In this document: piece by piece, positions 1 to 64,000 of the stretch
Numbering within the stretch: the stretch's first letter is position 1
How the letters are laid out: every line of letters starts with the position of its first letter
Virus record (IMG/VR): IMGVR_UViG_3300021420_000021
Coordinates: 1-64,000 of that record
DNA: 64,000 bases
DNA from: a virus
Reading direction: 5' to 3' (one strand)
Notes under the pieces: model-generated
What the model saw: the letters and a program-made list of their open reading frames with translations, nothing else
What the model was told of the DNA's origin: nothing
Databases searched by the model: none
Position numbers and translations under genes: made by a program

Positions 1-240
1 AAGGTCCGCACTAGGAAGCTTCGCACCAGAAAGGTCCGCACTACGAAGGTTCGCACCAGAAAGGTCCGCACTACGAAGGTTCGCACCAGAAAGGTCCGCA
101 CCAGAAAGGTCCGCACCAGAAAGGTCCGCACCAGAAAGGTCCGCACTACGAAGGTCCGCACTACGAAGGTTCGCACCAGAAAGGTCCGCACTACGAAGGT
201 TCGCACCAGAAAGGTCCGCACTACGAAGGTTCGCACCAGA
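1..240 (-). repeat. 15/30-nt coding tandem repeat of the pentapeptide protein
   Basis: Units such as aaggtccgcactacg, aaggttcgcaccaga and aaggtccgcaccaga. Confidence 0.95.
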
Positions 241-333
241 TTTCTTAGCGGCAAGAACAGCCTCACGAATATTTGCATATTCGCCCGCGATAATGATTTT
301 GCCCGAAAAACGATTTTTGATTTCAATTGTCAT
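1..333 (-). CDS. Pentapeptide repeat protein (partial, runs off window start)
   Basis: Manual translation from ATG at 333 (GGAG upstream): [51 protein letters not shown]...; 15-nt tandem units encode A(N/D)LXX. Confidence 0.93.
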
Positions 334-334
334 T

Positions 335-505
335 TTATACTCCGATAAAATCTTTCTCTTGAATTTTCAAATCTTGCGCGATTCCCATAACTCGGCTTTG
401 TTCTGCGGCAGTTAATTGCCCGAACGTCTTGACCGGAGTCCAAGGGTTTTGCATTGAATTACAGATTTTAAGCGCCCGAGTCACGAATTGTGTGTCGTCA
501 GTCAT
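335..505 (-). CDS. Hypothetical protein, 56 aa
   Basis: Manual translation [22 protein letters not shown]...FIGV; TAATG overlap with the upstream gene. Confidence 0.6.
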
Positions 506-666
506 TAGAAAGTCTCGATTGCTTCGCTGATTACTGCTTTAACAATAGACTGAATACCATGAACGGTCAAATGTTCCTCGTCTACGTTTTCGATTGACCC
601 GCCCTCGATAATCAGATGGTAAAACCCTGTCTCGTTTTCGTAGATGTCAATAGTGATTCGGCGCAT
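505..666 (-). CDS. Hypothetical protein, 53 aa
   Basis: MRRITIDIYENETGFYHLIIEGG...; GAGGAG SD and promoter at 700-729. Confidence 0.7.
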   Translation of the reverse strand: MRRITIDIYENETGFYHLIIEGGSIENVDEEHLTVHGIQSIVKAVISEAIETF

Positions 667-702
667 TGTCGTTGCTCCTCAAAAGATTTTACTTTGTACA
701 AT

Positions 703-915
703 CTACCACCGGACTCCGAGACTTGTCAAGCGAATATTATCAGCCTCAGACAATCGGGCCGAATTAACAGCCGATTTCGCTTCTGCAATGTTGCGATTCA
801 GAAGCGGGCAAAGAATCGTATGCCCATAGCTCGCATGGCAGTGTTCACAATTATCTGCCTCAAGTGCGTCGCCCGCAAGGGCCGATACTGTCGAAACTGC
901 GCCAATCTTGTACAC
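703..915 (-). CDS. Hypothetical protein (CxxC...H...C)
   Basis: GTG start with AGGAG SD, downstream of promoter 948-976. Confidence 0.6.
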   Translation of the reverse strand: MYKIGAVSTVSALAGDALEADNCEHCHASYGHTILCPLLNRNIAEAKSAVNSARLSEADNIRLTSLGVRW

Positions 916-947
916 TTGGTTTCTCCTGTAACAGATTTACTGTTAAA

Positions 948-976
948 ATAGTATCAAACGGGCCGATTGTTGTCAA
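948..976 (-). promoter_or_regulatory. Sigma70-type promoter
   Basis: TTGACA-17 nt-TACTAT with extended -10 TG. Confidence 0.75.
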
Positions 977-1266
977 GCTTTTTCTACAGATATTTTAGGC
1001 TCGAAATACAACGGCCTTTCACGTTCGCGCAACAGAAGTATCAGTATGCGCAAAGGCGAAAATGCGCTCGTTCTGCCGTTCTCGGCTTCTTTTGTCCAAT
1101 AACTAATACGACGAAGCGCCTCATCGTAGTTCAATTCATGGTTATTAGTGTATAGATTCGCATATTCATATTCCATAAACTCTCCTATAGCTGGATTATG
1201 TAAATTCGATTGCTCGGCCCGGTTGTAAACAGTAAAACGAGTATGACCGAAATTGTGAATCCCCAC
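973..1266 (-). CDS. Hypothetical protein (start probably internal)
   Basis: ORF track; fits the minus-strand gene string. Confidence 0.5.
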   Translation of the reverse strand: MGIHNFGHTRFTVYNRAEQSNLHNPAIGEFMEYEYANLYTNNHELNYDEALRRISYWTKEAENGRTSAFSPLRILILLLRERERPLYFEPKISVEKA

Positions 1267-1538
1267 AGCCCGAAAATCAGACTCGAAAATAGGACGAACA
1301 AGACAACGAATATCGGCCAGAACCAGCTTGTTTTCTTAGGTTTAGGCGCGATAATCGGACTGAGTTTGATCTGTTCGAGCCGAATCTCTGCAAGTTCTTT
1401 ATCCTCAGCAAGATGCACGAATTGTTCGGAAATTGTTGGCGAATAATTACGGATTACGCGCCGTTGTCGCAGGTCATCGGCCCGCTTCGCAAGCTTGGCT
1501 TTAAAATCTTTGTCGTCGCGTTTGTAAGTCGTTGTCAT
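1185..1538 (-). CDS. Hypothetical membrane protein (C-terminal TM segments), probably leaderless
   Basis: Hydrophobic C-terminus; TTGACA-16-TACACT ends 6 nt before the ATG. Confidence 0.65.
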   Translation of the reverse strand: MTTTYKRDDKDFKAKLAKRADDLRQRRVIRNYSPTISEQFVHLAEDKELAEIRLEQIKLSPIIAPKPKKTSWFWPIFVVLFVLFSSLIFGLWGFTISVILVLLFTTGPSNRIYIIQL

Positions 1539-1584
1539 GATGAAAGTGTACCATATACAAATAATTTGTCAATGCACGAAAGTG

Positions 1585-2043
1585 CTATATCTTATCGCCC
1601 GCCTCTTGCGCCAATTCCGCTTCGATTACGCGCCTGTAATTCGAATCTGCGTCATCAATACAGCCAAGTGACGCGAGAACATACAAACCTTCAGAATCCC
1701 ACAGAACAGCGGATTCGCACGTCTTAGGCTCAGAATCCTCATAGCATGATCCTTTGCCGTAATAATCTTTATGACTGCCGATGTCCCAATCATTAGACCA
1801 TTCGACATACGCGCCCGAATTGCGCAATTTCTCTTCTGCCTTGGCAAGTGCTTTGGCGCAACGAATTCGGCCCTGATCTTCCGTTTCTTTCTTTGGATCA
1901 TAGCTGAATCCAGCATGTGTGTAAAAGAATAGCTGGTCAGGAGTGAGAGTCTTGCGGGCTTTGGCCACTTTACTTCGGCCCGTCTTAGCTTTGAGTGTCA
2001 TTAGCGTTACCTCAATTGAATTTACTATAATGATTATACACAA
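1585..2043 (-). CDS. Hypothetical early protein (likely start at MTLKAK, ~2002)
   Basis: GAGG SD before the internal ATG; TTGACA-16-TATAAT at 2033-2060. Confidence 0.7.
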   Translation of the reverse strand: MCIIIIVNSIEVTLMTLKAKTGRSKVAKARKTLTPDQLFFYTHAGFSYDPKKETEDQGRIRCAKALAKAEEKLRNSGAYVEWSNDWDIGSHKDYYGKGSCYEDSEPKTCESAVLWDSEGLYVLASLGCIDDADSNYRRVIEAELAQEAGDKI

Positions 2044-2056
2044 TACAAAAATCGTG

Positions 2057-2509
2057 TCAAGCTAATTCTTTAAGCTCGACTACTTGAATCCCCGAAAATT
2101 CGCGCCGCTTGTTGTTAATTGGCCAAACATAGGGAAGATCATCCGGGACTTTCCACTTGAATTGGCTGTAGTGTGCTTTGTCTTTTCGGAGCAGGTTGCT
2201 CTGATGTGAACGATGAAACTTTATACTGCCAACAAAGGCGGGCAGAACGACTTCAACTCTCTGTGGAATGGGTATTGTGTTCTTATAACCACGTTTCAGC
2301 CACTCCTGAATCATACAACGCAAATAGTAACTCAGGGAGTCTTCATACCCTTGCCACATTTTTACAGCTGGGTGATGTTGCCATCCTTTCGATTTACCAT
2401 GCAGTACATTTAGTATCTGCATGGCTTCGACTCTCTGTTTTCCTAACCGCTTGTTATCGAGGCACTCGGCTGACTTTTGAAAATCTGCGTACGGAAGGAA
2501 CGTTTGCAT
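2057..2509 (-). CDS. Pyrimidine-dimer DNA glycosylase-like protein (DenV / MSMEG_6728 family)
   Basis: MQTFLPY...LDNKRLGKQRVEAMQIL...HHPAVKMWQG...HRSHQSNLLRKD...PYVWP family signature. Confidence 0.85.
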   Translation of the reverse strand: MQTFLPYADFQKSAECLDNKRLGKQRVEAMQILNVLHGKSKGWQHHPAVKMWQGYEDSLSYYLRCMIQEWLKRGYKNTIPIPQRVEVVLPAFVGSIKFHRSHQSNLLRKDKAHYSQFKWKVPDDLPYVWPINNKRREFSGIQVVELKELA

Positions 2510-2540
2510 GTCTCTCCTATTCTGACTCTATTTTGTCAAG

Positions 2541-3065
2541 CTAAATCGTAATGCCCGCGACTGCGATTTGTGCTTTCTGCTTATCCGATTCGACTAGATA
2601 TCTCATTGTCGAACTTGGGTCTTTATGGCGCAAATAAGATTGGATCATTCCAAGATTATGCGTCTTGTCCCACAATAGCATTGCCATCGAATGACGTAAC
2701 GCGTGCATGTGCGCTTTCTTCGGGTGAATACCAGCAATCGCCGCATATCGTTTGATAAACTCATCGGCCCGTTGGCGCGAGAAATTGAATATCCGGCCCG
2801 GATTACTGGCCGCGAGCATCAAAACGGGCGAACAATCAAACAATGGATCATTGTCTATATGTATCGGCGGAAGATCGTTATTCCCGCCTTTGAGTGCTCC
2901 GATTGCGATCAGCCCGGATTGAATATCGCGCCCGCATATCGCCAAAGCTTCAGACACGCGCGTCGCGTGCCACAAAGACATGCACAAGAACAGATGATGC
3001 GTGCGATTATGATCGTGCGCCACAGACATAAGTGCACGAAGTTCGGGTTTAGTGAGATATTCCAT
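2541..3065 (-). CDS. Tyrosine recombinase, catalytic domain only (174 aa)
   Basis: R (TRVSE), K (LKGG), HxxR (HALRH), H (LRH), Y (MRY). Confidence 0.88.
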   Translation of the reverse strand: MEYLTKPELRALMSVAHDHNRTHHLFLCMSLWHATRVSEALAICGRDIQSGLIAIGALKGGNNDLPPIHIDNDPLFDCSPVLMLAASNPGRIFNFSRQRADEFIKRYAAIAGIHPKKAHMHALRHSMAMLLWDKTHNLGMIQSYLRHKDPSSTMRYLVESDKQKAQIAVAGITI

Positions 3066-3226
3066 TAGCGGACTTGCAAGCTGGTAATGAACGAGTCCAT
3101 CTTCTTTTTGTTCTTGAAGACGGCGATATCAAAGAATTCGCTTCCGTCAGGATGCTGCTTAGTTCCATCTGAATAGTTAACCACGTACTTCGCTTTGCCA
3201 ATGTTGTATTGAATATTGATCTTCAT
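3065..3226 (-). CDS. Hypothetical protein, 53 aa (MKINIQYNIGKAKYVV...)
   Basis: Internal ATG of ORF 3065..3280 with GAGG SD; promoter at 3252-3280. Confidence 0.65.
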   Translation of the reverse strand: MKINIQYNIGKAKYVVNYSDGTKQHPDGSEFFDIAVFKNKKKMDSFITSLQVR

Positions 3227-3251
3227 TGTCTTTAGCCTCTGTACTGTGTAT

Positions 3252-3280
3252 AATCTATCAAACCGGGCCAGAACTGTCAA
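3252..3280 (-). promoter_or_regulatory. Sigma70-type promoter
   Basis: TTGACA-17-TAGATT, extended -10. Confidence 0.65.
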
Positions 3281-3307
3281 GGCACAGAAGTGCTATTACT
3301 TTAGTTC

Positions 3308-3550
3308 TTATTTGTTGGCCGATCTTGTGCGAGCTTTCATCAACTCAGTGTTTAATGGCTGGCCGCCGGAAGTATAGTACGCATCAATTTCTGCGCCAAA
3401 ATTCCAAACCTCATCAATTGGCAGAAGAGTAAATCCTCGATCTGTGCCAACCTTGGTTTGATCAACATGACCGGGAGTATGAATAATAACGAAGTCTACA
3501 GACTTTCTGATCTTCTTTGCGCCGTCTATACATTTTCTTTTCGTTGTCAT
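3308..3550 (-). CDS. Hypothetical protein (start MTTKRK, near-leaderless)
   Basis: TTGACA-17-TATACT at 3560-3588, ATG 9 nt downstream. Confidence 0.6.
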   Translation of the reverse strand: MTTKRKCIDGAKKIRKSVDFVIIHTPGHVDQTKVGTDRGFTLLPIDEVWNFGAEIDAYYTSGGQPLNTELMKARTRSANK

Positions 3551-3714
3551 AATGTACACAGTATAAAGAATCGGCCCGAGCATGTCAAGAGAATAATTAA
3601 CATTTCATGCAAATCTTTAGTAATCAATTATACACGATACAATAGCATGTTTCGGGCCAAACTCTTGACAGATTACTAAAGATATGAGATACTGAGATGG
3701 GAGACTAATACATT

Positions 3715-4224
3715 ATGACACTGGAAGAACGACAAGAAGATATGCGTGTGCGGCAATCAAAGCCAGCACAAGCCAAGATTCAGCCCAAAGGCAAGCGCTC
3801 GGGCAAGACTGAGTATTACATATACTTTATACAAGGTGCATTATCAGAGCGTATCAAGATCGGCATTGCGACTTGTCCGAATGCACGATTGAAAGACATG
3901 CAAGCGGGCTGCACTGAGCGATTGACAATCATTGGCACATTGCGGACAGGGACGACAGACCGAATGCGGGCCGAACAAATGGAGCGTAATATACATGACC
4001 AGTTCAAGCACTGTCATGCATTCGCGGAAGTATTCGAGTGTACACAGTCGTTGCTTGAGCTAGCGAAGACAGGTACAGAGCACAAGTGCAGGTATTGCCC
4101 ATCGGATATGCGAATCAAAAGCCCTTGGGAGCGATGCCACGTTGACCGTTTGACTACGCCGATAGCGCCTTATGCGAATACTGTGTCAAATCCAACACAC
4201 TGTCTACAATTTGACACACTCTGA
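3715..4224 (+). CDS. GIY-YIG nuclease family protein (T5orf172/Mug113-like)
   Basis: YIYFIQ...RIKIG...PNARLKDMQAG...ERNIHDQF...EVF. Confidence 0.8.
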   Translation: MTLEERQEDMRVRQSKPAQAKIQPKGKRSGKTEYYIYFIQGALSERIKIGIATCPNARLKDMQAGCTERLTIIGTLRTGTTDRMRAEQMERNIHDQFKHCHAFAEVFECTQSLLELAKTGTEHKCRYCPSDMRIKSPWERCHVDRLTTPIAPYANTVSNPTHCLQFDTL

Positions 4225-4652
4225 CTATATTCGTGCGCCCTTGTCAAATTACCCATTTGTCCGATGTGCTTTGTTATCAACACGTTGAATCGTTTCGTGT
4301 TCAGGATGCACGAGTGGGTTAACTAATGAGTACTGGTCCGGGACGAGTACGGGCATTACCTTTGTGCGTTACTAATTGGCGTCAGCAATCGCAGGGCCGT
4401 TCGGGTCGGATTTTAAATAAATGACAAACAAATGATATCGCCCTAAGTTATTGATTCGGAGGAGGTTACCTCCCTTGGCGAAGGGGCGCCCCGCCCGACC
4501 CCACCCGGACCATCCTATCGGCGCAGCGCCCCGGCCCGGTCAAAAAAGGATGCTTGGGACTCTTACGGCTCCGGTTATTAGGGAATATACGCGGATAAAT
4601 ATATTTATGGGTCCTACTTCTATGTATCTGATTATACGGGGTTTATATATTT

Positions 4653-5111
4653 TTAGATTTCTGATAAGTGGGCAGGATAGAACTTCATACCATAAAGTTT
4701 GTCTTTATCCGGGGCTGTATCCGGGTATTTCTTATTCTGTTCATAAGTTTCGAAGTAACTCATGTTCTTTGTACTATGTACATTCCCGAACTTATCGATG
4801 ACTGTAATACATATCCAATTATCAAACATCTCGACTGACTCAACTTTAATCTTTCCGCCCGAAGGAACGTGTACGCCGTACTTCATGTCGTAATAACTAG
4901 GTTTGCCCGATTCTGACAGCTTGCCCGGATACGAAGCGCCCGGAATATGATTATCTGCTATCGTCGGCTTTATTACTAATTGCGCGAACGGAAGTTTCTC
5001 TTGTCGGCCCGAATTAAGTTCGGCTTCGCGTGCCTGATCTTTACACATTGTACAGTATACATAGTCTCGGGCATTATTCGGCTGACCGCATATTGGGCAG
5101 ATTCCAGCCAT
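4653..5111 (-). CDS. Hypothetical protein, N-terminal CxxC...CxxC zinc ribbon
   Basis: ORF track; TAATG coupling. Confidence 0.65.
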   Translation of the reverse strand: MAGICPICGQPNNARDYVYCTMCKDQAREAELNSGRQEKLPFAQLVIKPTIADNHIPGASYPGKLSESGKPSYYDMKYGVHVPSGGKIKVESVEMFDNWICITVIDKFGNVHSTKNMSYFETYEQNKKYPDTAPDKDKLYGMKFYPAHLSEI

Positions 5112-5563
5112 TATTGTTTCACCGAGTCTTTTATCAAATCTTCGGGCGCTATCCAGCCAACAGTGGCAAGTTGTTTTATCAACACCTCGATAGCTTCTTT
5201 GGATATGCCAATCGGTTCAGTCGCCATTTCCAAAAACTCCGAAAACGTCATAAAGTCGCTGTAATCCGCATACATATAATTTACTTTAGGATCGAAGTTA
5301 AGCTTCTGTTGTTCGCCCGAGTTTAGCTCTTGCTCGCGTTTTATACATTGTACACATTTTTGTTTCTTTTGATGAAACGCTGAACATTTCGGTTCAGTAC
5401 ACGACCAACAGGCTCGACACTCACACGTATGAAAATGATTACTGCTGACCCTTGGCTGACCAATAACTATCGCTCTACGGGCTTGCAAACGCTCGTAACG
5501 GGTATTATAATGCCTGTTATGCATGATCTTTGTCTTTATCGGCAGTCTTCGACCGGATAGCAA
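5111..5563 (-). CDS. Hypothetical Cys-rich protein (likely start MHNRHY, ~5524)
   Basis: ORF track; shares the ELNSGxQxKLxF segment with the downstream gene. Confidence 0.6.
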   Translation of the reverse strand: MLSGRRLPIKTKIMHNRHYNTRYERLQARRAIVIGQPRVSSNHFHTCECRACWSCTEPKCSAFHQKKQKCVQCIKREQELNSGEQQKLNFDPKVNYMYADYSDFMTFSEFLEMATEPIGISKEAIEVLIKQLATVGWIAPEDLIKDSVKQ

Positions 5564-5888
5564 TAGAAGTCATCGGATGCATTTTAATCGTCTTGCCCGA
5601 TTTCTTATTCTTATTAGGCACAAATAATATCGACTTGTGTTCCGGATCAGGCTGCGATTTCGATTCTTCGGGCGGAACTTCGTTCTTATAAACGAACAAA
5701 CCTGACGGTGTAACTAATAACGGATATTTCTTTCCGGCGACAGTCGTTTCATCTTCGAACGGAATTGTTTCTTGCGTGCAAGTTTCTTTGACTATCTTAT
5801 CGCATTCGTCGCATCCTAAGAACGCGCCGATATTATGATCCCATTCGCCGCAGCACGGCGTAGAGTTATATTCAGGGCACTTACTCAC
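5517..5888 (-). CDS. Hypothetical protein
   Basis: ORF track; overlap-coupled. Confidence 0.6.
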   Translation of the reverse strand: MSKCPEYNSTPCCGEWDHNIGAFLGCDECDKIVKETCTQETIPFEDETTVAGKKYPLLVTPSGLFVYKNEVPPEESKSQPDPEHKSILFVPNKNKKSGKTIKMHPMTSIAIRSKTADKDKDHA

Positions 5889-6331
5889 GACTCGCGCCTC
5901 ATCTTCAATCCATCAACAAACTTATCTCCCATATTATAATAATTCTTCGCGACTTCGATGACACGAAATCCGTGATCGAAATATAATTTCTGAACCGGAG
6001 AATCGGCCCGACAATGAAGTTCTAAACTTTTATACTTTGTACAAACGTGCGCGAGTAACTGTGACCCGCGCCCGCATTTCTGCCAATTAGAGTGAACCGC
6101 GAGTGACCACAGGTAAGGAATTGTTTCTCCGACTTCTTTTACGATCACAAAACCAATTGGCTTAACGATACCATTGTAGGCGACTGGTTCCCAAGCAACC
6201 CAAGTCTCAGATACAGAAAGCATCTGCCGGAATTCTTCTCGTGTTGGTCGTTCATCGCCGTCATAACAAGAATCATTAATTGCGAGAAGATGATCGAATT
6301 GATAAGTTCGATACCCTTGGTCGATTTTCAT
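5885..6331 (-). CDS. GNAT family N-acetyltransferase (RimI-like)
   Basis: SLAVHSNWQKCGRGSQLL motif A; LYFDHGF...NYY. Confidence 0.85.
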   Translation of the reverse strand: MKIDQGYRTYQFDHLLAINDSCYDGDERPTREEFRQMLSVSETWVAWEPVAYNGIVKPIGFVIVKEVGETIPYLWSLAVHSNWQKCGRGSQLLAHVCTKYKSLELHCRADSPVQKLYFDHGFRVIEVAKNYYNMGDKFVDGLKMRRES

Positions 6332-6891
6332 TATGCGACCGCCAACGGGTCTTTATAACCTTGGGCGATCTTCTTCAACATGATCTTGTTAATCTCAGAA
6401 ATAGAATACGGCGTAAAATTATTCCCGTCAACGCCGACATCGAGGCTCAACCCATACGCGGGCAATTGATTGTGACTGTGCCCGAAAAGATGATAAGAAC
6501 CTTTGTGCGAACTCGGCCAAACGCGGTGCGCGTAATGCGACATAAATATTTTCGGAGCGCCGTCTTGACGAATTAACAGAACATCGGCAGTTCGTTCAAA
6601 TCCCGGTTCGACATCGATCATTTTCTCGGCAGTTGAATCGTGATTGCCCCAAATAAGAATGTGTCGCCCATTTAATCGATTGAGAATATTCGTCGCATCT
6701 TCTACAGATACCGATTGCCAAAAGATATCTCCGAGATGATACGTCAGGCCGTTCGGCGGAACTTTCGCGTTGTGATTGGCAATCAGCGTCTCACGCATGT
6801 GATTGATATCAGAGAACGGACGATTGCAATAAGTGATTATGTTTCGATGATTATAATGCTCATCGGCGGTAAAGTAAATCGGCTGACTCAT
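6331..6891 (-). CDS. Calcineurin-like metallophosphoesterase
   Basis: ADEH, HLGD, WGNHD, SHY, FGHSH, DVGVD; ATG start at 6891. Confidence 0.9.
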   Translation of the reverse strand: MSQPIYFTADEHYNHRNIITYCNRPFSDINHMRETLIANHNAKVPPNGLTYHLGDIFWQSVSVEDATNILNRLNGRHILIWGNHDSTAEKMIDVEPGFERTADVLLIRQDGAPKIFMSHYAHRVWPSSHKGSYHLFGHSHNQLPAYGLSLDVGVDGNNFTPYSISEINKIMLKKIAQGYKDPLAVA

Positions 6892-7052
6892 AGTTTCTCC
6901 AAAGCTTCCCAAGCTTCTTCCGCCAAAAACTGCGCATCTTCAACGTTGTGGGAATGATTTTTTCCGCGCATACAATTTTCATCATATCAAACTGCGGCAT
7001 AAGACGCAAGAAACGTCACGATATAAGAATTAATAAACTGTTTCTTCTCCAT
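6888..7052 (-). pseudogene. Small gene with an in-frame TGA at codon 22
   Basis: MEKKQFINSYIVTFLASYAAV*YDENCMRGKNHSHNVEDAQFLAEEAWEALEKL*; GAGG SD, ATGA overlap with the next gene. Confidence 0.6.
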
Positions 7053-7196
7053 AAACGCCTCACCAAGAAACTGTTGTACCTATACAAAAACAAAAGAACC
7101 AATACAGCGATTGCCGCCATTCACGCTGCAACAAATACGCTATACTGATTATGAGACTTCCGACCGAAGATGTCAACGCTAAAGTTCGGCCCCAAT

Positions 7197-7358
7197 TCAA
7201 GATTTAACAATCGGGGTTCGGCCCTCGACAGCCTCTTGACATCGTTGCGAACAATATTCATTCGTCTTCTCGGCGGTCGATAAAGTAAAATACGACATCG
7301 TTCCGCCAGAGAGACATTTCGGATTCAAACACAATTTTTCTTTTGTATATGTATTCAT
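7197..7358 (-). CDS. Small Cys-containing hypothetical protein (MNTYTKEKLC...)
   Basis: GAGGTG SD before the internal ATG. Confidence 0.6.
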   Translation of the reverse strand: MNTYTKEKLCLNPKCLSGGTMSYFTLSTAEKTNEYCSQRCQEAVEGRTPIVKS

Positions 7359-7374
7359 GATCACCTCGTAAAAA

Positions 7375-7670
7375 ATTTGCCGGGTTTCTGTTTCCAAGTA
7401 CCCGGCGAACTCAGTCTACGCCCCTGCGGACGCAGACATCGCTTTCACGTTAGTGTTAGCGTTTATGGTTTCTGTGTCCTTAACGCGGCCACAGCATTCG
7501 TGTCCATCCATTGCTAATTCATCGCCGCCATCGATAACCAGTATCAGGCCCATCAAAGAGTCTTGCGAATAACCGCCTAACGATGCCTTCGCATCTAGAT
7601 TACACGAAGACCCTTTGGTGGACCTGCCCGGATTCGAACCGGGGTGTGACAACGGAAATAACAACTTCAT
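7375..7670 (-). ncRNA. ssrA: Circularly permuted (two-piece) tmRNA
   Basis: T-arm GGTTCGAATCC plus CAGGTCCACCA (ends 7616) precede a 64-nt intervening segment and the 5' acceptor strand GGGCCTG (G1=7551, G3-U70 pair); tag frame ANTNVKAMSASAGA* at 7460-7416. Confidence 0.9.
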
Positions 7671-7687
7671 CTGAACAAATTTACAAA

Positions 7688-7978
7688 TTAAAACTCTAGA
7701 CTTTCTTTAACATCCGCAATTGCTTCGGAATATCCGTCATCGAATCCGTCGCTATATTGTTCAAAAACAAAATCGTCTTCAGTTAGTTCTACTCCGCAAT
7801 CGGTACAAGTTTCAGGCGCGTCTGCCTTTAAAGATTCCGATTTCGGATCGTAAGTTTGTTCTGCGGCATTAGTTTGCGCGAACTGTGACTTAATCTGCCC
7901 ATCACGCAAACCGTCTTCATAGCCTTCTGATCGTGCGCCCCACAACAAGTTATTTAAATCTGCTACTGTAATATTCAT
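7688..7978 (-). CDS. Acidic hypothetical protein
   Basis: ORF track; AAGGA SD. Confidence 0.7.
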   Translation of the reverse strand: MNITVADLNNLLWGARSEGYEDGLRDGQIKSQFAQTNAAEQTYDPKSESLKADAPETCTDCGVELTEDDFVFEQYSDGFDDGYSEAIADVKESLEF

Positions 7979-8059
7979 ATTATCCTTTCATTCTATTATC
8001 TTAGGGCGCACGGCCTTTCGACCGTGCCACCTCCACCATCGAGTTTACGTCTCGAAACG

Positions 8060-8581
8060 TTATTTAATCCGAAGTGAATACTCGAAGTCAAGCCATTCGT
8101 CACGGTCTGCGTAATTCGCAGCAGAGACTTGTTCAACAAAGATTACTTCGCGAGAGTTGACGATAATATAACGTGATCGCTTTGAAAGATTTACATTTTC
8201 GTACACAAAATTACGAAACGTATAAGTGAACGGATGGCCTTCCCAAACATTGCGTGCCGTATTTGCGGTATCGACAGTTCCGCCCGTTCGGTCGTCATTC
8301 GCGTAGAAATCCGATGACGTATAATCGACCGCGATATCGTGATCGACAGTACGAACAGCAATTAATTGCGCGACCGTTCCATTATTCGATGTATAAATAA
8401 CATCAGAACTCGTCGTATTTGTTTGTGTACGAACAGCAACCGCGCCGTTAAACGTTGCTGAGAAAGTTGCGACAGAATACGGCGTATTAGCCTTTCCTGT
8501 GTTCGGACTTGTTGGATACTGCGCGACAGCCGCGACGGACAACATCACAGCCAAAATAATTGTCATAAAAACATTCTTCAT
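8060..8581 (-). CDS. Secreted/periplasmic protein with signal peptide
   Basis: MKNVFMTIILAVMLSVAAVA-Q N-terminus; GAGGAG SD. Confidence 0.75.
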   Translation of the reverse strand: MKNVFMTIILAVMLSVAAVAQYPTSPNTGKANTPYSVATFSATFNGAVAVRTQTNTTSSDVIYTSNNGTVAQLIAVRTVDHDIAVDYTSSDFYANDDRTGGTVDTANTARNVWEGHPFTYTFRNFVYENVNLSKRSRYIIVNSREVIFVEQVSAANYADRDEWLDFEYSLRIK

Positions 8582-8604
8582 GTTTAATCTCCTCGATTTA
8601 AAGT

Positions 8605-8796
8605 TTACTTCTTTTCTTTCTTGTTGTCAAGTTCTTTTTCAATAAACGTATGATAAAAAACTGCGTGTAAGTGCCATCCGGCGCAAAGTCCAGTAACTAA
8701 CTTTCTTGTCTTAGACTTACAGTCGAACGCTTCGGCGATTGCAAGTCCAGCGAGAACAGCGTGAGTCAGTGCCTTCAAATCTTTTTCTCTAAACAT
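8605..8796 (-). CDS. Small hypothetical protein
   Basis: ORF track. Confidence 0.55.
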   Translation of the reverse strand: MFREKDLKALTHAVLAGLAIAEAFDCKSKTRKLVTGLCAGWHLHAVFYHTFIEKELDNKKEKK

Positions 8797-9338
8797 CGTA
8801 TTATCCGATCTAGTTTACGTTTTACCTTTTTCTCTTCTGCTTGATCTTTATAGCTCATCCAAGCACAATTACTCGGTTCATAATTGCCGATATCACCAAA
8901 CCGCCCTAAAGTTGTTTCATCAGGACGTTCACCCATATCACTAAGAAAATTTTTAAATGTAAGCCAACGTTTACAAACTTTAACACCTGCCGCGCCATAA
9001 CAATAATACTCTTTATGATTAGGATTACCACAACGTTGTTTCATTCCGTGCCAACTATGATATGTCGGACTACATCGATATCCGGAATGGCCGTGAATTA
9101 CTTGATCTTGTCTATTCTCTGCTAGCGCTATTGCCGACCGTTCACGTTGTAAACACCCGCACGATTGTGATCGTCCACTAAGAAGAGTAGTGCATAGTAT
9201 ATTTTTTAGCGATCCACAATCACAAACAGTCAACCATTTATAATTACCGCGTATCGATACGCCAACGGGCCATTGTGCTACCAGCCGCCCGAATCGTGAT
9301 CCTGCAATATCATTAATTTTTCTCCATCCTTTTGCCAT
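8775..9338 (-). CDS. HNH-like homing endonuclease (possibly degenerate active site)
   Basis: RFGRL...CDCG...SCGC...YGAAGV...FLSDMGERP...YEPSNCAW; LGRFG in place of the usual LDRID. Confidence 0.75.
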   Translation of the reverse strand: MAKGWRKINDIAGSRFGRLVAQWPVGVSIRGNYKWLTVCDCGSLKNILCTTLLSGRSQSCGCLQRERSAIALAENRQDQVIHGHSGYRCSPTYHSWHGMKQRCGNPNHKEYYCYGAAGVKVCKRWLTFKNFLSDMGERPDETTLGRFGDIGNYEPSNCAWMSYKDQAEEKKVKRKLDRIIRCLEKKI

Positions 9339-11306
9339 TCATCCTTTCCGATAAATCTGTCCTTGATATCCTTCAACCGCAAGGGGTATATCTTCGCCCC
9401 ATGTTGGTGACTTAACCATGCACTCTTCAAACATATCATAAGTAAGCAGAGATGTCAAGGGTGTTTCGCAAACAATTTCGTCATGTACATGTAAAACAAT
9501 TTCAAACCCGGCTTCAGTAGCGTTCATCATTCCGTTGACAAGAAGATCACGAGCGATTGCTTGAACAACGTTTTCAACTAACGACGACCCGCGAGCTTCA
9601 ATTACGCCCCATCCGCCGCCAGCGCCTCCGGGACCGTAATACTTCACGATCTTCTTCATGTACATATCGACATCGATAAACGGTTTGTCGTAATGAAGTG
9701 CTCGACCGCTTGGCAATACGATATGCAGCATGTTCGGATCACGACCGTCAATCCGTAACGGCCCGAGTTGGTATTGTTCTTTAAATGTCACGGCTCGCAC
9801 TGCCGCATTTCCGAGAGCTTTCCAATAATCAGGAACTTCCGGGTATGCTTCGCGCCACGCGTAAACAAGTTCTTTAGCTTGGTCTTCTGTGATCTTCTGA
9901 CCCATTTGCGCGGCGTATGCAATTAGCCGATTCCAACCCATGCCGAATCCGCAACCGAGAACCGGAGACTTGCAAAAGTTTCTTTGCGCTTTCGTAACTT
10001 CATCGTAAGAGATTTTGTACATCAGCGCCGCAAATGACTTATACGGATCAAGACCTTTCTGGAAGACTTGTAACATTCCCGGACACTGCGCGAGCCAAGC
10101 GAGAACGCGGTTTTCAATCGAAGAATAATCTGCGACCATGAGTTGTTTGCCTTTAGGCGCTTGCACGCTCGCACGTAACGTTCCGCCGATAGCTTCAATC
10201 GGATGAATGTTCGCGGGCATATTCGCCGCGTTCATAATCGCCGTAACAATCGCGTCATAATTTTCAGCTACTTGCTTTGTCGGCTTTAGCAGATTATGGA
10301 ATTGAACTCCTCGACTTGCCCATCGGCCTGTATGCGCCGCGTGATAGGTAAATGCTTCGCACAGCCGCTCATTGCGCGTTCGATTCTGAATAACGGGTAA
10401 TTTCTTGAACGCGATTCCGCCGAGTAATTGCTTTAACTCAAGAACATCACGAACGTTCTGACTAAGATTAGTTTCAAGCGCGGCAACAACATGGCTTTTA
10501 TCAAGACTGTCAAAAGACAAACCTTGCTGATCAAACCATGATTTTAACTGCGCGGGCGAGTTCGGATTTGCACATCCGGTCAATACTTTCAACTGTTCAA
10601 TAATCCCGGCTCGGGCGCTTTCCGCAATCGCCAATGCCTTGCCGACAAATTCAAGATTAATAGGAATTCCGCGTTGGTTAATTTTTTGATCAAGAATCCA
10701 TGTCTTGCGCTCGATTTCCGGAAACGGCGCTTTCTTTTCCAGTTCATGAAGAATTGCTCGTTCAGATACAACATCTTGTACGCAGTATAATCCAAAAGTT
10801 TTCCATTCTTCAGGATTCGTAATCCAATCTTTAAAGTGCGCCGGAACTTTCTTTGTCGCCCGAGTTGGCATTGAAAACATTTTGATCAACTTCTTACCAA
10901 TAGGATTCTTTGCAAACTCCTGCGGCAAGCTAAGCGCATCGCCCGCATCCGCAAGATGACCCGGATATCCAAGGTATCGAGCATAGGCCATCGGGTCAAA
11001 CCATTCTTCAATCTTCAGCGGTATTTGTAAAACCGCGCTGATAATTGAGAACTCAAAACCGACATTCCATGAAATTTTCGTGATCGTATTATTTGTAAGT
11101 GCAGAAAGTAAATCTTCCGGTATCGACCCGAGATGCGGCTCCCACAATGAAACCGGGCCGTCATCGAACGCATACGCGAGCATCAAAACCTTTGTATCTG
11201 CATGATTCGCATAGACATCCGTGCCGACCTTCTTCAGATCAACAGTTGACGCCGTTTCGCAATCTAGGTGGAGTCGCATAAGTCCTTTGTTTCTGTCACT
11301 CGCCAT
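9339..11306 (-). CDS. polA: DNA polymerase, family A, with 3'-5' exonuclease
   Basis: ExoI LDCET; HTGRW; motif A ADYSSIE; motif B RxxxKxxxLGxxFG; motif C HVHDEIV. Confidence 0.95.
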   Translation of the reverse strand: MASDRNKGLMRLHLDCETASTVDLKKVGTDVYANHADTKVLMLAYAFDDGPVSLWEPHLGSIPEDLLSALTNNTITKISWNVGFEFSIISAVLQIPLKIEEWFDPMAYARYLGYPGHLADAGDALSLPQEFAKNPIGKKLIKMFSMPTRATKKVPAHFKDWITNPEEWKTFGLYCVQDVVSERAILHELEKKAPFPEIERKTWILDQKINQRGIPINLEFVGKALAIAESARAGIIEQLKVLTGCANPNSPAQLKSWFDQQGLSFDSLDKSHVVAALETNLSQNVRDVLELKQLLGGIAFKKLPVIQNRTRNERLCEAFTYHAAHTGRWASRGVQFHNLLKPTKQVAENYDAIVTAIMNAANMPANIHPIEAIGGTLRASVQAPKGKQLMVADYSSIENRVLAWLAQCPGMLQVFQKGLDPYKSFAALMYKISYDEVTKAQRNFCKSPVLGCGFGMGWNRLIAYAAQMGQKITEDQAKELVYAWREAYPEVPDYWKALGNAAVRAVTFKEQYQLGPLRIDGRDPNMLHIVLPSGRALHYDKPFIDVDMYMKKIVKYYGPGGAGGGWGVIEARGSSLVENVVQAIARDLLVNGMMNATEAGFEIVLHVHDEIVCETPLTSLLTYDMFEECMVKSPTWGEDIPLAVEGYQGQIYRKG

Positions 11307-11406
11307 TTACTACGGAGTATTATATAGTCCATAAGAATGTGTATACGGACTATGGTTATTATAACGGATATAGGAGAATCTGACCCTTTTGTTGATTCTA
11401 AAGGAC

Positions 11407-12879
11407 TTAATAAATTGTTCTCATATTTGTCTCATCTTGAGACGACCTTTGTTCGAGCCAGCAATCGTTTTTACCTTGCACATAAAACACGTTTGCAGGC
11501 GCGTAAGCCCTTTGTAATGTTCGTTCTGAGATACCTTGGTCTTTGGCGATATCTTTTGCGATGTGAGGAGGACATACCGGATTACATAGTTTGGTCAGCA
11601 ACTCTATTGCTTTTTGTTCTTTGGTTGGTTTTGGGTTAAAGATTATTGGTTGTGTTGATTGTGATTGTTTCGGTCCTGCGATTTGTTTGCCGTTCAAAAG
11701 TAATACACGGTCGTCCCACACGAACACAGGTTTATTAGATCGTGATTCAATGAAGTTTCTAAATCCGCGCCAGTTGTGAAGATCAGAACAATGTGCGTGT
11801 TGACAACGGAAGCTATACGCGCCTGTTGCTGCGACCATCGCGACCGCTTCGAGTTCGCCGCCGTCCATTGTGTGCTCAGATGCATTCGGACAAGTACATG
11901 GTATAATTACATCATCGCCGTTCTGTCTGATTGATTGATAATTGACATCATAGTAATCGAGATATGATTTTAACTTATCGACTTTCTCGCGAATTTCTTT
12001 ATCATCGATGACTTCGTCATTGGGGTTGAAGTGATCGAACTCGCCCGCGACGGAAATATACTCGTTCGCAATTTCTGTGATCTGTGTTTCTGTCGTCGGA
12101 GTTTTAGATGCAAAATGTAAGACTTTGCTTTGTCTGTTGGGCCGATCATCAGTATGCGGGCCTTTGTAGACGTGCGTTCCTGCCGCTTTTGTAATTCGAG
12201 CCGCGTTAAACATTCCTTCATCGACCATTGCAGTTCCGAATTGTCCGCGAAAGTTTTGATTGATAGATTTAAGAAATCGCTTGACAAGTAAAAGATTTTC
12301 TGTTGTATTAGGAAGATCGATCCGGACGTAAATGTGATGGCCATTGCCGGAATTTGTCAAAGCAGTCTTGGGAAAGCCGCGAGATGTCAGATAAGCGCGA
12401 ATTTCCATTGCCATGTCAAGTGTGTCACGATGTTCTTGATCAGAACTATTTGTCCCTGCGGGTTGTCCGGCGTCAATATCAATCAATATCCAACGACGTA
12501 AAGAAATATCTTCATCTTCGGACATCCGCATCGAATAATGCGTCTTACCTGATTCCCACGCGATACTCTTTTTCATGCGCGGTTCTAGCGGCTGTTGCGA
12601 CAATTGCAATTCTTCGCGCAACGTCGCACTTCCGATGTAAGCTTGATTGTTTACACCTTGCCAATCGCGCTTCAATGGATTCATTGTGACGTAAACGGTC
12701 TGTTTCTTTTTTGTATTTATATAATCTATCGCTTCGGCCAACCGATCAAGATCATCGAAGAATCCGGATGTTGTAGAAGAATATTCGACTTCGTGCTTAC
12801 GCGGAACGCGCAATTCGACAACGTCTCCGGGTTCGAAGAGAAGGTCTAATCCTTTTCGTATTTCTGTAATATTGTCCAT
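11407..12879 (-). CDS. AEP-superfamily primase with C-terminal Zn-binding and HTH-like regions
   Basis: IDID, SGNGHH, NAARITK; CPxxxEH...CQHAHC; GISERTLQRA. Confidence 0.8.
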   Translation of the reverse strand: MDNITEIRKGLDLLFEPGDVVELRVPRKHEVEYSSTTSGFFDDLDRLAEAIDYINTKKKQTVYVTMNPLKRDWQGVNNQAYIGSATLREELQLSQQPLEPRMKKSIAWESGKTHYSMRMSEDEDISLRRWILIDIDAGQPAGTNSSDQEHRDTLDMAMEIRAYLTSRGFPKTALTNSGNGHHIYVRIDLPNTTENLLLVKRFLKSINQNFRGQFGTAMVDEGMFNAARITKAAGTHVYKGPHTDDRPNRQSKVLHFASKTPTTETQITEIANEYISVAGEFDHFNPNDEVIDDKEIREKVDKLKSYLDYYDVNYQSIRQNGDDVIIPCTCPNASEHTMDGGELEAVAMVAATGAYSFRCQHAHCSDLHNWRGFRNFIESRSNKPVFVWDDRVLLLNGKQIAGPKQSQSTQPIIFNPKPTKEQKAIELLTKLCNPVCPPHIAKDIAKDQGISERTLQRAYAPANVFYVQGKNDCWLEQRSSQDETNMRTIY

Positions 12880-12887
12880 GTTCTCCT

Positions 12888-12919
12888 AAAAAATAGAGGA
12901 AGGGCGGATGCCCGCCCTT
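12888..12919 (-). terminator. Terminator/attenuator-like hairpin between the SSB-like gene and primase
   Basis: AAGGGCGG/CCGCCCTT stem followed by a T-rich tract on the minus strand. Confidence 0.5.
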
Positions 12920-12965
12920 GGCTCTGCGCTCCTACCCCCTATGACGAGTAGCGATCTCGTCCAGC

Positions 12966-13409
12966 TTAAATTTCCTCTGCCATCTTCGCCGCAGCAACAG
13001 ACGACTTACGAATACGCGAAGCCGAATCGACGTTCGCATAAGTTCGGTCGCCGTTTTTGTTGTGAACGATGTTGACGTTAATTCGCATTCCGGCGATTTC
13101 AGAAATATCGAGCGACGGCTGATCGGTATTAACGCCGAGTGAACGGAGTCTCATTCCGAGTCGGGCCTTCTTGCCGAAAGACGCGGTAAACGTTTCGAAT
13201 ACGAGCATCGGAGTTCCATCCGCGCCGTTCTCGTCTTCGATGCGATAAGTGATACGAACCTTGCGCTGTTCGCCGTACAGTTCAGATTTGACCATTCCCA
13301 AATCTTCGACAGAGAGGATGGTTGCGACGTGCAAACCAACTTCAGGAAGTTCGTAAACTTTTGCTTCGATTACAACAGGTGCTTGCACCTTAGTAGCTGT
13401 TTGAGTCAT
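12966..13409 (-). CDS. Putative ssDNA-binding/replication protein (DUF669/NGO0469-like OB fold)
   Basis: GLHVATILSVEDLG...KKARL...VNIVHNKNGDRTYANV; adjacent to primase. Confidence 0.6.
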   Translation of the reverse strand: MTQTATKVQAPVVIEAKVYELPEVGLHVATILSVEDLGMVKSELYGEQRKVRITYRIEDENGADGTPMLVFETFTASFGKKARLGMRLRSLGVNTDQPSLDISEIAGMRINVNIVHNKNGDRTYANVDSASRIRKSSVAAAKMAEEI

Positions 13410-13475
13410 TTGTTTTCCTAGTTTACATCAATGCCGAGCGCCAAGAACGGCCCCGAACGGTGTGATTACTTATCA

Positions 13476-13576
13476 AGAATAACAAATCGGGCAGGATGTG
13501 TCAAGAGAAATCGCGCAAAATAAATCAGTCTCGAAGTGAGAATTTGCTTGACAAGATTTCGCGCAAGGGGTATAGT
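13476..13576. promoter_or_regulatory. Divergent sigma70 promoter pair at the strand switch
   Basis: Minus TTGACA-17-TATTCT (13504-13476); plus TTGACA-17-TATAGT (13548-13576). Confidence 0.75.
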
Positions 13577-13613
13577 TATTACATGGCGTAGTAATGGCCA
13601 GAGAAAGAGAGAT

Positions 13614-13856
13614 ATGGCATATCGTAAGCGTAAGAAACTAAAAGGGTTAGACCCTGAAGGCAAAGAATATTGGAATGAGATGTTAGCCAGAGAAGGTTTG
13701 ACGATGTGGGAAGGACTTAATCCTAAATTGAGCTATGTAGGAGGCAGTAACCAAGTAGAAATTGTGGATGGAATGTTGCAAAGCAATCTTGCTCTCGGCG
13801 GAAAGCGCGTTAAACCAACAGGATACGGGCTAGATAGCGATGAAAAAGTTTTATAA
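13614..13856 (+). CDS. Hypothetical protein (MAYRKRKKLK...)
   Basis: Internal ATG of ORF 13536..13856, downstream of the promoter. Confidence 0.65.
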   Translation: MAYRKRKKLKGLDPEGKEYWNEMLAREGLTMWEGLNPKLSYVGGSNQVEIVDGMLQSNLALGGKRVKPTGYGLDSDEKVL

Positions 13857-14161
13857 AGTTTCATGCATTTGAACTTTATTTTAGCTTATAAGTGCTTTGT
13901 TTTCAACAATTTATTATTTAATAGTGTATTTTGCGCCTAAAATTGTTGCTCGGCTTAATAAGGGTGAGGAGAAGTAAAACCCTTTTGGTCCGACCGTACC
14001 TTTTGAGTCCTGAGTGACCAAGAATTAAGCAAAAACGGTCAAATCTTCACGAAAAACATCGGGCAACCTCCTCCCTTGTACACAGTACAAGTGCCCGATG
14101 ATCTTAGCCCCACGTTTAAGAGACTATCCAGTTTCCGTGGGGCTTTTCTCAATGGAGGAAC

Positions 14162-14464
14162 ATGTCTGAAATTAAAGTTTCGAAACCGCGCCCGCCGACT
14201 CGATGGGGGCATGTTGAAACAGAACCGACGCCAATCGCGCCTTCAGTGCCGACTGCTTTGTCAGAAGCAGCACGCAATCATCTGACAATCGCGCAAAATG
14301 ATAGACACAACGATCCGATAATTATTGCTCGCGCCGTAAAAGAACTCGAACGATTTCGGGGCGATCCGGCAGTTGATGCGTACTTTGCACGAGTAAAATA
14401 TTTGCGCGATCAAGAAATTTTGAAACAAAAGATTAAGACATTAGCGCAGCGGCCAATAAAATAG
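14162..14464 (+). CDS. Hypothetical protein
   Basis: GGAGG SD. Confidence 0.7.
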   Translation: MSEIKVSKPRPPTRWGHVETEPTPIAPSVPTALSEAARNHLTIAQNDRHNDPIIIARAVKELERFRGDPAVDAYFARVKYLRDQEILKQKIKTLAQRPIK

Positions 14465-14472
14465 GAGGAGAA

Positions 14473-14673
14473 ATGGCAAACCCAGAGATTGATAACTACG
14501 TAACGGTTGGCGGCGAACCGACCGCGACGAAACAAGATTTAGAAGATTTGAAAGATCAATGCAACTCGTCCTTTTTCGAGGTTGCAAATATGTTCCTCGA
14601 ACTGCAATCAGGGCTTCAGCAATTAAACGAGCGCATCGATCTTTATAACAAGAAATCGAGTCATAAGATATAA
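14473..14673 (+). CDS. Small coiled-coil protein
   Basis: AGGAGG SD. Confidence 0.7.
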   Translation: MANPEIDNYVTVGGEPTATKQDLEDLKDQCNSSFFEVANMFLELQSGLQQLNERIDLYNKKSSHKI

Positions 14674-14675
14674 TC

Positions 14676-15464
14676 ATGGCAAACTGTGAGGAGTGCGGAG
14701 CGGCGCATATATTGCGCAATACATCGGGCGCAACTTGGAAAAAAAATTGTTTATGTCCTGATCTTTCAATACATGTTCCGAGAACTCGGGCAACGATCAT
14801 AGTTCCATCAAAACATAACGACATTTTTGAAGCTTGCAAGAATAGTATTGATAAGTACGCGCCAAAAGAAAAAAAGATTTTGGTGAGAGACGGCAATGCT
14901 ATATCCTCGCCCGACCAATGGATTACGATTCAAGGTCCGGCTAGCCCGTTCGTATATAGCAGAAACATCAATCTGGGAATCAAACAGTCTACAGGTGATG
15001 TTCTGCTTACGAATGACGATGTTAGATTTACTCATCCATACACACTTGAGATAATGCAGAATGTGATGGAGAAGAATCCTGATGTGGGAATTTTATCGCC
15101 GTTGATTATTGGCGATGTCGGGGAATTTTTTCAGTCCCACGCGACTAAGACTTTACATTATACACAAGTGCGTCTGTGTTTTGTTTGTGTACTTATAAAA
15201 AAAGAAGTACTGGATAAAGTCGGCCTTCTTGATGAACGCTTTACAGGGTACGGATATGATGATTGCGATTACTCACGTCGCGTAGTTGAAGCAGGCTGGA
15301 AACTTGGTGTGACAGGCAAAGCAAAAGTAATTCATGGTCACGGCGATAATCGAAGATCAGCGTCTTACAACCGACAAGAGTATGGAACAATTAATGCATT
15401 AGATGAAATTGCCAAGCAGCAATATTTAGAAAAATGGGGAGACTTGTCACTTGAGTGCAAGTAA
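14676..15464 (+). CDS. Glycosyltransferase family 2
   Basis: TIIVPS, NINLG, LLTNDD, VGLLDERFTGYGYDDCDYS. Confidence 0.9.
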   Translation: MANCEECGAAHILRNTSGATWKKNCLCPDLSIHVPRTRATIIVPSKHNDIFEACKNSIDKYAPKEKKILVRDGNAISSPDQWITIQGPASPFVYSRNINLGIKQSTGDVLLTNDDVRFTHPYTLEIMQNVMEKNPDVGILSPLIIGDVGEFFQSHATKTLHYTQVRLCFVCVLIKKEVLDKVGLLDERFTGYGYDDCDYSRRVVEAGWKLGVTGKAKVIHGHGDNRRSASYNRQEYGTINALDEIAKQQYLEKWGDLSLECK

Positions 15465-16191
15465 ATTATTACTCGGAGTTCTCGCGTGTCATCGTCGCGC
15501 ACAGCATCTTCAAGCGTGTCGAGATACATGGGGAAAAGATGTCATCGGTTTTGATTATAAATTTTTCTTCGGCCAAGGATCGCACGAGAACGAGCAACCT
15601 GATGAATTAATTCTTGATTCTCCAGATGACTATCGCGGACTTTCTGTAAAAGTACAAGCCGCAGTTAGATGGGCGCTTGAACATGATTATACTTCGTATT
15701 TCAAAATAGACGACGATGTTTATATCAGGCCGGAACGACTTGTGAAAGCCGCCGCAGAATGGGCGAATTATGATTTTGTCGGACGGCGACAAGGCGCGAC
15801 AGATCGGTATCACGAACACGCGTATTGTTCGGGCGGCTGCGGATATTATTTAAGCAAACGAGCGATGGAAGTTTTGGCGAACGCGCCAACACCAAATCCG
15901 GAAATCGCAGCAGAATATGCGGAAGATAGCTGGACGGGTTTACGATTACTTGAAGCAGGAATCGAAGCGCATAACGACGACAGATTGCGGCGATCCGCAG
16001 GCAGCGGGCCGAACCGTAGTCCTCGACCGAACAATTTCAACGGCTGGAAAAGTGATACGCCAACAAAGTACAATGACTACATTTCCGTGTGTGAATTCTT
16101 AGGTTCTGAGATGATCCAACTTCCTCATAGAGAATGGCTTATGTCAAATGACGCACACTCAACTGTGATGGGTCGATTGCGATTAAGATAA
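15451..16191 (+). CDS. Galactosyltransferase/Fringe-like glycosyltransferase (GT31-like)
   Basis: RDTW, DDYRGLSVK, FKIDDDVY, CSGGCGYYLS, AEDSWTG. Confidence 0.85.
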   Translation: MSASKLLLGVLACHRRAQHLQACRDTWGKDVIGFDYKFFFGQGSHENEQPDELILDSPDDYRGLSVKVQAAVRWALEHDYTSYFKIDDDVYIRPERLVKAAAEWANYDFVGRRQGATDRYHEHAYCSGGCGYYLSKRAMEVLANAPTPNPEIAAEYAEDSWTGLRLLEAGIEAHNDDRLRRSAGSGPNRSPRPNNFNGWKSDTPTKYNDYISVCEFLGSEMIQLPHREWLMSNDAHSTVMGRLRLR

Positions 16192-16267
16192 ATTTTATAA
16201 CCTTACAGATTAATTACCTGTGAGCGGGGGCGCTTATCCGCCCCCAATTCTCGATAAGGAGAAAACA

Positions 16268-16828
16268 ATGTTTTATACATATCTTTGGCTTCGCGAAGAC
16301 GGAACGCCGTATTACGCAGGCAAAGGCACGGAATTTCGAGCCTATCAAAAACATCATAATCGTGTTGGTAAATGTCCACCTAAAGATAGAGTTATTCTTC
16401 AAGAATTCTTATCAGAAGCTGATGCATTTGAAGCAGAACAGTTCTTGATTTTATACTATGGCAGAAAAGATTTGGGAACAGGCTGTTTGATAAACATGTC
16501 TGATGGCGGCGAAGGATCGGCAGGATATATTCCAACTGAAGCAGCTAAACAAAAGAATAGGGCCGCGCATTTAGGTAAGAAACAATCAGAAGAAACTATC
16601 CAGAAACGTCGTGCTTCACTTAAAGGCGTAATTCGTACAGAAGAATGGCGAAAGAATATAGGTTTAGGAAATAAAGGGCGTAAATTTACTGACGCGCATA
16701 AAGAAAAATTAAGTAACGCAAAGCTAGGCAAGAAGCGTGCGCCTGTTTCTGATGAAACGAAGAGAAAGATGAGCGAAGCACGATTAGCCTATTTCGTGAG
16801 GAGAGCCGCCAGTGCCGCTGGATTATAG
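16268..16828 (+). CDS. GIY-YIG-type homing endonuclease with NUMOD3 repeats
   Basis: FYTYLW...PYYAGKG...E...LINMSDGGEG followed by SEETIQK / SDETKRKMSEA repeats; AAGGAG SD. Confidence 0.85.
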   Translation: MFYTYLWLREDGTPYYAGKGTEFRAYQKHHNRVGKCPPKDRVILQEFLSEADAFEAEQFLILYYGRKDLGTGCLINMSDGGEGSAGYIPTEAAKQKNRAAHLGKKQSEETIQKRRASLKGVIRTEEWRKNIGLGNKGRKFTDAHKEKLSNAKLGKKRAPVSDETKRKMSEARLAYFVRRAASAAGL

Positions 16829-17531
16829 AGATATAAGTATATTTATCACGAACAAAAACAGACTCGATGTCGGCTTTCGCGATCAAATAATTTGGTGGCT
16901 TGACACAAGCATGAAAGACATAACCGTGTTGGATAACGGTTCGACTTATCCGCCGCTGTTAAAATTTTACGATGAAATTAAAAACGAAGTAAAAATTATT
17001 TTCGTTCCGAATCTTGGCGAACGAGCACCTTGGGCGTTTTGGGATTTAGGTTATCGTGATCAATTCGAAGATCGCCATGTCATAATTAACGATTCAGATT
17101 GTTGTCCGGATAAAGATTGCCCGAAAGATTTGATTTCACAAATGTTGGCCGTTCTTGATGCGTATCCAGAATGTAAGAAAGTTTCAACGGGTTTACGAAT
17201 CGACAATCTTCCAGAACATTTTAAGTTTCGCGATAAAGTTATCGATGAAGAAGGATGGAATTGGAAAGATCGTGTAATTCCTGAAATTCTTGGATTGCCG
17301 AGATTATTTAACGCGCATACAGATACTTCGCTTACTCTCTATCGCAACTCTCAAACTGTATTGTGGACTGATCAACAATTTCGAACTGATTTTCCTTACG
17401 TATGTCAGCACTATCCGTGGTATAGTGATTCTCGCCCACTGATGAAGACGCATGAAGAAATGTTTTACTTAAAAAACTTGGCAGATGGATGGGCAAATTG
17501 GCAAAGTGAGAAACGCGATGCCTCGATATAG
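16812..17531 (+). CDS. Glycosyltransferase (GT-A fold, GT2-like)
   Basis: LDNGSTYPPLL, INDSDC, DTSLTLY, HYPWY. Confidence 0.8.
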   Translation: MPLDYRDISIFITNKNRLDVGFRDQIIWWLDTSMKDITVLDNGSTYPPLLKFYDEIKNEVKIIFVPNLGERAPWAFWDLGYRDQFEDRHVIINDSDCCPDKDCPKDLISQMLAVLDAYPECKKVSTGLRIDNLPEHFKFRDKVIDEEGWNWKDRVIPEILGLPRLFNAHTDTSLTLYRNSQTVLWTDQQFRTDFPYVCQHYPWYSDSRPLMKTHEEMFYLKNLADGWANWQSEKRDASI

Positions 17532-18096
17532 TATCATAACTCCCACTCTTGTGCGCCCTACATTGAAACGTTTGTGTGATTCAATTGATGCACAAACAAA
17601 TCAATCATGGGAACATATTATTATGGTTGATGTGCCGCTGGTGTTTGATAAGAATAAAAGTAACATCGTGGAGAGCATGTCGAACGATCCTCGGCGTAAA
17701 TTTTTTAGGTGCGGACAGCCGCATAAGAATTACGGCAACACTTGTCGATGGAATGCGTTTGATAAGGCGAGCGGTGATTATATTATTTATCTCGATGACG
17801 ATGATTATCTCGCAGACGATAAAGTTTTTGAAACATTAGAACAAGTGACAAAACTGTGGGCAATATTTCCGATCATGAGATGCGGAAATCTTTGGTTTTG
17901 CGACCCGCCCGGTATGTGTAAAACCGGATCGGGAATGTTTATCTACCGTCGCTTTCTCGGATTGAAATATCCTGACAACGATCATTACTGCGCTGATGGA
18001 GAACTTTGCGAACAGCTTAAAGCGTTTCCGTATCAGTCATTAGGACACGAAAGACCGCTGATGATCTATGAACAGCGCGGACTTGGGAGGGAATAA
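17518..18096 (+). CDS. Glycosyltransferase family 2
   Basis: YSIITPT...SIDAQT...ASGDYIIYLDDDD. Confidence 0.88.
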   Translation: MPRYSIITPTLVRPTLKRLCDSIDAQTNQSWEHIIMVDVPLVFDKNKSNIVESMSNDPRRKFFRCGQPHKNYGNTCRWNAFDKASGDYIIYLDDDDYLADDKVFETLEQVTKLWAIFPIMRCGNLWFCDPPGMCKTGSGMFIYRRFLGLKYPDNDHYCADGELCEQLKAFPYQSLGHERPLMIYEQRGLGRE

Positions 18097-18098
18097 TT

Positions 18099-18254
18099 AT
18101 GATTACAGCAATTGTTGGACTTGCTGCTTTTGCAGCCGGATACGCATTTCGTGGTTTGATTCACAAAGAGATTGTTGCTGTTGGCGCGGATGTTAAAGCC
18201 GCTGACGCAAAAGCTGACGCAAAAGCTGTCGCAGAAGTAAAAGCGAAGCTGTAG
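18099..18254 (+). CDS. Small membrane-anchored Ala/Lys-rich protein, 51 aa
   Basis: MITAIVGLAAFAAGYAFRGL...ADAKADAKAVAEVKAKL; GGAGG SD. Confidence 0.65.
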   Translation: MITAIVGLAAFAAGYAFRGLIHKEIVAVGADVKAADAKADAKAVAEVKAKL

Positions 18255-18266
18255 AAAGGAATTAGC

Positions 18267-18611
18267 ATGGCTTTAGTAAATGTTGCCGGAACACAAACCG
18301 GAGTAAATACAACTTCAGGTGTAAAGGGAATTACGCAGCAATATCAATTGTCCGGCAAGCAGTCAGCGACTATTGTGCCCGGAAACGGTCTTGGCGCTAA
18401 TATTATTGGAACAGTACCTCCGGGAAAAGCCGGAATTGTTCAGATTGATAATACGATTCAGAACTCGACTGATCCGCTTGTTTCCGGTCAATTAGCGACT
18501 AATCAAGCTGATAACTTTGCCGCGAGTACGACTGGTGTTGGACTTGTTCCGACAGTTAATTCCGCGCAACTTGAATCAGCCGGAAAATCAATGGCTCCGC
18601 AGACCGAGTAA
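18267..18611 (+). CDS. Hypothetical (possible virion) protein
   Basis: ORF track; AAGGG SD. Confidence 0.7.
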   Translation: MALVNVAGTQTGVNTTSGVKGITQQYQLSGKQSATIVPGNGLGANIIGTVPPGKAGIVQIDNTIQNSTDPLVSGQLATNQADNFAASTTGVGLVPTVNSAQLESAGKSMAPQTE

Positions 18612-18689
18612 AAGATTGAATTTTGCCGTAATTGCAACCTTCGGGCGATTCATGCACGGCAAGTTCTTAGAATAGGTAACGGAGACTAT

Positions 18690-19064
18690 GTGAAGTCCGA
18701 TCCTGTTTTGCTGAAGTGGTATCGTATTATTAACTCTAAATTTTTCCTTGGCGAATTACCTAATAGCGTTTGTGTTCGTTGGGTGAATGACGAAGATAAA
18801 GAAGAAGAAAAACGGTGTGAAGATAAATATTTTGGATGGGCCGAAGAAGGCGAAACGAGTAGACATAAATATGAGATTGTATTGAGTAGAAAAAAGAACA
18901 CATCTCTTTCTGCCAAACTTTGTACTCTTGCTCATGAATGTTGCCACATTGCCACACAATTGAAAGATGATCACGGCCCTGCATTTGAAGCGCAGCGACA
19001 AAAAATAGCAGATCGAGGAATATTTAAAAAAGGAGCACTCGCCAAAAACATTACGCTCTTTTAA
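18690..19064 (+). CDS. SprT-like zinc metalloprotease
   Basis: INSKFFLGELP...TLAHECCH...HGPAF. Confidence 0.8.
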   Translation: MKSDPVLLKWYRIINSKFFLGELPNSVCVRWVNDEDKEEEKRCEDKYFGWAEEGETSRHKYEIVLSRKKNTSLSAKLCTLAHECCHIATQLKDDHGPAFEAQRQKIADRGIFKKGALAKNITLF

Positions 19065-19076
19065 TTTGGAGGAGAT

Positions 19077-19367
19077 GTGACAAAGATTAAGCGCGAGCGC
19101 GAAGACAAACCGACACGCTTTCTGAAAAACTTCATCCGAACTTATCTAAAGAAGAATCGCGATATTCCGCCTTCGATTATTGTAATGTTGTTAGATCGAT
19201 TGGCGCTTCTTGATGGATTATACAAAGTAGAATTAACTCCGCGCCGGACGACGACAGGACCGGGAAAAACAGAATCTGAGCAAATACCTGAAGTAGAAAT
19301 AGACATCGATAAAATGCTTGAGCGAGGAGCCGCGAATGCAGCAGATAATTCAGAAGCCAATGGTTGA
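19077..19367 (+). CDS. Hypothetical protein
   Basis: GGAGG SD. Confidence 0.65.
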   Translation: MTKIKREREDKPTRFLKNFIRTYLKKNRDIPPSIIVMLLDRLALLDGLYKVELTPRRTTTGPGKTESEQIPEVEIDIDKMLERGAANAADNSEANG

Positions 19368-19539
19368 CGGTTTCGCTAAAGTTTGGACGCATAAAGGTCT
19401 TGCAATTTTTCTCGATGATGTTCACAAACAATTTGCTTTAGACTTTAGTAACGTAATGTTAAATAATTTCATTCAACAACAAGCGCAAGCTGCGGCGAAA
19501 GCGGCAGAATTGAAGAAGATCGTCGTTGTGGAGGATTAA
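19336..19539 (+). CDS. Hypothetical protein
   Basis: GAGGAG SD before MQQIIQ. Confidence 0.6.
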   Translation: MQQIIQKPMVDGFAKVWTHKGLAIFLDDVHKQFALDFSNVMLNNFIQQQAQAAAKAAELKKIVVVED

Positions 19540-19689
19540 ATGAATAAAACTCAGTATGCGCAAAGAACTTTTACTTATCCGGCATCAGAAAAAACTTCGC
19601 AACTTCAGTGGGATTTCGCATTTCTTGAACGCGAGGAATTCGAAGAGAAGTGGGGCCAAAAGAAGTACACAGAGATGAGTAAACAATAA
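19540..19689 (+). CDS. Hypothetical protein, 49 aa
   Basis: MNKTQYAQRTFTYP...; GGAGG SD; coupled on both sides. Confidence 0.6.
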   Translation: MNKTQYAQRTFTYPASEKTSQLQWDFAFLEREEFEEKWGQKKYTEMSKQ

Positions 19690-19979
19690 TGCTACCGGAT
19701 CAGATTAACGTTGCCGCGCAAGAAAAACAAGCGTCTCAAGAAGGTTATATTCATCGTGTTCTCGTCGCGTTAGATCAATTTGTCAATGTCATATTTCGCG
19801 GACGACCTGATGAGACAATATCTGCTCGTTCTTATCGCGCTGCGCTTGAAGGTAAACTTTGGGGCCGAGCGATGAATGCGTTTCTTAATGTATTCCAGAG
19901 TAATCACGGCGCAAAAGCAGCCGCAGGAGATTTGTATAGGTCGCAATCAATCGACGCAACTGAAACGAAAATATTGTAA
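19689..19979 (+). CDS. Conserved phage protein (LDQxxN...PDETISAR motif)
   Basis: Recognisable phage family motif. Confidence 0.7.
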   Translation: MLPDQINVAAQEKQASQEGYIHRVLVALDQFVNVIFRGRPDETISARSYRAALEGKLWGRAMNAFLNVFQSNHGAKAAAGDLYRSQSIDATETKIL

Positions 19980-20494
19980 TGGCGTACAAGATAATTTTAC
20001 ATGAGATTATAGATCGCCTTTATGTCGGTGATGAAGAAGCTATCGATCTTGCCGAAAAGCGCGGATATTCGATTTTAGCCGCGTGTAAAGATGGCAGTCC
20101 TGATTGTCATCGTGCCGTTCTCGGATACACAACATTGGCAGCGCCAAAAGATAAAAATTATTACTTTATACAAAGTGATAAAGATCACATGGCGCTTAAT
20201 TTGATCGACGTAGATGATCCTGATCTTATTCCTGATACTGTTATTGATGCAGGATTGAAGTTCATGAAAGACCGCTATGACGCAGGTAAAACGATTTTAG
20301 TACATTGTATTGCTGGTCATTCGCGTAGTCCTTCAATGATGCTCATGTTTTTAAGATCGATAGGCGAAATGCCCGAAGGTTTTATTCGTGCCGAAAAAAA
20401 ATTCCGCACTCTTTATCCGCCTTATGATCCCGGCGTCGGAATGCGAGCGCACGCAAGAACGCGATGGGATGAATTGAAAGACAAATACTTATGA
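19979..20494 (+). CDS. Dual-specificity protein phosphatase
   Basis: LYVG, ILVHCIAGHSRS (CX5R). Confidence 0.88.
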   Translation: MAYKIILHEIIDRLYVGDEEAIDLAEKRGYSILAACKDGSPDCHRAVLGYTTLAAPKDKNYYFIQSDKDHMALNLIDVDDPDLIPDTVIDAGLKFMKDRYDAGKTILVHCIAGHSRSPSMMLMFLRSIGEMPEGFIRAEKKFRTLYPPYDPGVGMRAHARTRWDELKDKYL

Positions 20495-21156
20495 GCGTAC
20501 TTGATAAACTAGCTGATGCAGCAACTAAGATGGGGCAGAAAGTCGCAACAGCGCCTTCGAATGAAGCTGCCGCGATTAAAAATAAGACAGACGCAGTAAA
20601 AGAATATCAAGACGCAGTTGCTGATAAGCCGATAGTTCCGAAAGCTACGCCGCCTTCTGTCAATCCGAATAAAGTTGATCCGAAATCACAATATGGAACG
20701 CGACCGGGCGAGCAGCGAATTAGCGATTCTGAAATTAAAGATATGTCACGACCGCTCGGGTCGTTTAAGAAAGGTACGAATTACGTACCGCATACAGGTG
20801 TAGCACTCCTTCATAAAGGAGAAGCAGTAATTCCGGCGAAGGAGAATAAAATGGATTCAACCTACGATATGGTTAAGGGCATGGCAAAAGACAAGCCGCC
20901 CAAGAAAGAAATTAAAGAAATGGTGCATACAAAGTCGCATAATGGAAAGCATATTGTGACTCATAAGCATCATAGTCCGGCACATCACCCGGACGAGACT
21001 CATGTTATGAATGACATGGCCGAGCTTCATTCGCACATGGAAGACCACGCTGGAAGCCCCAACGAAGGCGAAGCCGCACCAGCCGCTGATGGTTCTGCTC
21101 CGGCACAGATGACAGCCGCGCCGTCTCCGGCACCGATGGCCGCTCCGGGGGCTTAA
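20491..21156 (+). CDS. His-rich protein with FxxGTxYVP...LHKGE motif
   Basis: ORF track; motif shared with the next gene. Confidence 0.75.
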   Translation: MSVLDKLADAATKMGQKVATAPSNEAAAIKNKTDAVKEYQDAVADKPIVPKATPPSVNPNKVDPKSQYGTRPGEQRISDSEIKDMSRPLGSFKKGTNYVPHTGVALLHKGEAVIPAKENKMDSTYDMVKGMAKDKPPKKEIKEMVHTKSHNGKHIVTHKHHSPAHHPDETHVMNDMAELHSHMEDHAGSPNEGEAAPAADGSAPAQMTAAPSPAPMAAPGA

Positions 21157-21704
21157 TGGCTGACGATAAGTCTCGCGGAGCACCCGCTGATTTTAGTGGC
21201 AGAGTAATCCCGAATCCGAAGAATATTAAACCTGTTCTTGATACAGACATAAAAGCGAATCCGAAAGATAAATCGGACCCTAAGCCGCCACACGGATTTG
21301 CTTATTACGCCGAGCCGTATCACCCTAAAGATGAGCCTGTTAAGAAAAATATTGATAACGCGCCACTTGAGAATTCGTCAATCCCCGGCCCGATTAGATC
21401 GTTTAAACATGGAACTGATTACGTTCCCGAAACAGGCATAGCGATTCTTCATAAAGGCGAGAAAGTAATTCCGAAGGAAAATAATATGAGTGAACACAGC
21501 CCAGAAGAGAAAGCGCACTTTCATAGAGCGATGAGTAAGCTACACGGCGGGGCGCTCCATAAGCATTTTGGTATCGCAGAAGATAAACCGATACCGATGG
21601 AAAAGAAACAAGAAGCAGCGAATTCGGATAATCCGCATGTCGCAGCTATGGGCCGAATGGCGGTCGCGATGCACGGATGGTCGCATAAGGGTTCGAAGAA
21701 GTAA
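21156..21704 (+). CDS. Protein with FxxGTxYVP...LHKGE motif
   Basis: ORF track; motif shared with the previous gene. Confidence 0.75.
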   Translation: MADDKSRGAPADFSGRVIPNPKNIKPVLDTDIKANPKDKSDPKPPHGFAYYAEPYHPKDEPVKKNIDNAPLENSSIPGPIRSFKHGTDYVPETGIAILHKGEKVIPKENNMSEHSPEEKAHFHRAMSKLHGGALHKHFGIAEDKPIPMEKKQEAANSDNPHVAAMGRMAVAMHGWSHKGSKK

Positions 21705-21719
21705 CGAAAGGATTTTATT

Positions 21720-21995
21720 ATGGCAGACAGAGAAACTTGCGCGGGAAGTTATCCGGGCGCAAAGAATATGGGATTGAGTTTGAAGCGTGCGGGAAGTTCG
21801 TATGTCGAGTGTACAGGTGAAATGGGCGCAGCGGGCGAAAGTCCGAAAGTTCCTAAAGGACATAAATTTAGCCCGTCTGGTACTTCGCGTAAGGGAAGTA
21901 CATCGGGCGAGAGCTATTCTCCTTATGCGCCGACCGCACCAGACGATTACAAAGGCGGGGTCGGAACAGGCCAAGGTAAAGGTTCTCAGGGTTAA
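21720..21995 (+). CDS. Gly/Ser-rich hypothetical protein
   Basis: AAGGA SD. Confidence 0.65.
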   Translation: MADRETCAGSYPGAKNMGLSLKRAGSSYVECTGEMGAAGESPKVPKGHKFSPSGTSRKGSTSGESYSPYAPTAPDDYKGGVGTGQGKGSQG

Positions 21996-22012
21996 TTAGT
22001 GTTGGGGGAGAA

Positions 22013-24034
22013 GTGAAAGTAACAGAGTTAGAAGTGTTAGTTAAGTTTGCAAGAACAGAACATCCTAACTATCAATTCAAGAATATGCCAGACGAAGAGT
22101 TTGACAAGCTGGCAAAACAGAGTTGGGATAGACTTTCTTCGGACCATAAGAAGAAAGTTTCTGCGACTTGTCATGCTGCCAAAGTATTGATTGATGATCA
22201 GCCGGAAACAGCAATTCTTGTAAGGCGTGCGCGGTTTCTTGCACAAACTAACTTATTTTTTCTCTGTCATCTTCTTGAACGCTATAAAGATGCATCGCTG
22301 AAGACGTATACATGGATCGATGGTTCGATCCATAATACACATGAAGAAATTTGTAATGAATTCTTTGTGCGTAAAGACCCGACTAAAGTTTCATTCAAAT
22401 CTTTTGCTAAAGACTATATCGATAAGAAAGAACGATTGTTACTTGTCCCACGAGGCGGCTTTAAGTCTTCTATGGACATGGCAGATGTTATCCAGTACAT
22501 AATCTGCTTCCCCGAGGTAACGATTATGATTTTGACCGGAGTTCTTGATCTGGCAAAAGACTTCGTAAAAGAAATCAAAGGTCATTTTACACTTGAAGAC
22601 GGCGAAATAGAACAAGAGAATCTGTTCCAAACGAAGAAAGCTATTAAGCCGAAGCAAATGGCTGATGGCTCTTACAATCTTTTTCAAGTCTTATTTCCCG
22701 AGCATTGCATTCCGGCAGAAGAAGGTAAATCGTGCGAGTATCAAACTCCTGCTGTTTCAATGGTCGAGAAAGAATGTACTGTTTTCGCTGCATCGATTGA
22801 TCAGAACTTATCAGGTTGGCACGTCGGAGTTTTGAAACTTGATGACGTTGTAACGAACGAGAATAGTCGAACTGTCGAACGAATTAAGAACGTCAATCGC
22901 CAAGTCAGTATTCATAACGCCATGCTTCATCCGTATGGATTTTACGACAAGATTGGCACTTGGTACGATTCTGAAGATACTTACGGACAGACGATTCGCT
23001 ATGTCGCGAAGTGCGAAAAAGATGGCGAAGACGTAAAGACGAAAGTATATATTCGCGCCGCTTGGTGGCCGAATGAAGCCGCTCGTAAGGCAGGTAAAGT
23101 CGAAGAAGAGATGGTCGAGTCAGATTGGGACTTCTGGTTTAATGAAGAAGGCCAGTTGACTTATAAATTTCTTCGCGGCAAGAAACTTGAAGACGCTGAA
23201 GGTTTCGCGATCAAATATTTGAATGATCCGACTCAGGCGCACAGAATTAAATTTCCTCGCGAACTTCTTATACGCCGTACAATTCCTTCGAATATGCTTC
23301 CGCAACAAGGAATGATCGTAACCACAGTAGATACGGCGTATTCAACTAAGAGTTGGGCCGACTATACGGTCATTCTGACTTCTCTTATTTACGGTGGGCG
23401 TTTTTATATCATCGACATGAAACGTGGGCGATATAACGAATACGAACTTCCCGGACTAATCGCGGCAAATGCTTTGCAGTGGAAGCCGAAACGAATTTGC
23501 ATTGAAGATTCTGTCGGCGTTAAGTGGCTCGGACGTGAAGTTTATCGCGAAATGGATCGATTGAAGATTCGAGTTCCGATTGAATTCGTTCCACTCGGTC
23601 AAGGTAATAAAAGTAACGCCAAGAACATGAAAGCGAAACCTGTTCTTAGACTCTTAGGCGATGAACGATTATTATTCGCGAATCAATGTGTCGGTCTTGA
23701 AGAATTATATAACGAATTAGAGAAATTTGATACGGCGGCTTCAACACATGATGATATAGTTTCTGCATTATCGATTCTTGTAGATCAATTTTCGAGTTAT
23801 GCAGAAATGGAAGGAAAGATGTCGTCTGTTGCTCCAGACTTTTGTACAGATATAAAAATGAAGCAACAGTACGACCATATTTACGGCGCGGGTGTTTTCG
23901 AAAAGATGGTCGCGCAAAAGAATTTTGAATCATCGTTAGATCATCCGGACTTATCCGGAGTAGAAGCGATGAAAGCCGCGCAGCAAGAAGCGGCGCAAGA
24001 TTACGATCCGTTACAAGAAGCAGGTTTGTGGTAG
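22013..24034 (+). CDS. terL: Terminase large subunit
   Basis: PRGGFKSS Walker A, LKLDDVV Walker B, IGTWY, VDTAYS and HDDIVSA nuclease motifs. Confidence 0.92.
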   Translation: MKVTELEVLVKFARTEHPNYQFKNMPDEEFDKLAKQSWDRLSSDHKKKVSATCHAAKVLIDDQPETAILVRRARFLAQTNLFFLCHLLERYKDASLKTYTWIDGSIHNTHEEICNEFFVRKDPTKVSFKSFAKDYIDKKERLLLVPRGGFKSSMDMADVIQYIICFPEVTIMILTGVLDLAKDFVKEIKGHFTLEDGEIEQENLFQTKKAIKPKQMADGSYNLFQVLFPEHCIPAEEGKSCEYQTPAVSMVEKECTVFAASIDQNLSGWHVGVLKLDDVVTNENSRTVERIKNVNRQVSIHNAMLHPYGFYDKIGTWYDSEDTYGQTIRYVAKCEKDGEDVKTKVYIRAAWWPNEAARKAGKVEEEMVESDWDFWFNEEGQLTYKFLRGKKLEDAEGFAIKYLNDPTQAHRIKFPRELLIRRTIPSNMLPQQGMIVTTVDTAYSTKSWADYTVILTSLIYGGRFYIIDMKRGRYNEYELPGLIAANALQWKPKRICIEDSVGVKWLGREVYREMDRLKIRVPIEFVPLGQGNKSNAKNMKAKPVLRLLGDERLLFANQCVGLEELYNELEKFDTAASTHDDIVSALSILVDQFSSYAEMEGKMSSVAPDFCTDIKMKQQYDHIYGAGVFEKMVAQKNFESSLDHPDLSGVEAMKAAQQEAAQDYDPLQEAGLW

Positions 24035-24046
24035 GAAGGACAACCA

Positions 24047-26179
24047 GTGGCAGACGAACAGATAAATGGCATGGCAGTCGATTCTGTCGGTTTTCCTAGT
24101 GATGGCAATCCGAACGCGCCGTTAGTCGCAGCAGATTTTACACAAACTGGTGAGATAAAAGAAGTCTCCGGCGATTTAAGTTTAGTAACAGGCTCGGCGC
24201 AAGCAGCGCGAGATTATATTGCCAATAACCAGTGGAACATGCTTTGGAGAGATGCCGATCTTCTTTTTCAAAGTCCGCGCCCTTTAAGCGTATATGAAAA
24301 TACGTATGTAATGGAACCGAACGTTCAACGATTTACAGTAGCGAAAATCGTTAACGCGATCATCCCTCAGTTATACAAAGGATTATTTTACGACGATCCG
24401 CCGATGCTTATGCGCCCGCGACCGGGAACGCCGCAAGCAATTGTTGACGCGAAACAAGCTCTCTTCTCTTACATTCTTGACGAATGCGATTTCAAACAAC
24501 AGACGAAGTGGGGCATGGAAACAATGGCCACTTTCGGAACTGGTATTTGGAAGTGGGGAATTGACTGGAAAGATATAACGACTTGGAAGCGGACAGCTTC
24601 GAGTTTGAATATTGAAACAGGATTAGATCAATCGAAACAAGTTATTCCTGTCGTTACGAACGAAGCACCGAAAGTCACGCCGACCGTGACGACGATGCGG
24701 CTTCCGTTCTTCGAACACAGACCATTAGATAAAGTCCTTGTTGATCCGCATCTTGATGTCAGTGATATTCGTAAGGCCGATTGGGTTGTAGATGTTCATT
24801 ATATGGACTTTTACCAACTCGAAGAAATTCGCAAGGCAATCGAAGATTCTTCAGATAAGAAAGCGACCGAAGGATGGTCAATCCCGTCTAATCTGCGTGA
24901 TACGTGGATCAAGACTACAAGTACAGTCACTAATCTTCAAAGTGAACAAAACGTTTACGCTACAGGCGCGGTTCATCATTCGAAAGATATGCCGATTCAG
25001 GCCGGGCCTGATCCGCTGCGTAAGAAGTTAGAAGTTCTCGAATATTGGGATAAGAAACGTAAGATCATCGTTATTAACGGTGAAACTGTACTTTTTACAG
25101 GTATAAACGAATTTGATCAATTGCCGTTTCTTTCGTGTAATTGGTGGAGTCGGCCAAAAGCGTTTTATGGCATGGGACTCGGCTTAGTAATCGGCCAAAA
25201 TCAACGTGTCGATCAAGGCGCGATTAATGCGATTCTAAAAATTCTTAGCTTCGGTGTCAATCCAATTTATCTTCAGAAACGCGAAGCAAATACGGCGACT
25301 CAAATGATCCGAACCGGACTCGGTAAGATCATGAAAGTTGATGGAGATGCAGATAAAGCATTCCATTTACTTGAACAGCCGAAAGTTCCGTCCGATGTTT
25401 GGAACGCGTTGAAAGAATCACAAGATAGTTCAGAATCTGCTTCGGGGGCCGATCAACAACTCGTACAAGGGTCTACTGCTGGTCCTCGGTCTGGCATGGG
25501 TCGAACGTCAGGTGGCGCGGCGATTCAGGCATCTGCAAGCGCAACTCGTCTAGACGGCCCGCTAGACAATTTTATCGAACAAGTATTCAAGCCGTTTCTG
25601 TCTATTCTTGACATGCTCGTTTTTAGATTTATGCACGATGAATGGATTTTGCACATTCTTGGCGAATTACTCGGCAAATCTTTGACTCAATCATTTCCGA
25701 TGCAGGAGTATTGGGATTCGAATATTCAGTTTGAAATTCTTGCAGGCGCATCGATGAGTGCAAGACGAACGATGGCGCAGTCGATGGTCATGCTTACGCA
25801 GATTTTCGACAATCCTCAAATTGGCGAACAATTAGCCGATATCAACGAAGAATATATCGATTATGATGCGATTCTTCGGATGTGGATGGAAGCTTCGGAA
25901 TGGAAGAACAATAACGATATTATAAAGAAAATGACTCCGCAGATGTTGCAGAAACGGGCAGCGCAGTCTAAAGCAGCGCAAATGCAAATGCAGGTTCAGG
26001 CGAAACAGCAAGATTCGCAACAGAAGTTCCAACAAAAGTCTGATTTGGAAGACCAAAGTTCGAACAATCGCATCAAACGCGATCTTGTAATTGCTGCGGC
26101 CAAGGCGTCCGGACTTTCTGAGACAGTGGAAGGGGAACCAAGTTCAGGCGGACTTGAGGGGCAATTGCCGAACGTGTAA
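24047..26179 (+). CDS. Portal protein (podovirus type)
   Basis: 710 aa directly after terL; FGTGIWK, VDPH, FYGMGL, Q-rich C-terminal helix. Confidence 0.85.
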   Translation: MADEQINGMAVDSVGFPSDGNPNAPLVAADFTQTGEIKEVSGDLSLVTGSAQAARDYIANNQWNMLWRDADLLFQSPRPLSVYENTYVMEPNVQRFTVAKIVNAIIPQLYKGLFYDDPPMLMRPRPGTPQAIVDAKQALFSYILDECDFKQQTKWGMETMATFGTGIWKWGIDWKDITTWKRTASSLNIETGLDQSKQVIPVVTNEAPKVTPTVTTMRLPFFEHRPLDKVLVDPHLDVSDIRKADWVVDVHYMDFYQLEEIRKAIEDSSDKKATEGWSIPSNLRDTWIKTTSTVTNLQSEQNVYATGAVHHSKDMPIQAGPDPLRKKLEVLEYWDKKRKIIVINGETVLFTGINEFDQLPFLSCNWWSRPKAFYGMGLGLVIGQNQRVDQGAINAILKILSFGVNPIYLQKREANTATQMIRTGLGKIMKVDGDADKAFHLLEQPKVPSDVWNALKESQDSSESASGADQQLVQGSTAGPRSGMGRTSGGAAIQASASATRLDGPLDNFIEQVFKPFLSILDMLVFRFMHDEWILHILGELLGKSLTQSFPMQEYWDSNIQFEILAGASMSARRTMAQSMVMLTQIFDNPQIGEQLADINEEYIDYDAILRMWMEASEWKNNNDIIKKMTPQMLQKRAAQSKAAQMQMQVQAKQQDSQQKFQQKSDLEDQSSNNRIKRDLVIAAAKASGLSETVEGEPSSGGLEGQLPNV

Positions 26180-26263
26180 AAGTTGATTAGCACTTTGCTA
26201 GTCCGTGATTAGGGCGGCACGAAACAAAACCGCCCACTTATTCTGGCCTGAATGCAGGAGATA

Positions 26264-27244
26264 ATGAAAGTCTTATTTGTTCTGAAGAAAAGCGGATACG
26301 GTTGTAATTACAATTATGGCACAAGTGGATTACTAAACTCTGCGAAATTTGTTGTCGATATGTTGAATCATAACGGCGTCGAAGCGAAGTTAGTTGTAGT
26401 AGACGACAATAACGATATTGACCGGGAAGTTTTTAACTTTCAACCAGATACAGTCATAATCGAAGCACTTTGGGTCGTTCCTGAGAAATTCGAAGTCTTA
26501 AAAACGCTTCATCCGAACGTCAAATGGATTGTACGTATACACAGTGATTTGCCGTTTCTTGCGTCAGATTCAATCGCAATGGCTTGGACGTTTGACTATT
26601 TGAAACGTGGAATCGCAGTTGCTTTTAATGACATGCGGGCGTTTAGTAATATTAAAGACATTTCACATTATGATAATGTTTTATTTCTTCCGAATTTTTA
26701 TCCATTTTGTGAGATTTTGAATCAAAAGCCAAGTCCGGGTCTTAATATTGGCTGTTTTGGGGCGATTAGACCGTTAAAGAATCAATTAATTCAGGCAGTT
26801 GCGGCGATAAGATACGCCGATTCGGTCAATCAACAGTTGAATTTTTATATTAACGGAACTCGTTGCGAAGATGGCGGCGAAAGTGTTCTGAAAAATCTTC
26901 GTTCATTATTCGCGAATACAAAACATAAGTTAGTTGAAATAACTTGGCTTGATCGGGCCGAATTTCTACAAATAATGTCGCGAATGAATCTGGCGATGTG
27001 TATTTCTTTTACAGAAACGTTTTGCATTGTCGCCGCAGATGCTGTGACTGTCGGAACGCCGTTAATCTGTTCTTCACAAGTACCGTGGGCGGATGGTATG
27101 TCAATCGTTCCTGCGACAAACGCTTCGCATATCGCGAATCGAATCGGCCATTTACTTGATTCGAAAGAAACTATCGAGCATAATCATAAGAAATTGAGTG
27201 AGTATTCGAAGCGCAGTCAAGATATTTGGTTAGAGACTCTGTAG
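26264..27244 (+). CDS. Glycosyltransferase family 4 (GT-B)
   Basis: FGAIRPLKNQ, SFTETFCIVAADA. Confidence 0.85.
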   Translation: MKVLFVLKKSGYGCNYNYGTSGLLNSAKFVVDMLNHNGVEAKLVVVDDNNDIDREVFNFQPDTVIIEALWVVPEKFEVLKTLHPNVKWIVRIHSDLPFLASDSIAMAWTFDYLKRGIAVAFNDMRAFSNIKDISHYDNVLFLPNFYPFCEILNQKPSPGLNIGCFGAIRPLKNQLIQAVAAIRYADSVNQQLNFYINGTRCEDGGESVLKNLRSLFANTKHKLVEITWLDRAEFLQIMSRMNLAMCISFTETFCIVAADAVTVGTPLICSSQVPWADGMSIVPATNASHIANRIGHLLDSKETIEHNHKKLSEYSKRSQDIWLETL

Positions 27245-27252
27245 GAGGAGAA

Positions 27253-27591
27253 ATGCTCGCAGTAAACGACGTGGTTAAAGGAATTGACGTTGATATAGTT
27301 TTGACCGAAACAGAACGGTCGTTACTTGCGGCATATGTTAAAACTGAGGCATTTGATGTCTTGCAACGTCTGATGGAAGATTCGGTCAAATCATATAACG
27401 TCCGACTTACAAATACCGATCCGACAGATACAGAATCAGTTCTTGTAAATCATCGGATGGCGAATGCAGTCGGCGGATTTTATACGTCGTTGATTTCACG
27501 GTTGAAAGAAGAACTTGCAGTAGAAAATTATAATAATCGGGCCAGAAATGCAGAGCCTGAAAATAATATGCAGTTAGACGGATTGAGATAG
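27253..27591 (+). CDS. Hypothetical head-module protein
   Basis: AGGAGG SD; lies between portal and scaffold. Confidence 0.7.
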   Translation: MLAVNDVVKGIDVDIVLTETERSLLAAYVKTEAFDVLQRLMEDSVKSYNVRLTNTDPTDTESVLVNHRMANAVGGFYTSLISRLKEELAVENYNNRARNAEPENNMQLDGLR

Positions 27592-27599
27592 GAGGATAT

Positions 27600-27827
27600 T
27601 TGAAGCCGACAATAGGACAAATTGTAATTTATCATCCGCTTCCAGACGATGAAGACGGCTGTCAACCAAACGGGGCAGTTAAAGATTTGCCAGCGATTAT
27701 TGTCGCAGTTTGGTCAGATACGTATCTTAATTTGAAAGTTATAACTGATGGGCTGAAAGATACTTGGGTTACATCTGTCTCTGAAGGAACCGGGCCGCGC
27801 AATTGGTCTTGGCCTGAAAGAATTTAA
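27600..27827 (+). CDS. Conserved small phage protein (PTIGQIV...PAII...WSWP)
   Basis: Family motif; AGGAGG SD. Confidence 0.75.
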   Translation: MKPTIGQIVIYHPLPDDEDGCQPNGAVKDLPAIIVAVWSDTYLNLKVITDGLKDTWVTSVSEGTGPRNWSWPERI

Positions 27828-27851
27828 TAAACATTAGGAGGAGGAGAGTAA

Positions 27852-28805
27852 ATGTCAGAAGAAGTTATTGTACAAGATATAATCGAACCGGAAGTTCTGG
27901 CAGAAGTCGTAGTGCCTGAACCAGAATTAGAATACAGTTATCAGCCGACCGATGAATCCGGCAGAAGTATCGGCGGGCGACAAGTAATCAAGTATCGAAC
28001 GCCCGAAGAACTTGCCGATAAGATGAGAGATAATTCTGTTCATCTAATCCGCAAATTGCGCCAAGTCACGAAAGAAGCAAGACTTGGGCGCGGCGAAGAT
28101 TCGATTCCTGATGACGCAGAACGTTTTGCACAGCCCGTAGACTTCCAACCAAAACCATTGTCTGCTGGCGAACGTTATGCGATTTCACAAGATTTGAACG
28201 ACCCAGAGAAGTTCGAAGCGGCCCGCGACCGACTATTAGAGTCAGCAATTGGCGCTTCGCCCGAAGATTTACGTAAGACATTAAATCAGCAACAGATTAC
28301 GACGATGCAATTACTCGCCCGTCAAAATGCGGCGATCTTTATGGAAAAGCATCCGGAATTCTATTCTGTGACTGAAAATCTTGAAGTTTTGACGAATTGG
28401 ATGATCAAGAATAGGCTATCACCAACCGTCGCGAATTTTGAACGAGCCAATTCAACGATGACAGAAGCCGGATTGCTTTTGTCACCACCTATCGTGCGTG
28501 AGGTTGCTCCAACGGTGCAAACCGTGGAGAACACGGTTCCAAATGCGGAACCAGTCGCACCAGTCACTCGGATTAGTGATTCGGCGCAACCGCAACAACC
28601 AAGCCAACCTGCAAGAGTGCCTTCGGGCCTGAATTCTCGTGTTGCTTCTAACACCGGAGTCCAGCCGAATACGGGCGCACTTACATTGGCTGATATCGAC
28701 CGCATGTCTTCTGACGAGTACAAGCGGCGATTATTGACAGACCCGAAGTTTAGTGAGAATGTCGATAAGCTCGAAGCTACTCGTCCCGCGAAGGCACGGC
28801 GATAA
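27852..28805 (+). CDS. Capsid scaffolding protein
   Basis: Acidic/helical, Pro-rich linker, C-terminal IDRMSSDEY; immediately upstream of MCP. Confidence 0.75.
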   Translation: MSEEVIVQDIIEPEVLAEVVVPEPELEYSYQPTDESGRSIGGRQVIKYRTPEELADKMRDNSVHLIRKLRQVTKEARLGRGEDSIPDDAERFAQPVDFQPKPLSAGERYAISQDLNDPEKFEAARDRLLESAIGASPEDLRKTLNQQQITTMQLLARQNAAIFMEKHPEFYSVTENLEVLTNWMIKNRLSPTVANFERANSTMTEAGLLLSPPIVREVAPTVQTVENTVPNAEPVAPVTRISDSAQPQQPSQPARVPSGLNSRVASNTGVQPNTGALTLADIDRMSSDEYKRRLLTDPKFSENVDKLEATRPAKARR

Positions 28806-28817
28806 AGGTAAGAAACC

Positions 28818-29453
28818 TTGAGTTTTAGTCCTTCAGGGAATCAACTCTCTAACCTCCCGCAATCTACCGTAAAATTTTACGATAAAAAATTCCGGGAAAA
28901 TCTAAAGGCCCAGACGCCATTCGTGGCTTGCGCCGAACGTCTCAATTTGCCTACCAACTCTGGTAATCAATATGAGATGTTCATGTACGTCCCCTTAGCA
29001 GCCAACACCAATCAAACGACCGAAGGTACTGTCGGATCGTCTTTGAGTGCTAGCGTGCTAACAACCACGGCTACGATTGGTGAATATGCCGATTACGCTA
29101 ACTTCTCTTCGCTAAGTCTTGCAACTGCAATCGACAATACTGTCGAGAACGTCGCGAAGGAAATGTCTTATCGCCTTGGCGAAAGTCTGTCCGCTCTCGT
29201 TCGTGCAACTTGCGACGGCGCGAACAGCATCGATTCTAGCGTGCTGACTCAGTTGGCCGCGACTTCGACTTCGAGCTTTACCGCTCTGTCGTTGTCCCAG
29301 ATTCGAAATAGCGTCCAGTCACTTGCTGGCCGTTCTGTCCGTCCGTTCGATGAAGCGAGTAAGAGCTTCATCGGAGTCATCCATCCTTTCGCCCTTGGCG
29401 ATGTGTTGGCTGACAATAGCAACGATTCGCCTATCGATATCCTGAAGCACACT
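28818..29453 (+). CDS. Major capsid protein (N4-gp56-like), exon 1
   Basis: FYDKKFRENLKAQT, EG, ATIGEYADY, FIGVIHP; ends ...ILKHT at the 5' splice site. Confidence 0.88.
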
Positions 29454-29510
29454 TTAATTCTATTGGGGTGTGTATAAACTTAACTATATCGGGGAACATC
29501 AAGATTTCTC

Positions 29511-29539
29511 TTGACAATCCCGAGATAACTTCTTATAAT
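29511..29539 (+). promoter_or_regulatory. Consensus sigma70 promoter inside the intron core, upstream of the LAGLIDADG ORF
   Basis: TTGACA-17-TATAAT, exact consensus. Confidence 0.75.
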
Positions 29540-29549
29540 TAAGGAACAT

Positions 29550-30350
29550 ATGAAAGACCATTCTATAGCGTATATGGCGGGTCTGATTGATACAGATGGA
29601 ACTCTTGGTATTTATTACAAGGGCAATTCTGGATATCAGGCAAGTTTAGAATTTTACAACGATGATCAACAACTTATGAAATGGGTTGTTGAGCACTTTG
29701 GCGGGCAGTTTAAACCAAAGAAAGACCCAAGACGTGGGACTGTCGGATATCGATGGACTCCGCAAGGGCGTTTACACATGTGTAGAATTCTTGATACATT
29801 AATTCCTTTCCTTGTCTTAAAGAAATCTGAAGCATTGATCGTTCGTCGATTCTTGAGTATATCGGGAGAAGCCCCGGATTTACGAAAGTATCTGGCGAAC
29901 ACTTGCAGATTCATTAAAGGCAAAAGAAGCATCGTAGAGACTGATACGTTAAGAAGTCTCTTAACAAGAAAACCAAACTTAATTCAAGCATATGTTGCAG
30001 GGCTTATAGATGGCGACGGAAACATCGACACTTATGAGTCTAGCGTTGTGATTGGCTTTACTAATATGTGCTATTCGCTCATAGATGAGTTAGTTAAACT
30101 CTATGGCGGCGGATGGTATCAATGTAAGCCGACAACACGACGATGGCAACTTAGCGGAATGAAATTTCAAGAAGCATTTTTATTGAAGATCATTCCTTAT
30201 CTTGAACTAAAGAAGCAAAGAGCAAAGGATGCTCTTGAGTTTGTACGGAGTAAAATAAACATTCCGCGACAATTTGGAAGACCTTGTAAAGAACTTATGA
30301 TACAGTCCGATCTCATGGGCGACCATGAGTGCGATTCTAGTGGAAACTAG
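29550..30350 (+). CDS. Intron-encoded double-motif LAGLIDADG homing endonuclease
   Basis: YMAGLIDTDG and YVAGLIDGDG, each followed by a LxPxLxLK motif. Confidence 0.92.
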   Translation: MKDHSIAYMAGLIDTDGTLGIYYKGNSGYQASLEFYNDDQQLMKWVVEHFGGQFKPKKDPRRGTVGYRWTPQGRLHMCRILDTLIPFLVLKKSEALIVRRFLSISGEAPDLRKYLANTCRFIKGKRSIVETDTLRSLLTRKPNLIQAYVAGLIDGDGNIDTYESSVVIGFTNMCYSLIDELVKLYGGGWYQCKPTTRRWQLSGMKFQEAFLLKIIPYLELKKQRAKDALEFVRSKINIPRQFGRPCKELMIQSDLMGDHECDSSGN

Positions 30351-30368
30351 AAATCCTAAACAATAATA

Positions 30369-30764
30369 CCAGTTGGACAAGCTAAGATGGACGAACTCGT
30401 CTCGGTCGATTTGACCGAAGTTATCGAGTTGCCGTCTAGCGGAGTGCAATTCTTTCAGACTAACCTAGTCACTCAAAGTAACAATTACAAGTCTGTTGCT
30501 GGACTTGTAGGTCTTCGGACTTACATTTTTGGCAGAGACGGCGTATTTGCTATCAATCTAGGTGCAAAAGGCGACACTGGCTATGGTGATGGCGAGTGGC
30601 GGAATATAGAATGCAATATTATGCAGAACGTTGCACCGACCGTCGCGGACCCCGAAGGCCTCATACCGGGATGGACTTCTTACAGAGTTCATTTCACCAC
30701 GAGCCTCGGACCCGATACTACGATTCGGCAGAGACAAATTGATGCCGCTTCAGCCATAAGCTAA
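30369..30764 (+). CDS. Major capsid protein, exon 2 (spliced product ~343 aa)
   Basis: In frame with exon 1 (HT|PVGQAKMDE...); RTYIFG, DPEG...GWTSY motifs. Confidence 0.82.
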   Translation, partial: PVGQAKMDELVSVDLTEVIELPSSGVQFFQTNLVTQSNNYKSVAGLVGLRTYIFGRDGVFAINLGAKGDTGYGDGEWRNIECNIMQNVAPTVADPEGLIPGWTSYRVHFTTSLGPDTTIRQRQIDAASAIS

Positions 30765-30901
30765 ACAAAATAAAGGACTTAAATGTTCTTGACTTGTTTG
30801 ATGTTGTGTGGTAAAGTAGTACAGATGTAAATTTCGATAGGGGTAGGGTGCCGCAATCACCTTACCCTGATTCGATAGCTCTATTGCGGAGAGAAAATAA
30901 C

Positions 30902-31486
30902 ATGTTTGAAAAAGGCAATACTTTTAGTCAAGGCCGAAAAATTGGTTCGCACAGTGAACAAGAAATTCAAGCTTTAAAAGAACGCAATGCCGCCCGAAAG
31001 GGTCAACCTATCACATCTGAGAAAATGTTAGCCGCTTCGCGAGCGGGGTGCAAAGCAATGAACGCTGTTAGGCACTTAAAAGCAGGCCATATTTTAGAAA
31101 ATGTTGATTCTGTCGCCCTTACAGGTGATTGTCACATTTGTGGTCAAGTGCCGATTAAGGTAATGAAGCATAGAGCGAATGGCGCTTTACGCGATCAATA
31201 TTTATGTTGGGTTGGAACTCGTTGCAGAGAGACAGACGGAGCACCTGCCAAAGTCGCGTATAAGAATCAAGCATTAGAGATGTGGAACAATCAACATGGC
31301 AATTGTGCTTTGTGTTACAAATACATGGTTCGCGCAGGAAACACCAACGAAGGTGCAACGTTAGATCATTGTCACACGACCGGATTTATACGCGGCTTTA
31401 TTCATCAAGGCTGCAATAAAGGTTTGGGTCACTTTTTAGACGACCCTGAAGTTTTAAAAATGGCTGCTGAGTATTTACTTAGATAG
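30902..31486 (+). CDS. Endonuclease VII-family (HNH) homing endonuclease
   Basis: QHGNCALC...LDHCHTTGFIRGFIHQGCNKGLG; own promoter TTGACT-17-TAAAGT at 30789-30817. Confidence 0.85.
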   Translation: MFEKGNTFSQGRKIGSHSEQEIQALKERNAARKGQPITSEKMLAASRAGCKAMNAVRHLKAGHILENVDSVALTGDCHICGQVPIKVMKHRANGALRDQYLCWVGTRCRETDGAPAKVAYKNQALEMWNNQHGNCALCYKYMVRAGNTNEGATLDHCHTTGFIRGFIHQGCNKGLGHFLDDPEVLKMAAEYLLR

Positions 31487-31506
31487 CCGGAAAAGGAACA
31501 TGAATT

Positions 31507-32730
31507 ATGCCTATCCCCGCACAAACAACGGGTCTTGGAACCGCCGTCGCAGTCACGTTGGCGGGAACTGGAGTCATACAGGAAAAGACACCTGTTGCTG
31601 GAACTCAAGGAATTTCGCACTACAATGTAACTCTGTCTTTGTCCGGGACCGGATTTCCGAGCACTGTCGCGGTCAGTGCTTCGACCATTGACGTTGCTGG
31701 AAACGTCGTTAGTAATGGCGGCGCTTCAGGATCGACGCAATTGGGCGCAGCCGCCGCAGCTTATGCTATTCTTGCCGCTGCTGGAATTACTAATACTGGC
31801 GCGACTGTCATTTCTGGCGGAAATATCGGTTCGTATCCGACTGCAACTGAAACCGGATTTACCGGGGCAAATTTTGTTCCTCCGGCGACGACTGATAACG
31901 CTGATGCACAAGCAGGACTCGCCGCCGCTTTGGTAACATATAACGCGCTATCGGCTTTGACTTTTACGTCTTTGTCCGCGTCTTCGGCCAATTTAAGCAC
32001 TCTTGGTAACGGAAGTACAGCTTCGACTTATACCGCAGGTAATTATTCTGCTGGCACAAGTATGGACATTCCGACGAGTATTACTCTTGACGCGCAAGGT
32101 AATCCCGGCGCGGTATTTATATTTAAAGCCGGATCGACACTGACTCTCGAATCTAACGCGTCTGTTCTTCTTGTCAACGGCGCTCAAGCCGCGAACGTTT
32201 ATTGGCTGGTCGGTAGTTCATTTACTTCGATCTTTGGAACTGTGTCCGTCATGAACGGAAATATTCTTGCCAATACAAGTATTACTCTTGGCGGTGGCGT
32301 CCTGAATGGCCGAGCGCTCGCCGGAATTGTGACTTCATCTGGCGCAGTTACAATTGCGACTGCCGAAGCAATTACAGTTCCCGGATTTTCGCAAAGCACA
32401 GCTTCAGGAATGAACGCAGTTAGTTATAATGCATGGCCGCGTTTGGTTGGCGGCGTTACACAGACTCGCGATGGTGTGACTCGTAATGCGCAAGATGTCA
32501 CTGTTTCTTATCCGGCTCCGACTTCAGGTCCGGGCGGCGTTGCTGATGTGTCAGATGTCAATAATCCATTCCTTGTTACCGCGTATCGTGTCGGTCAAGC
32601 GTGGGTCGAATTCTTTTCTCCAACTTTCGGAAATTCCGAACCATTGGCGACAGATATTGAGTCGAATTTGACCGAAGGTTTTCCGACCGATAAGATACAG
32701 GCCCAACTTTTAGTAAACGTCGTGAAGTAG
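31507..32730 (+). CDS. Putative capsid decoration protein with inserted DUF3494 ice-binding-like domain
   Basis: YAILAAAGITNTG...ITLDAQGNPGAVFIFKAGSTL...NGAQAANVYWLVGSS...GNILANTSITL...LNGRALA; flanks paralogous to the next two genes. Confidence 0.88.
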   Translation: MPIPAQTTGLGTAVAVTLAGTGVIQEKTPVAGTQGISHYNVTLSLSGTGFPSTVAVSASTIDVAGNVVSNGGASGSTQLGAAAAAYAILAAAGITNTGATVISGGNIGSYPTATETGFTGANFVPPATTDNADAQAGLAAALVTYNALSALTFTSLSASSANLSTLGNGSTASTYTAGNYSAGTSMDIPTSITLDAQGNPGAVFIFKAGSTLTLESNASVLLVNGAQAANVYWLVGSSFTSIFGTVSVMNGNILANTSITLGGGVLNGRALAGIVTSSGAVTIATAEAITVPGFSQSTASGMNAVSYNAWPRLVGGVTQTRDGVTRNAQDVTVSYPAPTSGPGGVADVSDVNNPFLVTAYRVGQAWVEFFSPTFGNSEPLATDIESNLTEGFPTDKIQAQLLVNVVK

Positions 32731-32749
32731 TTTAAAGAAAAGAGAAATC

Positions 32750-33307
32750 ATGTCTAATCCAGTTCCTCCCCATAATCCTACTGACGGATTGTCGTCTGCG
32801 TGTTTTGTGCAGCTATCAGGCACAGGCGTTATTGTCGATCCGAAGCAGACAAGACCGCCGTCTGCTAATTACCCAAATGCAGGACATTATGAAGTTACTT
32901 TGAGTGTTTCTGGCGCAAATGGTTTAGCGTCTTCTGTCGTTATAACACCATCACTTGTTGATGTGTCTAATACAGCGTATGCTTCGACTGCTGCGTCTTG
33001 GGTTTATCGGTCGTATAACGATCCTCAAGTAACCGAAGCAAGTCTTCCAACAGGACCGGGAAATCCGACTAATCTTGCGCCGAAGCCGACGCAGACTGCG
33101 AAACTTGCGTCTGTTAGCGCATCTGGAGCATCAACAGTAACCGTCACTGCGCTGTCTCCGGGCAAAGCAATTGTATCCGCAATTTACCCCACCTTCGATA
33201 ACGCAGAAGGAAATGTTACAGTTGGCAATCTTGGCGGACCCTTGGCCGGAACTACAGTGCCGAAAGATTATATTTTTTCATTTCTCGATGTAAAAATATT
33301 TCCGTAA
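32750..33307 (+). CDS. Putative decoration protein (Ig-like), paralog 2
   Basis: Shares LSGTG, HYxVTLSxSG, DVxN, VTAxxxGxA and PTFxN with 31507..32730. Confidence 0.7.
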   Translation: MSNPVPPHNPTDGLSSACFVQLSGTGVIVDPKQTRPPSANYPNAGHYEVTLSVSGANGLASSVVITPSLVDVSNTAYASTAASWVYRSYNDPQVTEASLPTGPGNPTNLAPKPTQTAKLASVSASGASTVTVTALSPGKAIVSAIYPTFDNAEGNVTVGNLGGPLAGTTVPKDYIFSFLDVKIFP

Positions 33308-33325
33308 ATTTAGCAGAAAGGTATT

Positions 33326-33913
33326 ATGCCGCCTCTTTTTCCAAGTTCGCAGAACAGCTTAAATTATACAACGGGCGTAGGAATTCCGGCCCGAGTTGCC
33401 CTTAGTGGGACCGCAGCCGGAGGTAATAGTGTGACACAGCAACAGTCCGCCACGATTGACGGAACTTCGTATGTTGTTCTTCAAATGCGTGGTCCTGAAT
33501 ACTATCTTCTGATGACTTTGCCGTCTGATACGTGTCAATTGAGTGCCGGGATTGTAGATGTCGCTGGCAATGCGAGCACGGTTGATGCGAGTAATACGTT
33601 TACTTATACATCGTGGAACGCGAGTTCGGTCGTATTATCGATGTCGAATACTGGAAGTGCATCAGGATCGGAGTTCGTATCTTTTTCTGCCGCAAATATG
33701 GGTACAGGCTGGATGCCTTCGAATCTGGCATGGGAAAGTAAAGTTGTAACTATCTCTTCGTCTGGTTTGATTACTGCGAACGCAAAAGGCCATGCGGTAG
33801 TGGAGTGTCGCTACCCCTTAAGTAAAGCATCGAACAATCCCGTTACGAATGGTTTAAATACGACAGACAACCCACAATTTATTGCGGCATTGCTTGTAAT
33901 TCGAGTCAATTAA
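33326..33913 (+). CDS. Putative decoration protein (Ig-like, Big_2-type motif), paralog 3
   Basis: VVTISSSGLITANAKGHAVV; same flanking motifs. Confidence 0.7.
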   Translation: MPPLFPSSQNSLNYTTGVGIPARVALSGTAAGGNSVTQQQSATIDGTSYVVLQMRGPEYYLLMTLPSDTCQLSAGIVDVAGNASTVDASNTFTYTSWNASSVVLSMSNTGSASGSEFVSFSAANMGTGWMPSNLAWESKVVTISSSGLITANAKGHAVVECRYPLSKASNNPVTNGLNTTDNPQFIAALLVIRVN

Positions 33914-33939
33914 TTATACATGATATAATAGGAGGAACT

Positions 33940-34257
33940 ATGTCTGATGATCGGAACTATATTGCTAGTTTAGAAGAGGCGCTCGAAGATATCACTGAAG
34001 ATAATCTTAGATTGCGCAACACAAACAGAATTCTCCGGGCCGTAAATTCAGGACTTCGGTCGAAACTTGAAATCGCGCATAAGAACGACGAAGAGTTTGT
34101 TTCGGCGTGTCAATGGGATGAAGAAATCGACGCTCGCGCCGCACAAATTGATTCAGAATCTGACTCGACAGGATATGTCGAGTATGTCGAAGAGAAATCT
34201 GACTATCCGCAAGGATTTCAAGAATATTGGGGAATTGGCAACACAAGTTATACGTAA
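33940..34257 (+). CDS. Acidic coiled-coil protein
   Basis: AGGAGG SD. Confidence 0.7.
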   Translation: MSDDRNYIASLEEALEDITEDNLRLRNTNRILRAVNSGLRSKLEIAHKNDEEFVSACQWDEEIDARAAQIDSESDSTGYVEYVEEKSDYPQGFQEYWGIGNTSYT

Positions 34258-34260
34258 TTA

Positions 34261-34432
34261 AGTGAACAAGGTTAAGAAAAAGTGGATTACTATTTCTTAG
34301 TCTAATCGGACGGACGGTCTAGAACGACCGCGAGATGTTAGTCGTTGTTGCGCCTGATCCGCGCAAAGAGACGCTGATTTCACTAGTGCAAGGGCTTCTC
34401 TGGGAGCCTGAACCGGAGGAGCACAAGCACTA
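34261..34432 (+). ncRNA. Candidate structured ncRNA
   Basis: Six nested stems in an intergenic gap (see findings). Confidence 0.45.
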
Positions 34433-34453
34433 CAATTTAAACGGAGGAGGAAA

Positions 34454-34933
34454 ATGAAGTTACTAAACCGTATTAGAACTTGGTTGCTTTATAAGTTATG
34501 GAAGCCAAAGGATAAATCACCCGAAGAACTAGAGTTTGCGAGAGAAAAAGGTAAGATTTTAACTCAGCAAAAACAATGGGATGATCAAAGACATGTCGGA
34601 TGTTCACACCTTAAAGGCGGGAATGTAGGGAACGTGTTTGGCGGCGATTTCAGTAAGTTTGCCCAAGGTTGGTATAACGGACAAAATGGGCAATACGCAG
34701 TAATCAAGCATCAGATGGCGAATGGCGATATTTATGTAAACTGTTTACGATGCGGTAAGAAGTGGAAAAAGCCAATAAGATCGTCATTTAAGAAAGAACA
34801 AGATTACTTAATAGCTCTTGCAGAGTACGAAACTGCTGTGAAGTTTCCTACGAATAATAGCATGTCTACATCGATTCAATTACGATTTTCTGACAATGGC
34901 GAAGCGCATCGTAAAGCGATAGAGAATAGTTAA
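34454..34933 (+). CDS. Putative Zn-binding protein, paralog of 36202..36843
   Basis: CSHLKGGNV...QYAVIKHQ...CLRCGK. Confidence 0.75.
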   Translation: MKLLNRIRTWLLYKLWKPKDKSPEELEFAREKGKILTQQKQWDDQRHVGCSHLKGGNVGNVFGGDFSKFAQGWYNGQNGQYAVIKHQMANGDIYVNCLRCGKKWKKPIRSSFKKEQDYLIALAEYETAVKFPTNNSMSTSIQLRFSDNGEAHRKAIENS

Positions 34934-35006
34934 ATTTCGCAGTGTCATGAACTGTGAACGGGCGATAGCCTTCTACTATCGCCCACTCTTTAGAAGGGAG
35001 AGAAGT

Positions 35007-35546
35007 ATGCGAATTGAAACAAACATAAGAAGCATTAAAGATTTATCCAACATGAAATTTGGTAGATTGATACCGATTATGCCTATTGCAAAAGATAGGT
35101 TTAATAAGACGATATGGCTAATGTTGTGCGATTGCGGCAAGACAAAAGCTATAAACAGCGCAAATTTGAGTTCAAAACATACTCAGAGTTGCGGGTGTTT
35201 ACGCGATGAGTGTCAGTCTGCGCTTAAACATGGTGCTAGTTGTCGCGGTAAGATAACGCCTGAGTATCAAGCTTTTAGAGCGGCGAAAGAACGCTGTACT
35301 AACCCAAAGAATAAAGCATATAAATATTATGGCGGAAGAGGAATCGAGTTTCGTTTTGTTAGTTTTGAAGAGTTTTTTGCGGAGATAGGTTTACGACCCG
35401 ACGCGATGTCGCTAGATAGGATTGAGGTAAACGGGCATTATGAAAAAGGGAATGTTCGTTGGGCGACTCAAAGTCAGCAAGTACAAAATCGTAGATCACA
35501 GCCTGAAATTCTTTTACAGTATGCGGCAGCATTAGGAGGAGTGTGA
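35007..35546 (+). CDS. HNH-like homing endonuclease
   Basis: KFGRL...CDCG...SCGC...YYGGRGI...SLDRIEVNGHYEKGNVRWAT. Confidence 0.85.
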   Translation: MRIETNIRSIKDLSNMKFGRLIPIMPIAKDRFNKTIWLMLCDCGKTKAINSANLSSKHTQSCGCLRDECQSALKHGASCRGKITPEYQAFRAAKERCTNPKNKAYKYYGGRGIEFRFVSFEEFFAEIGLRPDAMSLDRIEVNGHYEKGNVRWATQSQQVQNRRSQPEILLQYAAALGGV

Positions 35547-36217
35547 GTCAACCAACACAAGAGGAGATTCAACGTCTTCAGGGAACACGGCTCAATACGG
35601 AGAAAGCACCGTGGCAGACGTATTCTGAGGAGTTGGATGTGAAGATGTCGCCAGAGTTAGCGGCAGAAGTTGCCGACTACAGCACGCGATATCACGACTC
35701 AGAATCTAGTAATCAGAATAAAGAAGAATTGGCCCGATGGCAAGAGCAGAATTATGACGCGATGGGCGAATATCGATGGGCAAGTCCAGAAGAATATGCC
35801 GATATTGAAGCTCGAATCGGACGAATTATGCATCACAGCGAATTCGTGACGCGATTGAAGAAGATCGGCGTTCGATGTGCGTTACGCGATCATCCGCAAA
35901 CAGATAAATTGACTTTGCTTGTACAACGCGGAAATGATGTTTTAAAGCCATATGAAGTTGGATGTTGGATAAAGAATGGATTCGCGCCAGAATTTTCAGT
36001 CATGGGATTTGATGAGCATGGAGTTCCACTCGCAGAGCGTTACAGGGGTTGGCGCACCGCGATTCTTCAGCTTATTCTTAAACAAGTATTGACGGAAGAA
36101 CAAGCGCATAAAGAATTTGGAAGTACAGATCGATGTTGTGCCGGGAGATATAATTCAATACTTCACGGCATCAGGAATACAGTAGATAAAGAGGAGGAGC
36201 AATGTCAGACGAAGTAA
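35543..36217 (+). CDS. Hypothetical protein
   Basis: ORF track; GGAGG SD. Confidence 0.75.
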   Translation: MSQPTQEEIQRLQGTRLNTEKAPWQTYSEELDVKMSPELAAEVADYSTRYHDSESSNQNKEELARWQEQNYDAMGEYRWASPEEYADIEARIGRIMHHSEFVTRLKKIGVRCALRDHPQTDKLTLLVQRGNDVLKPYEVGCWIKNGFAPEFSVMGFDEHGVPLAERYRGWRTAILQLILKQVLTEEQAHKEFGSTDRCCAGRYNSILHGIRNTVDKEEEQCQTK

Positions 36218-36843
36218 AGAAACATTCTGCGACAGAAGAGTTGGCGCAGTTAGACTTACAGATTAAGCGCGAAGAACTTGAACAGTTGAAATTGTCAAGA
36301 CAAGAGCGCGAATATTCGATCAAAGATTTGAAAGGAAGACTAGCCGAGCGCGACGTAAAAGAACTTCAGAAGAAAGAAGATCGTGAAGCGCAAGGCCGGA
36401 CTTTCGCGCAGCAGAGAGGAACTGACGAAGCTCGTTGGAAGATTTGTACGCATAAAAAGGGCGGAAACGTCAGTCAGCGCGATATGCGTGTTCTGAGTAC
36501 AGGCGGAAACGCCGCGCAATACGCAGTTATGAAGCACCAGATGATTAATGGTGATATTTGGGTCCGTTGTTTGCGTTGCGGTAAAACTTGGTCGCCGCCG
36601 CTGAAATCGAAGTTCTATTTTGATAATCGCGGTAAGCAAGTTCCGGCGCATTCGGGCGAATTTAACAAAGACCGTTTTGACGCAGCAGTTCTTGATTATC
36701 AACGCGCAGTTGCATTCGAAACGAATAATACGATGTCCGGATCGGTCCAAGTTCGGTTCTCCCGATGGGACGAAAAGAGTCAGCAACTCGTTGATGCATC
36801 GAAAGACTACGCCGAATCGATTGCCGATACGACATTGCGCTAG
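36202..36843 (+). CDS. Coiled-coil plus putative Zn-binding protein
   Basis: CTHKKGGNV...QYAVMKHQ...CLRCGK. Confidence 0.78.
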   Translation: MSDEVKKHSATEELAQLDLQIKREELEQLKLSRQEREYSIKDLKGRLAERDVKELQKKEDREAQGRTFAQQRGTDEARWKICTHKKGGNVSQRDMRVLSTGGNAAQYAVMKHQMINGDIWVRCLRCGKTWSPPLKSKFYFDNRGKQVPAHSGEFNKDRFDAAVLDYQRAVAFETNNTMSGSVQVRFSRWDEKSQQLVDASKDYAESIADTTLR

Positions 36844-36894
36844 AATTAACGTCGCCGCTGAGTGCGGTTTGCGCCCCTAAAACGGGAACACTCT

Positions 36895-36933
36895 TCGGGC
36901 GGGTTTGATTTAAAGATCGCCCGCCCGATTTTT
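36895..36933 (+). terminator. Intrinsic terminator
   Basis: TCGGGCGGG/CCCGCCCGA stem plus TTTTT. Confidence 0.7.
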
Positions 36934-36953
36934 ATATTGTGTAGAAAGTAGAA

Positions 36954-38039
36954 ATGGCAACTTCAAACAGCACTCTGACCTTGCAAGAATTAGTGGACGA
37001 CTGTAAATCAATGGCCGATCTTGCGCCCGCGTTAGCGACAGGCGGATATTCTGATCAACCCGCGCTTTCAATCGCCAATGACGTGATGCAGAATATGGTC
37101 GCGGGCGGGCCTGAAGGTCAGCCGTTTAACTGGAAATGGAATCGCATGGTCGAGACTCCATTTTTCATTAATTCGTGGCAGCAAGATTATTTCATCCCGA
37201 ACCTTGTTACACTTGGATGGCTTGAAAGTTGCACCGCATCTTGTTTCTCTACGACACAATTTCCCAAGCCGATTTTACCGATTGAAGTAAAACGAGACTT
37301 GTTGATCGTTAGTTTACAGACTTCGCAAACTGCGAAGATTTGCTGGATGCAAAATGACACTATGTTGGCAGGAACTTGGGGGCAAACAGAACAAGCTTCA
37401 GCAACAGGATTGGCGAATCCGGGTCCGGGCGTTGTTATCACGAATCCGGCAAATCAGCCGTCAATGCCGATCAATCCTACGACACAGGTGAAAGACGCTT
37501 TTGGCAATTTGTGGGTTGTGACGACTTACGGGACTTGCGGCAGTTCGAATCCATTTGCGACGAATCTTAATCCAGCATTTCCGACATTGCAGAATCAAAG
37601 CATTGTATCGACTACAGTAAACGATGGAACTGTTGTTTGGACCGCAGTTAATCCGAAAGGTCAAGGATTTCGAATCAATCCACTTCCCGGCCAAACCGGG
37701 CCAGTTTGGTTAATTCAACCAGTCGGCCAGAACCGAGTTCAAAGACTGACGAGTTACGGACAATTTCTTGATCCGATTCCAGATGATTTTTATACATTTT
37801 TCAAACAAGGATTTTTCGCCCAATGTTATCGCCGTTCGCCCGATCCAAAAGTCCGGGCGAAGTTCGAAATGGAATATCAGCTATGGCAAAAAGCATTAGT
37901 CAATGCCGTCAGACAAGGCGCACGAGAAATCGATGATTGGGGCTTTTATCCAACATCGAATGTCATGGATGGAACTGGATACGGAGGTTGGGTTGGTGCA
38001 ACGCCCGCACTACCGTATGGCCCCTGGCAAGGTTATTAG
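36954..38039 (+). CDS. Head-tail adaptor / tail tubular protein A-like, paralog 1
   Basis: Position; PALSIANDVMQ...PFNWKWN. Confidence 0.65.
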   Translation: MATSNSTLTLQELVDDCKSMADLAPALATGGYSDQPALSIANDVMQNMVAGGPEGQPFNWKWNRMVETPFFINSWQQDYFIPNLVTLGWLESCTASCFSTTQFPKPILPIEVKRDLLIVSLQTSQTAKICWMQNDTMLAGTWGQTEQASATGLANPGPGVVITNPANQPSMPINPTTQVKDAFGNLWVVTTYGTCGSSNPFATNLNPAFPTLQNQSIVSTTVNDGTVVWTAVNPKGQGFRINPLPGQTGPVWLIQPVGQNRVQRLTSYGQFLDPIPDDFYTFFKQGFFAQCYRRSPDPKVRAKFEMEYQLWQKALVNAVRQGAREIDDWGFYPTSNVMDGTGYGGWVGATPALPYGPWQGY

Positions 38040-38296
38040 AATCAATAATTTACAGACAATTTCACTATATTGTGTACAAAGATGTTGATCATGAGCATGA
38101 GAAACCCGGCACGCATCGTGGCATTCTTTGCGCATGGTGTAACACAGCACTCGGCAGATTAGAGCCGAATATGCAGAAAGTCTTAGAATATCTGGCCGAG
38201 TATGGAAAATACTACGAGCCTCCGCTAAAGGATTTAAATGCCCGCTTTGAGCACAATTACGCTAGAAATGACGATGGATTGGGCGAAACGCCTTAG
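38040..38296 (+). pseudogene. Endonuclease VII remnant
   Basis: VDHEH...HRGILCAWCNTALG, lacking the N-terminal CxxC and a credible start. Confidence 0.65.
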
Positions 38297-39206
38297 TTTT
38301 AACCGCAACTTTGGAATCGGTAATTCTCTTGAACCCGCGCTTACGTCTGCAAACATGGTCGCTCAGACGATTCTTTCGCCTCCATTTGACTTCTGGTGGA
38401 ATTCTCAAGAGATAAGCTTTACGTGTTCGACAGCGCCTCCGGTCGCGAACATTACAAACGTCGCGATTACAAGTAAAATTGTAACTCTGTTGATGATAAA
38501 TACGTTTGTTCAGAATGATCAAGTTTTAATCGCGTCTTTAGTGACTGCGGCGTTTCTTAATGGCGCAGTATTGACTGTTTTGACGGCATCGCCAACACAG
38601 ATTACGGCTTATTTTAATCATGCCGACTATGTTTCTGCCGCCGATACAGGGACTGCAACAAAAAGCACGACTCAAGATTATACAGTCAATATCCCTAATT
38701 TTTCTCACATCGAACATGCGTCTGTATACGATATATTTACGAACAGTCAGACGACCGGAACTGTCGGCAAGAAGTGGTGGGAACTAGAAGTAAAGAATAA
38801 TCTGTCTTTAGATTCTACTCTCGGTCGGCCTCAGTTTATCAATCCGCAATTTGAAGATGTTAATAGTAACGTTACATTTCGAATGATGCCTGCGCCGAGT
38901 CAGAATTACCCTGTCGCACTTCACGTTCAGTTAGCGCCGCCGTTGTTTACGAGTTTGAATCAAACATGGTCGCCGCTTCCTGACTTTATGCAACACATTT
39001 ATTCATGGGGTTTTTTAAGTCTGATGTGGGCCTTTGCGGATGATCCGCGTGTTGGTTTCGCGAATCAAAAATTTACATCTAGTCTGCTCGCCCGCGCAGA
39101 TGGGCTATCTCAAGAAGAACGCGACACGTTTCTCAACAATTGGAATATGTTGACTGGAACACAGCAACAACAACGAGCACAAGGAACGCAGATGCGAGGT
39201 ATGTAG
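38238..39206 (+). CDS. Head-tail adaptor / tail tubular protein A-like, paralog 2
   Basis: PALTSANMVAQ...PFDFWWN...PAP...LPDF. Confidence 0.65.
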   Translation: MPALSTITLEMTMDWAKRLSFNRNFGIGNSLEPALTSANMVAQTILSPPFDFWWNSQEISFTCSTAPPVANITNVAITSKIVTLLMINTFVQNDQVLIASLVTAAFLNGAVLTVLTASPTQITAYFNHADYVSAADTGTATKSTTQDYTVNIPNFSHIEHASVYDIFTNSQTTGTVGKKWWELEVKNNLSLDSTLGRPQFINPQFEDVNSNVTFRMMPAPSQNYPVALHVQLAPPLFTSLNQTWSPLPDFMQHIYSWGFLSLMWAFADDPRVGFANQKFTSSLLARADGLSQEERDTFLNNWNMLTGTQQQQRAQGTQMRGM

Positions 39207-39520
39207 TGGCTCAACGACAGATCATAAATGGCGGCTTCCAGCTTCCTAACGGGTCGCCACTAGCACTCGGGTATTTAAAAATGCGGTTAAATGTTGATGC
39301 TACGACCGGAGTAGATCAGATTGTCGCGGGCCGAGTTGTAACTGTTCCACTTGATAGTAATGGGAATATATCTGGCGCAGTTTTAGTTTGGCCGAATGAT
39401 CAGCTTATTCCAATTAATACGGTTTATGTAACTCAAGCATTTAGCGCATCAGGTCAACTATGTTGGCATGAAGAATTAAGCATTCCTTCGGGCGCAGGAT
39501 CATATAGTTTGTCAGGATAA
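39206..39520 (+). CDS. Stand-alone tail-fibre anchor-like domain
   Basis: GTG start with GAGGT SD; paralogous to the N-terminus of 39529..40713. Confidence 0.65.
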   Translation: MAQRQIINGGFQLPNGSPLALGYLKMRLNVDATTGVDQIVAGRVVTVPLDSNGNISGAVLVWPNDQLIPINTVYVTQAFSASGQLCWHEELSIPSGAGSYSLSG

Positions 39521-39528
39521 GGAAATAC

Positions 39529-40713
39529 ATGTCAGCACCAACTAAGGTCCAGCTTATCGGCGGACATTTTCAAGACCTTTCCGGAAATGTTTTAGCAAAT
39601 GGTTATCTTCGGATGTTTCTTAGTTCTGATGAATTGGTAACAGGGGTCGGCTTTATTTGCAGCGGTGTTTTTGTACAAATACAATTAGATTCTGCGGGAA
39701 GTGTTGCAAGTTCAACAAGCACGCCGCCTGCTGCAAATCAGTTTGTTTGGGGCAATGATCAAATGGCCCCGACTAATAGTTATTATCGTGTTTTTGGCTA
39801 TGCCGCAAGCGGGCAACTTGCTTTCGGCCCCGATAATCAGCAAGTTATCGGCAATGGCGGAACGTTCGATGTCGGTACTTGGATACCAAATTCTGTCATA
39901 AGTTGGCAACCGCCGATTCAGCCGTTAACACTTGAAGTAAACAGTGTATTAGCTGGATCACAAACGCTATTGAATCTTAACGCAGGATCAGGAATAACTT
40001 TGACCGATAATGGATCGGGTCAAGTTACTGTCGCATCTAGTCTCGCAGCGCTATTATTAGAAACGAACGGAACGCCGAATACATCGCAGACATTATTGAA
40101 TTTAGCCGCAGGTACAGGTATTACGATTACAAATCCTAGCGGCGGTGAAGTTTTGATTTCGTCTACTACATCTGGATCACCTTCCGGATCGAATGTAATA
40201 TTTATCGATGAAGCACAAAAAAATGCAGGTTCCGGATTTAATGGCGCAGCTACTGATTGTATTATTGTTCGAGTTCCTGCTAGTTCTGTAGCCGCAATAG
40301 GTAGTAAAGTCATAGTTACGATCAATTTTTCTGCGCTCGGATCAAGTTCAATAAAGATGACTCCTGTATTACGACGGACTCTTCCGGGCGGAACAGCTTT
40401 TACCGATACGACTGCAATTACATTTGGTGGCAGCGCTACGCCTACTTTTACAGGAAGTACTTTAACGTATACATCAGACGATGTTTCTTGTACTATCGAT
40501 AGTGCCCATGATAATTATTTCATATTTAATGAAACAACTGTGACAGGTACGCCCGCCTACTATACTTTTGTAGAAAATTATATTACTAAATGTAGCGGAG
40601 AAGTAACTAACGGCGTGAATTATTCTACCGTGTCATCGATACCGAGTTTACCGACTTTGCTCAGTTTGTTGTCTACACAAAGTACTCTTGTTTCAAGTAT
40701 CGTAATTGGATAA
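39529..40713 (+). CDS. Tail fibre / receptor-binding protein
   Basis: Anchor N-terminus; duplicated SQTLLNLxAGxGITxT unit; beta-rich C-terminus. Confidence 0.65.
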   Translation: MSAPTKVQLIGGHFQDLSGNVLANGYLRMFLSSDELVTGVGFICSGVFVQIQLDSAGSVASSTSTPPAANQFVWGNDQMAPTNSYYRVFGYAASGQLAFGPDNQQVIGNGGTFDVGTWIPNSVISWQPPIQPLTLEVNSVLAGSQTLLNLNAGSGITLTDNGSGQVTVASSLAALLLETNGTPNTSQTLLNLAAGTGITITNPSGGEVLISSTTSGSPSGSNVIFIDEAQKNAGSGFNGAATDCIIVRVPASSVAAIGSKVIVTINFSALGSSSIKMTPVLRRTLPGGTAFTDTTAITFGGSATPTFTGSTLTYTSDDVSCTIDSAHDNYFIFNETTVTGTPAYYTFVENYITKCSGEVTNGVNYSTVSSIPSLPTLLSLLSTQSTLVSSIVIG

Positions 40714-40722
40714 GGAAAGTAA

Positions 40723-43700
40723 ATGTCGAACGCGTTGCAGGCCGCTGGCGCTCAGCCGGACAAACAAACTAAATTCACAAATTTATATACAGGCCGTTTC
40801 TTTTCAGGAATCTGGACAAATCGTTCTCCATTACGTGATGCTGCTTCGACTCGAATAGAAGAAAAGTTTTACGGGCCACGTGGCGATGCAATGATCGCGG
40901 GATCGAACGTCGAAATTACGAATAGGCTGACTTTAGGTCGAAGACCCGGAAATCCGGTTTACGACAATGTTAATACTTTTACTAATGTTCTGAGTTTTGA
41001 CGATTTTCGTATCAGCAAGGGCTTATCTGACATTTTCGGAACGGTGACCGAACAAGTCGATACAATGATCGACACAAGCGCTGCTCTATTTGCCGAGAAT
41101 AGTGCTTTTGTTCTTCAAGGCGGCGTCAATCCAACGACAGTATTTACGAAGTCTCCCGGCGCGGGACAAAGTTATGGAATTCAAGTCGGAAACGAATGGT
41201 ATTTTGGCAACGGCGCGGATAATAAAAAGTGGCTTCAGTCTTTATTTGTTCGATCAAGTGCAAGCAATAATGCGACTTTAAATCTTAATTCGTATCCGTT
41301 CATGGATACATTTTTGATTAGTAATCCGACGACGAATCCGCAGATTCAGCAATTAATTGGTGCCGCTGTTCAATCGGGCGCGTCAGGTTCAGTCAATAAT
41401 ATTAACGTCACGAACGTCGTTTTGACGAATGAAGTGTTGACACTTACGACTTCCGCCGCTCCGTTTACGACACAGCCTATTGGCACGCAGTTTATGCTAT
41501 GGGGATTTACAAATCCTGCTACGACATTTTTGAACGGTTCGACTATTACTTTGACTGTCGCTTGGTCGGGAACGACTATTACTGCGACTTGGACCGGAAC
41601 GCACGCAAATATGTCGCAGGCGGATACAGCGGTCATTCAAATTGAAAAAGGTGGTACGAACTCTGTTACAAATACACTTGTACTCGGTCCTACGGTTCCG
41701 ACATGGGGAACAGTTGCGCCAAGTGCCGCTAACGATTTCATGGGCAGTGTAACGATTGACGGACAGGCGATTTGGGTCAATCGTGGAATAACTGTCGAAA
41801 ATTGGGGATTAGCAGCACCGACTGAAGATTTGACTTCAGGTCCGGGCGGAATTTCGTTAACTGGTGCGGCTTCAGGATTTTCTCCAAATACGTTTTTTGC
41901 TCCAGCAAGTGTATTCATAGACCCTAATGGTAATTTATGGGAAGTGACAACCGGAGGCAAATCTGGCGCAACTGAACCTGCTTGGCCCGCTTCGCCTACG
42001 TTTAGTGTAAAGCATGACATTTTTGCAGTTTCAGTCGCAGCTAACGTCGCGACTATATATTGTACGACTTTGCCGAGTCCGGGTCAAAGTGTGCAACTTT
42101 TCGGGTTACAACAAGCGAACGGAAATGGCGGCGCGCCGAATCTCAACGGCGTGACTTTGACCGTCGCGACAACCGGAGCAAATTTCTTTACTGCGCCTTT
42201 TACGTTCTCAGGGACTTATCCGGCGACTGGTGATGGCGCGGATCAAGGATATGCTATATTTTATGGTACGACTCAAGCAGACGGAAGTGTAGTCTGGACA
42301 AGTCTGCAAAGCGCCGCATCGATGGTTTGGGCTGCGCATACGCATTATCATCAAGATGATTTTTTAGTCGCGCCTACAGGGTCGAGTACATCGTTATTTC
42401 GGTTAAGCAAGAATACGCAACCGTTTATTCAGTCTGATGGAGCGCTATTAAGTACTCTTTATCCAACGTATAATTCAAGCCCGATAACCGGATCGTTTAA
42501 CGCGATTGCAAATCCGATAACTATTAATTCTTGGGCGGATAATTCTAATCCCGCCCGAGGGTTTAACGGCGCGTTTAGTCAATCGTATTTATCGGTTCCG
42601 ACATCCGGATCAGCCGCTGTTTCTACGCCTGTTCCGGGGTCTTTATACGCCGTAACAAATTCGACAGCAGGCGGCGGACCCGAACAAAGCGGGCCGAACG
42701 TCTACTTCTTTGCCGTCAACGGCGCGGGCGAAATAGGTGCGTCAACAGATAGCGGACAAGCTCAAAATTGGGAAGCTTCGTTTATTTGTAAAATTTACAT
42801 TCCTGCTCCCGGAACTTATACGTTTTCTCTTTTACACGATGATGGTGCTTTTTTTTCATTCGATAATATTTCTACTTCTGCGTTTTTGACTATTGGTTCG
42901 CAGACGAATGTTCCGCCAACGTTTTCCGGATCAGGCGGAAAAACTGCTATTCAAGGTTATACCGGAGTTGTCGGAAATAATAACTCCGGCGTTACTACAG
43001 ATTCAGCGACTTGGAGATTTCCAACAGCAGGCGATTACACATTAGAAATTAATTGGAAAGCTTGGCAAAACGCAGAAGAGATGATTTTTACTTGCCAGAG
43101 TTTTAATCTTGCAAGCAGTCCCGACGAATCCGGAACAAATCAACCTGCTTGGCCCGCTTTTACGACTACTGGAGCGACCGCGAGTACGACGACTGGAATT
43201 ACGTTTGGTACAGGCGACGTTATCAAAGAAGCAGGCGGTCAGTATACGTGGAGCAATTTAGGTCCGACGAGCGCATATAATGTCTGGTTTGCAAATACGA
43301 CTTATACCGTGTCAGGAACGCCGATTGTTGATACGAATGGAAATGAACAGCTTCCAATTCAACCCGGCGTAACTGGATCGACTGCGCCTGTATTCAACGG
43401 GACATTGAACGGGATTACGACGATATCCGGATCAACGTTACAGTTTATCAACGCCGGAGGTGTGCCAATTCAGCCGAACACTCCGGGAAAGATTACGGCT
43501 ACGAGCGCCCAAGGTTGGATTTATGGGATCGCACTTGTCAATACGTTAGATAATACTGTTTCGAATATTGGGCCGATAGGCCCGCCGAACAGCGCAGGCG
43601 GTGTAGGAACAGGGCCACTTATTAGCGGACAAGTTACGTTCTCTCCGGGTGCGGGATTGCCAACTGATCTGACTCAAATCGATCCACAAGCTGATTACGT

Positions 43701-45621
43701 AGCTATTTTTAGAACGACTGACGGTTTTTCGACTTTGTTACTTATACCGAGTAACGGAAATACCGATTATACTGTTCCGTTGACTCAGTATTTACAAAGT
43801 GGTTATGTTGATACGACGCCCGATACAGGCTTAGATACGCTCATTCAAGCTGCCGCAGCCGGAGAAAACACCCCTCCGCTACCGGGCGCGGTTAATCTGA
43901 CGTATCATTTAAACCGTATTTGGTACTCAATCGGCAATACTGTATATTATACAACCGGGCCGTTAGCGCCAGTAGGAAACGGTATTAATGGAACTTCGCC
44001 ATTGAACTTTGACGGTGTGACTTCTTTAATCACTCGATTAGTTCCATCTTCGATAGGCATGTTAGTGTTCACCGTTTCGGATATTTATATAATCCCGAAT
44101 CAGGGCAGAACGATTCTTCCGAGTCTTCCGTATGTTCCGGGCGTAGGATTGTCGAGCTATAATGCTCTTGATATATCAGGGCCGTTAGTCGGCTTCTTTT
44201 CGACTGATCATCAGTTTATTAACTTCAATCCTAGCGCGGGCGTCAACATCGTTTCGATGCCAATTGGCGACCAGTTCCGTAAGAACACCGGACAACCGGG
44301 AACATCTTGGAACCCGAAAAATGTCTACGTCGCTTGGTATGTCAACGGCGAAGACATGGGATGGTTTGTTGCGGACGGCGTTAATGGGTGGTATAGGCTG
44401 ATTAACAATCCCGCACCCGATTTCGGGCAAAGCTGGAGTCCGTTTGCCACAATTGTAAACGGCGTAAAAGCTATTAAATCTGTTGAAACCGCTCCGGGAG
44501 TACATAATTTACTTCTAGGCCCGTCTTCTTCAGCACCTATTAATCCTTCTCAGTTAGGATCAGCCGGGAATTACGCACTACTCGCGTATTCTGGAATTAC
44601 AAATACAGGTTCGTCTGTCATCTTCGGGAATGTTGGTACTGTGACTGCAACGGTTACTCCGGGTGGATGGACTCTTGTTCCGCCATCAGTCATAGATAAC
44701 GCAGACGCAGCAACAGCCGAAGTCGCCGCTCTTGCCGCGTATAATTTTTACGCAGCATTGACGCCAACGAAATCCGGGCTGTCTAATCTTTCGACAGGCG
44801 GAAACGGAAGTACAGCTTCGACCTATACAGCCGGAGTTTACGCCGGAGCGTCGAGTTTGTCGATGCCGACAGGAATTACTCTTGATGGCCAAGGTAATAC
44901 TAATTCTATATTCGTATTCCAAGCCGGATCGACTGTAAATCTTGCGTCCGGACAATCGGTCAATCTTATTAACGGCGCACAAGCAAGCAACGTATTCTGG
45001 GTCGTTGGTACTTCGCTAACAACTGTTGCAACAAGTACAATGGTCGGGACAATTCTTGCTCAAATATCTGTCACATTAGGCGGCGGAATTTTGAACGGGC
45101 GTGCTCTTGCTGGAATCGGCGGATCAAGCGGGGCGGTAACTATTTCTGCCGCAACTGCGATTACTATTTCAGCCGGATTGCCGACAGGTTCCGGATTTAT
45201 TCGATTTAGAAATCTTGATGCTTCTTCCGATGGCGGAACAGGATTGACGAACGGATTGACTTATCCTGCATACGGAGTATTCGGATCATACGTACTCGCG
45301 CAACCCGGTCAAGTCGCGCAAGTTGCATTCGTTACGACTGACTCAGTAAATACGGGAAGTCCGTTAATTTTAGGGCTTTTGATAGACGAAGCTTTGCCTT
45401 ATTTTACCGGAAGTTTTGAGATGTTGAAGAACTGGACGACCGATCCTCCGGGATTACCCGCCAGTAAATCAATTCTCGGACAACGCTTTTATTTGTCTGA
45501 GCTTCCCAATTCCGCAGCGGCGTTACGCCATATGCAAATCATGTGCCAATGGCCTAGCGAAAGTGCGCTTAATGAATTGCAGAGCTTTACGGTATTTGGC
45601 GATTATGTTCAGGAGCAGTAG
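40723..45621 (+). CDS. Large tail (nozzle/tubular B-like) protein with PA14-like and DUF3494 ice-binding-like insertions
   Basis: 1632 aa; YTFSLLHDDG PA14-like motif (~42770-43100); DUF3494 at ~44548-45170. Confidence 0.8.
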   Translation: MSNALQAAGAQPDKQTKFTNLYTGRFFSGIWTNRSPLRDAASTRIEEKFYGPRGDAMIAGSNVEITNRLTLGRRPGNPVYDNVNTFTNVLSFDDFRISKGLSDIFGTVTEQVDTMIDTSAALFAENSAFVLQGGVNPTTVFTKSPGAGQSYGIQVGNEWYFGNGADNKKWLQSLFVRSSASNNATLNLNSYPFMDTFLISNPTTNPQIQQLIGAAVQSGASGSVNNINVTNVVLTNEVLTLTTSAAPFTTQPIGTQFMLWGFTNPATTFLNGSTITLTVAWSGTTITATWTGTHANMSQADTAVIQIEKGGTNSVTNTLVLGPTVPTWGTVAPSAANDFMGSVTIDGQAIWVNRGITVENWGLAAPTEDLTSGPGGISLTGAASGFSPNTFFAPASVFIDPNGNLWEVTTGGKSGATEPAWPASPTFSVKHDIFAVSVAANVATIYCTTLPSPGQSVQLFGLQQANGNGGAPNLNGVTLTVATTGANFFTAPFTFSGTYPATGDGADQGYAIFYGTTQADGSVVWTSLQSAASMVWAAHTHYHQDDFLVAPTGSSTSLFRLSKNTQPFIQSDGALLSTLYPTYNSSPITGSFNAIANPITINSWADNSNPARGFNGAFSQSYLSVPTSGSAAVSTPVPGSLYAVTNSTAGGGPEQSGPNVYFFAVNGAGEIGASTDSGQAQNWEASFICKIYIPAPGTYTFSLLHDDGAFFSFDNISTSAFLTIGSQTNVPPTFSGSGGKTAIQGYTGVVGNNNSGVTTDSATWRFPTAGDYTLEINWKAWQNAEEMIFTCQSFNLASSPDESGTNQPAWPAFTTTGATASTTTGITFGTGDVIKEAGGQYTWSNLGPTSAYNVWFANTTYTVSGTPIVDTNGNEQLPIQPGVTGSTAPVFNGTLNGITTISGSTLQFINAGGVPIQPNTPGKITATSAQGWIYGIALVNTLDNTVSNIGPIGPPNSAGGVGTGPLISGQVTFSPGAGLPTDLTQIDPQADYVAIFRTTDGFSTLLLIPSNGNTDYTVPLTQYLQSGYVDTTPDTGLDTLIQAAAAGENTPPLPGAVNLTYHLNRIWYSIGNTVYYTTGPLAPVGNGINGTSPLNFDGVTSLITRLVPSSIGMLVFTVSDIYIIPNQGRTILPSLPYVPGVGLSSYNALDISGPLVGFFSTDHQFINFNPSAGVNIVSMPIGDQFRKNTGQPGTSWNPKNVYVAWYVNGEDMGWFVADGVNGWYRLINNPAPDFGQSWSPFATIVNGVKAIKSVETAPGVHNLLLGPSSSAPINPSQLGSAGNYALLAYSGITNTGSSVIFGNVGTVTATVTPGGWTLVPPSVIDNADAATAEVAALAAYNFYAALTPTKSGLSNLSTGGNGSTASTYTAGVYAGASSLSMPTGITLDGQGNTNSIFVFQAGSTVNLASGQSVNLINGAQASNVFWVVGTSLTTVATSTMVGTILAQISVTLGGGILNGRALAGIGGSSGAVTISAATAITISAGLPTGSGFIRFRNLDASSDGGTGLTNGLTYPAYGVFGSYVLAQPGQVAQVAFVTTDSVNTGSPLILGLLIDEALPYFTGSFEMLKNWTTDPPGLPASKSILGQRFYLSELPNSAAALRHMQIMCQWPSESALNELQSFTVFGDYVQEQ

Positions 45622-45624
45622 CAT

Positions 45625-46350
45625 ATGCCCTCGATAAAAGATGCTGTTAACGCAAATCTCGAAGGATATGCGCCAGCAGCAAAATTGCCTGTCATATATG
45701 AGATGATCAATAACGACAAGCCAAGGGCCAACCCTGCAATTCGTTGTCCCTTGCCGCCATTTAATCTTGATCCTGATACGTTACGTCAATTTGAAACAGG
45801 AAATTCATCGCCGCAAATTCGTGTTCTTCCTGTTCCGGCGCAAACTGGAAATACGACAACGATTATTAAATCAGGCGGATTTATCGGAAGTATTGGAACT
45901 TCATCTTCGAGTTCTAGTTCCGGATCGGGTTCAGGCGGATCGGGCGGTTCCGGATCGAATAATCTTACGCTTAAAAGTGTTGTTCTTACGACCGGATCGA
46001 TTGCAGTCGGTGGAAGTTTTCTTGGAACAGCGCTAATGGCGAAGTCGTTTCAATTAATTTCTTTGACTACGAATCAACCTTGCGATGTGCGAATTTACGG
46101 CGCAGCCGCAATTCAATCATTTGACGCAACTCGGGCGATAGATGCGCCCGTTCCGGCAGAAGTGTCAGATAATATTATTGCCGATGTAATTTTTGACACA
46201 TTGCCGTTTACGTGGGGCTTCCAAAACGCCGCAGGCGCAAACCAAGACCTTCCGCAGAGTACAAATGTTTATGTCAGTGTTTTAAATACCGGAAACACAA
46301 CGTTGTCGCCTGTACAAGTGACGATCAGCTACGTAGCCTTAGAATCTTAG
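45625..46350 (+). CDS. Tail-associated structural protein
   Basis: Ser/Gly linker plus beta-rich domain. Confidence 0.6.
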   Translation: MPSIKDAVNANLEGYAPAAKLPVIYEMINNDKPRANPAIRCPLPPFNLDPDTLRQFETGNSSPQIRVLPVPAQTGNTTTIIKSGGFIGSIGTSSSSSSSGSGSGGSGGSGSNNLTLKSVVLTTGSIAVGGSFLGTALMAKSFQLISLTTNQPCDVRIYGAAAIQSFDATRAIDAPVPAEVSDNIIADVIFDTLPFTWGFQNAAGANQDLPQSTNVYVSVLNTGNTTLSPVQVTISYVALES

Positions 46351-46361
46351 GAGACACAACC

Positions 46362-46925
46362 GTGGGAAATCGCCAAGTCTGGCCTTCGAGCCTGTTTCCT
46401 CTTCGTGGAGATTTGAGTGCCGAAGCAGGCGCAACGACAGTCAAAGTTATCGGAATCCAAGGCACGCCCGTCTCTAACGTCGCGCCGACTACGACGAATC
46501 AGACATTGATTTATAATAGTGGGACTAATCAATACGCGCCGGGAATTCTTTTACCCGAACTCGTTGCTTCTGTCGATTTAACCCGATTACATGCAAACGC
46601 GTCCGGAACACTTTATGCGAATGCGGCAGTTTCGGGCCAATATGACATCGGCGCTTATGTAGTCTGTACACAATCGTCGTCTGTTGGCGACATTCCGGGA
46701 ATTCTTATTACGTGGACCGACGCGGATACAGGAATTGTAAAAACGAATGAGATAACAAGTCCGACAGATGGAACTGTAGTTGGAAATTATAATAGCGGAC
46801 TAATGCGAGTTAGCGCCGAAATTGCGACGAATATTAATTGGGCGACGACAGGATATGTCGGCTATGTCGCTTATGGCGACGTATTTTATTCGCTTCATTT
46901 GAGTTGTGTTCTTGTGTCGGTGTAG
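46362..46925 (+). CDS. Tail-fibre-like protein
   Basis: GTG start with AGGAG SD; GDLS...VIGIQGTPVS...QTLIYN fibre motif. Confidence 0.6.
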   Translation: MGNRQVWPSSLFPLRGDLSAEAGATTVKVIGIQGTPVSNVAPTTTNQTLIYNSGTNQYAPGILLPELVASVDLTRLHANASGTLYANAAVSGQYDIGAYVVCTQSSSVGDIPGILITWTDADTGIVKTNEITSPTDGTVVGNYNSGLMRVSAEIATNINWATTGYVGYVAYGDVFYSLHLSCVLVSV

Positions 46926-46932
46926 GAGGATT

Positions 46933-47166
46933 GTGAAACGATATTTGATTGTATTGGCGTTGCTTGGAACTTTATTCGCCCAAGGGCATAATAAATCGCA
47001 AGAAGTTCACGCGAATTGCTGTTTATGTCTTTGCAAAGCGCAAGACGAGACAAAGTGTTCTCGGATGTGCATTCGGTTACAACATAGTAAGCGAATTATT
47101 TATGAAAAAGAAATGAATGAATGCACTAAAAGCTGTAAAAAACACGGAGTCATACAACTTCAGTGA
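46933..47166 (+). CDS. Small secreted Cys-rich protein
   Basis: Signal peptide followed by 8 Cys; AGGAGG SD. Confidence 0.65.
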   Translation: MKRYLIVLALLGTLFAQGHNKSQEVHANCCLCLCKAQDETKCSRMCIRLQHSKRIIYEKEMNECTKSCKKHGVIQLQ

Positions 47167-47177
47167 GGGACAGCTAA

Positions 47178-47801
47178 ATGATAGAAGAAATTAAATATTG
47201 TGAGTGTGGCTGTGGGAAACCTGCGCCTATCGCAGACCGTAACGTTAAACGTAATGGATGGGTAAAAGGGCAAGCTAAACGTTTTATTCGAGGTCATGGA
47301 TCGATTGCGCTATTTAAGAGTCCGCGATATGTAGAAAAAATGCAGGCTGTACTGACTGGCGCACCTAGCAAGTTACGCGGACGAAAGCAGCCGCTTGAAC
47401 ATCGTGCAAAGAAAATTAGATCGCTTACCGGTAAAGAGCCGATAATGAGTCCGTTTATTTCTGCTTTTATATCATTACAAAAAGGCCGTTGGATTGCAGG
47501 CGGCAAAAAACTTCATGCTCGCGCTGTGTGGGAACATTTTAACGGCCCTGTGCCAGCCGGGTTTCATGTGCATCATAAAAATGGCGACCCATCAAAAATA
47601 GAAAGCGACAATATTGATAATCTTATGTTACTTACTGCGGAATGGAATTTACGGTTTATGCCGCAACTAGCAGCAGGTTTTGGTATTCATGAGTCTGATG
47701 TGACAAAAGCCTATATTGAAGTCGAACATATTCCTTATAAGGATAGGTTTCCAGCAGTTTGTCGAATATTATTAGATCAGCAGGTTGATTATGGTAAATA
47801 G
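47178..47801 (+). CDS. HNH homing endonuclease
   Basis: CECGCG N-terminus; HARAVWEHFNGPVP...VHHKNGD...NIDNL. Confidence 0.85.
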   Translation: MIEEIKYCECGCGKPAPIADRNVKRNGWVKGQAKRFIRGHGSIALFKSPRYVEKMQAVLTGAPSKLRGRKQPLEHRAKKIRSLTGKEPIMSPFISAFISLQKGRWIAGGKKLHARAVWEHFNGPVPAGFHVHHKNGDPSKIESDNIDNLMLLTAEWNLRFMPQLAAGFGIHESDVTKAYIEVEHIPYKDRFPAVCRILLDQQVDYGK

Positions 47802-48171
47802 TCGGCCTTTGATTGAAGATGATTTACCGACATTGCAATCTGCACTTGAAAACTCTCCGCATCCGGATCAAAAAGTTGAGCACTATGTTGGCGATAATAA
47901 GTATTGCGAAATTTATTCTGACGAATCCGGGCCTATCGGTATTTTACGGTATACAAAAACGTTAAGATTATGCGCGACTTGGGTAAATAACGAAGATCGG
48001 GCGAGAAACGCCGCATCGATTATTCAAGCAGTCGAAGATGCAATTGCAAAAGCAAAAGCAAACGGATTTAGTGAAATAATTTTTCAGACCGATTCTCCTT
48101 CTTATGCAAAATTTTGTGTCGATAAGTTAGGTTTTTTAGAGAGTCGCGGTGAGTTTATTAAGTATGTGTAA
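47791..48171 (+). CDS. GNAT-like tail/ejectosome assembly protein
   Basis: Position before ejection proteins (as for T7 gp13); KLGF motif. Confidence 0.5.
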   Translation: MVNSRPLIEDDLPTLQSALENSPHPDQKVEHYVGDNKYCEIYSDESGPIGILRYTKTLRLCATWVNNEDRARNAASIIQAVEDAIAKAKANGFSEIIFQTDSPSYAKFCVDKLGFLESRGEFIKYV

Positions 48172-48182
48172 AGGACATCAGC

Positions 48183-48851
48183 ATGTGCGATGCCAGTAGT
48201 CAACAGAAGCAAGCGGCAGGGACATTAAATACGCTCACAAATAGTATGATGAATCAAGTTTCCCAAGTGTTCGGCAACGATCAATCAGTTTTTAATAATC
48301 TGATGAGCGCGAATCAAGGGATTGTCGCGGGCGGACCCGGACAACAAGGATTTAGTCAAGCTGAGTTAAATTCGATGAATGCTCAAGCGATTACGAATAA
48401 CGCGAATCAATATCGTAATGTTGCTGGTGCTGCGAAAGCCGGACAAGCCGCAGTCGGCGGCGGAAATACAGCATTAGCGTCTGGCGCGACTACTGCGGCA
48501 AACGAGAGTATTGCCGAACAAGCGGCTGCGAATACGTCTAATCAGTTAGCCGGGATAACGCAAGCCAATTACGCGCAAGGCAATCAAAACTTCTGGCGAG
48601 CGCAACAAGGCGAACAAGGCGCTGCTGGAACGTTCAATAACATGGCGTCTCTTGATAGCGCGGCTTCGAATACAGCGAATCAAAATTTACAAGCGCAGAC
48701 TCAGATCGGCAATGCTGCAAATTGGTGGCAGAAACCTGTTATGGGGTTAGTTAGTGCAGGAGCAAATCTCGCTTCAGGCGGCATTAGCGGCGTTGCTGGA
48801 AGTGCTTTAGACATGGCTTCTAACGCGACTTCAAACATGGCAGGGGCTTAG
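48183..48851 (+). CDS. Ejection/pilot protein 1
   Basis: Ala/Gln/Asn-rich; position. Confidence 0.65.
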   Translation: MCDASSQQKQAAGTLNTLTNSMMNQVSQVFGNDQSVFNNLMSANQGIVAGGPGQQGFSQAELNSMNAQAITNNANQYRNVAGAAKAGQAAVGGGNTALASGATTAANESIAEQAAANTSNQLAGITQANYAQGNQNFWRAQQGEQGAAGTFNNMASLDSAASNTANQNLQAQTQIGNAANWWQKPVMGLVSAGANLASGGISGVAGSALDMASNATSNMAGA

Positions 48852-48857
48852 GAGCAT

Positions 48858-51056
48858 ATGGCAGACGAAGTAAGCAATATTCCCGATCAAAGCGCAAGTA
48901 GCGGCGCGAATCCTAATACTCAACAACAAGCACAGCAGGATCAGGCTGCGAGTCCGGCTAATTCGACTGCTTCGTCTGTTCAGAATCCAGCCCAAGCGCA
49001 GGCCCAAACACTGCCTCAAGGCCAAAGTCAGACCGTTACGCCTAAGCCAACACCACAAGCGCCAAAGCCGAATCCACAGCAAAGCGCTTATCGTGGTATT
49101 CTTGAAATGCTTGGTGGCGGGCCAGTTAAATTTAATCATACTGATCCTGAGACGGGGAAAGTTTCGCAAGTCATCGAACATCGACCTGCAAAAGCCGTAG
49201 GAATGGGCATTCTTTCTGCCGCGTTAGCAGGAATGTTTGCAGGCGCAGGACAAACTAGTCTCGCCGGAGCCGCGCAAGCGGGATCAGCCGTAGGACAAGC
49301 AGCGGCACAGAAACCAAGTCAGCAAGCGCAACAGAGAGACGATAAAGCTTATGCGAGTCAAATTGGTACGACCGATCATAATCTTAAAGTTCATCAGATG
49401 ATGCTTGCGAATACGCAGCAACAAGGTTCGATTATGCAATCGTCAATTGATGATGCAGAACCGATCATCAACTCTCTTGAAAATGCGCAAAAAGACGCGC
49501 CGCAACAGTTGATTAAGAAACAAGGTGTGACTGAAGACGAGTTGAATAAAATGCTTCAGGACAAGTCTGCTCATGTCACTCGCGATTCTGTTCTTCCTGA
49601 TGGTATGGCCGATGTTTATGATGAAAACGGCAAGCAAGTCATGAATCCTGACGGAACGCCGAAGAAGACTTTTACATATACAGTATACGATCATAACGGA
49701 CTTGTAAGTCTTACAGACGAATTACGAAAAGCGAATCCTGAACTCGTATCTGCCGCAGCCGGACAACAATTGCCCGTAAAAGCGTTAGCTTCGCTTTGGC
49801 GTAAACGCGGAGAATCGTCTGCTGCACAAGGCTATGTCAACGATTTCCAGAAGCGTTTGAAAACAATGACCGGACAAGATCAAGAGCCGATTGATCTTAA
49901 AGATGCTATCGATAAAGACCCAATTCTCGCAGGAGTCAAACCGATTCTCGGGCGATATGCAGGAATGGACCCGGATAAAGCACTCGAAAAAATGCAGACT
50001 GATAAAGTTGATCCGAATGTTATCGGATCGTTTCAGCGATTACTTGGAATTAATCAGGGCGATTTGGCTGAAAGCCGCGCAAAAATAGAACGCGAAGAAC
50101 GTATTAGAGAAGACGAAGAGAAACAAAAAGCAATATCGGCGCAAACATTACAGCGCGAGAAAGATTTAGCCGACTATAAGAAAAAGATCGGTATAACATC
50201 CGATAATTCATCGATTTCTAACGATACGTCATTCCCACATGAATGGGTTGATTCTAAGTCTGGAATGCATTATGATCTTTCTGATCCTATTATGAACATG
50301 GTCGAAGGAAATGAAGACCCGACGCAGATGACTAAGAGAAGCAAGTCATATAATCAAGACTTGAAAATGGCGAATGCGTATTCGTTTGCTCGATACGGAA
50401 AACCGTTTGATCTTGCGCAAGCACAGTCAGATTATAAGTATGCGACTGCGGGCGGAACTCAGAATACACTTAAACTTCTTCAATCTTTGACAGGTGACAA
50501 TAAGAATAATTCCGGAACGTTTAAACAATTAGAAGATAGATTTAATGATTTAGGAAATACACAAATTCCTAAAGTCAATAACATCTTTAATTGGCTGTCA
50601 ACGAACGCGGGCCAACCCGGAGTTCCTGCTTTTGATGCGACTCTTTTGGGCGTTGCTGACGAATATGGTAAAATTCTTGGCGGCGGTGTTGCGACAGATT
50701 CGTCCAGAAACGAAGCGAAAGAAATTATCAACAAAGCATTTAGCGACCAACAGGGTAAAGCTGCTCTGAACGCAATTCGTGGCACTTTGGCGAACCGTCA
50801 GAATGCAATGGTTGGCGATAATCGCTATTTAGCGAAGCAATATGGTAAGATGGATCAACCGGGCCAAACCAACCAAACACAGACGCAGAATCAAACACAA
50901 GCGCCTGATAAACAGAAGATTATACAAAGTATAACACTTCCCGGAGGCGGACATCCGGTCGATGTAAAATTCGGGCCAAATGGGTCTATGATCGTGTGGA
51001 GCGGTAAAGCTGGCGATTCGTGGATAAATCCGGTCACCAATCAACCAGTAAAGTAA
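48858..51056 (+). CDS. Ejection protein 2
   Basis: Gln/Ala-rich helical protein, 732 aa. Confidence 0.65.
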   Translation: MADEVSNIPDQSASSGANPNTQQQAQQDQAASPANSTASSVQNPAQAQAQTLPQGQSQTVTPKPTPQAPKPNPQQSAYRGILEMLGGGPVKFNHTDPETGKVSQVIEHRPAKAVGMGILSAALAGMFAGAGQTSLAGAAQAGSAVGQAAAQKPSQQAQQRDDKAYASQIGTTDHNLKVHQMMLANTQQQGSIMQSSIDDAEPIINSLENAQKDAPQQLIKKQGVTEDELNKMLQDKSAHVTRDSVLPDGMADVYDENGKQVMNPDGTPKKTFTYTVYDHNGLVSLTDELRKANPELVSAAAGQQLPVKALASLWRKRGESSAAQGYVNDFQKRLKTMTGQDQEPIDLKDAIDKDPILAGVKPILGRYAGMDPDKALEKMQTDKVDPNVIGSFQRLLGINQGDLAESRAKIEREERIREDEEKQKAISAQTLQREKDLADYKKKIGITSDNSSISNDTSFPHEWVDSKSGMHYDLSDPIMNMVEGNEDPTQMTKRSKSYNQDLKMANAYSFARYGKPFDLAQAQSDYKYATAGGTQNTLKLLQSLTGDNKNNSGTFKQLEDRFNDLGNTQIPKVNNIFNWLSTNAGQPGVPAFDATLLGVADEYGKILGGGVATDSSRNEAKEIINKAFSDQQGKAALNAIRGTLANRQNAMVGDNRYLAKQYGKMDQPGQTNQTQTQNQTQAPDKQKIIQSITLPGGGHPVDVKFGPNGSMIVWSGKAGDSWINPVTNQPVK

Positions 51057-51068
51057 GTAAGGAGCAAC

Positions 51069-54000
51069 GTGGGCGATCCTAATGATGTGACAATTCCTCA
51101 GCCGCTGGTATCGGGCGCGACTGATCAACCGAATGCGCCACAATCAGGCCAGCCGCAAGCAGCCCCGCCTGTTCCTGAAGGCTTTTCTGATACACCTGTG
51201 TCTTCTGCCCCGGCTGCCCCGGCTGTTCCGGCAGGCTTTTCTGACACGCCACAAACTCAAGATAATCCTAATTCTGTTGATCATCACGGTCTTTTATCTC
51301 GTGCTTGGGATTGGTTAAATAAGCCAATTGCTGATAATGTCATGCCGAAAGATATGAAAACGGCAGATATTATGAAAGCGCTCGCTTATGAGAAATTGTT
51401 TGGAAAACCTTATATTCCGGGCGTTAATGATTTCGATACCGCCGAAGAACAACATTTGGGTGAAAGTCCGACTCGTCATGCTTTGAAGACTTTTATTGCA
51501 GGCGCGGCCAAAGATACCGCAAATATGGCGGCGGGATTTACATCTCCACTTCAAGCCGGATTAATGGCGACAGGTGCAGGCGAAGCCGGATTACTTGGCA
51601 AAACCGCAGCTACTATTGCGAAACCTGTTGGCGCGTTAGCCGGAACTGCATTTGCAGGCGCAGGCGCAGCACAATCTTATCAAGCTGTAAAAGATGCAGT
51701 CACAAATGGACTGACTCCAGAAAACACCCAACAAGGGTTGATGGGCGCGTCAATGATTGCCGGAGGCACAGCCGGAGCAATTAAAGGCGTAAGTCCTGCG
51801 ATTAGTAAAATTGCCGGATCATTACGTCCAACGACGGAGACTGTCGGTTCGACCGAAGTCCCTGTACGTGGTACAGGACTGTTAGCCAGACTCGCACAAA
51901 AGACTGTACCTGATACAATGTCAAGATTTGCGAAAGAGCAAACCGGGCCAGCCGTCGCTAAAGGAATTGGAACTGTTGCAAAAGAAGCAGCCGGAACCGA
52001 AGGAGTTGTTTCTCCAGATCAGCATGATCGTTTGGGTATTCGCGGAGTAGCAGATGAAGTAGCAGACAGATCGAAAGCGGTATTCCAGAAATTAGATGAA
52101 GTTTCTGGTAATATGTTGTCAGAAGCGCAAACGATGGCCGATGACGCATCGGGAGATTATTCAAGTGCAGGACGAAAAGAATATCGTCAAGCAATGGATT
52201 TGCAAGATGCAATTTTTGATAACTATAAGAATCATTCTGAACTTCAAGGAATGGACTTAGATCAAGCGAAAGCTGATTGGCGGCAACAAGTTGCTTTACG
52301 TGAGATAAGTAAAAAGCTGACAGGCGGGACCGAAGCTTCGGAATCGGGGGCGCAAGATTATCAATTTAAGCAAGGAAAGCAATTAGCCGAATCAGTCGAT
52401 TCGCTCGTAAAGAATGATAAAGATGTTTTACAGAGAGCCGGATTTAACGAAGATCATATTGATCAGTTACAAAAATTCGGGCGAATAATCCGTGAACAAG
52501 GAAATACACCTAAGTTCTCTGGTTATATGGGCGGGATTGCAAAAGCTCTTGCCGGATTGACTGGAGCGCATTTTCAAGGTGCTGGCGGCGCACTTGGCGG
52601 TGTTGTAGCAGAAACAGCGGCAGAACACGCGGGCGGCTGGTTAGCAGATCGAATGCTTGGTAAAGTTTTGACAACGCCAGCGGCATTGCCGATTTTGACT
52701 GAAGGATTAAGCAAGAATATCGACCCCGCGATAGTTACGAATCAATTAAAATCTGCGATTGCGACGGCTGATCCGGGATGGGCTGCAAAGACGGGCGAAA
52801 TATTGTCTAATTTGTGGCATGATGAATCAGGTAATTTAACAATTCCCGGAACTGGACAGACTGTCGGAACTGCCGAAGGCGCAAAAGCCGATACAGCCTT
52901 TTTTCAACAAGCAAAAGATGAATTGGGCGAAGATGCGTCTTTTTCCGATGTCGCAAAACGTGCTCAAGAAATGAAGACGCAAGCGAATCTTTCTGGACCC
53001 GGCGCAGAAGGCGCAGGATCAGTTGAAGCGATTAATCGGGCGAATACAGAGAAAGCGCAAGGAGTTAAACGAGTCGTCGTCGATACAAGAACCGGACAAG
53101 AACGACCGTTAATTGGTGTTGACGCAGTTGATTATCAAGCAAAGCCGTATGAATCAGTTGAATTTCGAGGCGGCGACAGAGATGGCGAAATAATCGATCA
53201 GGGCCGATCTGCGCGTGCATACGAACGAAAGTATTCGGGCGAAGAACGACGTGGAATTGAACGCAAGACGATGAATGCGGCTGAATTAGAAGATGCTATG
53301 AAGAATCGTAAGCCGATTCACACGCCGTTTAACGATACCGAAGGCGCGATGGCAACGATTGCACGCGATCAGAACATGCCGAAGCATCCGGGCGAAAGAA
53401 CTGTTGCCGAAGAAGCGCAAGCAGCGGCGCACCATGAAAACGGCGGATCGACATTTAGTCCGGAAGGTCAGAACCTTAATGGAGTCGATAAATATTCTGT
53501 TGGCTCTTATCCAGAGCGAACAGAGCAATCGGACATTCTTACGCCTAATAGTCTGAAGGCTTTTAAAGATAGAAATGCTGATCTGTTGAATCAGCCCGAT
53601 CACGCGGTTGGAACTTGGAAAGATACAGATACCGGAAAACATGTTCTTGATGTTGCAAAACTTTACGACGACAGAGATGCCGCGATTGCTGCCGGACAAG
53701 CCGCTAACCAAAAGAGTATTTATCATCTCGGAACTGGCGAACTTGTCGATACAGGCGGAACTGGAGAAACCCCCACTGGACGTGTCGGACAAAGAAAGCC
53801 GACCGGGAAAGCCGAAGCGGGCCACGATCCAAGTCTTAACCTCGGCATGGATGTCATAAATAAAGCCGGGGCCGATAAACCTGAATATCTTCAGAAACTG
53901 GCCGACAAAGTTGCTCAATATCCGACGATGAAATATGCTCCTGAAGGCGCAGACGAATCGTTTGATCCTGAAGCAATGGCGACGACTGATCCGCACAAGA

Positions 54001-55217
54001 TTTTGAATAATTTCGTAAAGCAAGCCGCCGATAATATTGAATGGTTGCATAATCAAGTTCCGCCCGATATCAGAGAAATGTCGAAGAACTGGTATGATTC
54101 TGCGAACAAGATGACGAAAGACCAAGCTGAAAAGTATGGAATTTCACATCCGCAAGCCGCAGCCGTGACAGCCGTTCTTTCGCCGCAGAATCCTTGGGAT
54201 AATAACATCTCATTGGCGAACCGAGTTCTTGATGTTTGGAAGAACCGACAGAATTTCAAATGGTCGCCCGAGATGTCTAAGAAAGCGGCCAGTTTACTCG
54301 GCCAATCAAAGAATATCGATGACGCTTTAGAACTTATACATGGTAAAACGTTTGCACAATTGAAAGACGCAGACCCGGAAACCGAAGCCGCGATGAAAGG
54401 ACTTTGGACTCGGATTTACGACGAAGCGCACAACCCAAGAACGTTTGAGCGATGGGCACCAGATGGTACGACTCGGGGAATCGCCCGTAACGCGGGCGGA
54501 AGTCCGGCGAATGCATCTTGGTTCTCGATTCTTCCTATCTCCAAGGCAATCAGTGTCTTAGAAGATGGATCAATGGATAATATTCACGAACAATTGGGCG
54601 ATGCTCATAAAGTTCGTAATTTTTATAATAATATCATTGACCCGAACTCAAAAATGGGCGATACTACTGTTGATACACATGCGGTAGGAGTTGCGCACTT
54701 AAGCCCTTATAGTTTAGACGCACAAGAAGTGAAAGATAACTTCGGCGGATCGAGTCATAAGAATGCGAAATTCGGGCTAAAAGGCACTTATCCGCTTTAT
54801 GCTGAAGCGTATAAACAAGCGGCTGACAGATTGGGAATTTTGCCCCGACAGTTACAGTCGATCACTTGGGAAGGAATTCGGTCGTTATTTAAAGACAAGA
54901 GTCCTGAACTGCAAGGCGCGGTTCGCGATATCTGGAAGGATCATCAAGATGGCAATATCACAATCGATGACGCAAGAAAACGGATTATCGAAGCCGCAGG
55001 CGGATTCAAGCCGACCGACTGGCAATCCGATATTGGCGCTAATGAAGAAGCTGAACAGCCCGCAAACGCGACAGGCGTACCTCGAACTGGCGTATCTCAA
55101 GAAGAACCCCAAACTCAGTCCAGAGGAAGAAGCCGAACTTCCGGAGCAGTTTCAACTTCCGGAAATCGACAAAGCCAAATCGAAAACGTCTACAAAGCAG
55201 TAACGGGCGGAAAATAA
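51069..55217 (+). CDS. Large ejection / polyvalent protein
   Basis: 1382 aa; Gly/Ala-rich hydrophobic segments plus C-terminal enzyme-like domains. Confidence 0.7.
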   Translation: MGDPNDVTIPQPLVSGATDQPNAPQSGQPQAAPPVPEGFSDTPVSSAPAAPAVPAGFSDTPQTQDNPNSVDHHGLLSRAWDWLNKPIADNVMPKDMKTADIMKALAYEKLFGKPYIPGVNDFDTAEEQHLGESPTRHALKTFIAGAAKDTANMAAGFTSPLQAGLMATGAGEAGLLGKTAATIAKPVGALAGTAFAGAGAAQSYQAVKDAVTNGLTPENTQQGLMGASMIAGGTAGAIKGVSPAISKIAGSLRPTTETVGSTEVPVRGTGLLARLAQKTVPDTMSRFAKEQTGPAVAKGIGTVAKEAAGTEGVVSPDQHDRLGIRGVADEVADRSKAVFQKLDEVSGNMLSEAQTMADDASGDYSSAGRKEYRQAMDLQDAIFDNYKNHSELQGMDLDQAKADWRQQVALREISKKLTGGTEASESGAQDYQFKQGKQLAESVDSLVKNDKDVLQRAGFNEDHIDQLQKFGRIIREQGNTPKFSGYMGGIAKALAGLTGAHFQGAGGALGGVVAETAAEHAGGWLADRMLGKVLTTPAALPILTEGLSKNIDPAIVTNQLKSAIATADPGWAAKTGEILSNLWHDESGNLTIPGTGQTVGTAEGAKADTAFFQQAKDELGEDASFSDVAKRAQEMKTQANLSGPGAEGAGSVEAINRANTEKAQGVKRVVVDTRTGQERPLIGVDAVDYQAKPYESVEFRGGDRDGEIIDQGRSARAYERKYSGEERRGIERKTMNAAELEDAMKNRKPIHTPFNDTEGAMATIARDQNMPKHPGERTVAEEAQAAAHHENGGSTFSPEGQNLNGVDKYSVGSYPERTEQSDILTPNSLKAFKDRNADLLNQPDHAVGTWKDTDTGKHVLDVAKLYDDRDAAIAAGQAANQKSIYHLGTGELVDTGGTGETPTGRVGQRKPTGKAEAGHDPSLNLGMDVINKAGADKPEYLQKLADKVAQYPTMKYAPEGADESFDPEAMATTDPHKILNNFVKQAADNIEWLHNQVPPDIREMSKNWYDSANKMTKDQAEKYGISHPQAAAVTAVLSPQNPWDNNISLANRVLDVWKNRQNFKWSPEMSKKAASLLGQSKNIDDALELIHGKTFAQLKDADPETEAAMKGLWTRIYDEAHNPRTFERWAPDGTTRGIARNAGGSPANASWFSILPISKAISVLEDGSMDNIHEQLGDAHKVRNFYNNIIDPNSKMGDTTVDTHAVGVAHLSPYSLDAQEVKDNFGGSSHKNAKFGLKGTYPLYAEAYKQAADRLGILPRQLQSITWEGIRSLFKDKSPELQGAVRDIWKDHQDGNITIDDARKRIIEAAGGFKPTDWQSDIGANEEAEQPANATGVPRTGVSQEEPQTQSRGRSRTSGAVSTSGNRQSQIENVYKAVTGGK

Positions 55218-55220
55218 AGC

Positions 55221-55249
55221 TTGACAAGATTCGCCCGATTTGATAAAGT
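55221..55249 (+). promoter_or_regulatory. Sigma70-type promoter
   Basis: TTGACA-17-TAAAGT, extended -10. Confidence 0.65.
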
Positions 55250-55398
55250 TGTAATTGGTGTGCTGCCGAGCCATTGCGCAAATCGAGCAGAGGCGCGGGT
55301 GGTGCCTAGGCGTGAGCCGGAACCACCACAATTTTACTTTGTATAACGGAAACTCAGAGCCTAAAGCTTTGGGTTTCCGGACCAATTTAGGAGGATTT

Positions 55399-55830
55399 AT
55401 GCTCAAACCGGAAGACTATTTAAAGAGCCAAGTTGTTGAAGTTGCTTGGAAATTCGGGCAAAGTTATAATTCCGGACATTTGGCCGGATTGATGGTCATG
55501 AACGTTCTGTCGAATCGATTTAAAGCAGGCTTTGGATCGTATTTATCGATTCTTGAGACGATTCCAAACTTTATGGCCGAGAGTGAAATTCCGCCAATGA
55601 AATTAGATTCTGTTTGGAATCCTTTGTTTACAAAGCTGCTTCATGGGATTGAGGGCGCGTTTGACGGATCGGCGCAAGATTTGACAAAAGGTGCTTTATA
55701 TTGGGGCGATCTTAATCGCATACAAAATCCGTGGTTTCAAGCTAAGATAATCGACGCTGTTGATGTAGTTACAGGTTTGCGCCGACATCCGATTGTGATG
55801 AATTCAAATAGTCTTAGTTTCTTCAAATAA
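55399..55830 (+). CDS. SleB/cell-wall-hydrolase-like protein
   Basis: VMNVLSNR...DLTKGALYW...WF...HP...FFK; AGGAGG SD. Confidence 0.55.
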   Translation: MLKPEDYLKSQVVEVAWKFGQSYNSGHLAGLMVMNVLSNRFKAGFGSYLSILETIPNFMAESEIPPMKLDSVWNPLFTKLLHGIEGAFDGSAQDLTKGALYWGDLNRIQNPWFQAKIIDAVDVVTGLRRHPIVMNSNSLSFFK

Positions 55831-55994
55831 TTTATGCTTACTGAATGCTATATTCGTGATCAATATGAAACAGAATTGGTCTTTTTGTGCGTGTCGGCAG
55901 AAATTGCGCGACAATTGCAAAGAGATTTACTTGTTACTGCGTTTAACTGGACAGAACAGGATATAGCTGATGGATTTAAAATTTAGGAGGATTT

Positions 55995-56312
55995 TTGCAA
56001 GCACGAATACGCGATTACGAAGAAATTCTTACGCTTCAGGAAAAGGCAATCGAAGCGTTAAAATCTACGGCAGAAGTTTTGCAACAAGCTTTATACGTGT
56101 TAGAACGAGCGCGGGCCGAACACGGATATCAGCAACAAATGCCGTGGAATCAACCACAACAGGCATATTATATTTATCCGAGTAGCAGCGGTCCCGGAAC
56201 GGCTTATGGTGGCGGAATGAATGTGAACAATCAAGCAGGTAATCAGCTTGTGCAATACAATACGGTGAAAGAGAATTTTGAGTATGTTCCAGAAACTATT
56301 TACAAGTATTAA
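55995..56312 (+). CDS. Hypothetical protein
   Basis: AGGAGG SD, TTG start. Confidence 0.6.
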   Translation: MQARIRDYEEILTLQEKAIEALKSTAEVLQQALYVLERARAEHGYQQQMPWNQPQQAYYIYPSSSGPGTAYGGGMNVNNQAGNQLVQYNTVKENFEYVPETIYKY

Positions 56313-56634
56313 AGCTTTTCCTCACATTAAAGAAGCACTTTCGGAAAATGGGCGCGGAAGCTTCAGTCGATACGCATGTGCTTTTATTCTTATTAACGCG
56401 ACTGCTTGGGTTTGGTATATGATTTTTAAGACTCATGTTTTGCCCGATTTTTCTTCGCTCGCGATGTATGTTCCGGCAACTTTGGCAACACTTTACGGGT
56501 CAAATCAAGTCAAGAACGTTGTGACCGCTTGGAAAGGCGGAAAACCGGAAGATGACGGAAGTAAAATAGAAGATAAAGACGATAAAGATTCGAAGAAAAT
56601 ACTTGACAACGACGATAAACAGCAATATACTTAA
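56278..56634 (+). CDS. Holin-like membrane protein (2 TM, charged C-terminus)
   Basis: SENGRGSFSR, two hydrophobic segments. Confidence 0.55.
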   Translation: MSMFQKLFTSIKAFPHIKEALSENGRGSFSRYACAFILINATAWVWYMIFKTHVLPDFSSLAMYVPATLATLYGSNQVKNVVTAWKGGKPEDDGSKIEDKDDKDSKKILDNDDKQQYT

Positions 56635-56637
56635 AAT

Positions 56638-56832
56638 ATGCAACCTTGGGAAACTAAACTCGAAGACCCAAAAGAACTCATGTTAGAAGATATGAGGTTT
56701 ATTGCAAAAAGCGTTAATATCGTGACGCGTAATTACTACCGATGTCATGGACGTTTTAGAGAGCGCGATTGGCAGTGGTTTTTCCCTACTTTTAAAGATT
56801 TTGTACGTGCGGCAAAAGAAACTGAAAGGTGA
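56638..56832 (+). CDS. Hypothetical protein, leaderless
   Basis: TTGACA-17-TATACT (56603-56631), 6 nt before the ATG. Confidence 0.6.
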   Translation: MQPWETKLEDPKELMLEDMRFIAKSVNIVTRNYYRCHGRFRERDWQWFFPTFKDFVRAAKETER

Positions 56833-57689
56833 TAATGGACGAGCAGTCATCGACTTTCAATAAACTTGAGATTATACAAAGTAAATTACAAGACTACGAG
56901 CCGACTGTAACCGAGTCGATGATTATTGCGGGCGAAGCGCGATATTTGAGTTGGGATTTTACACATGTAAATATTCCACAGCTAGATTTGCTGCAAATAA
57001 CCGACGTACAGTTCGGGCACAAACAATGCAAAGTCAGCAAGTTACAAGAGTACGTTGATTGGGTTCTTGATCAACCGCAGCGATATGTAGTTCTTGGCGG
57101 CGATCTTGTTGACGCCGGACATGTTCAAAGTAAAGGCAGTCCGTTTGAACAGATTGGTGATCCGCAGGAAGAAGCGTGGAGCTTTTGTGATATTATCGCG
57201 CCGATCCGACATAGAGTTTTAGGTTATGTCGGCGGAAATCACGAACGAAGATCGATTCCGACTTTTGGCGATCTTGGAAAGACGATTGCAACGATTTTGA
57301 AAGTGCCGTATTCGCCCGGTAAGCAACATCTTGACATCACATTTGGTGATCACAAGCCGTTTAAGATTTCGATGCATCATTCCGGATCCGGAGGCGGCGG
57401 GACGGTCGGAGCTTTAGCAAATAGTCTCGGTCGATTGATGTCGCAAGGCGATTCACAGCTTTATCTTTGCGGACATTTACATCGAGCGATGGTGCTTACA
57501 GATTTTCGCGAATATAGAAACGGCGCAGGAGAAATGAAATTACAGAAAGTTGTTGGTGCAAGAGGTTCGTCGTTCTTGGGACACTATGGCACGTACAGCG
57601 AAATTATCATGGGAACTTCGCCGCAAGCAGTAATGATGCCACTGGTGACAATTGAAAAGAACGGGCACTGGAGTGTAAATACGAAATAG
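56829..57689 (+). CDS. Calcineurin-like metallophosphoesterase
   Basis: TDVQFG, GGDLVD, GNHE, HH, GHLH. Confidence 0.85.
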   Translation: MIMDEQSSTFNKLEIIQSKLQDYEPTVTESMIIAGEARYLSWDFTHVNIPQLDLLQITDVQFGHKQCKVSKLQEYVDWVLDQPQRYVVLGGDLVDAGHVQSKGSPFEQIGDPQEEAWSFCDIIAPIRHRVLGYVGGNHERRSIPTFGDLGKTIATILKVPYSPGKQHLDITFGDHKPFKISMHHSGSGGGGTVGALANSLGRLMSQGDSQLYLCGHLHRAMVLTDFREYRNGAGEMKLQKVVGARGSSFLGHYGTYSEIIMGTSPQAVMMPLVTIEKNGHWSVNTK

Positions 57690-57762
57690 GAAATCTATGA
57701 AAGATACAATGGGCAGTATTTCAAGTAATTTTAAATAAAATCACGTATTCTGAGGAGGATAT

Positions 57763-58011
57763 ATGAGCGACGAACACAATCACGAAGAACAACCGAGAGA
57801 GCATATTAAACTAGACGGATCAATGGGCGTTGGCGAAAATGCTTTATTGACGATTATCACAAAAGACGATCTTCATGGCGAACTTGAAGAGACTTATCAA
57901 TTCCCGTTTGCTTTGATCAATTTTTCGACACTCAATACTTGTCTCGCTTATAACTTTTTGCGCGGATTTAAGATCGTCCGGCAAGAGAAAGTTAAAGAGG
58001 AAGTTCTGTGA
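57763..58011 (+). CDS. Hypothetical protein
   Basis: GAGGAGG SD. Confidence 0.65.
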   Translation: MSDEHNHEEQPREHIKLDGSMGVGENALLTIITKDDLHGELEETYQFPFALINFSTLNTCLAYNFLRGFKIVRQEKVKEEVL

Positions 58012-58397
58012 AATTCTTCTCTTTGTCTAAAGACGGCGGCGCTGAATCTCATGTCACAGGATTTTTCTTCGTAGAGATTAAGAAACTATTCTCTATTGTT
58101 CTATTGCATTTCGCCAATGGAACACGAGACGCATATCACAGTCATGCATTTAACGCTGTGACTTGGGTCATTAAAGGCGAGTTCCAAGAGCACATGCTTG
58201 ATGGAAAAGTCAATATTTTTAAGCCAAGTTTTAGACCGAAAATTACACCGCGTTCGACGTTTCATAAAGTCAAAAGTGTCGGATCAACTTGGGCGATTTC
58301 ATTTCGCGGTCCTTGGGTTAATACATGGCGTGAATATTTGCCGAGCAGTAAATCGTTTGTGACTTTGACTCACGGTCGTAAGGTCGTGGCGTCATGA
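58008..58397 (+). CDS. Cupin-like protein
   Basis: YHSHAF...GEFQE...FHKV...RGP. Confidence 0.65.
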   Translation: MKFFSLSKDGGAESHVTGFFFVEIKKLFSIVLLHFANGTRDAYHSHAFNAVTWVIKGEFQEHMLDGKVNIFKPSFRPKITPRSTFHKVKSVGSTWAISFRGPWVNTWREYLPSSKSFVTLTHGRKVVAS

Positions 58398-58837
58398 AAA
58401 TATATTTAGCCGCAGCGTGGTCAAGACGCGAAGAGATTTCTCGTGTTGCGGACCGTCTTCGCACTGTTGGTATTGAGATAACGTCGAATTGGCTGACTGA
58501 AGAGACAGCATTACAAACGGTCGCGAAAGAAAAGTTTCTTCGGGATCGAGCGTATATTGATTTGGCCGATGTAGATCGGGCCGATGCGCTAGTTCGGTTT
58601 ACTGATCCAGAAGCAATCACAATAAGTGCTGAAGCTATTCCACGGTGTTTGCTTTCTGGTGCTCGAATGGTCGAAATGGGCTATGCTTTGGCGAAAGGTA
58701 AGACAGTTTACGTCGTTGGTGGCAAACAGAACGTATTCGATAGAATTGGTTCGATTATACATGTACAAGATACCGATGCGCTAGTGAAATTGTTATCTCA
58801 GGAGGATCATGAACGAAGTTCAAGCGCCGAAGTCTAA
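58394..58837 (+). CDS. Nucleoside 2-deoxyribosyltransferase / nucleotide N-hydrolase-like protein
   Basis: KIYLAA, DLADVDRAD, VEMGYALAKGK. Confidence 0.8.
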   Translation: MKIYLAAAWSRREEISRVADRLRTVGIEITSNWLTEETALQTVAKEKFLRDRAYIDLADVDRADALVRFTDPEAITISAEAIPRCLLSGARMVEMGYALAKGKTVYVVGGKQNVFDRIGSIIHVQDTDALVKLLSQEDHERSSSAEV

Positions 58838-59354
58838 AGCACTCGGGTCAAATCCTAAAGATTTACTCGGGTCAAAGAAAGCAGATGCGACAAAAGTTCC
58901 TGCAATCGCAATTGCTTGGGAATCTTTGGCAATGATGGACGGCGCAGGGAAGTACGATCCTTATAATTGGCGTGCGAATAAAGTAGTCGCGTCGATTTAC
59001 ATCGCCGCAGCAAAACGTCATCTTGATGCGTGGTTTGAAGGTGAAGAAGAAGCAGAAGATTCTGGTTGTCATCATCTCGGTCATGCGCGAGCGTGTCTCG
59101 GTATTCTTTTAGATGCCCAAGAAACGGGTAATCTTCTTGATGATCGACCAGTAACAGAAACTTCAAAAGGCGTTCTTAGTCGGGTTATGAATAAGATCGC
59201 GTCGAAAATCCCTGCGATGCAAGAGAGACACAGAAAGTTTCATGAAAATAAGAAACCGCAATGTGTTTCATTTGATGGCGGCTGTGACGGCGATTTAATT
59301 GGCTTAGAACACGAATTGCACTGCCCCGCATTGAGCGAATCTGAGCGAATCTGA
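58809..59354 (+). CDS. dATP/dGTP diphosphohydrolase-domain protein (DUF5664-like)
   Basis: NPKD...K...GAGKYDPYNWR...RHL.AW..GE...SGCHHLGHA...DDRP. Confidence 0.85.
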   Translation: MNEVQAPKSKALGSNPKDLLGSKKADATKVPAIAIAWESLAMMDGAGKYDPYNWRANKVVASIYIAAAKRHLDAWFEGEEEAEDSGCHHLGHARACLGILLDAQETGNLLDDRPVTETSKGVLSRVMNKIASKIPAMQERHRKFHENKKPQCVSFDGGCDGDLIGLEHELHCPALSESERI

Positions 59355-59370
59355 ACGAATCTGAACGAAC
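59331..59370 (+). repeat. 10-bp tandem repeat x4
   Basis: ttgagcgaat ctgagcgaat ctgaacgaat ctgaacgaac. Confidence 0.85.
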
Positions 59371-59652
59371 ATATGTAGACGATATTCCGTTTTAACATCG
59401 GGCAAGTAGCTTATGGCTACTCTTCCCGCAGACGCCCATCGGAAGGCCAACGCCTGACTTCGCGCTGTCTTAGCCCATTTACAGGATGGGACTACTTGGG
59501 CTTAATTAACCGAAAGGATTTATGAACAAGCAAGAGCCAAAGTCTGAATTGGCTAAAGATTATCCTTGTATATTTAATAACTACTTCAGTCAAGATAAAA
59601 AACCCTCGCCGCCACTCGGACACGAAATTCCCAAAGATAGACAGGACGAACT

Positions 59653-60030
59653 ATGTTGCTAATCGCTACTTATACAACTTATGAAATGTTAAAGTATTGG
59701 TTACCCTTGATTTCTGCGGGCGGTATTGTCATTAAAGCGTACTTGACAGCGAAGAAAAACATTAGTGAGTATACGAATGCGTTGCTTCACAATCATATGG
59801 CAGGCATTGAAGCAGCGGCCAAGAGTACTGAAATTGAGACTAAAAAGACAAATGAGTTATTGAAATCTTCGGGCGATCATTATCAAACTGTCGTAACTAA
59901 ACTCGATACAGTATTCGAGAATATGAATCAGCATCAAGAAAAGCAAATGCAAGTTTGGACTGGAGTTGCAAATACTTTGGCAATTCTTGAGGATCGTTCG
60001 CGAGTTTCACGCCGCGCAAGGAAGAAATAA
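59653..60030 (+). CDS. Membrane-anchored coiled-coil protein (holin-like)
   Basis: N-terminal TM, basic C-terminus. Confidence 0.55.
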   Translation: MLLIATYTTYEMLKYWLPLISAGGIVIKAYLTAKKNISEYTNALLHNHMAGIEAAAKSTEIETKKTNELLKSSGDHYQTVVTKLDTVFENMNQHQEKQMQVWTGVANTLAILEDRSRVSRRARKK

Positions 60031-60317
60031 TGCAGACATCAAAAGTCAGTATCGATGATAATCAAGATAAAGTTGCAACAACGCTTCTCGGAATGCGAAC
60101 TTCCGAACATGACACGATTCAGTCGCGAACTACAGGCCGAATGCACGAAATCGCGATTACGCCAGTTGGCGGCGGACTTGTGCCTAAGAATCCATTCGCG
60201 AGCGCTGCTCAAAGAAGTTATATGCACGCAAATCCAGAAGTTCTCGGTAAAAAAGGTTTAGCCGAATGGGACGCGGCGAGCAAAGGTCAGAAAGTACCTT
60301 ACAAAGTAAAGAAGTAG
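60030..60317 (+). CDS. Conserved small phage protein (PFxSxAQR motif)
   Basis: PFASAAQRSYMHAN...EWD. Confidence 0.6.
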   Translation: MQTSKVSIDDNQDKVATTLLGMRTSEHDTIQSRTTGRMHEIAITPVGGGLVPKNPFASAAQRSYMHANPEVLGKKGLAEWDAASKGQKVPYKVKK

Positions 60318-60401
60318 TTTTGCACCGCTGAACAAGGGATTCCTTCGGGAAGCAGCGATGAGTGCGTGATGCCTTGCTTGGGCGCATTCTAGGATAATTC
60401 G

Positions 60402-60830
60402 ATGTTTAAGTTTTTCCGGCGTACTTGTCTTTATATTCTTATAATTCCTGTTTTATTCACTTTTCTCGGCGCATTGAGTAATCAAATCGTATTACAAGCG
60501 AATCACGACACTTTTCCTGTAATGATCAGCAACGCAAAATTATTTGAACATAAACACGCATTGGCGAAAATTGCTGAATCGGATTCAGACGCCGATGCTG
60601 TTGAAAAAGCGACATTACGATTAGTCGAACTTGATCATGGATTTCTCGATGATACTCATATTGTTATGACCGACAAGACGCATTTCAATTTTTTAGCCGA
60701 CGTATTTGATTTCCGGCATGAAGGAATTGAAAGCATTGGCGATTTATTACTCAAACTTGGCGAATTTACTTGGACTTACGTGCCGTTTATTTTCGTCTTT
60801 GCTGTGATCGGTAAATTGAAGAATCTATAA
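60402..60830 (+). CDS. Membrane protein (DUF5317-like)
   Basis: GALSN.IV..AN...PV...LADVF...SIGDLL. Confidence 0.55.
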   Translation: MFKFFRRTCLYILIIPVLFTFLGALSNQIVLQANHDTFPVMISNAKLFEHKHALAKIAESDSDADAVEKATLRLVELDHGFLDDTHIVMTDKTHFNFLADVFDFRHEGIESIGDLLLKLGEFTWTYVPFIFVFAVIGKLKNL

Positions 60831-60836
60831 GGCTGT

Positions 60837-61133
60837 ATGGCAAATATTTCTAATATTAAAAAAGTTCCGGTTTCAATTCAAGGTAATCCGAGCGGTTCTG
60901 TAGTGCCGATTACGATTTTATGGCAATCGCCATTTTTTGATACGAATTATGCCATTAGCATAACTCTCGAAAATACATCCGATTTATCTGAATTGACGTT
61001 AGGTACGGGATATCTATACTTTAAAAATATGATTAACGTTACTCCAGCGGGTTGTACTGTTCTGCTTGGCGCGTATTCACCGACTTCAGCGGTTCTTACC
61101 GGAGTGGTTCACGCAATCGCTTCACATCAATAA
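60837..61133 (+). CDS. Small beta-rich protein (tail-fibre tip / H-lectin-like)
   Basis: ITILWQSPFFDTNYAISIT...VHAIA. Confidence 0.5.
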   Translation: MANISNIKKVPVSIQGNPSGSVVPITILWQSPFFDTNYAISITLENTSDLSELTLGTGYLYFKNMINVTPAGCTVLLGAYSPTSAVLTGVVHAIASHQ

Positions 61134-61154
61134 TATTTAAATTTAGGAGGATTT

Positions 61155-61880
61155 ATGGCCGATATTACAGTCCCGCAAGAAATACTTACACAATTACATT
61201 CAGACTTTACTTCGTTGGCAACTAAACACGCGACAACTTCTTTTGCCGCTCTCGGTGTTCTTGTTATCGTTCTTATTCTTGCCGGACTTGGCGGCTGGAT
61301 CGGTTTGCGTGAATACGACGCTCAATTAGCCAAAGCGCAAGTCACCGAACAGAAGTACGAAGCGGCTCAAAAGACGCTGACTGATCTGTTGGCGTCTGAC
61401 GCCAAAGAACGGGCGCAATTACAAGCGCAGCAGCAAAGTTTAGTCAATCAAATCGCTAAAAGAGATAAAACCCCGCCTGCGCCAGCCGTAACAGCAGCTT
61501 TACAGCCAAATGCGACTGCTGAAACCGCTGCAAACGCGCTAGGGCTTGTTTTTAGCCTTTCCCCCTATCCGAGTGCCACTATAGACAATAAAATCGCTCT
61601 GAGTGTCCCTAATGCGCAAGAATTGATATCTGATGGGGTTGAACTTAATAAGCTTCGGCCCGATTTAACGGATACGAAGATGTTGTATGGGTTAGAACAA
61701 CAAAAAAGTGCCAGTCTAAATAAAGACATTGTACAGTGTACTGATACGTTAAAAGATGCTCAAAAATCTATCGCTGCGTATAAGAAGATTGCTACACGAA
61801 GTCGTTGGAAAAAGTTTCTCGATGGCGCAGAAAAAGTAGGACTTGTAATTGCCGGAGCAGCGATAGGCCATGTAGTTTAG
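61155..61880 (+). CDS. Spanin-like (i-spanin) membrane-anchored coiled-coil protein
   Basis: N-terminal TM plus long coiled coil, next to the lysin candidate. Confidence 0.55.
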   Translation: MADITVPQEILTQLHSDFTSLATKHATTSFAALGVLVIVLILAGLGGWIGLREYDAQLAKAQVTEQKYEAAQKTLTDLLASDAKERAQLQAQQQSLVNQIAKRDKTPPAPAVTAALQPNATAETAANALGLVFSLSPYPSATIDNKIALSVPNAQELISDGVELNKLRPDLTDTKMLYGLEQQKSASLNKDIVQCTDTLKDAQKSIAAYKKIATRSRWKKFLDGAEKVGLVIAGAAIGHVV

Positions 61881-61887
61881 GAGATTT

Positions 61888-62280
61888 ATGTGGAAGTTTG
61901 AATCAAGTACGGGCCGATTATTCGATCCGAATCAGACGCACATCGCGTCCGGATACGCCGGGGGCGATAAGGGGCTACACAAAGAAGGAATTAACAACCC
62001 TAAATTTCAGTCCGTACACAATATCGGGCCTTTGCCCGAGGGAATTTACACAATGGGAACTCCGGTCGAAGGGAGTCATCTCGGGCCGCTTGCAATACCC
62101 TTAATACCTGATGTAAGCAATGAAATGTTTGGACGCAGCGGTTTTTTCATACATGGCGATCACATTGGCGCTCCGGGAACAGCGTCTGACGGATGTATGA
62201 TTTTCGCGCACGATATTCGGACTTTGTTGAGTCAATCGCAAGATAGACAAATTCAAGTTGTCGCGGTAATAGGATCGTAA
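61888..62280 (+). CDS. Tlde1/DUF2778 L,D-transpeptidase-fold protein, candidate endolysin
   Basis: GYAG...GPLPEGIY...GRSGFFIHGD...ASDGC. Confidence 0.8.
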   Translation: MWKFESSTGRLFDPNQTHIASGYAGGDKGLHKEGINNPKFQSVHNIGPLPEGIYTMGTPVEGSHLGPLAIPLIPDVSNEMFGRSGFFIHGDHIGAPGTASDGCMIFAHDIRTLLSQSQDRQIQVVAVIGS

Positions 62281-62597
62281 TGCTGGTAATCTTGATTGTA
62301 AATATTTTATGTCTTATCGGTTCTTTATGCGCAGCTTATCACGCTTATAAACAAGCAAATGACGCTCATACGTATTGTGACGGCGCACACGAATCTACTA
62401 TGGCCGCAGGAGGATTTATGAATCGCGCCGAAGCAGCGTCTTTGATTGCTAAAATAAGTTCTAGTAAAGCAGAAGAACACGCTGCGAAAGCGCAAATCTT
62501 TTCGCCTACTCATGAAATGTGTTCTACATGTAAATCTCAAGTCGCCCGATTTGAGAAATCAGAAGACGGTTCGGTTAAATGTTTTAACTGCAAGTAA
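62280..62597 (+). CDS. Membrane-anchored protein with C-terminal CxxC...CxxC
   Basis: ORF track; coupled. Confidence 0.6.
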   Translation: MLVILIVNILCLIGSLCAAYHAYKQANDAHTYCDGAHESTMAAGGFMNRAEAASLIAKISSSKAEEHAAKAQIFSPTHEMCSTCKSQVARFEKSEDGSVKCFNCK

Positions 62598-62686
62598 TTC
62601 GCCCAATTAGTCCGATTCACAAATCAGTTATGTTAACGCTTGTTTGGAAAGTCCTAGAACGCGTTTAGGAAAACTAGGAGCTAAAT

Positions 62687-64000
62687 ATGGCAGTATCAAA
62701 CGTAGGCGGACCCGGAAATCAAGACGGTAGTCCGATTCGAATGACAGGAGAACAAATCGGAGGAAAAGGCCCGGACGGAAATTTTCATATTTTTTCAACC
62801 GATGTTTTTGGCGCGTTAAACGTCAATACGTCCGGAGGAGGCGGGAGTTCTAGCGTTAACCTTGTAATGGTCGGCGGCGCGGCTATCGCGCTCGGCCAGA
62901 CAACAATGGCTGCGTCTTTGCCCACAACAATTGCATCTAATCAATCTGCAATTCCTGTTTCCGGAACTGTGACTTCAAATCAAGGGACTGCGAACACGAT
63001 TGCGAATTCATGGCCTGTCGAAATTACGAACGGCACGGTTGTTCTAGGAACGCCAAGTAACCCTTTAAGAATTGATCCTACAGGCACGACTGTTCAACCT
63101 GTATCTGGCACTGTTGCCTTATCGGGCACTTCAGCATTTAATTTAACCCAATGGGCCGGAACTGTTTTAGGAACACCAACAAATTATGGAACTTCTCCCG
63201 GAGCAGTTATCGCGGGATCAGTTAATGCTTTCGTTACAAATACCGTTGCGACTACTTTAGCATCTACAACGATTACCGGAACTGTCGCTGTAACTCAATC
63301 GACTTCACCTTGGGTCGATAATTTGACTCAAGTCGCTGGAATCGTTCTTGGCGCGACTGCCGTTACTGCCTTCGGAACTGCGCCTGCGGCTGCAAACGTT
63401 CCGGGCGTCAATTCGTCTTTATTCTCCGGCACGACCGCGCTTACGAATACTGCCGGAGCATTAAACGTCAGTATTACAAGTTCCGCGACTGCTCAAACAG
63501 TCGAAGGCGATGAAACTAATAATGCCGCCGCTCCTGAAGCTGCCGCTGCGCTTGAAGTTCTGCCTGCTATTGCTAACGCCGCATCTCCAGCATGGACTGA
63601 AGGATTTAACGTTCTTGAGTCAGTCGATCTTTCAGGAAGACAGCGCATTCGTGGGACTTTGACTCCGAATACCGCTGCGCCTAGCTCCGATGGTCAAATG
63701 GCACTTACGACTATTGCTAATGCTGTCGCGCCCACATACATAGAAGGAGATTTAGTACTCGCGTCCGTTGACCTTAGTGGCGCAACTCGCATTATAGGGA
63801 CGCGAACGAGTAATAGCGCTGCTCCGACTTTTGAAGTAAACGTACAGCCTGCTTTAGCGAATGCCGCTTCACCTACATGGACTGAAGGAAATCAAGTCCT
63901 TGAGTCTGTTGATTTAACGGGCCGTCAACGCATTCGTGGTACGCTTACTAATAATAACGCCGCCCCGACTGCTGATTTAATAGAAAACATGCCTGCTATT
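62687..64000 (+). CDS. Large beta-repeat tail-fibre/surface protein (partial, runs off window end)
   Basis: Manual translation MAVSNVGGPGNQDG...LRIDPTGTTVQPVSG..., open to the end; AGGAG SD; ~49-aa repeats. Confidence 0.75.
   Translation, partial: MAVSNVGGPGNQDGSPIRMTGEQIGGKGPDGNFHIFSTDVFGALNVNTSGGGGSSSVNLVMVGGAAIALGQTTMAASLPTTIASNQSAIPVSGTVTSNQGTANTIANSWPVEITNGTVVLGTPSNPLRIDPTGTTVQPVSGTVALSGTSAFNLTQWAGTVLGTPTNYGTSPGAVIAGSVNAFVTNTVATTLASTTITGTVAVTQSTSPWVDNLTQVAGIVLGATAVTAFGTAPAAANVPGVNSSLFSGTTALTNTAGALNVSITSSATAQTVEGDETNNAAAPEAAAALEVLPAIANAASPAWTEGFNVLESVDLSGRQRIRGTLTPNTAAPSSDGQMALTTIANAVAPTYIEGDLVLASVDLSGATRIIGTRTSNSAAPTFEVNVQPALANAASPTWTEGNQVLESVDLTGRQRIRGTLTNNNAAPTADLIENMPAI

Follow-up and report, generated by a model that had tools for sequence, protein, structure and literature searches.

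A conserved and probably functional two-piece tmRNA gene in soil podoviruses related to Tunturiibacter phage Tunturi_3

Introduction

Two-piece tmRNAs arise from maturation into two base-paired RNAs. They are functional in Caulobacter and are also found in phages (PMC9004378). In the Melnitz study, tmRNA genes were reported in 402 of 18,146 phage genomes and comprised 133 unique structures; 53 of the 133 were two-piece forms, 50 of which were aquatic (PMC9004378). In Table S1 of that study, ARAGORN calls marked 'Permuted' appear for phages of Streptomyces, Stenotrophomonas and Citrobacter (PMC9004378), so a mismatch in tmRNA form between phage and host is not new. In addition, the tmRNA database holds 79 phage tmRNA sequences (PMC11915505).

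Here, we examined a candidate gene of this kind in the first 64 kb of a 94,266-bp IMG/VR virus record from soil, with a CheckV completeness of 99%. This stretch of 64,000 nucleotides is referred to below as the window, and all coordinates are positions within it unless another genome is named. An earlier note on this DNA had proposed that positions 7375–7670 of the minus strand encode a circularly permuted two-piece tmRNA. The novelty that it implied does not survive comparison with the literature, as phage two-piece tmRNAs have already been published (PMC9004378, PMC11915505).

Results

The phage genome encodes, among other products, a family-A DNA polymerase, an HNH endonuclease, a large terminase and a portal protein. 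Besides its probable source, two soil metagenome runs contained 92–97% of the words of the window. When the terminase was compared with those of cultured phages, the sole strong relative was that of Tunturiibacter phage Tunturi_3 (49.6% identity over 95% of the protein), a 97.6-kb podovirus (PP885686.1) isolated from Arctic tundra soil on the acidobacterium Tunturiibacter psychrotolerans (PMC11924767). Approximately 40 genes are collinear between the two phages, with identities of 59% for the portal and about 80% for the major head protein.

ARAGORN called a permuted tmRNA at c[7325,7709], with the tag ANTNVKAMSASAGA* at 7460..7416, and this was the only gene that it called in the window and in the whole record. 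The domain map of the call placed the 3' tRNA domain at 55–94 and the 5' tRNA domain at 159–185, that is, in permuted order. In Rfam, the permuted tmRNA model RF04321 (tmRNA_permuted) matched 7428–7676 on the minus strand with 52.7 bits, relative to a gathering score of 47, and all 213 model positions were matched. The standard one-piece model RF00023 had no match at its gathering score. Scores for the lineage models, which the earlier note had named as a check together with ARAGORN, stayed below their cut-offs, whereas RF04321 exceeded its own: RF01849 (the alpha model, gathering score 50) had no match in the gathering scan, ranked below the beta model in the E-value scan and was dropped by clan competition, and RF01850 (beta_tmRNA) was the best-scoring lineage model in the E-value scan, at 34.1 bits relative to a gathering score of 84. 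RF01850 was likewise the best lineage model for each of the relatives examined with E-value thresholds (25–47 bits). A minimum free energy (MFE) fold of 7375–7680 on the minus strand gave the same architecture with a z-score of −5.5, and none of 100 shuffled sequences folded as well. Together with the covariation in 13 copies described below, the ARAGORN call, the RF04321 match and the fold bear out a permuted two-piece tmRNA on the minus strand. The gene, including its precursor sequences, spans approximately 7370–7687 and is thus somewhat longer than first proposed, as an outer helix takes its 5' side past 7670.

In the direction of transcription, the gene begins with the acceptor piece. The 5' strand of the outer helix (7673–7680) pairs with 7496–7504 in the RNAalifold consensus, and 3 of its 8 pairs are changed on both sides among five relatives. 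Next to it lies the acceptor-piece strand of helix 2 (7647–7665), which pairs with 7510–7530 and includes four consensus pairs with double changes; the coding-piece strands of helix 2 and the outer helix together occupy 7496–7530 in the consensus. Helix 2 had been read partly correctly from the sequence, in that the TAGCAAT/GTTGTTA pairing (7665–7659 with 7516–7510) was right, whereas the GATGGCGG/CCGTTGTC pairing was off by 3 nt, the inner register in both the consensus and Rfam running from C7648-G7529 through C7654-G7523. The T-arm (7627–7643; CCCGG/UUCGAAU/CCGGG) has a 5-bp stem and a 7-nt loop and is 100% paired, with three compensatory pairs in five sequences. The acceptor 3' strand CAGGUCC, the discriminator A7619 (A73) and an encoded CCA that ends at 7616 complete this piece (7616–7626), as read from the sequence and from the ARAGORN call.

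Between the two pieces lies an intervening segment of 64 nt (7552–7615), which in the MFE fold pairs with itself into a hairpin that stacks on the acceptor stem and which is presumably discarded. The stem at the base of this spacer shows compensatory changes (alignment columns 78–81 with 206–209). Spacers of 11 to 140 nt occur among relatives, with no sequence conservation, such variability in length and sequence being expected of a discarded segment.

The coding piece starts at G7551 with the acceptor 5' strand GGGCCUG (7545–7551), in which G3 (7549) stands opposite a U (7622), the alanine identity pair. GGGCCUG and CAGGUCC thereby form an acceptor stem of 7 bp with G3·U70, followed by ACCA. 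The D-loop analogue AUACUGGUUAUCGA (7531–7544), which has no D stem, was aligned to the RF04321 and RF01850 consensus sequences and does not vary among the five closest relatives. The consensus places a hairpin (7472–7494; PK1 region) with three compensatory pairs between helix 2 and the resume codon. The tag reading frame called by ARAGORN (7416–7460) runs from the resume codon GCU (7460–7458), in the context AUAAAC|GCU, through 14 codons that encode ANTNVKAMSASAGA to the stop codon UAG (7418–7416), and the MFE fold encloses this stop codon in a 10-bp hairpin (7414–7437) that is the analogue of helix 5. The CCA end, the length of the spacer, the start of the coding piece, the alanine determinant, the resume context and the tag frame were all as the earlier note had given them, and each could be read directly from the sequence.

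Downstream of the tag, the sequence contains a hairpin, a U-run and then the ribosome-binding site and ATG of the next gene, and has neither a T-arm nor an acceptor end. This terminal element (7370–7406) comprises the stem-loop GCCGGGU...ACCCGGC (7406–7379) with the loop motif CUUGGAAACAGAA, AAA and six U residues (7375–7370), and it is likely, judged from sequence and fold, to form both the 3' end of the RNA and an intrinsic terminator. The terminal hairpin was not listed by a simple terminator scan. In the copy of a related phage, G964, the stem of this hairpin carries compensated changes relative to the window copy and the loop is conserved. Its likeness to the terminal hairpins of alpha- and beta-type two-piece tmRNAs is supported by sequence, fold and the shared loop motif, which is common to alpha- and beta-type phage copies, including the alpha-type copy L003. 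This shared motif points weakly to a common origin with the proteobacterial permuted tmRNAs rather than to a separate permutation.

A five-sequence RNAalifold consensus contained 56 pairs, with 91% of cells paired and 18 pairs changed on both sides. These values were not reached in any of 500 column shuffles, and pairing fell to 37–42% when the partner was slid by 1–3 columns. Covariation in the wider family of 13 copies was counted by a script anchored on the acceptor and the T-arm. Acceptor pairs 1–3 (G-C, G-C and G·U) were invariant in all 13, as was A73, and pairs 4–6 varied (CG or GC at pair 4; CG, UA, AU or GC at pair 5; UA, CG or AU at pair 6). The T-stem also covaried across the 13 copies, and every copy had a helix-2 duplex between leader and coding piece, at −18 to −32 kcal/mol, despite divergent sequence.

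The tag encoded in the window ends in -SAGA and does not have the hydrophobic (L/V/Y)AA degron end. Such an end is typical of tmRNAs and is not strictly defining. The copy in G964, a phage whose portal is 58% identical, encodes the tag ANTNVLAMSAAAGA, and the two tags differ at ten codons, of which eight differ synonymously and two non-synonymously (p ~6e-4, with an expectation that 26% of random single-base changes in the tag frame are synonymous); 9 of the 12 base differences are at third positions. This synonymous excess indicates that the frame is read and that selection acts on its peptide product and, judged from these codon changes, the tag is under purifying selection at the peptide level. 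The window and G964 share the tag end ...AGA; the other ends called were ...AAHA (L018 and G968), ...AAGL (G806), ...AAGR/K (G962, L015 and L017), ...AAAA (G967 and G807, the latter -AAAAA) and ...MLAA (Tunturi_3, within ...AQFATMLAA). As predicted from these reading frames, the tags of this phage group are clade-specific and most copies are without the usual -LAA end. ARAGORN tag calls for G966, and probably also G965, look unreliable and were kept out of the conclusions.

We found 125 portal relatives in IMG/VR. RF04321 exceeded its cut-off in 7 of the 16 longer related records scanned (65–110 bits), and the nine without a match were all fragments at most 43% complete. The gene was present in all four records that were at least 90% complete and in both records at 86–89%, i.e., in each of six related genomes of 86–100% completeness. 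G807 also matched RF04321 above the cut-off, at 74 bits. In Tunturi_3, Rfam gave an RF04321 match of 63.3 bits at 88172–88396 on the minus strand, inside a 710-nt stretch downstream of the polymerase that has no annotated feature, and a tmRNA is not mentioned in the paper describing this phage (PMC11924767). The two-piece tmRNA is carried by all six near-complete relatives and by Tunturi_3 and thus belongs to the conserved core genes of the Tunturi_3-like phage group.

The gene had no blastn match in 50,697 cultured-phage records, and a 17-mer from the PK1 region gave only chance matches in viral contigs. A 25-mer covering T-arm and acceptor matched seven viral contigs with alpha-type, beta-type and other permuted tmRNAs, and, as its matches span several tmRNA types, it does not discriminate between lineages. 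The close relatives L002/G806, L015, L017 and L018 were recovered through exact-pattern scans and a polymerase search.

A search of eight genomes, those of the phage and seven relatives, turned up no SmpB domain, which extends to the whole 94-kb genome and beyond the earlier observation that the window holds no smpB. On the minus strand, no sigma-70-like promoter was found upstream of the gene. An upstream open reading frame (7688–7978, with its stop codon at 7690–7688) ends just before the leader, so the tmRNA gene may be co-transcribed with it. A metatranscriptome was the sole RNA run that shared words with the window, and its contigs covered 7100–7203, outside the gene. The phage also encodes a T4 Rnl1-type RNA ligase (PF09511, 73 bits). 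For Tunturi_3, the annotated products include a kinase, an RNA 2'-phosphotransferase and two RNA ligases, as well as a protein with an RF-1 domain; in the genome of the phage studied here, by contrast, no RF-1/ArfB-like domain was found.

Discussion

The architecture, the alanine identity elements, the structural covariation, the selection on the tag and the conservation of the gene argue that the locus encodes a functional, circularly permuted two-piece tmRNA belonging to the phage, a reading to which we assign a probability of roughly 0.8. The gene would be transcribed on the minus strand through approximately 7687–7370, transcription ending at the terminal hairpin and U-run. The 5' leader would pair with the coding piece in helix 2 and the outer helix, and the two acceptor strands would form the 7-bp stem with G3·U70 and A73 while the 64-nt spacer folds on itself. 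Host tRNA-processing enzymes would then mature the precursor, with RNase P cutting 5' of G7551 and trimming proceeding to the encoded CCA at 7616, which would leave an acceptor piece and a coding piece joined by base pairing. Once the RNA is charged with alanine by host AlaRS, host SmpB and EF-Tu would be expected to bring it to stalled ribosomes, where translation would resume at GCU 7460, add ANTNVKAMSASAGA and then stop. Since no SmpB is encoded by the phage, we infer that it has to rely on its host for SmpB, AlaRS, RNase P and EF-Tu; compatibility with the SmpB and AlaRS of the phage's own host is assumed. The benefit to the phage would presumably lie in ribosome recycling during infection. 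A more specific putative role, proposed in the earlier note, is ribosome rescue against host RNA-cleaving defences, which has a circumstantial basis only in the RNA ligase and in the RNA-repair and RF-1-domain genes of Tunturi_3. The tag end -AGA is not the -(L/Y)AA of acidobacterial tmRNAs, and the fate of tagged proteins, in particular the classical outcome of degradation, is therefore uncertain.

Two readings would deny the gene a function. A detector can be misled where a tRNA-like 3' half happens to lie beside the 5' half of a standard tmRNA, and such cases exist: among 151 acidobacterial genomes (including the unpublished G835, which was counted in the denominator only), RF04321 scored 50–58 bits in five, always at standard tmRNA genes, of which four had a tRNA-Asp just upstream and the fifth had a match overlapping the standard tmRNA itself. 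Because RF04321 gives false positives near 50 bits, its score alone is no proof, and the structure in the phage was tested independently. There, ARAGORN finds no tRNA anywhere in the 94,266-bp record, the tag is followed by a terminator, a ribosome-binding site and an ATG instead of a 3' tRNA-like domain, the upstream acceptor strand is exactly complementary to the downstream one in permuted order, and the pairing of leader and coding piece covaries, which together exclude such an artefact for practical purposes and make it the least probable of the readings considered. Only slightly more credible, and still very improbable, is a non-functional relic, a fragment or attachment-site copy of a bacterial tmRNA that was captured and carried with a recombinase. 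tmRNA genes are common integration sites (PMC4131195), and the phage encodes a small protein with a Phage_integrase domain some 4.5 kb from the gene, at 2541–3065 on the minus strand. Against a relic, the gene has both pieces in full and in permuted order, and compensatory and synonymous changes preserve structure and tag across phages whose portals are 55–60% identical. Nor did a bacterial source emerge: an invariant 21-mer from the 5' end of the coding piece was without an exact match among representative genomes of 185,579 species, the 119 matches to a looser D-loop pattern all fell outside ARAGORN-called tmRNAs, and BLAST against 802 proteobacterial genomes (401 at the level of the order Burkholderiales and 401 Alphaproteobacteria) returned matches of only ~20–36 nt.

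A different possibility is that the RNA works against the host system rather than alongside it, by capturing host SmpB and stalled ribosomes and adding a poor ClpXP degron, with the consequence that rescued products would escape degradation or be sent elsewhere and the activity of the host tmRNA would be dampened. The tag ends of the family (-AGA, -AGR, -AGK, -AGL and -AHA) do differ from the acidobacterial -ALAA/-AYAA, a basic C-terminal residue is retained between L015 and L017 through a three-base codon change (CGC to AAA), and an RNA from phages that encode no SmpB would draw on the host pool. Moreover, inhibition of tmRNA has been reported for a DS6A-type phage RNA that consists only of the tRNA-like domain, with titration of SmpB as a possible cause (PMC4131195). 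The full mRNA-like domain with a selected tag, which is retained here, would be superfluous in a mere SmpB sponge, and some copies have near-canonical ends (-MLAA in Tunturi_3, -AAAAA in G807 and -AAAA in G967), so that we regard competition with host trans-translation as unlikely, if clearly less so than a relic. Somewhat more plausible, and put forward only tentatively, is that these genes form a phage-only clade of two-piece tmRNAs, core to a widespread group of soil podoviruses that infect hosts (Acidobacteriota, in the cultured case) with a one-piece tmRNA, and that the phage tags have been re-tuned clade by clade so that rescue might proceed without ClpXP-type degradation or with its products rerouted. 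If so, the phage would alter the outcome of trans-translation and not merely add capacity. A functional two-piece tmRNA that serves ribosome rescue remains the reading we favour.

These findings extend phage two-piece tmRNAs beyond aquatic T4-like phages to a common soil phage group. Tunturi_3 and Tunturiibacter psychrotolerans constitute a cultured and tractable pair in which the phage ssrA is unannotated in the published genome, and with this virus and host it can be asked whether host SmpB and AlaRS accept a phage tmRNA when the host's own tmRNA is one-piece, and also what effect the non-canonical phage tags have on rescued proteins. An unannotated and conserved ssrA with selected, non-canonical tags is worth a short note to those who work on Tunturi phages or on tmRNA. 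For annotation, the pitfall is that RF04321 can exceed its cut-off at a standard tmRNA, in four of the five cases above with a tRNA gene upstream.

Among described systems, the one-piece phage tmRNAs (the Bxz1/C1 cluster and Bacillus phage G) and the DS6A RNA resemble the present gene in that a phage ssrA occurs without a phage smpB, whereas those RNAs are unpermuted or have no tag frame (PMC4131195). The tmRNA of Acidobacteriota shares with it the consensus elements of the tRNA-like domain, and acidobacterial tags also start with AN (ANNFALAA, ANDFALAA, ANSNLAYAA and ANNQLALAA), but it is a one-piece RNA that scores 117–188 bits with RF00023, in contrast to the permuted phage gene, which is without pseudoknots 2–4. 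A permuted tmRNA native to Acidobacteriota had been considered and was rejected, all five RF04321 matches over the cut-off in the 151 acidobacterial genomes being at standard tmRNA genes.

The two-piece tmRNA of Caulobacter and other Alphaproteobacteria (RF01849; Keiler, Shapiro and Williams 2000, as cited in PMC9004378) is likewise made as a single precursor from which the spacer is removed by tRNA-processing enzymes, and has the same alanine identity elements; the phage tag differs in having no end of the -AVAA/-ALAA type, and the alpha model scores below the beta model. The phage gene shares with the betaproteobacterial form (RF01850; Sharkady and Williams 2004, as cited in PMC9004378) a D-loop of the CUGGUU type and, in the terminal hairpin, a loop similar to CUUGnnAACAGAA. 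It departs from that form in a score far under 84 bits, in two 1-nt insertions in the D-loop region, in its spacer and tag, and in having no close counterpart in the bacterial genomes searched.

The nearest phage systems are Melnitz and pelagimyophages such as Mosig (PMC9004378), which similarly are tailed phages of lytic appearance with no reported smpB of their own and with a complete permuted ssrA, in the same order of acceptor piece, spacer and coding piece, and which ARAGORN also calls as permuted. Compared to these, the present gene comes from soil rather than water and from a group of ~94-kb Tunturi_3-like podoviruses rather than T4-like myophages, and no glutamine riboswitch was found with it, the Rfam gathering scan of the window having returned the tmRNA only. 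Its sequence stands well apart from the alpha type, its best, if weak, resemblance is to the beta model, and its tag ends in -AGA. Overall, what this locus adds to known phage two-piece tmRNAs is mildly new and lies in the soil Tunturi_3-like lineage, in a host with a one-piece tmRNA in the cultured case, and in clade-specific tags without -LAA.

A permuted tmRNA gene in a cultured relative

The published genome of Tunturi_3, a cultured Tunturiibacter phage that is collinear with the window phage, was found to carry a match of 63.3 bits to RF04321, the Rfam model of permuted tmRNA, on the minus strand (PP885686.1 88172-88396; L156:1501-1725 in our stretch of that record). The acceptor stem of this tmRNA is GGGCUUG/CAAGUCC, the spacer between its two pieces is 25 nt long and its tag ends in ...AQFATMLAA. 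It lies within a 710-nt gap that has no annotated feature in PP885686.1, and a tmRNA is not mentioned in the paper describing Tunturi_3.

RF04321 also scored 50–58 bits, above its gathering cut-off of 47 bits, in five acidobacterial genomes (G932, G908, G896, G869 and G886; loci L162-L166), where the matches fall at the positions of standard tmRNA genes, with a tRNA-Asp gene immediately upstream in four of the five. Scoring above cut-off at standard tmRNA genes is a false-positive mode of the model.

Variation and flanks of the tmRNA gene

Contigs of related strains from two soil sequencing runs (X2 and X4) differed from the window tmRNA gene at two places. Either the tag and terminator region was replaced (window 7345-7457), with 111 bases skipped and 347 other letters between, or most of the spacer was skipped (7558-7613). 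Judged from these contigs, it is apparently in the tag and the spacer that the gene varies, cassette-like, among natural populations. In the related phage genome G964 (L258), we observed that ...CCATGTCCACCA stands immediately 5' of the leader of the tmRNA, which looks as though the leader were preceded by the 3' end of a tRNA-like element or by a second acceptor end.

Gene content around the tmRNA and comparison with Tunturi_3

An HNH endonuclease gene (8775-9338, minus) sits between the tmRNA region and the DNA polymerase gene (9339-11306), which it adjoins at the polymerase 3' end. Other small genes nearby encode a T4 endonuclease V-type pyrimidine-dimer DNA glycosylase (Pyr_excise; 2057-2509, minus), a 174-aa protein with only the catalytic domain of Phage_integrase (2541-3065, minus), a T5orf172/MUG113-domain protein (3715-4224, plus) and a GNAT acetyltransferase (5885-6331, minus).

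The window ORF at 6331-6912 (minus), to which a Pfam search assigned no family, has 41% identity to Tunturi_3 gp132 ('phosphoesterase'). Each of the two phages encodes this ORF 3' of its tmRNA and in the same orientation. Despite this common placement, the DNA polymerases of the two phages have no detectable relationship. Beyond the window, the 94,266-bp record (G000) encodes a T4 Rnl1-type RNA ligase (PF09511, 73 bits; 80239-81390, minus; L170:16239-17390) with 31% identity to Tunturi_3 gp74, which may be a component of an RNA-repair toolkit. The major head protein of Tunturi_3 has a homologue in the window (~80% identity) that is divided between two ORFs ~900 bp apart (28818-29477 and 30387-30764), a split that fits an inserted element.

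Follow-up and report, generated by a model that had tools for sequence, protein, structure and literature searches.

A predicted loop–SD pseudoknot leader precedes homing-endonuclease genes in uncultured soil and peat phages

An uncultured 94-kb soil phage (G000) has nuclease-gene leaders at three sites among its late genes, and in each of them the loop of a GC-rich hairpin can pair with sequence overlapping the SD. This arrangement raises the question of whether the leaders share one RNA structure and what that structure would do to translation of the nuclease genes behind it. The window analyzed here is a stretch of 64,000 nucleotides (positions 1 to 64,000 of IMG/VR record IMGVR_UViG_3300021420_000021), and all coordinates refer to it.

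Results

Architecture and setting of the three leaders

The leader is built from a small set of modules (Table 1). An upstream hairpin (H0), beginning 2–10 nt past the stop codon of the preceding gene, is followed by a stable GC-rich hairpin (H1, about −14 kcal/mol) with a loop of 6–7 nt. The entire H1 loop is complementary to a 6–7-nt segment whose last bases are the first G's of the SD (helix S2), and a linker of 6–14 nt separates H1 from this loop complement. The SD is of the GGAGG type and sits about 7 nt 5′ of the start codon, and the position of the leader relative to both is fixed. The remaining SD bases can pair in a short local hairpin (H2), which has the loop complement itself as its loop. 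The initial annotation had described the stem-loop and its SD complement at all three loci, which we confirmed base for base, and the upstream hairpins ending in CTGTGA that it had noticed at two leaders (1 and 3) are present as well.

Table 1. Coordinates of the leaders, the genes behind them and associated features in the window
Feature	Position	Strand	Details
Leader 1 (GIY-YIG) H0	16202–16224	+	CTTACAG / loop ATTAATTAC / CTGTGAG; MFE fold; begins 10 nt past upstream stop codon (16189–16191); loop contains the 6-nt palindromes ATTAAT and TAATTA
Leader 1 H1	16226–16245	+	GGGGGCG 16226–16232 / CTTATC 16233–16238 / CGCCCCC 16239–16245; 7-bp GC stem
Leader 1 linker to SD	16246–16263	+	AATTCTC; loop complement GATAAG 16253–16258; SD purines GAGAA; H2: TTCTC (16248–16252) able to pair with GAGAA (16259–16263)
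GIY-YIG / NUMOD3 homing endonuclease (phrog_314), 186 aa	16268–16828	+	start ATG 16268
Sigma-70-like promoter match, 5′ of leader 2	30789–30817	+	TTGACT-17-TAAAGT with TG; consensus match only
Leader 2 (EndoVII) H1	30840–30868	+	10–11-bp stem; 5′ arm GGGTAGGGTG 30841–30850; loop CCGCAAT 30851–30857; 3′ arm CACCTTACCC 30858–30867; one G-U pair
Leader 2 linker to SD	30869–30893	+	linker; CTCT 30879–30882; complement ATTGCGG 30883–30889; AGAG 30890–30893; H2: CTCT/AGAG
Endonuclease VII-type nuclease (PF02945 Endonuclease_7), 194 aa	30902–31486	+	start ATG 30902
Leader 3 (HNH) H0	34936–34958	+	TTCGCAGT / loop GTCATGA / ACTGTGAA; MFE fold; begins 2 nt past upstream stop codon (34931–34933); loop contains the palindrome TCATGA
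Leader 3 H1	34960–34984	+	GGGCGATAG 34960–34968 / CCTTCTA 34969–34975 / CTATCGCCC 34976–34984; 9-bp stem
Leader 3 linker to SD	34985–35002	+	linker ACTCTT; loop complement TAGAAGG 34991–34997; GAGAG; H2: CTCTT/GAGAG
HNH endonuclease, 179 aa	35007–35546	+	phrog_374, E 2e-49; start ATG 35007
Possible fourth, atypical leader	55347–55401	+	13-bp stem; loop CCTAAAG; TTTAGG-AGG 55386–55394; ATG 55399

The three nucleases had been called unrelated. They do represent three different families but only two superfamilies, because HNH and EndoVII enzymes are different families within one His-Me-finger superfamily. The GIY-YIG protein begins with MFYTYLWLREDGTP, an N-terminus common to many IMG/VR homologs, and the HNH gene ends with a stop codon that the next ORF overlaps with its start (35543). 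Other nuclease genes of G000, namely an HNH gene at 8775–9338 and an intron-encoded LAGLIDADG ORF, lack the leader.

All three leaders sit within co-directional structural (late) gene clusters, in agreement with the late-operon setting proposed initially. The EndoVII gene lies directly 3′ of exon 2 of the major head protein gene, and an RNA contig (30369–31411, depth 22) runs without interruption from the spliced head-protein exon through leader 2 into the EndoVII ORF. The sole promoter-like site is located upstream of H1 of leader 2; the orthologous leader in the relative G001 has TGGTATAAT. Between H1 and the SD we found no sigma-70-like promoter match, using a sigma-70 consensus that may not fit the late promoters of this phage.

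Covariation of the loop–SD pairing in a wider family

We searched both strands of the 94-kb genome with a strict descriptor (a stem of at least 7 bp, a whole 6–7-nt loop complementary to sequence within 20 nt and a start codon 5–14 nt later), which returned exactly the three leaders and no other site. In forty dinucleotide-matched simulated genomes the mean was 0.45 sites. This single-genome enrichment is modest on its own, and the decisive support is covariation in relatives. Across 14 leaders the loop–SD helix is 98% paired, and six of its seven pairs have changed on both sides; slid controls are 52–61% paired, and none of 500 shuffles reaches the observed values. Pairing is kept across some 18 or more distinct loop sequences, which bears out the earlier observation that the sequences differ while the complementarity remains. 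The orthologous EndoVII leaders behind the head gene illustrate this (loop CCGCAAT in G000, CCTTAC in G001), each loop being matched by its own SD flank.

Three sets chosen independently of the loop–SD pairing gave the same picture. Among 19 distinct regions upstream of MFYTY-type GIY-YIG genes, 14 have the pairing. A covariance model blind to the pseudoknot found eight copies in the complete 109.7-kb phage G002, seven with a perfect loop complement at the SD. Scanning IMG/VR by the H1 stem alone, we found the full 6–7-nt complement in 26 of 156 strand-specific contexts, all 26 of which adjoin an SD and a start codon; neither the opposite strand nor unrelated hairpins yielded a loop complement in the same scan. 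All leader helices contain G-U pairs, which, together with this strand specificity, indicate that the leader would act as RNA of the sense strand. With a loop that is predicted to pair, with covariation, to a 3′ single strand, the element has the defining arrangement of an H-type pseudoknot.

Judged by sequence, the three leaders thus are members of a larger RNA family of about 70–100 nt that is widespread in uncultured phages, its carriers being soil and peat phages, and that is uncatalogued. Nearly all of the 48 distinct genes downstream of family members are nucleases (GIY-YIG, HNH, EndoVII and MUG113), and the leader is reused ahead of at least five nuclease families. In one or two copies the gene that follows is not a recognizable nuclease, encoding 331 aa in G002 and 143 aa at position 55399. 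The latter belongs to the atypical site in Table 1, which scores 17.5 bits (E 0.11) with the covariance model; the G001 ortholog of the 143-aa gene is without such a leader, and membership of the site in the family is uncertain.

Upstream hairpin, lower stem and local hairpin

RNAalifold predicts de novo H0, H1 and a lower extension of H1 seen in relatives, all of which covary. H0 is, on this evidence, a predicted conserved third module of the leader. It starts a median of 5.5 nt after the stop codon and inside the reach of a terminating ribosome in 32 of 42 cases. Of 18 distinct H0 hairpins whose loops have 7 nt or more, 15 contain a 6-nt palindrome (shuffle mean 1.8), and many H0 loops have 9 nt with a central 6-nt palindrome in a 2+6+1 layout. 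H2 is absent from the RNAalifold prediction of the family; it covaries (CCT/AGG, ATCT/AGAT, AATTCT/AGAATT, TTCCCT/AGGGAA) and covers the 3′ SD purines with 3–6 bp, in many copies just 3, at a median local energy of −2.8 kcal/mol.

With a median of 10 nt for an 8-bp stem, the L3 linker is adequate for an H-type pseudoknot; L1 has 0 nt when the whole loop pairs, and some copies, with an H1 of 10–13 bp and a 6-nt linker, are sterically tight. The H-type reading of the initial annotation is compatible with the L3 length and with covariation, but it had overlooked H2, the lower H1 extension and H0 as a module. Because H2 and the lower H1 both use the L3 linker, they must be alternatives to the pseudoknot: by steric reasoning H2 and the pseudoknot would be unable to coexist, and the element could have two states.

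When only nested pairs are modeled, without pseudoknots, the energies to open positions −16 to +4 of the three leader genes are 7.3, 5.3 and 5.8 kcal/mol against a genome median of 6.35 (ranks 51, 81 and 72 of 131), such that closure of the three ribosome sites does not exceed the genome average. The loop pairing, which this model leaves out, would therefore have to account for any special masking. With a median of −7.3 kcal/mol, the S2 duplex does not surpass SD:anti-SD pairing (median −9.3 kcal/mol) in strength.

Comparison with known elements

Rfam 15 at the gathering threshold identified in the whole window only a permuted tmRNA, located elsewhere, and E-value scans (E ≤ 10) of leader-bearing loci and window stretches placed nothing on the leaders. 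The int-alpA RNA motif resembles the leader as a small structured leader of putative function in mobile-element and phage contexts, but its covariance model (RF02996, gathering score 35.8 bits) has no match at E ≤ 10 in G000 or G002, which together hold 11–12 leaders. An intrinsic terminator was also rejected: H1 is followed by AATTCTC, TGATTCG or ACTCTTT, with no T-run, and none of the sites appears in a terminator scan.

RBS-sequestering structures limit translation of I-TevI, I-TevII, I-TevIII, segB and Aeh1 mobE on long transcripts (PMC2988022). The leaders share with these T-even systems a cis structure at the RBS of a homing-endonuclease ORF on long phage transcripts, many promoter-less cassettes served by upstream promoters and a presumed purpose of low or delayed nuclease translation. 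The T-even structure is a single stable hairpin with the SD inside its stem, relieved by a shorter transcript from a late or middle promoter that lies within the hairpin. Here, by contrast, the apical loop of a separate hairpin contacts the SD in pseudoknot topology next to a weak local hairpin, nested-model occlusion is just average, the promoter matches that exist lie upstream of H1, and a conserved multi-hairpin family precedes at least five nuclease families. We rejected a T-even-type SD-in-stem hairpin because the weak H2 covers only the 3′ SD purines and the RBS opening energy is average.

SD-hiding H-type pseudoknots are found in the E. coli rpsO (S15) operator and in the preQ1-II and SAM-II riboswitches, where, as here, SD nucleotides are part of a downstream strand that base-pairs with the loop of a hairpin; rpsO offers a further likeness, its pseudoknot being in competition with a form made of two hairpins. 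The leaders differ in having no evident conserved ligand- or protein-binding core, in the freedom of the pairing sequence to vary and in being tied to mobile nuclease cassettes, not housekeeping operons. Fully complementary loops of 6–7 nt form kissing complexes in ColE1 RNA I/RNA II and TAR-TAR*, and HIV-1 has the DIS dimerization loop. The H1 and H2 loops are likewise exact 6–7-nt complements, and the 9-nt H0 loops have the DIS-like layout around their palindrome. In many copies, however, only 0–3 nt join H1 and H2 once the lower stems form. By helix length this would leave no room for H1, S2 and H2 at once, and intramolecular kissing that keeps both stems looks sterically impossible.

Discussion

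We consider it probable that the leader is a modular cis-acting mRNA element by which free-standing homing-endonuclease cassettes, carried on abundant late polycistronic mRNA, have their translation damped; the damping itself we infer from sequence and structure. As RNA polymerase transcribes, the emerging SD would be caught by the pre-formed H1 loop, giving an H-type pseudoknot with an S1 of about 8 bp, an S2 of 6–7 bp, an L1 of 0–1 nt and an L3 of about 10 nt. Alternatively, pyrimidines of the linker would hold the remaining SD purines in H2. Both states would withhold at least half of the SD, so 30S binding would be rare and nuclease would be made only in traces. H0 and H1 probably also insulate the ribosome site from ribosomes terminating just upstream. 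The leader would thereby be a new, pseudoknot-based form of the RBS masking already known to control phage homing endonucleases.

The linker is shared by H2, the lower H1 and the pseudoknot, and the element may therefore be a switch and not a fixed lock, with a three-hairpin form (H0, extended H1 and H2) opposed to the pseudoknot and an input that gates nuclease translation rather than merely damping it. Ribosomes terminating 2–10 nt upstream, temperature, a phage protein and RNA–RNA dimerization via H0 are candidate inputs. Both pairing sets covary yet compete for one linker, the lower H1 and H2 together total about as many bp as S2 in both leader subtypes, H0 is mostly within ribosome reach and often palindromic, and an equilibrium between hairpin and pseudoknot has a precedent in the E. 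coli rpsO operator. We nevertheless regard gating as unlikely: the SD is partly hidden in both states, with no clear ON state visible and no candidate effector identified, H2 is often short and escapes RNAalifold, and the steric incompatibility is reasoning, not a model. The fullest form of this idea is somewhat more speculative and improbable. In it the leader would be a portable bistable RNA device whose linker either closes the lower H1 and H2 or frees the SD flank for the H1 loop, the choice depending on ribosomes that terminate on the late gene a few nucleotides upstream; palindromic 9-nt H0 loops would dimerize different nuclease mRNAs, and H1 and H2 loops could kiss in trans. If true, mobile elements would carry a translational insulator and switch into which any nuclease module could be plugged.

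Two further readings place the function outside translational control. The hairpins might mainly flag a site for RNase, or they might shield the late mRNA upstream at its 3′ end and the cassette at its 5′ end, so that an inserted cassette spares the host operon and the loop–SD pairing is secondary. The very stable H1, an onset always just past the upstream stop codon and the persistence of H0 and H1 at one locus (L114) despite a decayed ORF and loop complement fit such a role, as does the view that T4 cassettes are shaped by the need to leave neighboring genes undisturbed (PMC2988022). It leaves unexplained, however, a perfect loop complement that is always on the SD through all those sequence changes; the missing T-run behind H1 and the absence of the three sites from the terminator scan also weigh against it, as does the RNA contig across leader 2, although contigs cannot show ends. 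We hold this processing, stability or insulation role to be quite doubtful. Still far less credible, and already disfavored, is chance or a DNA-level feature, with the inverted repeat serving as a protein operator, recombination site or nuclease target. The modest within-genome enrichment and the palindromic H0 loops, which could be DNA sites, speak for it, but a varying sequence with kept complementarity is the opposite of a protein operator, and G-T (G-U) pairs in all helices, confinement of the loop complement to the coding strand and the fixed spacing to SD and start codon all argue for RNA.

Overall, the interpretation in the initial annotation is partly supported, and its proposal that leaders travel with their nucleases has a mixed record. 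The leader begins directly behind the upstream stop codon, as expected of the 5′ edge of a cassette, and L114 retains H0 and H1 as a remnant without an ORF. Against this, the leader is missing from cultured-phage homologs of the GIY-YIG gene, and leader subtype tracks phage lineage at least as much as nuclease family.

Leaders of the nuclease genes in the window

Three nuclease genes lie co-directionally within the structural gene cluster of this uncultured soil phage, whose IMG/VR record comprises 94,266 bp (estimated completeness 99%, GC 44.5%), the window being its first 64 kb; the Endonuclease VII (EndoVII) gene is directly 3′ of the major head protein gene (phrog_1357). All stems, loops and complements that the initial annotation had assigned to the leader RNAs of the GIY-YIG, EndoVII and HNH genes (leaders 1, 2 and 3) were found where they had been placed. 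Minimum-free-energy folds give H1, a GC-rich hairpin with a 6–7-nt loop whose complement ends in the Shine–Dalgarno (SD) sequence, and, for leaders 1 and 3, also the hairpin H0 upstream of it; they add a small third hairpin, H2. The 3′ arm of H2 is made of SD purines (GAGAA, AGAG and GAGAG), its 5′ arm is a pyrimidine run of the linker that follows H1 (L3), and its loop is the exact complement of the H1 loop. A strict descriptor applied to both strands of the whole genome returned only the three leader sites, against 0.45 expected in simulated sequence, a within-genome enrichment that is suggestive but not decisive.

The leader is not universal among nuclease genes, as it is absent from a second HNH gene and from the intron-encoded LAGLIDADG ORF of the window. 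A covariance-model match at 30164-30258 lies inside this ORF and was taken as spurious. A leader-like element also precedes a 143-aa gene located 3′ of that for a 1382-aa virion-type protein. The orthologue of the 143-aa gene in G001, a distant relative phage, has a plain promoter-like leader without such an element, and it is uncertain whether the element belongs to the leader family.

Coordinates of the nuclease genes, leader elements and neighboring features (window positions unless a locus is named)
Feature	Position	Details
GIY-YIG/NUMOD3 homing endonuclease gene	16268-16828	leader 1
Endonuclease VII-type nuclease gene	30902-31486	leader 2
HNH endonuclease gene	35007-35546	leader 3
HNH gene without leader	8775-9338	opposite strand; promoter-like sequence
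Head protein gene exons	28818-29453; 30369-30764	
Intervening sequence	29454-30368	915 nt
LAGLIDADG-type ORF	29550-30350	within intervening sequence
Promoter match, leader 2	30789-30817	TTGACA/TGnTATAAT type
8-nt direct repeat TTCGATAG	30831-30838; 30870-30877	brackets H1 hairpin of EndoVII leader
Palindromic H0 loops	16209-16217; 34944-34950	also in L002, L007, L015, L018, L038, L070, L115, L146, L147, L153, L185
Leader-like element	55347-55401	13-bp hairpin; loop CCTAAAG matches TTTAGG at SD of 143-aa gene
Permuted tmRNA	7428-7676 (-)	Rfam RF04321; 52.7 bits (gathering score 47)
Commonest H1, examples	L003:2952-2974; L014:2955-2977	
331-aa protein gene	L116:1578-2570 = L161:6479-7471 (G002)	perfect leader; loop CCATTC / GAATGG
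ORF-less leader copy	L114:1500-1842 (G002:55451-55792)	H0 and H1 intact; SD flank decayed; span includes the group I intron that follows
Group I intron	L114:1629-1842	RF00028; 54.2 bits; 3′ of ORF-less leader copy
Sub-threshold group I intron matches	L015:425-988; 1835-2044	25-33 bits; 5′ of leader-bearing GIY-YIG gene

Covariation of the loop and the SD flank

IMG/VR homologues of the GIY-YIG gene share the architecture but have differing loops, each matched by its own SD flank (CCATTCA/TGAATGG, CCGATT/AATCGG, CCTCAAT/ATTGAGG, CCTTAA/TTAAGG, CCTATCA/TGATAGG, CCTAGAA/TTCTAGG and CTATGAA/TTCATAG). Because these copies had been found by requiring loop–SD pairing, we ran three tests that were not conditioned on it. 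Upstream of genes of the MFYTY type (GIY-YIG/NUMOD3, named after their N-terminal start), 14 of 19 distinct regions contain a GC hairpin with a loop that can pair over its full length with the SD flank. A covariance model built on H0, H1 and H2, in which the pseudoknot could not be encoded, identified eight copies in G002, a complete relative phage of 109,724 bp; seven have a perfect 6–7-nt loop complement at the SD, and the eighth is decayed and without an ORF. A scan of IMG/VR with only the commonest H1 stem (GGGAGGTG-N6-7-CACCTCC) yielded 156 strand-specific contexts. A full-length loop complement lies at most 38 nt away in 26 of them, all 26 with an adjoining SD and start codon, whereas the complement never exceeded 5 nt in opposite-strand contexts or unrelated hairpins. 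Loop–SD complementarity is kept in homologues while the loops vary, and the pairing-blind tests agree.

Pairs were counted in a register-clean subset of 14 leaders (A5, in which the row of the window HNH leader is one column off); a MAFFT alignment of 18 leaders and, around H2, a model-fitted alignment (A4) were too poor in register for this purpose. In the subset, 98.8% of cells are paired, and six of the seven pairs of the loop–SD helix show changes on both sides. Slid controls were 52–61% paired, and none of 500 shuffles reached the observed values. H0 covaries (97% paired, with compensatory pairs at five of seven positions), as does H1′, the lower extension of H1, and RNAalifold predicts H0, H1′ and H1 unaided. 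Every helix contains G–U pairs, which, along with the strand specificity, indicate that the structure belongs to the sense RNA. This conserved sense-strand structure keeps the H1 loop and the SD flank complementary. The EndoVII leaders of the window phage and G001 are syntenic, 3′ of the head gene, and their loops differ, each with its own complement.

The commonest H1 in relatives consists of GGGAGGUG paired with CACCUCCC; the first arm is an extended SD sequence and the second a copy of the 16S anti-SD. Further H1 copies (GGCGGGTG, GGGCAGCG and the three of the window) are unlike this stem, so its SD/anti-SD character may reflect ancestry rather than function.

Competing pairings at the ribosome-binding site

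The dimensions of the leader would suit an H-type pseudoknot, with a 6–7-nt loop and a linker of ~10 nt per 8-bp stem. In this form, the helix between the H1 loop and the SD flank (S2) would stack on H1, leaving at most one loop nucleotide unpaired. Median energies are −13.8 kcal/mol for H1, −7.3 for the S2 duplex, −2.8 for local H2 and −9.3 for the SD:anti-SD pairing.

Geometry of the leaders
Element	Median	Range
H1 stem	8 bp	7-13
H1 loop	7 nt	6-8
Linker (L3)	10 nt	6-14
Loop–SD helix (S2)	7 bp	6-8
Loop-complement end to start codon	7 nt	5-12
Stop codon of preceding gene to first H0 pair	5.5 nt	2-116

The simple pseudoknot of the initial annotation gives way to a richer architecture. A kissing-loop complex with H1, S2 and H2 formed together would require the linker to span the whole stacked helix, and many copies have only 0–3 nt between H1, or its lower stem, and H2. 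On helix-length grounds the three helices look incompatible, which would make H2 and H1′, both of which use the linker, alternatives to the pseudoknot. Two readings remain. The leader could act as a redundant lock, in which each structure would cover one part of the SD, the pseudoknot its 5′ half and H2 its 3′ half, or it could be a true two-state switch. A nested energy model gives the three ribosome sites no greater closure than the average site, relative to a crude background of gene starts; any special repression would therefore depend on the pseudoknot. From these pairings, we infer that the SD is masked and nuclease translation kept low, and repression of the nucleases by the leader is plausible.

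The H0 loops display a further regularity. Of the 18 distinct H0 hairpins whose loops are 7 nt or longer, 15 contain a six-nucleotide palindrome (TAATTA, TCATGA, TTATAA, TGATCA or TTCGAA), often arranged as 2+6+1 in a loop of 9 nt; shuffling the loop letters gave a mean of 1.8 and a maximum of 8. A second H0 class has 4-nt loops (TAGC and TTGC). The palindromes may allow RNA dimerization, and together with the competing pairings they suggest more than simple occlusion.

Cargo of the leader

We collected 48 distinct leader-bearing ORFs, nearly all of them nucleases: MFYTY GIY-YIG/NUMOD3 (with and without an N-terminal zinc-finger extension), SegE-like GIY-YIG, MUG113, Endonuclease VII and HNH. 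No match was obtained for a few ORFs that are short or truncated. The interpretation in the initial annotation is partly supported, strongly so for the structure and for its association with nucleases. Neither the 331-aa protein encoded behind a perfect leader in G002 nor the 143-aa protein of the window has a match in Pfam, PHROG or PDB sequences; the former is either a new nuclease type or non-nuclease cargo under the same control. The ORF-less copy in L114 resembles what a lost nuclease cassette would leave behind next to an intron, and introns and free-standing nuclease cassettes cluster in leader-bearing phages.

Transcription of the cassettes

The gap between the upstream stop codon and H0 is at most 10 nt in 32 of 42 cases, and promoter matches of the TTGACA/TGnTATAAT type lie inside long gaps, as in leader 2. 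Most cassettes thus lack a promoter of their own and are transcribed by read-through from the gene 5′ of them, as described for several T4 seg and mob genes (PMC2988022). A sigma-70 promoter scan showed no enrichment over shuffles (41 versus 34.9 ± 6.2). A terminator scan ruled out H1 as an intrinsic terminator.

Contigs of the window phage are present in a soil metatranscriptome. One RNA contig (depth 22) includes the spliced head-gene junction (29453/30369) and continues through leader 2 and into the EndoVII ORF to 31411, placing leader and gene on RNA continuous with mature capsid mRNA. The EndoVII case therefore fits the earlier suggestion that the nucleases ride on abundant late messages, within the limits of contigs that show neither transcript ends nor levels. 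The GIY-YIG and HNH bins have low depth (2.5 and 0.47), values by which contigs cannot rank expression. The exact joint occurs in RNA contigs of two metatranscriptome runs and not in a DNA run, indicating that the intervening sequence is spliced in nature. The Rfam group I intron model did not detect this sequence even at E ≤10. In G001, the head protein is a single 347-aa ORF.

Relation to known systems

Homing endonucleases must be expressed highly enough to spread and weakly enough to spare the carrier phage. To our knowledge, how free-standing cassettes outside T-even phages tune their expression is largely undescribed. Masking of the ribosome-binding site (RBS) in phage homing endonuclease genes is already known, and the leader itself is publicly uncatalogued. 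In its presumed function it resembles the RBS-sequestering hairpins of I-TevI, I-TevII, I-TevIII, segB and mobE, in which the SD is part of a very stable local stem and an internal promoter gives relief (PMC2988022). In the leader, by comparison, local pairing of the SD is confined to the weak H2, and the sigma-70 scan gave no match between H1 and the SD. No Rfam 15 family matches the leader, int-alpA included; we found no description of it in the published literature; and GenBank phages have no DNA-level match to the window or to a type-A leader. GIY-YIG homologues from cultured phages (Synechococcus S-SRM01 and S-N03, Rhizobium RHph_X2_25 and TM3_3_14B, and Sinorhizobium NV1.1.1) are without the leader. 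An 'unusual hairpin' has been reported just 5′ of the RBS of seg43(25) in Aeromonas phage 25 (PMC2988022); nothing at the SD is complementary to its loop, GATAAA, and we rejected it as a leader.

The leader is a compact RNA module that can be programmed by sequence: any 6–7-nt loop would work given a matching SD flank. It recurs ahead of five or more nuclease families across dozens of uncultured phages from soil and peat. The module is of good interest for RNA and phage biology, is directly testable with loop and compensatory mutants, and offers a natural design to tune toxic-gene translation.

The leader can also serve as a marker by which nuclease cassettes, including their 5′ limits, are located in phage genomes from metagenomes. 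Among relatives of the gene 5′ of the GIY-YIG cassette, no empty, endonuclease-less site was found. When five related records were compared at the DNA level, the nuclease gene was all that matched, and G001, at 30–55% amino acid identity, is too diverged to define cassette borders.

The window phage also encodes a circularly permuted tmRNA, which hints at a host with a two-piece tmRNA, for example an alphaproteobacterium.

Follow-up and report, generated by a model that had tools for sequence, protein, structure and literature searches.

Genes for intron endonucleases are known to overlap the ribozyme cores of the introns that carry them (PMC3984707; PMC3073962), and the "core creep" hypothesis of Edgell et al. 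predicts how such an overlap evolves (PMC3073962). Group I introns within phage capsid genes have likewise been described before (PMC3706429); promoters inside introns were also known, the intron endonuclease genes of phage T4 having promoters of their own (PMC3073962). The locus described here, found in a 64,000-nucleotide stretch of viral DNA (the window), brings these features together. We consider it very probable that the whole is explained as a mobile capsid-gene intron that is spliced, that carries a double-motif LAGLIDADG gene interleaved with its ribozyme and provided with its own promoter, and whose gene descends from a single-motif form; we are highly confident of the anatomy, and moderately so of the history and of the way in which the gene would be expressed.

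The window makes up the first 64 kb of a virus record of 94,266 bp, rated 99% complete, and the sequence appears to be that of a soil phage (~94-kb) related to Tunturi_3, a phage of Tunturiibacter (Acidobacteriota). The major head protein of Tunturi_3 is uninterrupted at 343 aa, and two blocks of the window align with it so that they abut, gap-free, at ...K-H-T / P-V-G...; since the capsid blocks align without a gap, the insert is the stretch from 29454 to 30368 (Table 1). Relatives of this Tunturi-type capsid gene carry up to three introns of one family each, at ten or more sites, and the gene is an intron hot spot. A 14-mer scan of viral contigs returned nearly all chance matches and 0 new members of the intron family.

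Table 1. Features of the capsid-gene intron, its ribozyme and its reading frame, in window coordinates.
Feature	Position	Strand	Basis
Major capsid protein exon 1, ends ...K-H-T	28818-29453	+	81% identity to residues 1-212 of the Tunturi_3 major head protein; RNA contigs stop the exon at 29453
P1: 29447-29453 with guide 29467-29473, U29453-G29467 being the wobble pair of the 5' splice site	29447-29473	+	read from sequence
Group I intron, 915 nt	29454-30368	+	skipped in RNA contigs (runs X5, X15), kept in DNA run X3; core helices covary; ORF-less relatives pass RF00028
P10 guide, 5 bp with exon 2 start (30369-30373), adjoins P1	29462-29466	+	read from sequence; agrees with RNA junction
P3 5' strand, partner 29948-29953 inside the ORF	29479-29484	+	3/6 pairs changed on both sides; 100% paired
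P4 (29489-94/29518-23) around P5 (29499-503/29510-14)	29489-29523	+	100% paired, compensatory changes in both; also predicted by free-energy fold
Perfect sigma-70-type consensus (-35, 17 nt, -10) over P5', J5/4, P4', P6, P6a 5' strand and L6a start	29511-29539	+	12/12, sole match in window
P6 (29524-26) and P6a (29529-33) 5' strands; partners 29925-29 and 29931-33 in the ORF	29524-29533	+	100% paired over 8 pairs; 1 compensatory change, 1 one-sided
L6a insertion, 391 nt: -10 box, SD, start codon, nuclease domain 1	29534-29924	+	short tetraloop hairpin here in ORF-less relatives
Predicted double-motif LAGLIDADG homing endonuclease ORF, 266 aa, Shine-Dalgarno at 29541-29545	29550-30350	+	Pfam, homologs, AF2, Foldseek
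Linker-coding core: P6a', P6', J6/7 (29934-36), P7 5' strand (29937-43, A29938 bulged), J7/3, P3' (29948-53), P8 5' strand (29954-66)	29925-29966	+	covariation
L8 insertion, 318 nt = 106 codons: nuclease domain 2	29967-30284	+	short P8 hairpin here in single-motif and ORF-less relatives
Tail-coding core: P8 3' strand (30285-96), J8/7 (30297-302), P7' (30303-08), P9 (30312-29, GNRA loop), P9.1 (30336-51, GNRA loop, stop codon)	30285-30351	+	RF00028 partial match; compensatory changes in P8/P9/P9.1; fold z-score -3.5
Last intron nucleotide (omega), A instead of G	30368	+	RNA joint 29453->30369 without slide; tail length as in omega-G relative L005
Major capsid protein exon 2, starts P-V-G	30369-30764	+	77% identity to residues 213-343 of the Tunturi_3 major head protein; RNA contigs begin at 30369

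The ORF within the insert matches the Pfam family LAGLIDADG_3 (PF14528) at 30.7 bits against a cutoff of 22.5, and its protein has 17 homologs, at 58-95% identity. The two LAGLIDADG motifs occupy residues 9-17 and 149-157, and their acidic residues D14, D16, D154 and D156 are invariant in 18/18 sequences. Modelling with AF2 on the family alignment gave two domains (mean pLDDT 84, pTM 0.80), which in Foldseek searches matched monomeric LAGLIDADG enzymes with E-values down to 2.5e-12, the best matches being engineered single-chain forms of homodimeric enzymes. The product is predicted to be a monomeric double-motif LAGLIDADG endonuclease, which would cut capsid alleles that lack the intron, at the ACU|CCA junction, and so drive homing. 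The weak parts of the model, a confidence dip at residues 121-140 and a stretch of pLDDT <50 at residues 242-266, are the parts coded by the ribozyme core, suggesting that the core-coded linker is flexible and the C-terminal tail disordered.

Laid onto the helices, the codon map assigns residues ~125-139, the inter-domain linker, to P6a'-P6'-J6/7-P7-J7/3-P3' and the P8 5' strand (residues 126-135 being coded by 29925-29954, from P6a' to P3'), and residues ~246-266 to P8'-J8/7-P7'-P9-P9.1, with the last 17 residues coming from J8/7, P7', P9 and P9.1 and the stop codon lying in the P9.1 3' strand. A sequence-only reading of this locus had proposed a 266-aa ORF with two LAGLIDADG motifs that starts in L6a, passes through P6'/P7/P3' as the linker, sets domain 2 in L8 and ends through P7'/P9; the ORF is present as described, the codon map and covariation agree on the linker, and the map on the helices agrees on domain 2 and on the end, which takes in P9.1 as well. 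As a whole the observation was borne out, each of its statements on the sequence having been checked and found to hold. Core and codons coincide in two blocks of about 105 nt together (~35 codons). Third-codon positions, compared among four complete introns, were invariant in 52-53% of the core-coded codons (53% in the linker core) as opposed to 23-24% in the two domains (Fisher p 5e-4, the two core-coded segments pooled); such invariance is the signature expected of joint service as RNA and protein, and the core-coded stretches thus appear to evolve under both constraints together. Since these ~35 codons also form P6'-P7-P3'-P8 and P8'-P7'-P9-P9.1, one can measure directly here how RNA pairing and protein sequence co-evolve.

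How the two-domain arrangement arose can be approached through the relatives. Three of them carry a single-motif LAGLIDADG ORF in L6 (L009, 3657-4364; L061, 108-~890; and the first intron of L005); from L6 these ORFs continue across P6'-P7-P3', a short P8 hairpin, P7' and P9 and further on, and the window protein has a linker and a tail peptide homologous to theirs. When the domains were separated and placed in one tree, the C domains formed one clade and the N domains another; the single-motif proteins were the basal branches of the N clade, and the N subtree was largely congruent with the C subtree. The fusion, across the core, of two single-motif insertions in L6 and L8, as the sequence-only reading proposed, is not the best history, since the single-motif ORFs already cross the core past a short P8, and the step that was needed is an in-frame insertion of a 318-nt domain in L8. 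The ancestor would have been an intron whose single-motif L6 ORF had already crept through the core, into which the second domain would then have been inserted once, in frame, in L8.

Two other histories, either a double-motif ancestral gene from which the single-motif introns lost domain 2, or the landing of an independent second endonuclease gene in L8, are together possible, though we judge them distinctly less probable than not. A clade of N plus C domains was not rejected by the AU test (p 0.25), and a free-standing LAGLIDADG domain of a Gordonia phage resembles the C domain (33%) more closely than the N domain (25%) and, used as an outgroup, groups weakly with the C domains; its branch is long, however, and its placement poorly supported. 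Given the position of the single-motif proteins at the base of a single N clade, loss of domain 2 takes two events and gain takes one, so that loss is only one step less parsimonious; against it, the P8 hairpins of the single-motif introns are compact and hold no domain remnant. We retain the single in-frame insertion as the preferred history, and in view of the AU result and the weak outgroup placement domain 2 could have come either from a duplication of domain 1 or from another endonuclease gene.

The expression of the endonuclease can be considered from the sequence ahead of the ORF. An exact TTGACA-17-TATAAT consensus overlapping P5/P4'/P6 had been noted in the sequence-only reading; it is present, over P5'/P4'/P6/P6a, and unique in the window: one exact match of -35, 17-nt spacer and -10 was found in 64 kb, where 0.02 would be expected by chance. 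The -35 hexamer and spacer coincide with P5', J5/4, P4', P6 and the P6a 5' strand, while the -10 box forms the first part of L6a. The locus had also been called triple-coded. Three codes do lie within the element, but 0 nucleotides carry all three, the promoter part lying upstream of the ORF; with no nucleotide serving as promoter, ribozyme and codon together, the term is true of the element and not of any single stretch within it. We infer that the endonuclease would be expressed mainly from this promoter, with transcription starting near 29546 (~7 nt downstream) and producing an almost leaderless mRNA without the Shine-Dalgarno sequence and without P1-P5. A transcript lacking P1-P5 cannot fold as the ribozyme or splice, and its translation would spare the splicing of capsid mRNA; the candidate internal promoter would in this way separate endonuclease expression from capsid mRNA splicing, and the competition between translation and splicing that the sequence-only reading proposed would not arise for such transcripts.

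It is unlikely, though by a smaller measure than the remaining alternatives below, that the promoter match is a by-product of ribozyme constraint and an AT-rich loop, and that the pre-mRNA or the excised intron is the sole template for translating the endonuclease, by way of the Shine-Dalgarno sequence. The -35 hexamer consists of P5' plus J5/4, whose conservation serves the RNA; if transcription began near 29546, the Shine-Dalgarno sequence would be lost; and the close relative L061 has a poor -10 box. Set against these points are the 12/12 match at optimal spacing, with its low chance expectation; the location of the -10 box within an unconstrained loop; the TATAAT or TACAAT that 4/5 related lineages have in its place; the extended -10 boxes ahead of the ORFs of other introns of the family; and the promoters of the T4 intron endonuclease genes (PMC3073962). 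A hairpin that would sequester the Shine-Dalgarno sequence (29530-35 with 29540-45, the P6a 5' strand on the Shine-Dalgarno sequence) gave a fold z-score that was not significant and had no clear counterpart in relatives, and is kept as an idea only.

In order to follow splicing in nature, public runs were searched for the stretch; soil metatranscriptomes containing it were found, and their contigs were mapped on 28800-30800. In RNA contigs from two metatranscriptome runs belonging to two studies (X5, X15), 29453 was joined directly to 30369, with exactly 915 nt skipped. No letters at the joint fit both sides, so its position is unambiguous, and one joined contig showed 0 mismatches over its flanks of 235 + 99 nt. 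In the best RNA run the depth was 52-72 and 22 over the exons and ~7 over the intron; low intron depth in some bins was left out of the evidence. In the DNA run X3, only intron-containing contigs were found across both junctions. This RNA evidence consists of contigs assembled from environmental samples, which do not display RNA ends. The intron is spliced in nature at 29453|30369. Because the RNA joint cannot slide, the natural splice sites are exactly the boundaries first proposed from sequence, on which the gap-free Tunturi_3 alignment and the P1/P10 pairing concur. Two alternative splices were considered: one of 29455-30372, which ends in G and stays in frame with a protein one residue shorter, and one of 29456-30376; both were rejected on the strength of the RNA joint, the gap-free homolog alignment and P10.

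The joined contigs may instead derive from an intron-less variant with identical exons, in which case the same boundaries would result. A co-occurring intron-less phage, represented as DNA or mRNA, with an intron copy that is perhaps splicing-defective for want of a terminal G, is nevertheless a very improbable source for them. DNA can be present in metatranscriptome libraries, diverged intron-less relatives do occur in the same runs (loose ends at 29452/29453, X24 record 9), and omega-A would be expected to hamper exon ligation; yet at both junctions the contigs of the DNA run all contained the intron, the joined contigs show zero mismatches to either exon, and the exon-to-intron depth ratio in RNA is 3-10. 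The capsid gene is, moreover, essential, the omega-A lineage has kept ORF and core intact through ~7% nucleotide divergence, and two further omega-A introns exist in the same intron family. We therefore return to splicing of the intron-containing transcript, for which the following course is proposed: exon 1 of the capsid pre-mRNA would pair through its last 7 nt with the guide sequence (P1, with the U-G wobble at U29453), the intron core would fold as P3-P9 with a P3/P7 pseudoknot, and a 5-bp P10 would aid the joining of the exons at 29453|30369, restoring an uninterrupted capsid protein.

Group I introns end, almost universally, in G (omega-G). In the window intron no G occurs from 30351 to 30371, the nearest being 30350 or 30372, and the tail after P9.1 is as long as in the close relative L005/L006, whose intron, inserted in the same gene 3 nt further upstream, has a terminal G. 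Junctions were mapped in twelve introns of the family, 9/12 of which are canonical (U before the 5' site, terminal G); those without a terminal G are the window lineage (window, L003, L004, L062), the second intron of L009 and the first intron of L061, for the latter two of which A is the best reading of the terminal base from the sequence. Exon 2 starts with C in all three omega-A lineages. Differences in P7 were rejected as the cause of omega-A: the same G-C binding pair is found in omega-A and omega-G introns, and whether the pair below it is A-U or A-C shows no relation to omega. The window intron is thus spliced in nature despite omega-A, with a P7 G-binding pair that looks canonical. The hexacoral mitochondrial ND5-717 intron is the one natural omega-A precedent that was found (PMC6545197). 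The family may tolerate omega-A while still splicing an essential capsid mRNA, which would imply relaxed omega specificity or the assistance of a protein, for which the encoded LAGLIDADG, as a maturase, would be a candidate.

All of the above places the ribozyme core on both sides of, and between, the two nuclease domains, and the position of the core helices was assessed by comparison. Relatives were gathered through the ORF protein, and the structure derived from the window was scored on an alignment of six related introns. Over 55 pairs in the six introns, 97.8% of the cells were standard pairs, as opposed to 33-43% when partners were slid by 1-3 columns, and changes on both sides were seen in 19 pairs, where the slid controls gave 0-4; the observed values were reached by 0/500 shuffles. 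Compensatory pairs in the long-range helices numbered three in P3, three in P8, two in P9 and six in P9.1. P3 is found in the wider family in nine distinct versions, all of them complementary, and in distant relatives the first pair of P7 varies from G-C to A-U while the G-C beside the bulge is fixed. P3, P4-P6a, P8, P9 and P9.1 are confirmed by covariation, and P7 is supported by the more distant relatives. The guanosine-binding pair, G29939-C30307 after the bulged A29938, is kept in all relatives examined, its role being predicted from sequence. From the wobble G of P1 (G29467) to the end of the P3 5' strand the distance is 18 nt, as it is from the wobble G of the L005 relative.

Scanning of the window with Rfam at the gathering threshold gave no group I hit; in E-value mode RF00028 scored 17.4 bits against a gathering score of 50, over the 3' core only, where J8/7-P7'-P9 aligns convincingly. 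The shortfall is due to the two long loop insertions. ORF-less introns in related capsid genes, which have short hairpins at P6 and P8 (with a tetraloop in the place of the L6a insertion), score 53-61 bits with RF00028, and their J6/7-P7 and J8/7-P7'-P9 sequences are the same as those of the window. The features found are, in all, the P1 wobble, P3-P9 covariation, the P7 G-C pair, P10 and exact exon ligation; omega-G and a gathering-level RF00028 score are those the window intron lacks. The element is a group I intron, predicted to be self-splicing. An alternative P7 or P3' outside the ORF, on which the sequence-only reading would have foundered, was looked for and none was found. A conventional layout, in which a single peripheral loop would contain essentially the whole ORF and the real P7/P3' (and P8) would lie elsewhere, outside the ORF or at its very end, is hardly credible: it is the usual arrangement (PMC3984707), and cmscan placed weak P3-P8-like pairs within 30169-30290, but those pairs have low posterior probability, a P7' partner in the right J6/7 context is found at 29937-43 only, followed at the usual distance by the 6-nt complement of 29479-84, the resulting P3 pair (29479-84/29948-53) covaries in all relatives, and the ORF-less relatives show an identical helix order with short P6 and P8 hairpins.

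Three things are new in this intron: the placing of one nuclease domain in each of two ribozyme loops with the core as linker, a variant of "core creep"; a family series that shows how the arrangement arose; and a spliced phage intron with omega-A. Natural series of core-creep steps are rare, and here the intron occurs in ORF-less, single-motif and double-motif form within a single capsid-gene family. We propose, tentatively and with slightly less than even confidence, that a homodimeric single-motif enzyme became a monomeric two-domain one by taking up a domain in another ribozyme loop, with the core as linker and no tandem duplication, and that omega-A came to be tolerated in at least two independent lineages through relaxed omega specificity or protein help (e.g. 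a LAGLIDADG maturase). Monomeric LAGLIDADG enzymes are the scaffold of engineered meganucleases, and the intron family offers a concrete, testable route to them. An omega-A phage intron that is spliced in nature also questions the strictness of the omega-G rule outside mitochondria, and provides a tractable system for its study. For annotation, soil phage capsid genes may be split by up to three such introns, of which the ORF-bearing copies escape standard covariance-model scans.

Among known systems, the T4 td intron with I-TevI is similar in being a phage group I intron in a protein-coding gene, with an ORF that begins in the P6 loop, whose 3' end forms core helices, and which has its own promoter (here a predicted one), translation against folding being a concern in both (PMC3073962). 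I-TevI is, in contrast, a GIY-YIG enzyme of which only the last 20 nt overlap P6a/P7, whereas the window ORF encodes a LAGLIDADG protein and continues through P7, P3', P8, a second loop, P7', P9 and P9.1. The LSU rDNA intron of Synechococcus lividus likewise has a LAGLIDADG ORF, which runs into P6/P7/P3/P8 at one end and into P9.0/P9 at the other, an overlap of 81 nt in all (PMC3073962 Table 1); the only insertion site given for it is P8, the overlaps being extensions of its ends, while in the window each loop (L6a, L8) holds a domain and the core is an internal linker. As in mycobacteriophage LittleE and lactococcal phage Tuc2009, a group I intron interrupts the major capsid gene, those introns being spliced in late expression (PMC3706429). 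The LittleE intron also carries a LAGLIDADG gene, but on the opposite strand; it ends in G, and no interleaving with the core is described (PMC3706429). The hexacoral ND5-717 intron resembles that of the window in ending in A while its exons are perfectly ligated in vivo (PMC6545197), although it is a mitochondrial, vertically inherited giant intron that holds genes in P8 and is not mobile, and the window intron belongs to a phage. For the protein, the best structural matches, engineered single-chain I-CreI and monomerised I-MsoI (PDB 3mxa, 3fd2), share with it two homodimer-type LAGLIDADG domains and a linker; their linkers were designed by humans, whereas that of the window protein is a translated ribozyme core.

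The Tunturi-type major capsid gene is a hot spot for introns. Among related viral contigs, including L005, L006, L009 and L003, a single copy of this gene carries up to three group I introns, all belonging to one family, and the family occupies at least ten insertion sites; its members occur in three forms, namely ORF-less, single-motif and double-motif. Closely related introns were also found in the same capsid codons at sites offset from one another by 3, 7 or 10 nt (the comparison covered L005 2401-3319, the L061 intron starting at ~960, and L009 3657-4364 against L061 108-~890), and the guide sequence of each offset intron was matched to its own insertion site.

Content varied among the related introns as well. 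One intron of locus L009 holds an additional ORF, upstream of which lie a Shine-Dalgarno site and an extended -10 box, and three loops of that intron are therefore in use. The copy in L062 (1-940), a member of the window lineage, is 93% identical to the window intron; its endonuclease ORF is broken by several frameshifts, yet the core is intact, and it looks like a homing gene in decay. Directly 3' of the window capsid gene lies an endonuclease VII-family ORF, accompanied by a predicted promoter-like site (30789-30817), which is probably a free-standing homing-type nuclease.

Additional features in the window and in a related intron
Feature	Location	Strand	Evidence or setting
Permuted (two-piece) tmRNA gene	window 7428-7676	-	RF04321, 52.7 bits, above gathering score
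Endonuclease VII-family ORF	window 30848-31486		PF02945, E 5e-16
Extra ORF, ~83 aa, function unassigned	L009 2253-2504		P5 loop of related intron

Within the window intron, the 5' strand of P6a can form an alternative 6-bp pairing with the endonuclease gene's Shine-Dalgarno site (29530-29545), which might let the RNA switch between folding as a ribozyme and being translated. The hairpin was without statistical support (fold z-score not significant), and relatives offered no clear counterpart of the pairing.

Among contigs of the RNA run X24 aligned to the capsid region, record 9 comes from a ~95% identical relative in which the exons are joined (window 29452/30368). The threonine codon at its junction is ACA rather than ACU, and the record thus lacks the U required at the 5' splice site of the window intron; the relative represents either an intron-less allele or one that is spliced differently. 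Across three soil metatranscriptomes, many unrelated contigs matched window positions 30297-30329, which span J8/7, P7' and P9, at high depth, their ends loose on either side. This class of intron seems to be common, and expressed, in these soils.

Follow-up and report, generated by a model that had tools for sequence, protein, structure and literature searches.

Why should a soil bacteriophage carry two copies of DUF3494, the domain of microbial ice-binding proteins, within genes of its structural block, and to what might such domains attach the virus? The window considered here, a stretch of 64,000 nucleotides, belongs to a 94-kb IMG/VR phage that is kin to the Arctic podovirus Tunturi_3. 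Tunturiibacter phage Tunturi_3 (PP885686) is the nearest cultured relative, with a large terminase 50% identical and a syntenic structural block. The two carrier genes lie within a tightly packed late operon, and the features concerned are as follows.

28818..30764 (28818-29477, 30387-30764), + strand: major capsid gene in two exons, phrog_1357
30848..31486, + strand: EndoVII-type free-standing homing endonuclease (PF02945, E 5e-16), directly upstream of dec1
31507..32730, + strand: dec1, 407 aa, in the head-gene block; AAGGAA 9 nt before the ATG; PF11999 at 122 bits
31507..31734, + strand: N-terminal domain of dec1, about 75 aa, common to two paralogs and weakly to Tunturi_3 gp7
31735..32379 (Pfam envelope 31768-32355), + strand: DUF3494 domain 1, dec1 residues 77-291, by PF11999, Foldseek and phmmer
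32008..32027, + strand: 20-nt run, copy 1, identical to 44803-44822 and inside the GNGSTASTYTAG codons
32422..32727, + strand: C-terminal domain of dec1 with a Big_2-like VTA..G.A.V motif, homologous to the C-terminal half of the insert-free paralogs
32750..33307, + strand: dec2, paralog without the insert, 185 aa; weak leads suggest a tandem of Ig-like domains
33326..33913, + strand: dec3, second insert-free paralog, 195 aa, matched by the dec1 N flank at E 0.002
40723..45621, + strand: tail-gene-block protein of 1632 aa, homologue of Tunturi_3 gp19, with 569 homologues, none of them named
44524..45186, + strand: insert with linkers in the 1632-aa protein, 221 aa, residues 1268-1488, holding DUF3494 domain 2 (Pfam envelope 44581-45153)
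44803..44822, + strand: 20-nt run, copy 2, identical to 32008-32027

The identity of both domains is clear. PF11999, with a curated cut-off of 28.7 bits, matches residues 88-283 of dec1 (E 3.6e-35, 122 bits) and residues 1287-1477 of the 1632-aa protein (E 1.4e-31, 110 bits). A six-frame search recovers domains 1 and 2 at 126 and 116 bits, and they are the sole PF11999 matches in the whole 94-kb genome. The original prediction, made from the sequence, of two complete DUF3494 domains is thus borne out, and the family motifs it listed are all present where it had placed them. Within dec1, the structural model (pLDDT 72 overall, 80-95 within the DUF3494 domain) combines a helix (134-149) with stacked strands, in agreement with the right-handed, triangular beta-helix and adjoining long alpha-helix of the family, and all 31 significant PDB matches found by Foldseek for domain 1 are DUF3494 ice-binding proteins, the best being 7BWX (TM 0.88, rmsd 2.3). 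The model of domain 2 is weak (pLDDT 58-74), and its top 31 Foldseek matches are again all DUF3494 ice-binding proteins. By phmmer, both domains match IBPv (5UYT), domain 1 at E 8e-29 and domain 2 at E 1.6e-27. Thr, Ser, Ala and Gly make up about 55% of either domain, and charged residues about 4% or less. In the BFVD library of viral structures, the fold is present in three giant-virus proteins only.

Both domains are internal insertions, as the original prediction had it, and the boundaries are clean, with junctions rich in Gly, Ser and Pro. In dec1 the order is N-terminal beta domain, DUF3494 domain, a low-confidence linker of about 50 aa and C-terminal beta domain. That the flanks match the two following paralogs holds well for dec2, which the N flank matches by BLASTP at E 2e-10, and for the C flank, which aligns to the paralog family by hhalign profile-profile comparison with a probability of 97.4% (E 1.4e-11); the N flank match to dec3 is weaker (E 0.002), and that to Tunturi_3 gp7 weaker still (E 0.04). 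In the 1632-aa protein the insert lies between LLLGP and GSGFIRF, where the original prediction had placed it, in a fixed loop some 145 aa before the C-terminus. Homologous phages that lack the insert, which the original prediction proposed to look for, do exist: the flanks are joined directly in six insert-free homologues and, separately, in Tunturi_3 gp19. The latter protein has 1136 aa and, on either side of the insertion point, an identity of 38-50% to the tail-block protein; the Tunturi_3 genome holds no PF11999 match anywhere.

The proteins that carry the domains are probably parts of the virus particle. Downstream of capsid exon 2 come one endonuclease gene and then dec1 to dec3. The two capsid exons are separated by an intron bearing a LAGLIDADG gene, and the intact capsid protein of a relative (L017) aligns to both pieces. 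The capsid gene marks the head block, and dec1 comes after it. Gene order, Ig-like leads and the automated annotation of Tunturi_3 together suggest that dec1 is a putative capsid decoration protein, with the N-terminal domain of about 75 aa as the candidate particle-anchoring part. The Ig-like leads lie below threshold (for dec2, PKD at E 0.004 and an Atlas Ig/Big_2 lead of 0.89; for the dec proteins, Foldseek matches to cadherin/BIG2 at E 0.4-1.4), and the dec backbones match no named family in PHROG or Pfam. By tblastn at 1e-5, dec1 finds no match among 50,697 phage records. Gene order and the automated Tunturi_3 annotation likewise point to a tail location for the 1632-aa protein. Outside the insert this protein has no PHROG, Pfam or PDB match, its profile finds nothing among all PDB sequences, and in the ESM Atlas it falls into unnamed viral clusters only. 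An AlphaFold model of residues 940-1632, built on a 10-sequence alignment, reaches a mean pLDDT of 34, so that of the two fusions for which the original prediction proposed structure prediction, domain 1 gave a confident fold (TM 0.88) and the tail segment did not. A lone non-DUF3494 Foldseek match of this model, to a phage tailspike (E 9e-4, TM 0.10), was set aside. Profile comparison gave no similarity to the T7 gp12 nozzle either, a 30-sequence profile aligning to it with a probability of 1% in hhalign. Blade-like repeats, a possible hint of the beta-propeller core of such a nozzle, are visible in the protein by eye only.

Both domains belong to a DUF3494 subfamily that is specific to phages. 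Its members are 55-78% identical to each other, and cellular genomes reach at most about 47% over the full domain. The closest cellular homologues are found in Streptomyces, Frankia, Micromonospora and Verrucomicrobia, i.e., mesophilic soil bacteria. At least six virion-protein backbones have acquired a domain of this subfamily; they include dec1-type, dec2-type, Tunturi_3 gp7-type and gp15/gp18-type proteins, the big tail protein, a 685-aa protein of L017 (homologue of window positions 38238-39206) and relatives of the 765-aa ORF at 62687. Among the best 120 of the 569 tail-backbone homologues, 13 carry the insert, always in the same loop and in at least 5 clades of a FastTree phylogeny taken without support review. 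Three related genomes (G001, G002 and G003) keep both carriers, even where backbone identity has fallen to 50%, and neither is found in G004, G006 or Tunturi_3. Since the capsid protein of G006 is 97-100% identical, dec1 appears as a dispensable neighbour of the major capsid gene. The domains evolve under purifying selection over their whole length (dN/dS 0.07-0.10 at dS of about 0.8), and a recombination patch of about 150 nt lies within domain 2 of G001. These domains thus behave as cassettes that are gained, lost and exchanged while being kept intact.

The original prediction had read a shared GNGSTASTYTAG-type segment as unusual and, together with 20 identical nucleotides, as a sign of duplication within the phage lineage. 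The 20-nt run is exact, and the domain 2 patch of G001 is somewhat closer to domain 1 than is the version in the present phage (G000), which would fit one domain having been copied recently from one gene to the other. Yet the identical stretch spans no more than 17 nt in G001 and 14 nt in G002. The copies agree at just 57% in protein (E 1e-58) and 58% in DNA, but domain 1 has an identity of 75-78% to domains that other phages carry in different proteins. Moreover, the two copies fall into separate clades of a quick tree supported by SH-aLRT only, and the shared peptide is a subfamily-wide trait, with GNG..TY..G present in 78 of 108 phage-subfamily members. The segment is therefore not unusual within this phage subfamily, and a recent duplication inside this genome is very improbable.

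We consider it probable, taking the evidence as a whole, that these self-contained, recombining and selected DUF3494 cassettes serve as outward-facing, multivalent adhesion modules. One cassette separates the two beta domains of dec1, a small and putatively Ig-like protein whose gene lies beside that of the capsid, and the other fills a single loop close to the C-terminus of the 1632-aa tail-block protein. In soil podophages of the Tunturi_3 kind, the phage-specific subfamily recombines between numerous virion-protein backbones, being gained and lost between close relatives and maintained by purifying selection. Presumably exposed on the particle surface in multiple copies, the modules would most likely hold the virus on an extended, repetitive surface, and they would work beside the pectate-lyase-type tailspike, which is encoded separately in the phage genome (67703-69304), and not in its place. 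The EndoVII-type endonuclease upstream of dec1 may possibly drive the mobility of the cassette. As to the ligand, a polysaccharide, cell-envelope or mineral surface may well be the target, and ice is a possible though rather doubtful one.

Comparison with known systems delineates what is familiar in this arrangement and what is not. Phage particles with accessory binding domains, Ig-like or carbohydrate-binding, are already known. In T4 Hoc and T5 pb10, Ig-like decoration reportedly confers weak multivalent adhesion to surfaces, an idea termed “bacteriophage adherence to mucus”. Like these two proteins, dec1 is small, dispensable and variable between relatives, it has the capsid gene as a near neighbour, and it is putatively Ig-like. 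However, it shares no sequence or family relationship with them, is a candidate capsid binder, and would adhere through a beta-solenoid of the ice-binding family, whereas the unit of Hoc and pb10 is an Ig domain. The single-domain IBP-1 proteins AnpIBP (7BWX/7BWY), EfcIBP (6EIO), IBPv (5UYT) and those of Ca. Cryosericum (9LHN/9LHR) share with the phage domains the Pfam family and the architecture of a right-handed beta-helix of about 200 aa plus one long alpha-helix, at TM scores of up to 0.88 and 30-35% identity. Yet IBP-1 proteins are secreted or stand-alone products of organisms from cold habitats with measured ice activity, while the phage domain is an internal insert in structural-block proteins, forms a phage-only subfamily and is a candidate binder. 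SfIBP_1 of Shewanella frigidimarina (6BG8), along with the concept of the MpIBP-type ice adhesin, has DUF3494 held off the surface by Ig-like (Big_2) domains, and dec1, with beta domain, DUF3494, linker and Big_2-like domain, follows the same logic. The two differ in domain order and in the absence of repeats from dec1, and SfIBP_1 sits on a bacterial cell surface, whereas the surface that bears dec1 is presumably that of the virus particle.

The ice-binding virion of the original prediction would be one particular form of adhesion by the particle. On this reading, which is tenable but on balance unlikely, a flat face of each domain would bind ice, and the many copies per particle might stick to ice or locally inhibit its recrystallisation, with some uncertain benefit for freeze-thaw survival or for keeping phages at ice-water films together with their hosts. 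A particle with several tail copies and many head copies could then, tentatively, be the first virus with an ice adhesin or antifreeze coat of its own, and it is conceivable, if doubtful, that this coat is a mobile cassette traded among head, tail and fibre proteins with the possible help of homing endonucleases. All functionally characterised relatives do bind ice, the matches to IBPv and AnpIBP and the residue composition given above agree with this, and the sole cultured relative as well as several metagenomic ones come from Arctic tundra and permafrost peat. Against ice stands the high abundance of PF11999, which across 1,512 soil metagenomes from around the world belongs to the commonest Pfam families (PMC11237643), and DUF3494 also occurs in the tropics and in hot springs (PMC7783341). 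Furthermore, the nearest cellular homologues belong to the mesophilic soil bacteria named above, a copy is missing altogether from Tunturi_3, itself an Arctic isolate, relatives of Tunturi_3 also live in soils of Indiana, Colorado and Washington, and of the carriers' samples the literature searched places 3300050821 alone, under the description “one of the largest soil metagenomes”.

Two further readings dispense with adhesion by the particle. The domain might be a rigid beta-solenoid spacer, a stabiliser or a tolerated insert spread by endonucleases, with no binding role; its presence differs among near-identical phages, dec1 lies beside EndoVII-type endonuclease genes in three phages (besides the present one, G003 and G005), and the phage genome is rich in homing endonucleases. 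We regard such a passenger as quite improbable, given the strong purifying selection across the whole domain and the retention of both carriers at a backbone identity as low as 50%; the repeated grafting of the same fold into many different proteins, too, would be puzzling if it brought no advantage. Alternatively, the genes could be auxiliary ones whose soluble ice-binding product, made during infection, would cryoprotect the host. PF11999 genes on viral contigs of Arctic surface-water viromes have been read in this way, as host-protecting soluble proteins (PMC11515562), and this is the only reading of viral PF11999 genes in the literature searched. For the phage described here it is extremely improbable, as the domains are fused in frame into larger structural-block proteins instead of standing alone, and they are subject to cassette exchange. 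Their flanking parts are homologous to insert-free virion-block proteins, and a secretion-type signal as in the characterised microbial members is absent on inspection: the start of dec1 (MPIPAQTTGLG) lacks, by eye, the basic or charged N-region of a signal peptide, and domain 2 begins 1267 residues into its protein.

The adhesion module therefore remains the reading that we favour, and since a cultured member and its host exist (Tunturi_3 on Tunturiibacter), a bench test is feasible. No published description of the ice-binding fold as a binding module of phage particles was found in the literature searched; here, the fold behaves as a phage-owned, recombining and selected cassette that several virion proteins carry simultaneously. 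Should ice be the ligand, the finding bears on the survival of freezing by soil viruses and on the turnover of carbon as soils thaw. In soils that freeze seasonally, the cassettes would then offer phages a means to outlast cycles of freezing and thawing or to collect at films between ice and water. If the ligand is not ice, the phage cassettes would provide the clearest hint so far that DUF3494, a domain highly abundant in soils, may act as a general surface adhesin.

The genome contains exactly two PF11999 (Ice_binding/DUF3494) copies, as determined by a six-frame search of its full length, and both lie within larger open reading frames:
31507-32730, plus strand, dec1, 407-aa protein; PF11999 at residues 88-283 (domain 1; E 3.6e-35, 122 bits)
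40723-45621, plus strand, 1632-aa protein of the tail block; PF11999 at residues 1287-1477 (domain 2; E 1.4e-31, 110 bits)

The scores far exceed the curated cut-off of 28.7 bits, and all family motifs from which the original prediction had recognized the two domains are found in them. The domains are 57% identical across 216 aligned residues (E 1e-58), and the nearest solved relative of both by sequence is IBPv (5UYT; E 8e-29 and 1.6e-27, respectively). In a model of the 407-aa protein, based on a 28-sequence alignment, domain 1 has a pLDDT of 80-95, and the 31 significant PDB matches by Foldseek all belong to DUF3494 ice-binding proteins, led by AnpIBP (7BWX; TM 0.88 by target, rmsd 2.3 Å). 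Domain 2 was modelled poorly; its top 31 structural matches nonetheless all belong to the same family.

With its 64 kb, the window covers the beginning of an IMG/VR record of 94,266 bp that has a completeness rating of 99%. Among its genes are those for the large terminase, portal and major capsid protein, and several for homing endonucleases. From ~14 kb to the window end, every gene is located on the plus strand. In the phage collection, the nearest entry is Tunturiibacter phage Tunturi_3 (PP885686), a 97.6-kb podovirus obtained on an Acidobacteriota host from Finnish Arctic tundra; the two phages share 50% identity in the large terminase and have syntenic structural blocks. Further features of the window include:
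7325-7709, minus strand, permuted tmRNA gene (ARAGORN; tag peptide ANTNVKAMSASAGA)
26252-27244, plus strand, GT4-family glycosyltransferase gene between the portal and scaffold/capsid genes (PF00534/PF13692, E ~3e-7)
28818-30764, plus strand, major capsid gene split into 28818-29477 and 30387-30764, as aligned to the intact capsid protein of L017, a distant relative
29550-30350, plus strand, LAGLIDADG endonuclease gene between the two capsid-gene pieces
51069-55217, plus strand, 1382-aa protein with DUF7178 (E 2.5e-27; matches phrog_3842), a candidate internal virion or injection protein

Endonuclease genes occupy the same capsid-gene position in three relatives (G006, L021 and L022). It is pure speculation that the glycosyltransferase could glycosylate proteins of the virion, the Thr/Ser-rich solenoid domains among them.

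Both domains are internal insertions, as originally proposed. The 1136-aa protein gp19 of Tunturi_3 aligns to residues 1-1281 and 1487-1631 of the tail-block protein and is continuous across the gap. In a 10-phage alignment, four carriers harbour a 221-aa block (residues 1268-1488, nt 44524-45186), while in the six non-carriers ..LL.GP is fused directly to GSG.I..R. The flanks of domain 1 resemble the insert-free paralogs that follow: residues 1-74 of dec1 match dec2 (32750-33307; E 2e-10) and, more weakly, dec3 (33326-33913; E 0.002), and over residues ~306-406 a profile built from 28 homologues of dec1 aligns with one of dec2/dec3 homologues (97.4% probability, E 1.4e-11). Because both ends match in this way, dec1 is a dec2-like two-domain protein, the halves of which are separated by the solenoid and a low-confidence linker of ~50 residues.

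Homologous phages without the insert exist, as the original prediction invited one to check. Among six related IMG/VR contigs, G001, G002 and G003 contain both inserts (tail-block protein identity 97%, 89% and 50%), and G005 has a dec1 with insert and a tail gene cut by the contig end. PF11999 is absent from G004, G006 and Tunturi_3. The capsid protein of G006 is 97-100% identical to that of the window and dec2 and dec3 are present, but neither a dec1 gene nor a tail insert was found. Among the 120 nearest tail-backbone homologues, 13 carry PF11999; these are spread over at least five backbone clades with 7 parsimony changes (quick FastTree phylogeny), and the insert always occupies one loop, which lies 130-158 residues before the C-end.

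When domain 1 was searched exhaustively, 120 representatives reached E <= 1e-30; the nearest of them share 60-78% identity with it and reside at very variable positions in proteins of 300-1760 aa. Upon masking the domain and comparing the flanks of these relatives and of word-search matches, the following backbones were found to carry it:
dec1-type proteins
dec2-type proteins
Tunturi_3 gp7-type proteins
proteins with N-termini resembling Tunturi_3 gp15 and gp18
the big tail protein
relatives of the 765-aa ORF starting at 62687
the 685-aa protein of L017, replacing the homologue of window gene 38238-39206

The last (L017 10001-12058; IMGVR_UViG_3300021088_000005, 100.8 kb) bears a domain 77% identical to domain 1 and is followed immediately by a big tail protein that lacks the insert. 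Cellular matches, searched in one representative genome per prokaryote species, do not exceed ~47% identity across the whole domain and mostly stem from soil Actinomycetota, Myxococcota, Verrucomicrobiota and Planctomycetota; in Acidobacteriota, the family occurs in ~10% of 201 sampled genomes. Judged from these sequences, the DUF3494 domain is a phage-owned, mobile cassette. A free-standing EndoVII-type endonuclease gene adjoins dec1 in three diverged phages (window 30848-31486; L006 1404-1931; L008 3333-3908), upstream in the present genome and downstream in G003 and G005. This neighbour offers a possible route by which the dec1 cassette could spread; these genomes are rich in such genes, however, and chance could explain the adjacency.

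The two copies had been attributed to duplication within the phage lineage, on account of a shared segment and 20 identical nucleotides (32008-32027 and 44803-44822). The identity is exact, yet the attribution finds no support: domain 1 shares 75-78% identity with domains that sit in different proteins of other phages and only 57% with domain 2, and the two fall into different clades of a quick IQ-TREE phylogeny (SH-aLRT support only), where dec1-type and tail-type domains are each polyphyletic. The GNGSTASTYTAG segment, far from unusual, marks the phage subfamily as a whole (78 of 108 domains), and the identical run shrinks to 17 nt in G001, while in G002 it measures 14 nt and lies at another place in the domain. 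Exchange among domains is nevertheless ongoing: the tail protein of G001 is 98% identical to that of the present genome except for one patch inside domain 2:
L004 (G001) ~13890-14040, divergent patch of ~150 nt (51-64% nucleotide identity) in the tail gene 10001-14908, the rest of which is >90% identical

The patch is a recent recombination tract with a third domain copy as donor. Compared with G002 (dS ~0.74-0.86), domain 1 has a dN/dS of 0.086 and domain 2 one of 0.099, within the range of the flanks (0.05-0.16); the domains are functional rather than decaying passengers.

We infer the placement of the carriers on head and tail. The dec genes come right after the capsid gene, from which a single endonuclease gene separates them, are tightly spaced (gaps of 18-20 nt) and have ribosome-binding sites; their products give weak leads toward Ig-like/Big_2-type folds. 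The 1632-aa protein is encoded in the tail block, and its viral homologues number in the hundreds, none of them named; no confirmation of a nozzle identity was obtained. The 'head decoration' label of Tunturi_3 gp19 is an automated Phold/Foldseek call from a paper without virion proteomics. Downstream, two genes together resemble a further block devoted to host recognition:
62687-64000, continuing to genome position 64984 (L103 688-2985), 765-aa protein of no known family, homologues of which elsewhere carry DUF3494
L103 5704-7305, ~2.7 kb further downstream, 533-aa pectate-lyase-like tailspike (PF12708, E 5.6e-8; phrog_2234)

Because of this separate tailspike, primary receptor binding is probably not the task of the solenoid domains.

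On balance, we consider it fairly probable that the inserts form a multivalent adhesion cassette displayed on the virion. If so, another extended surface is a serious candidate for the ligand, at slightly below an even chance, and ice, the ligand originally proposed, is rather unlikely. Ice is bound by every characterised relative, the domains consist of ~55% Thr/Ser/Ala/Gly with very few charged residues, and the Tunturi_3 group has Arctic and permafrost members. However, the Arctic isolate Tunturi_3 itself lacks the domain, its relatives are also found in temperate US soils, and the nearest cellular homologues belong to mesophilic soil bacteria. Moreover, PF11999 ranks among the most abundant Pfam families in 1,512 soils worldwide (PMC11237643), and Raymond and colleagues, who point to DUF3494 proteins from the tropics and hot springs, suggested that other repeating substrates may be bound (PMC7783341).

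Viral PF11999 genes have been read as host-cryoprotecting auxiliary genes (PMC11515562). A literature search found no paper on a DUF3494 domain inside phage structural proteins, and in BFVD the fold is present in three Hyperionvirus proteins only. For this phage group, the present analysis contributes a backbone survey, a selection test and a non-carrier that is near-isogenic, and it rejects duplication within the genome.
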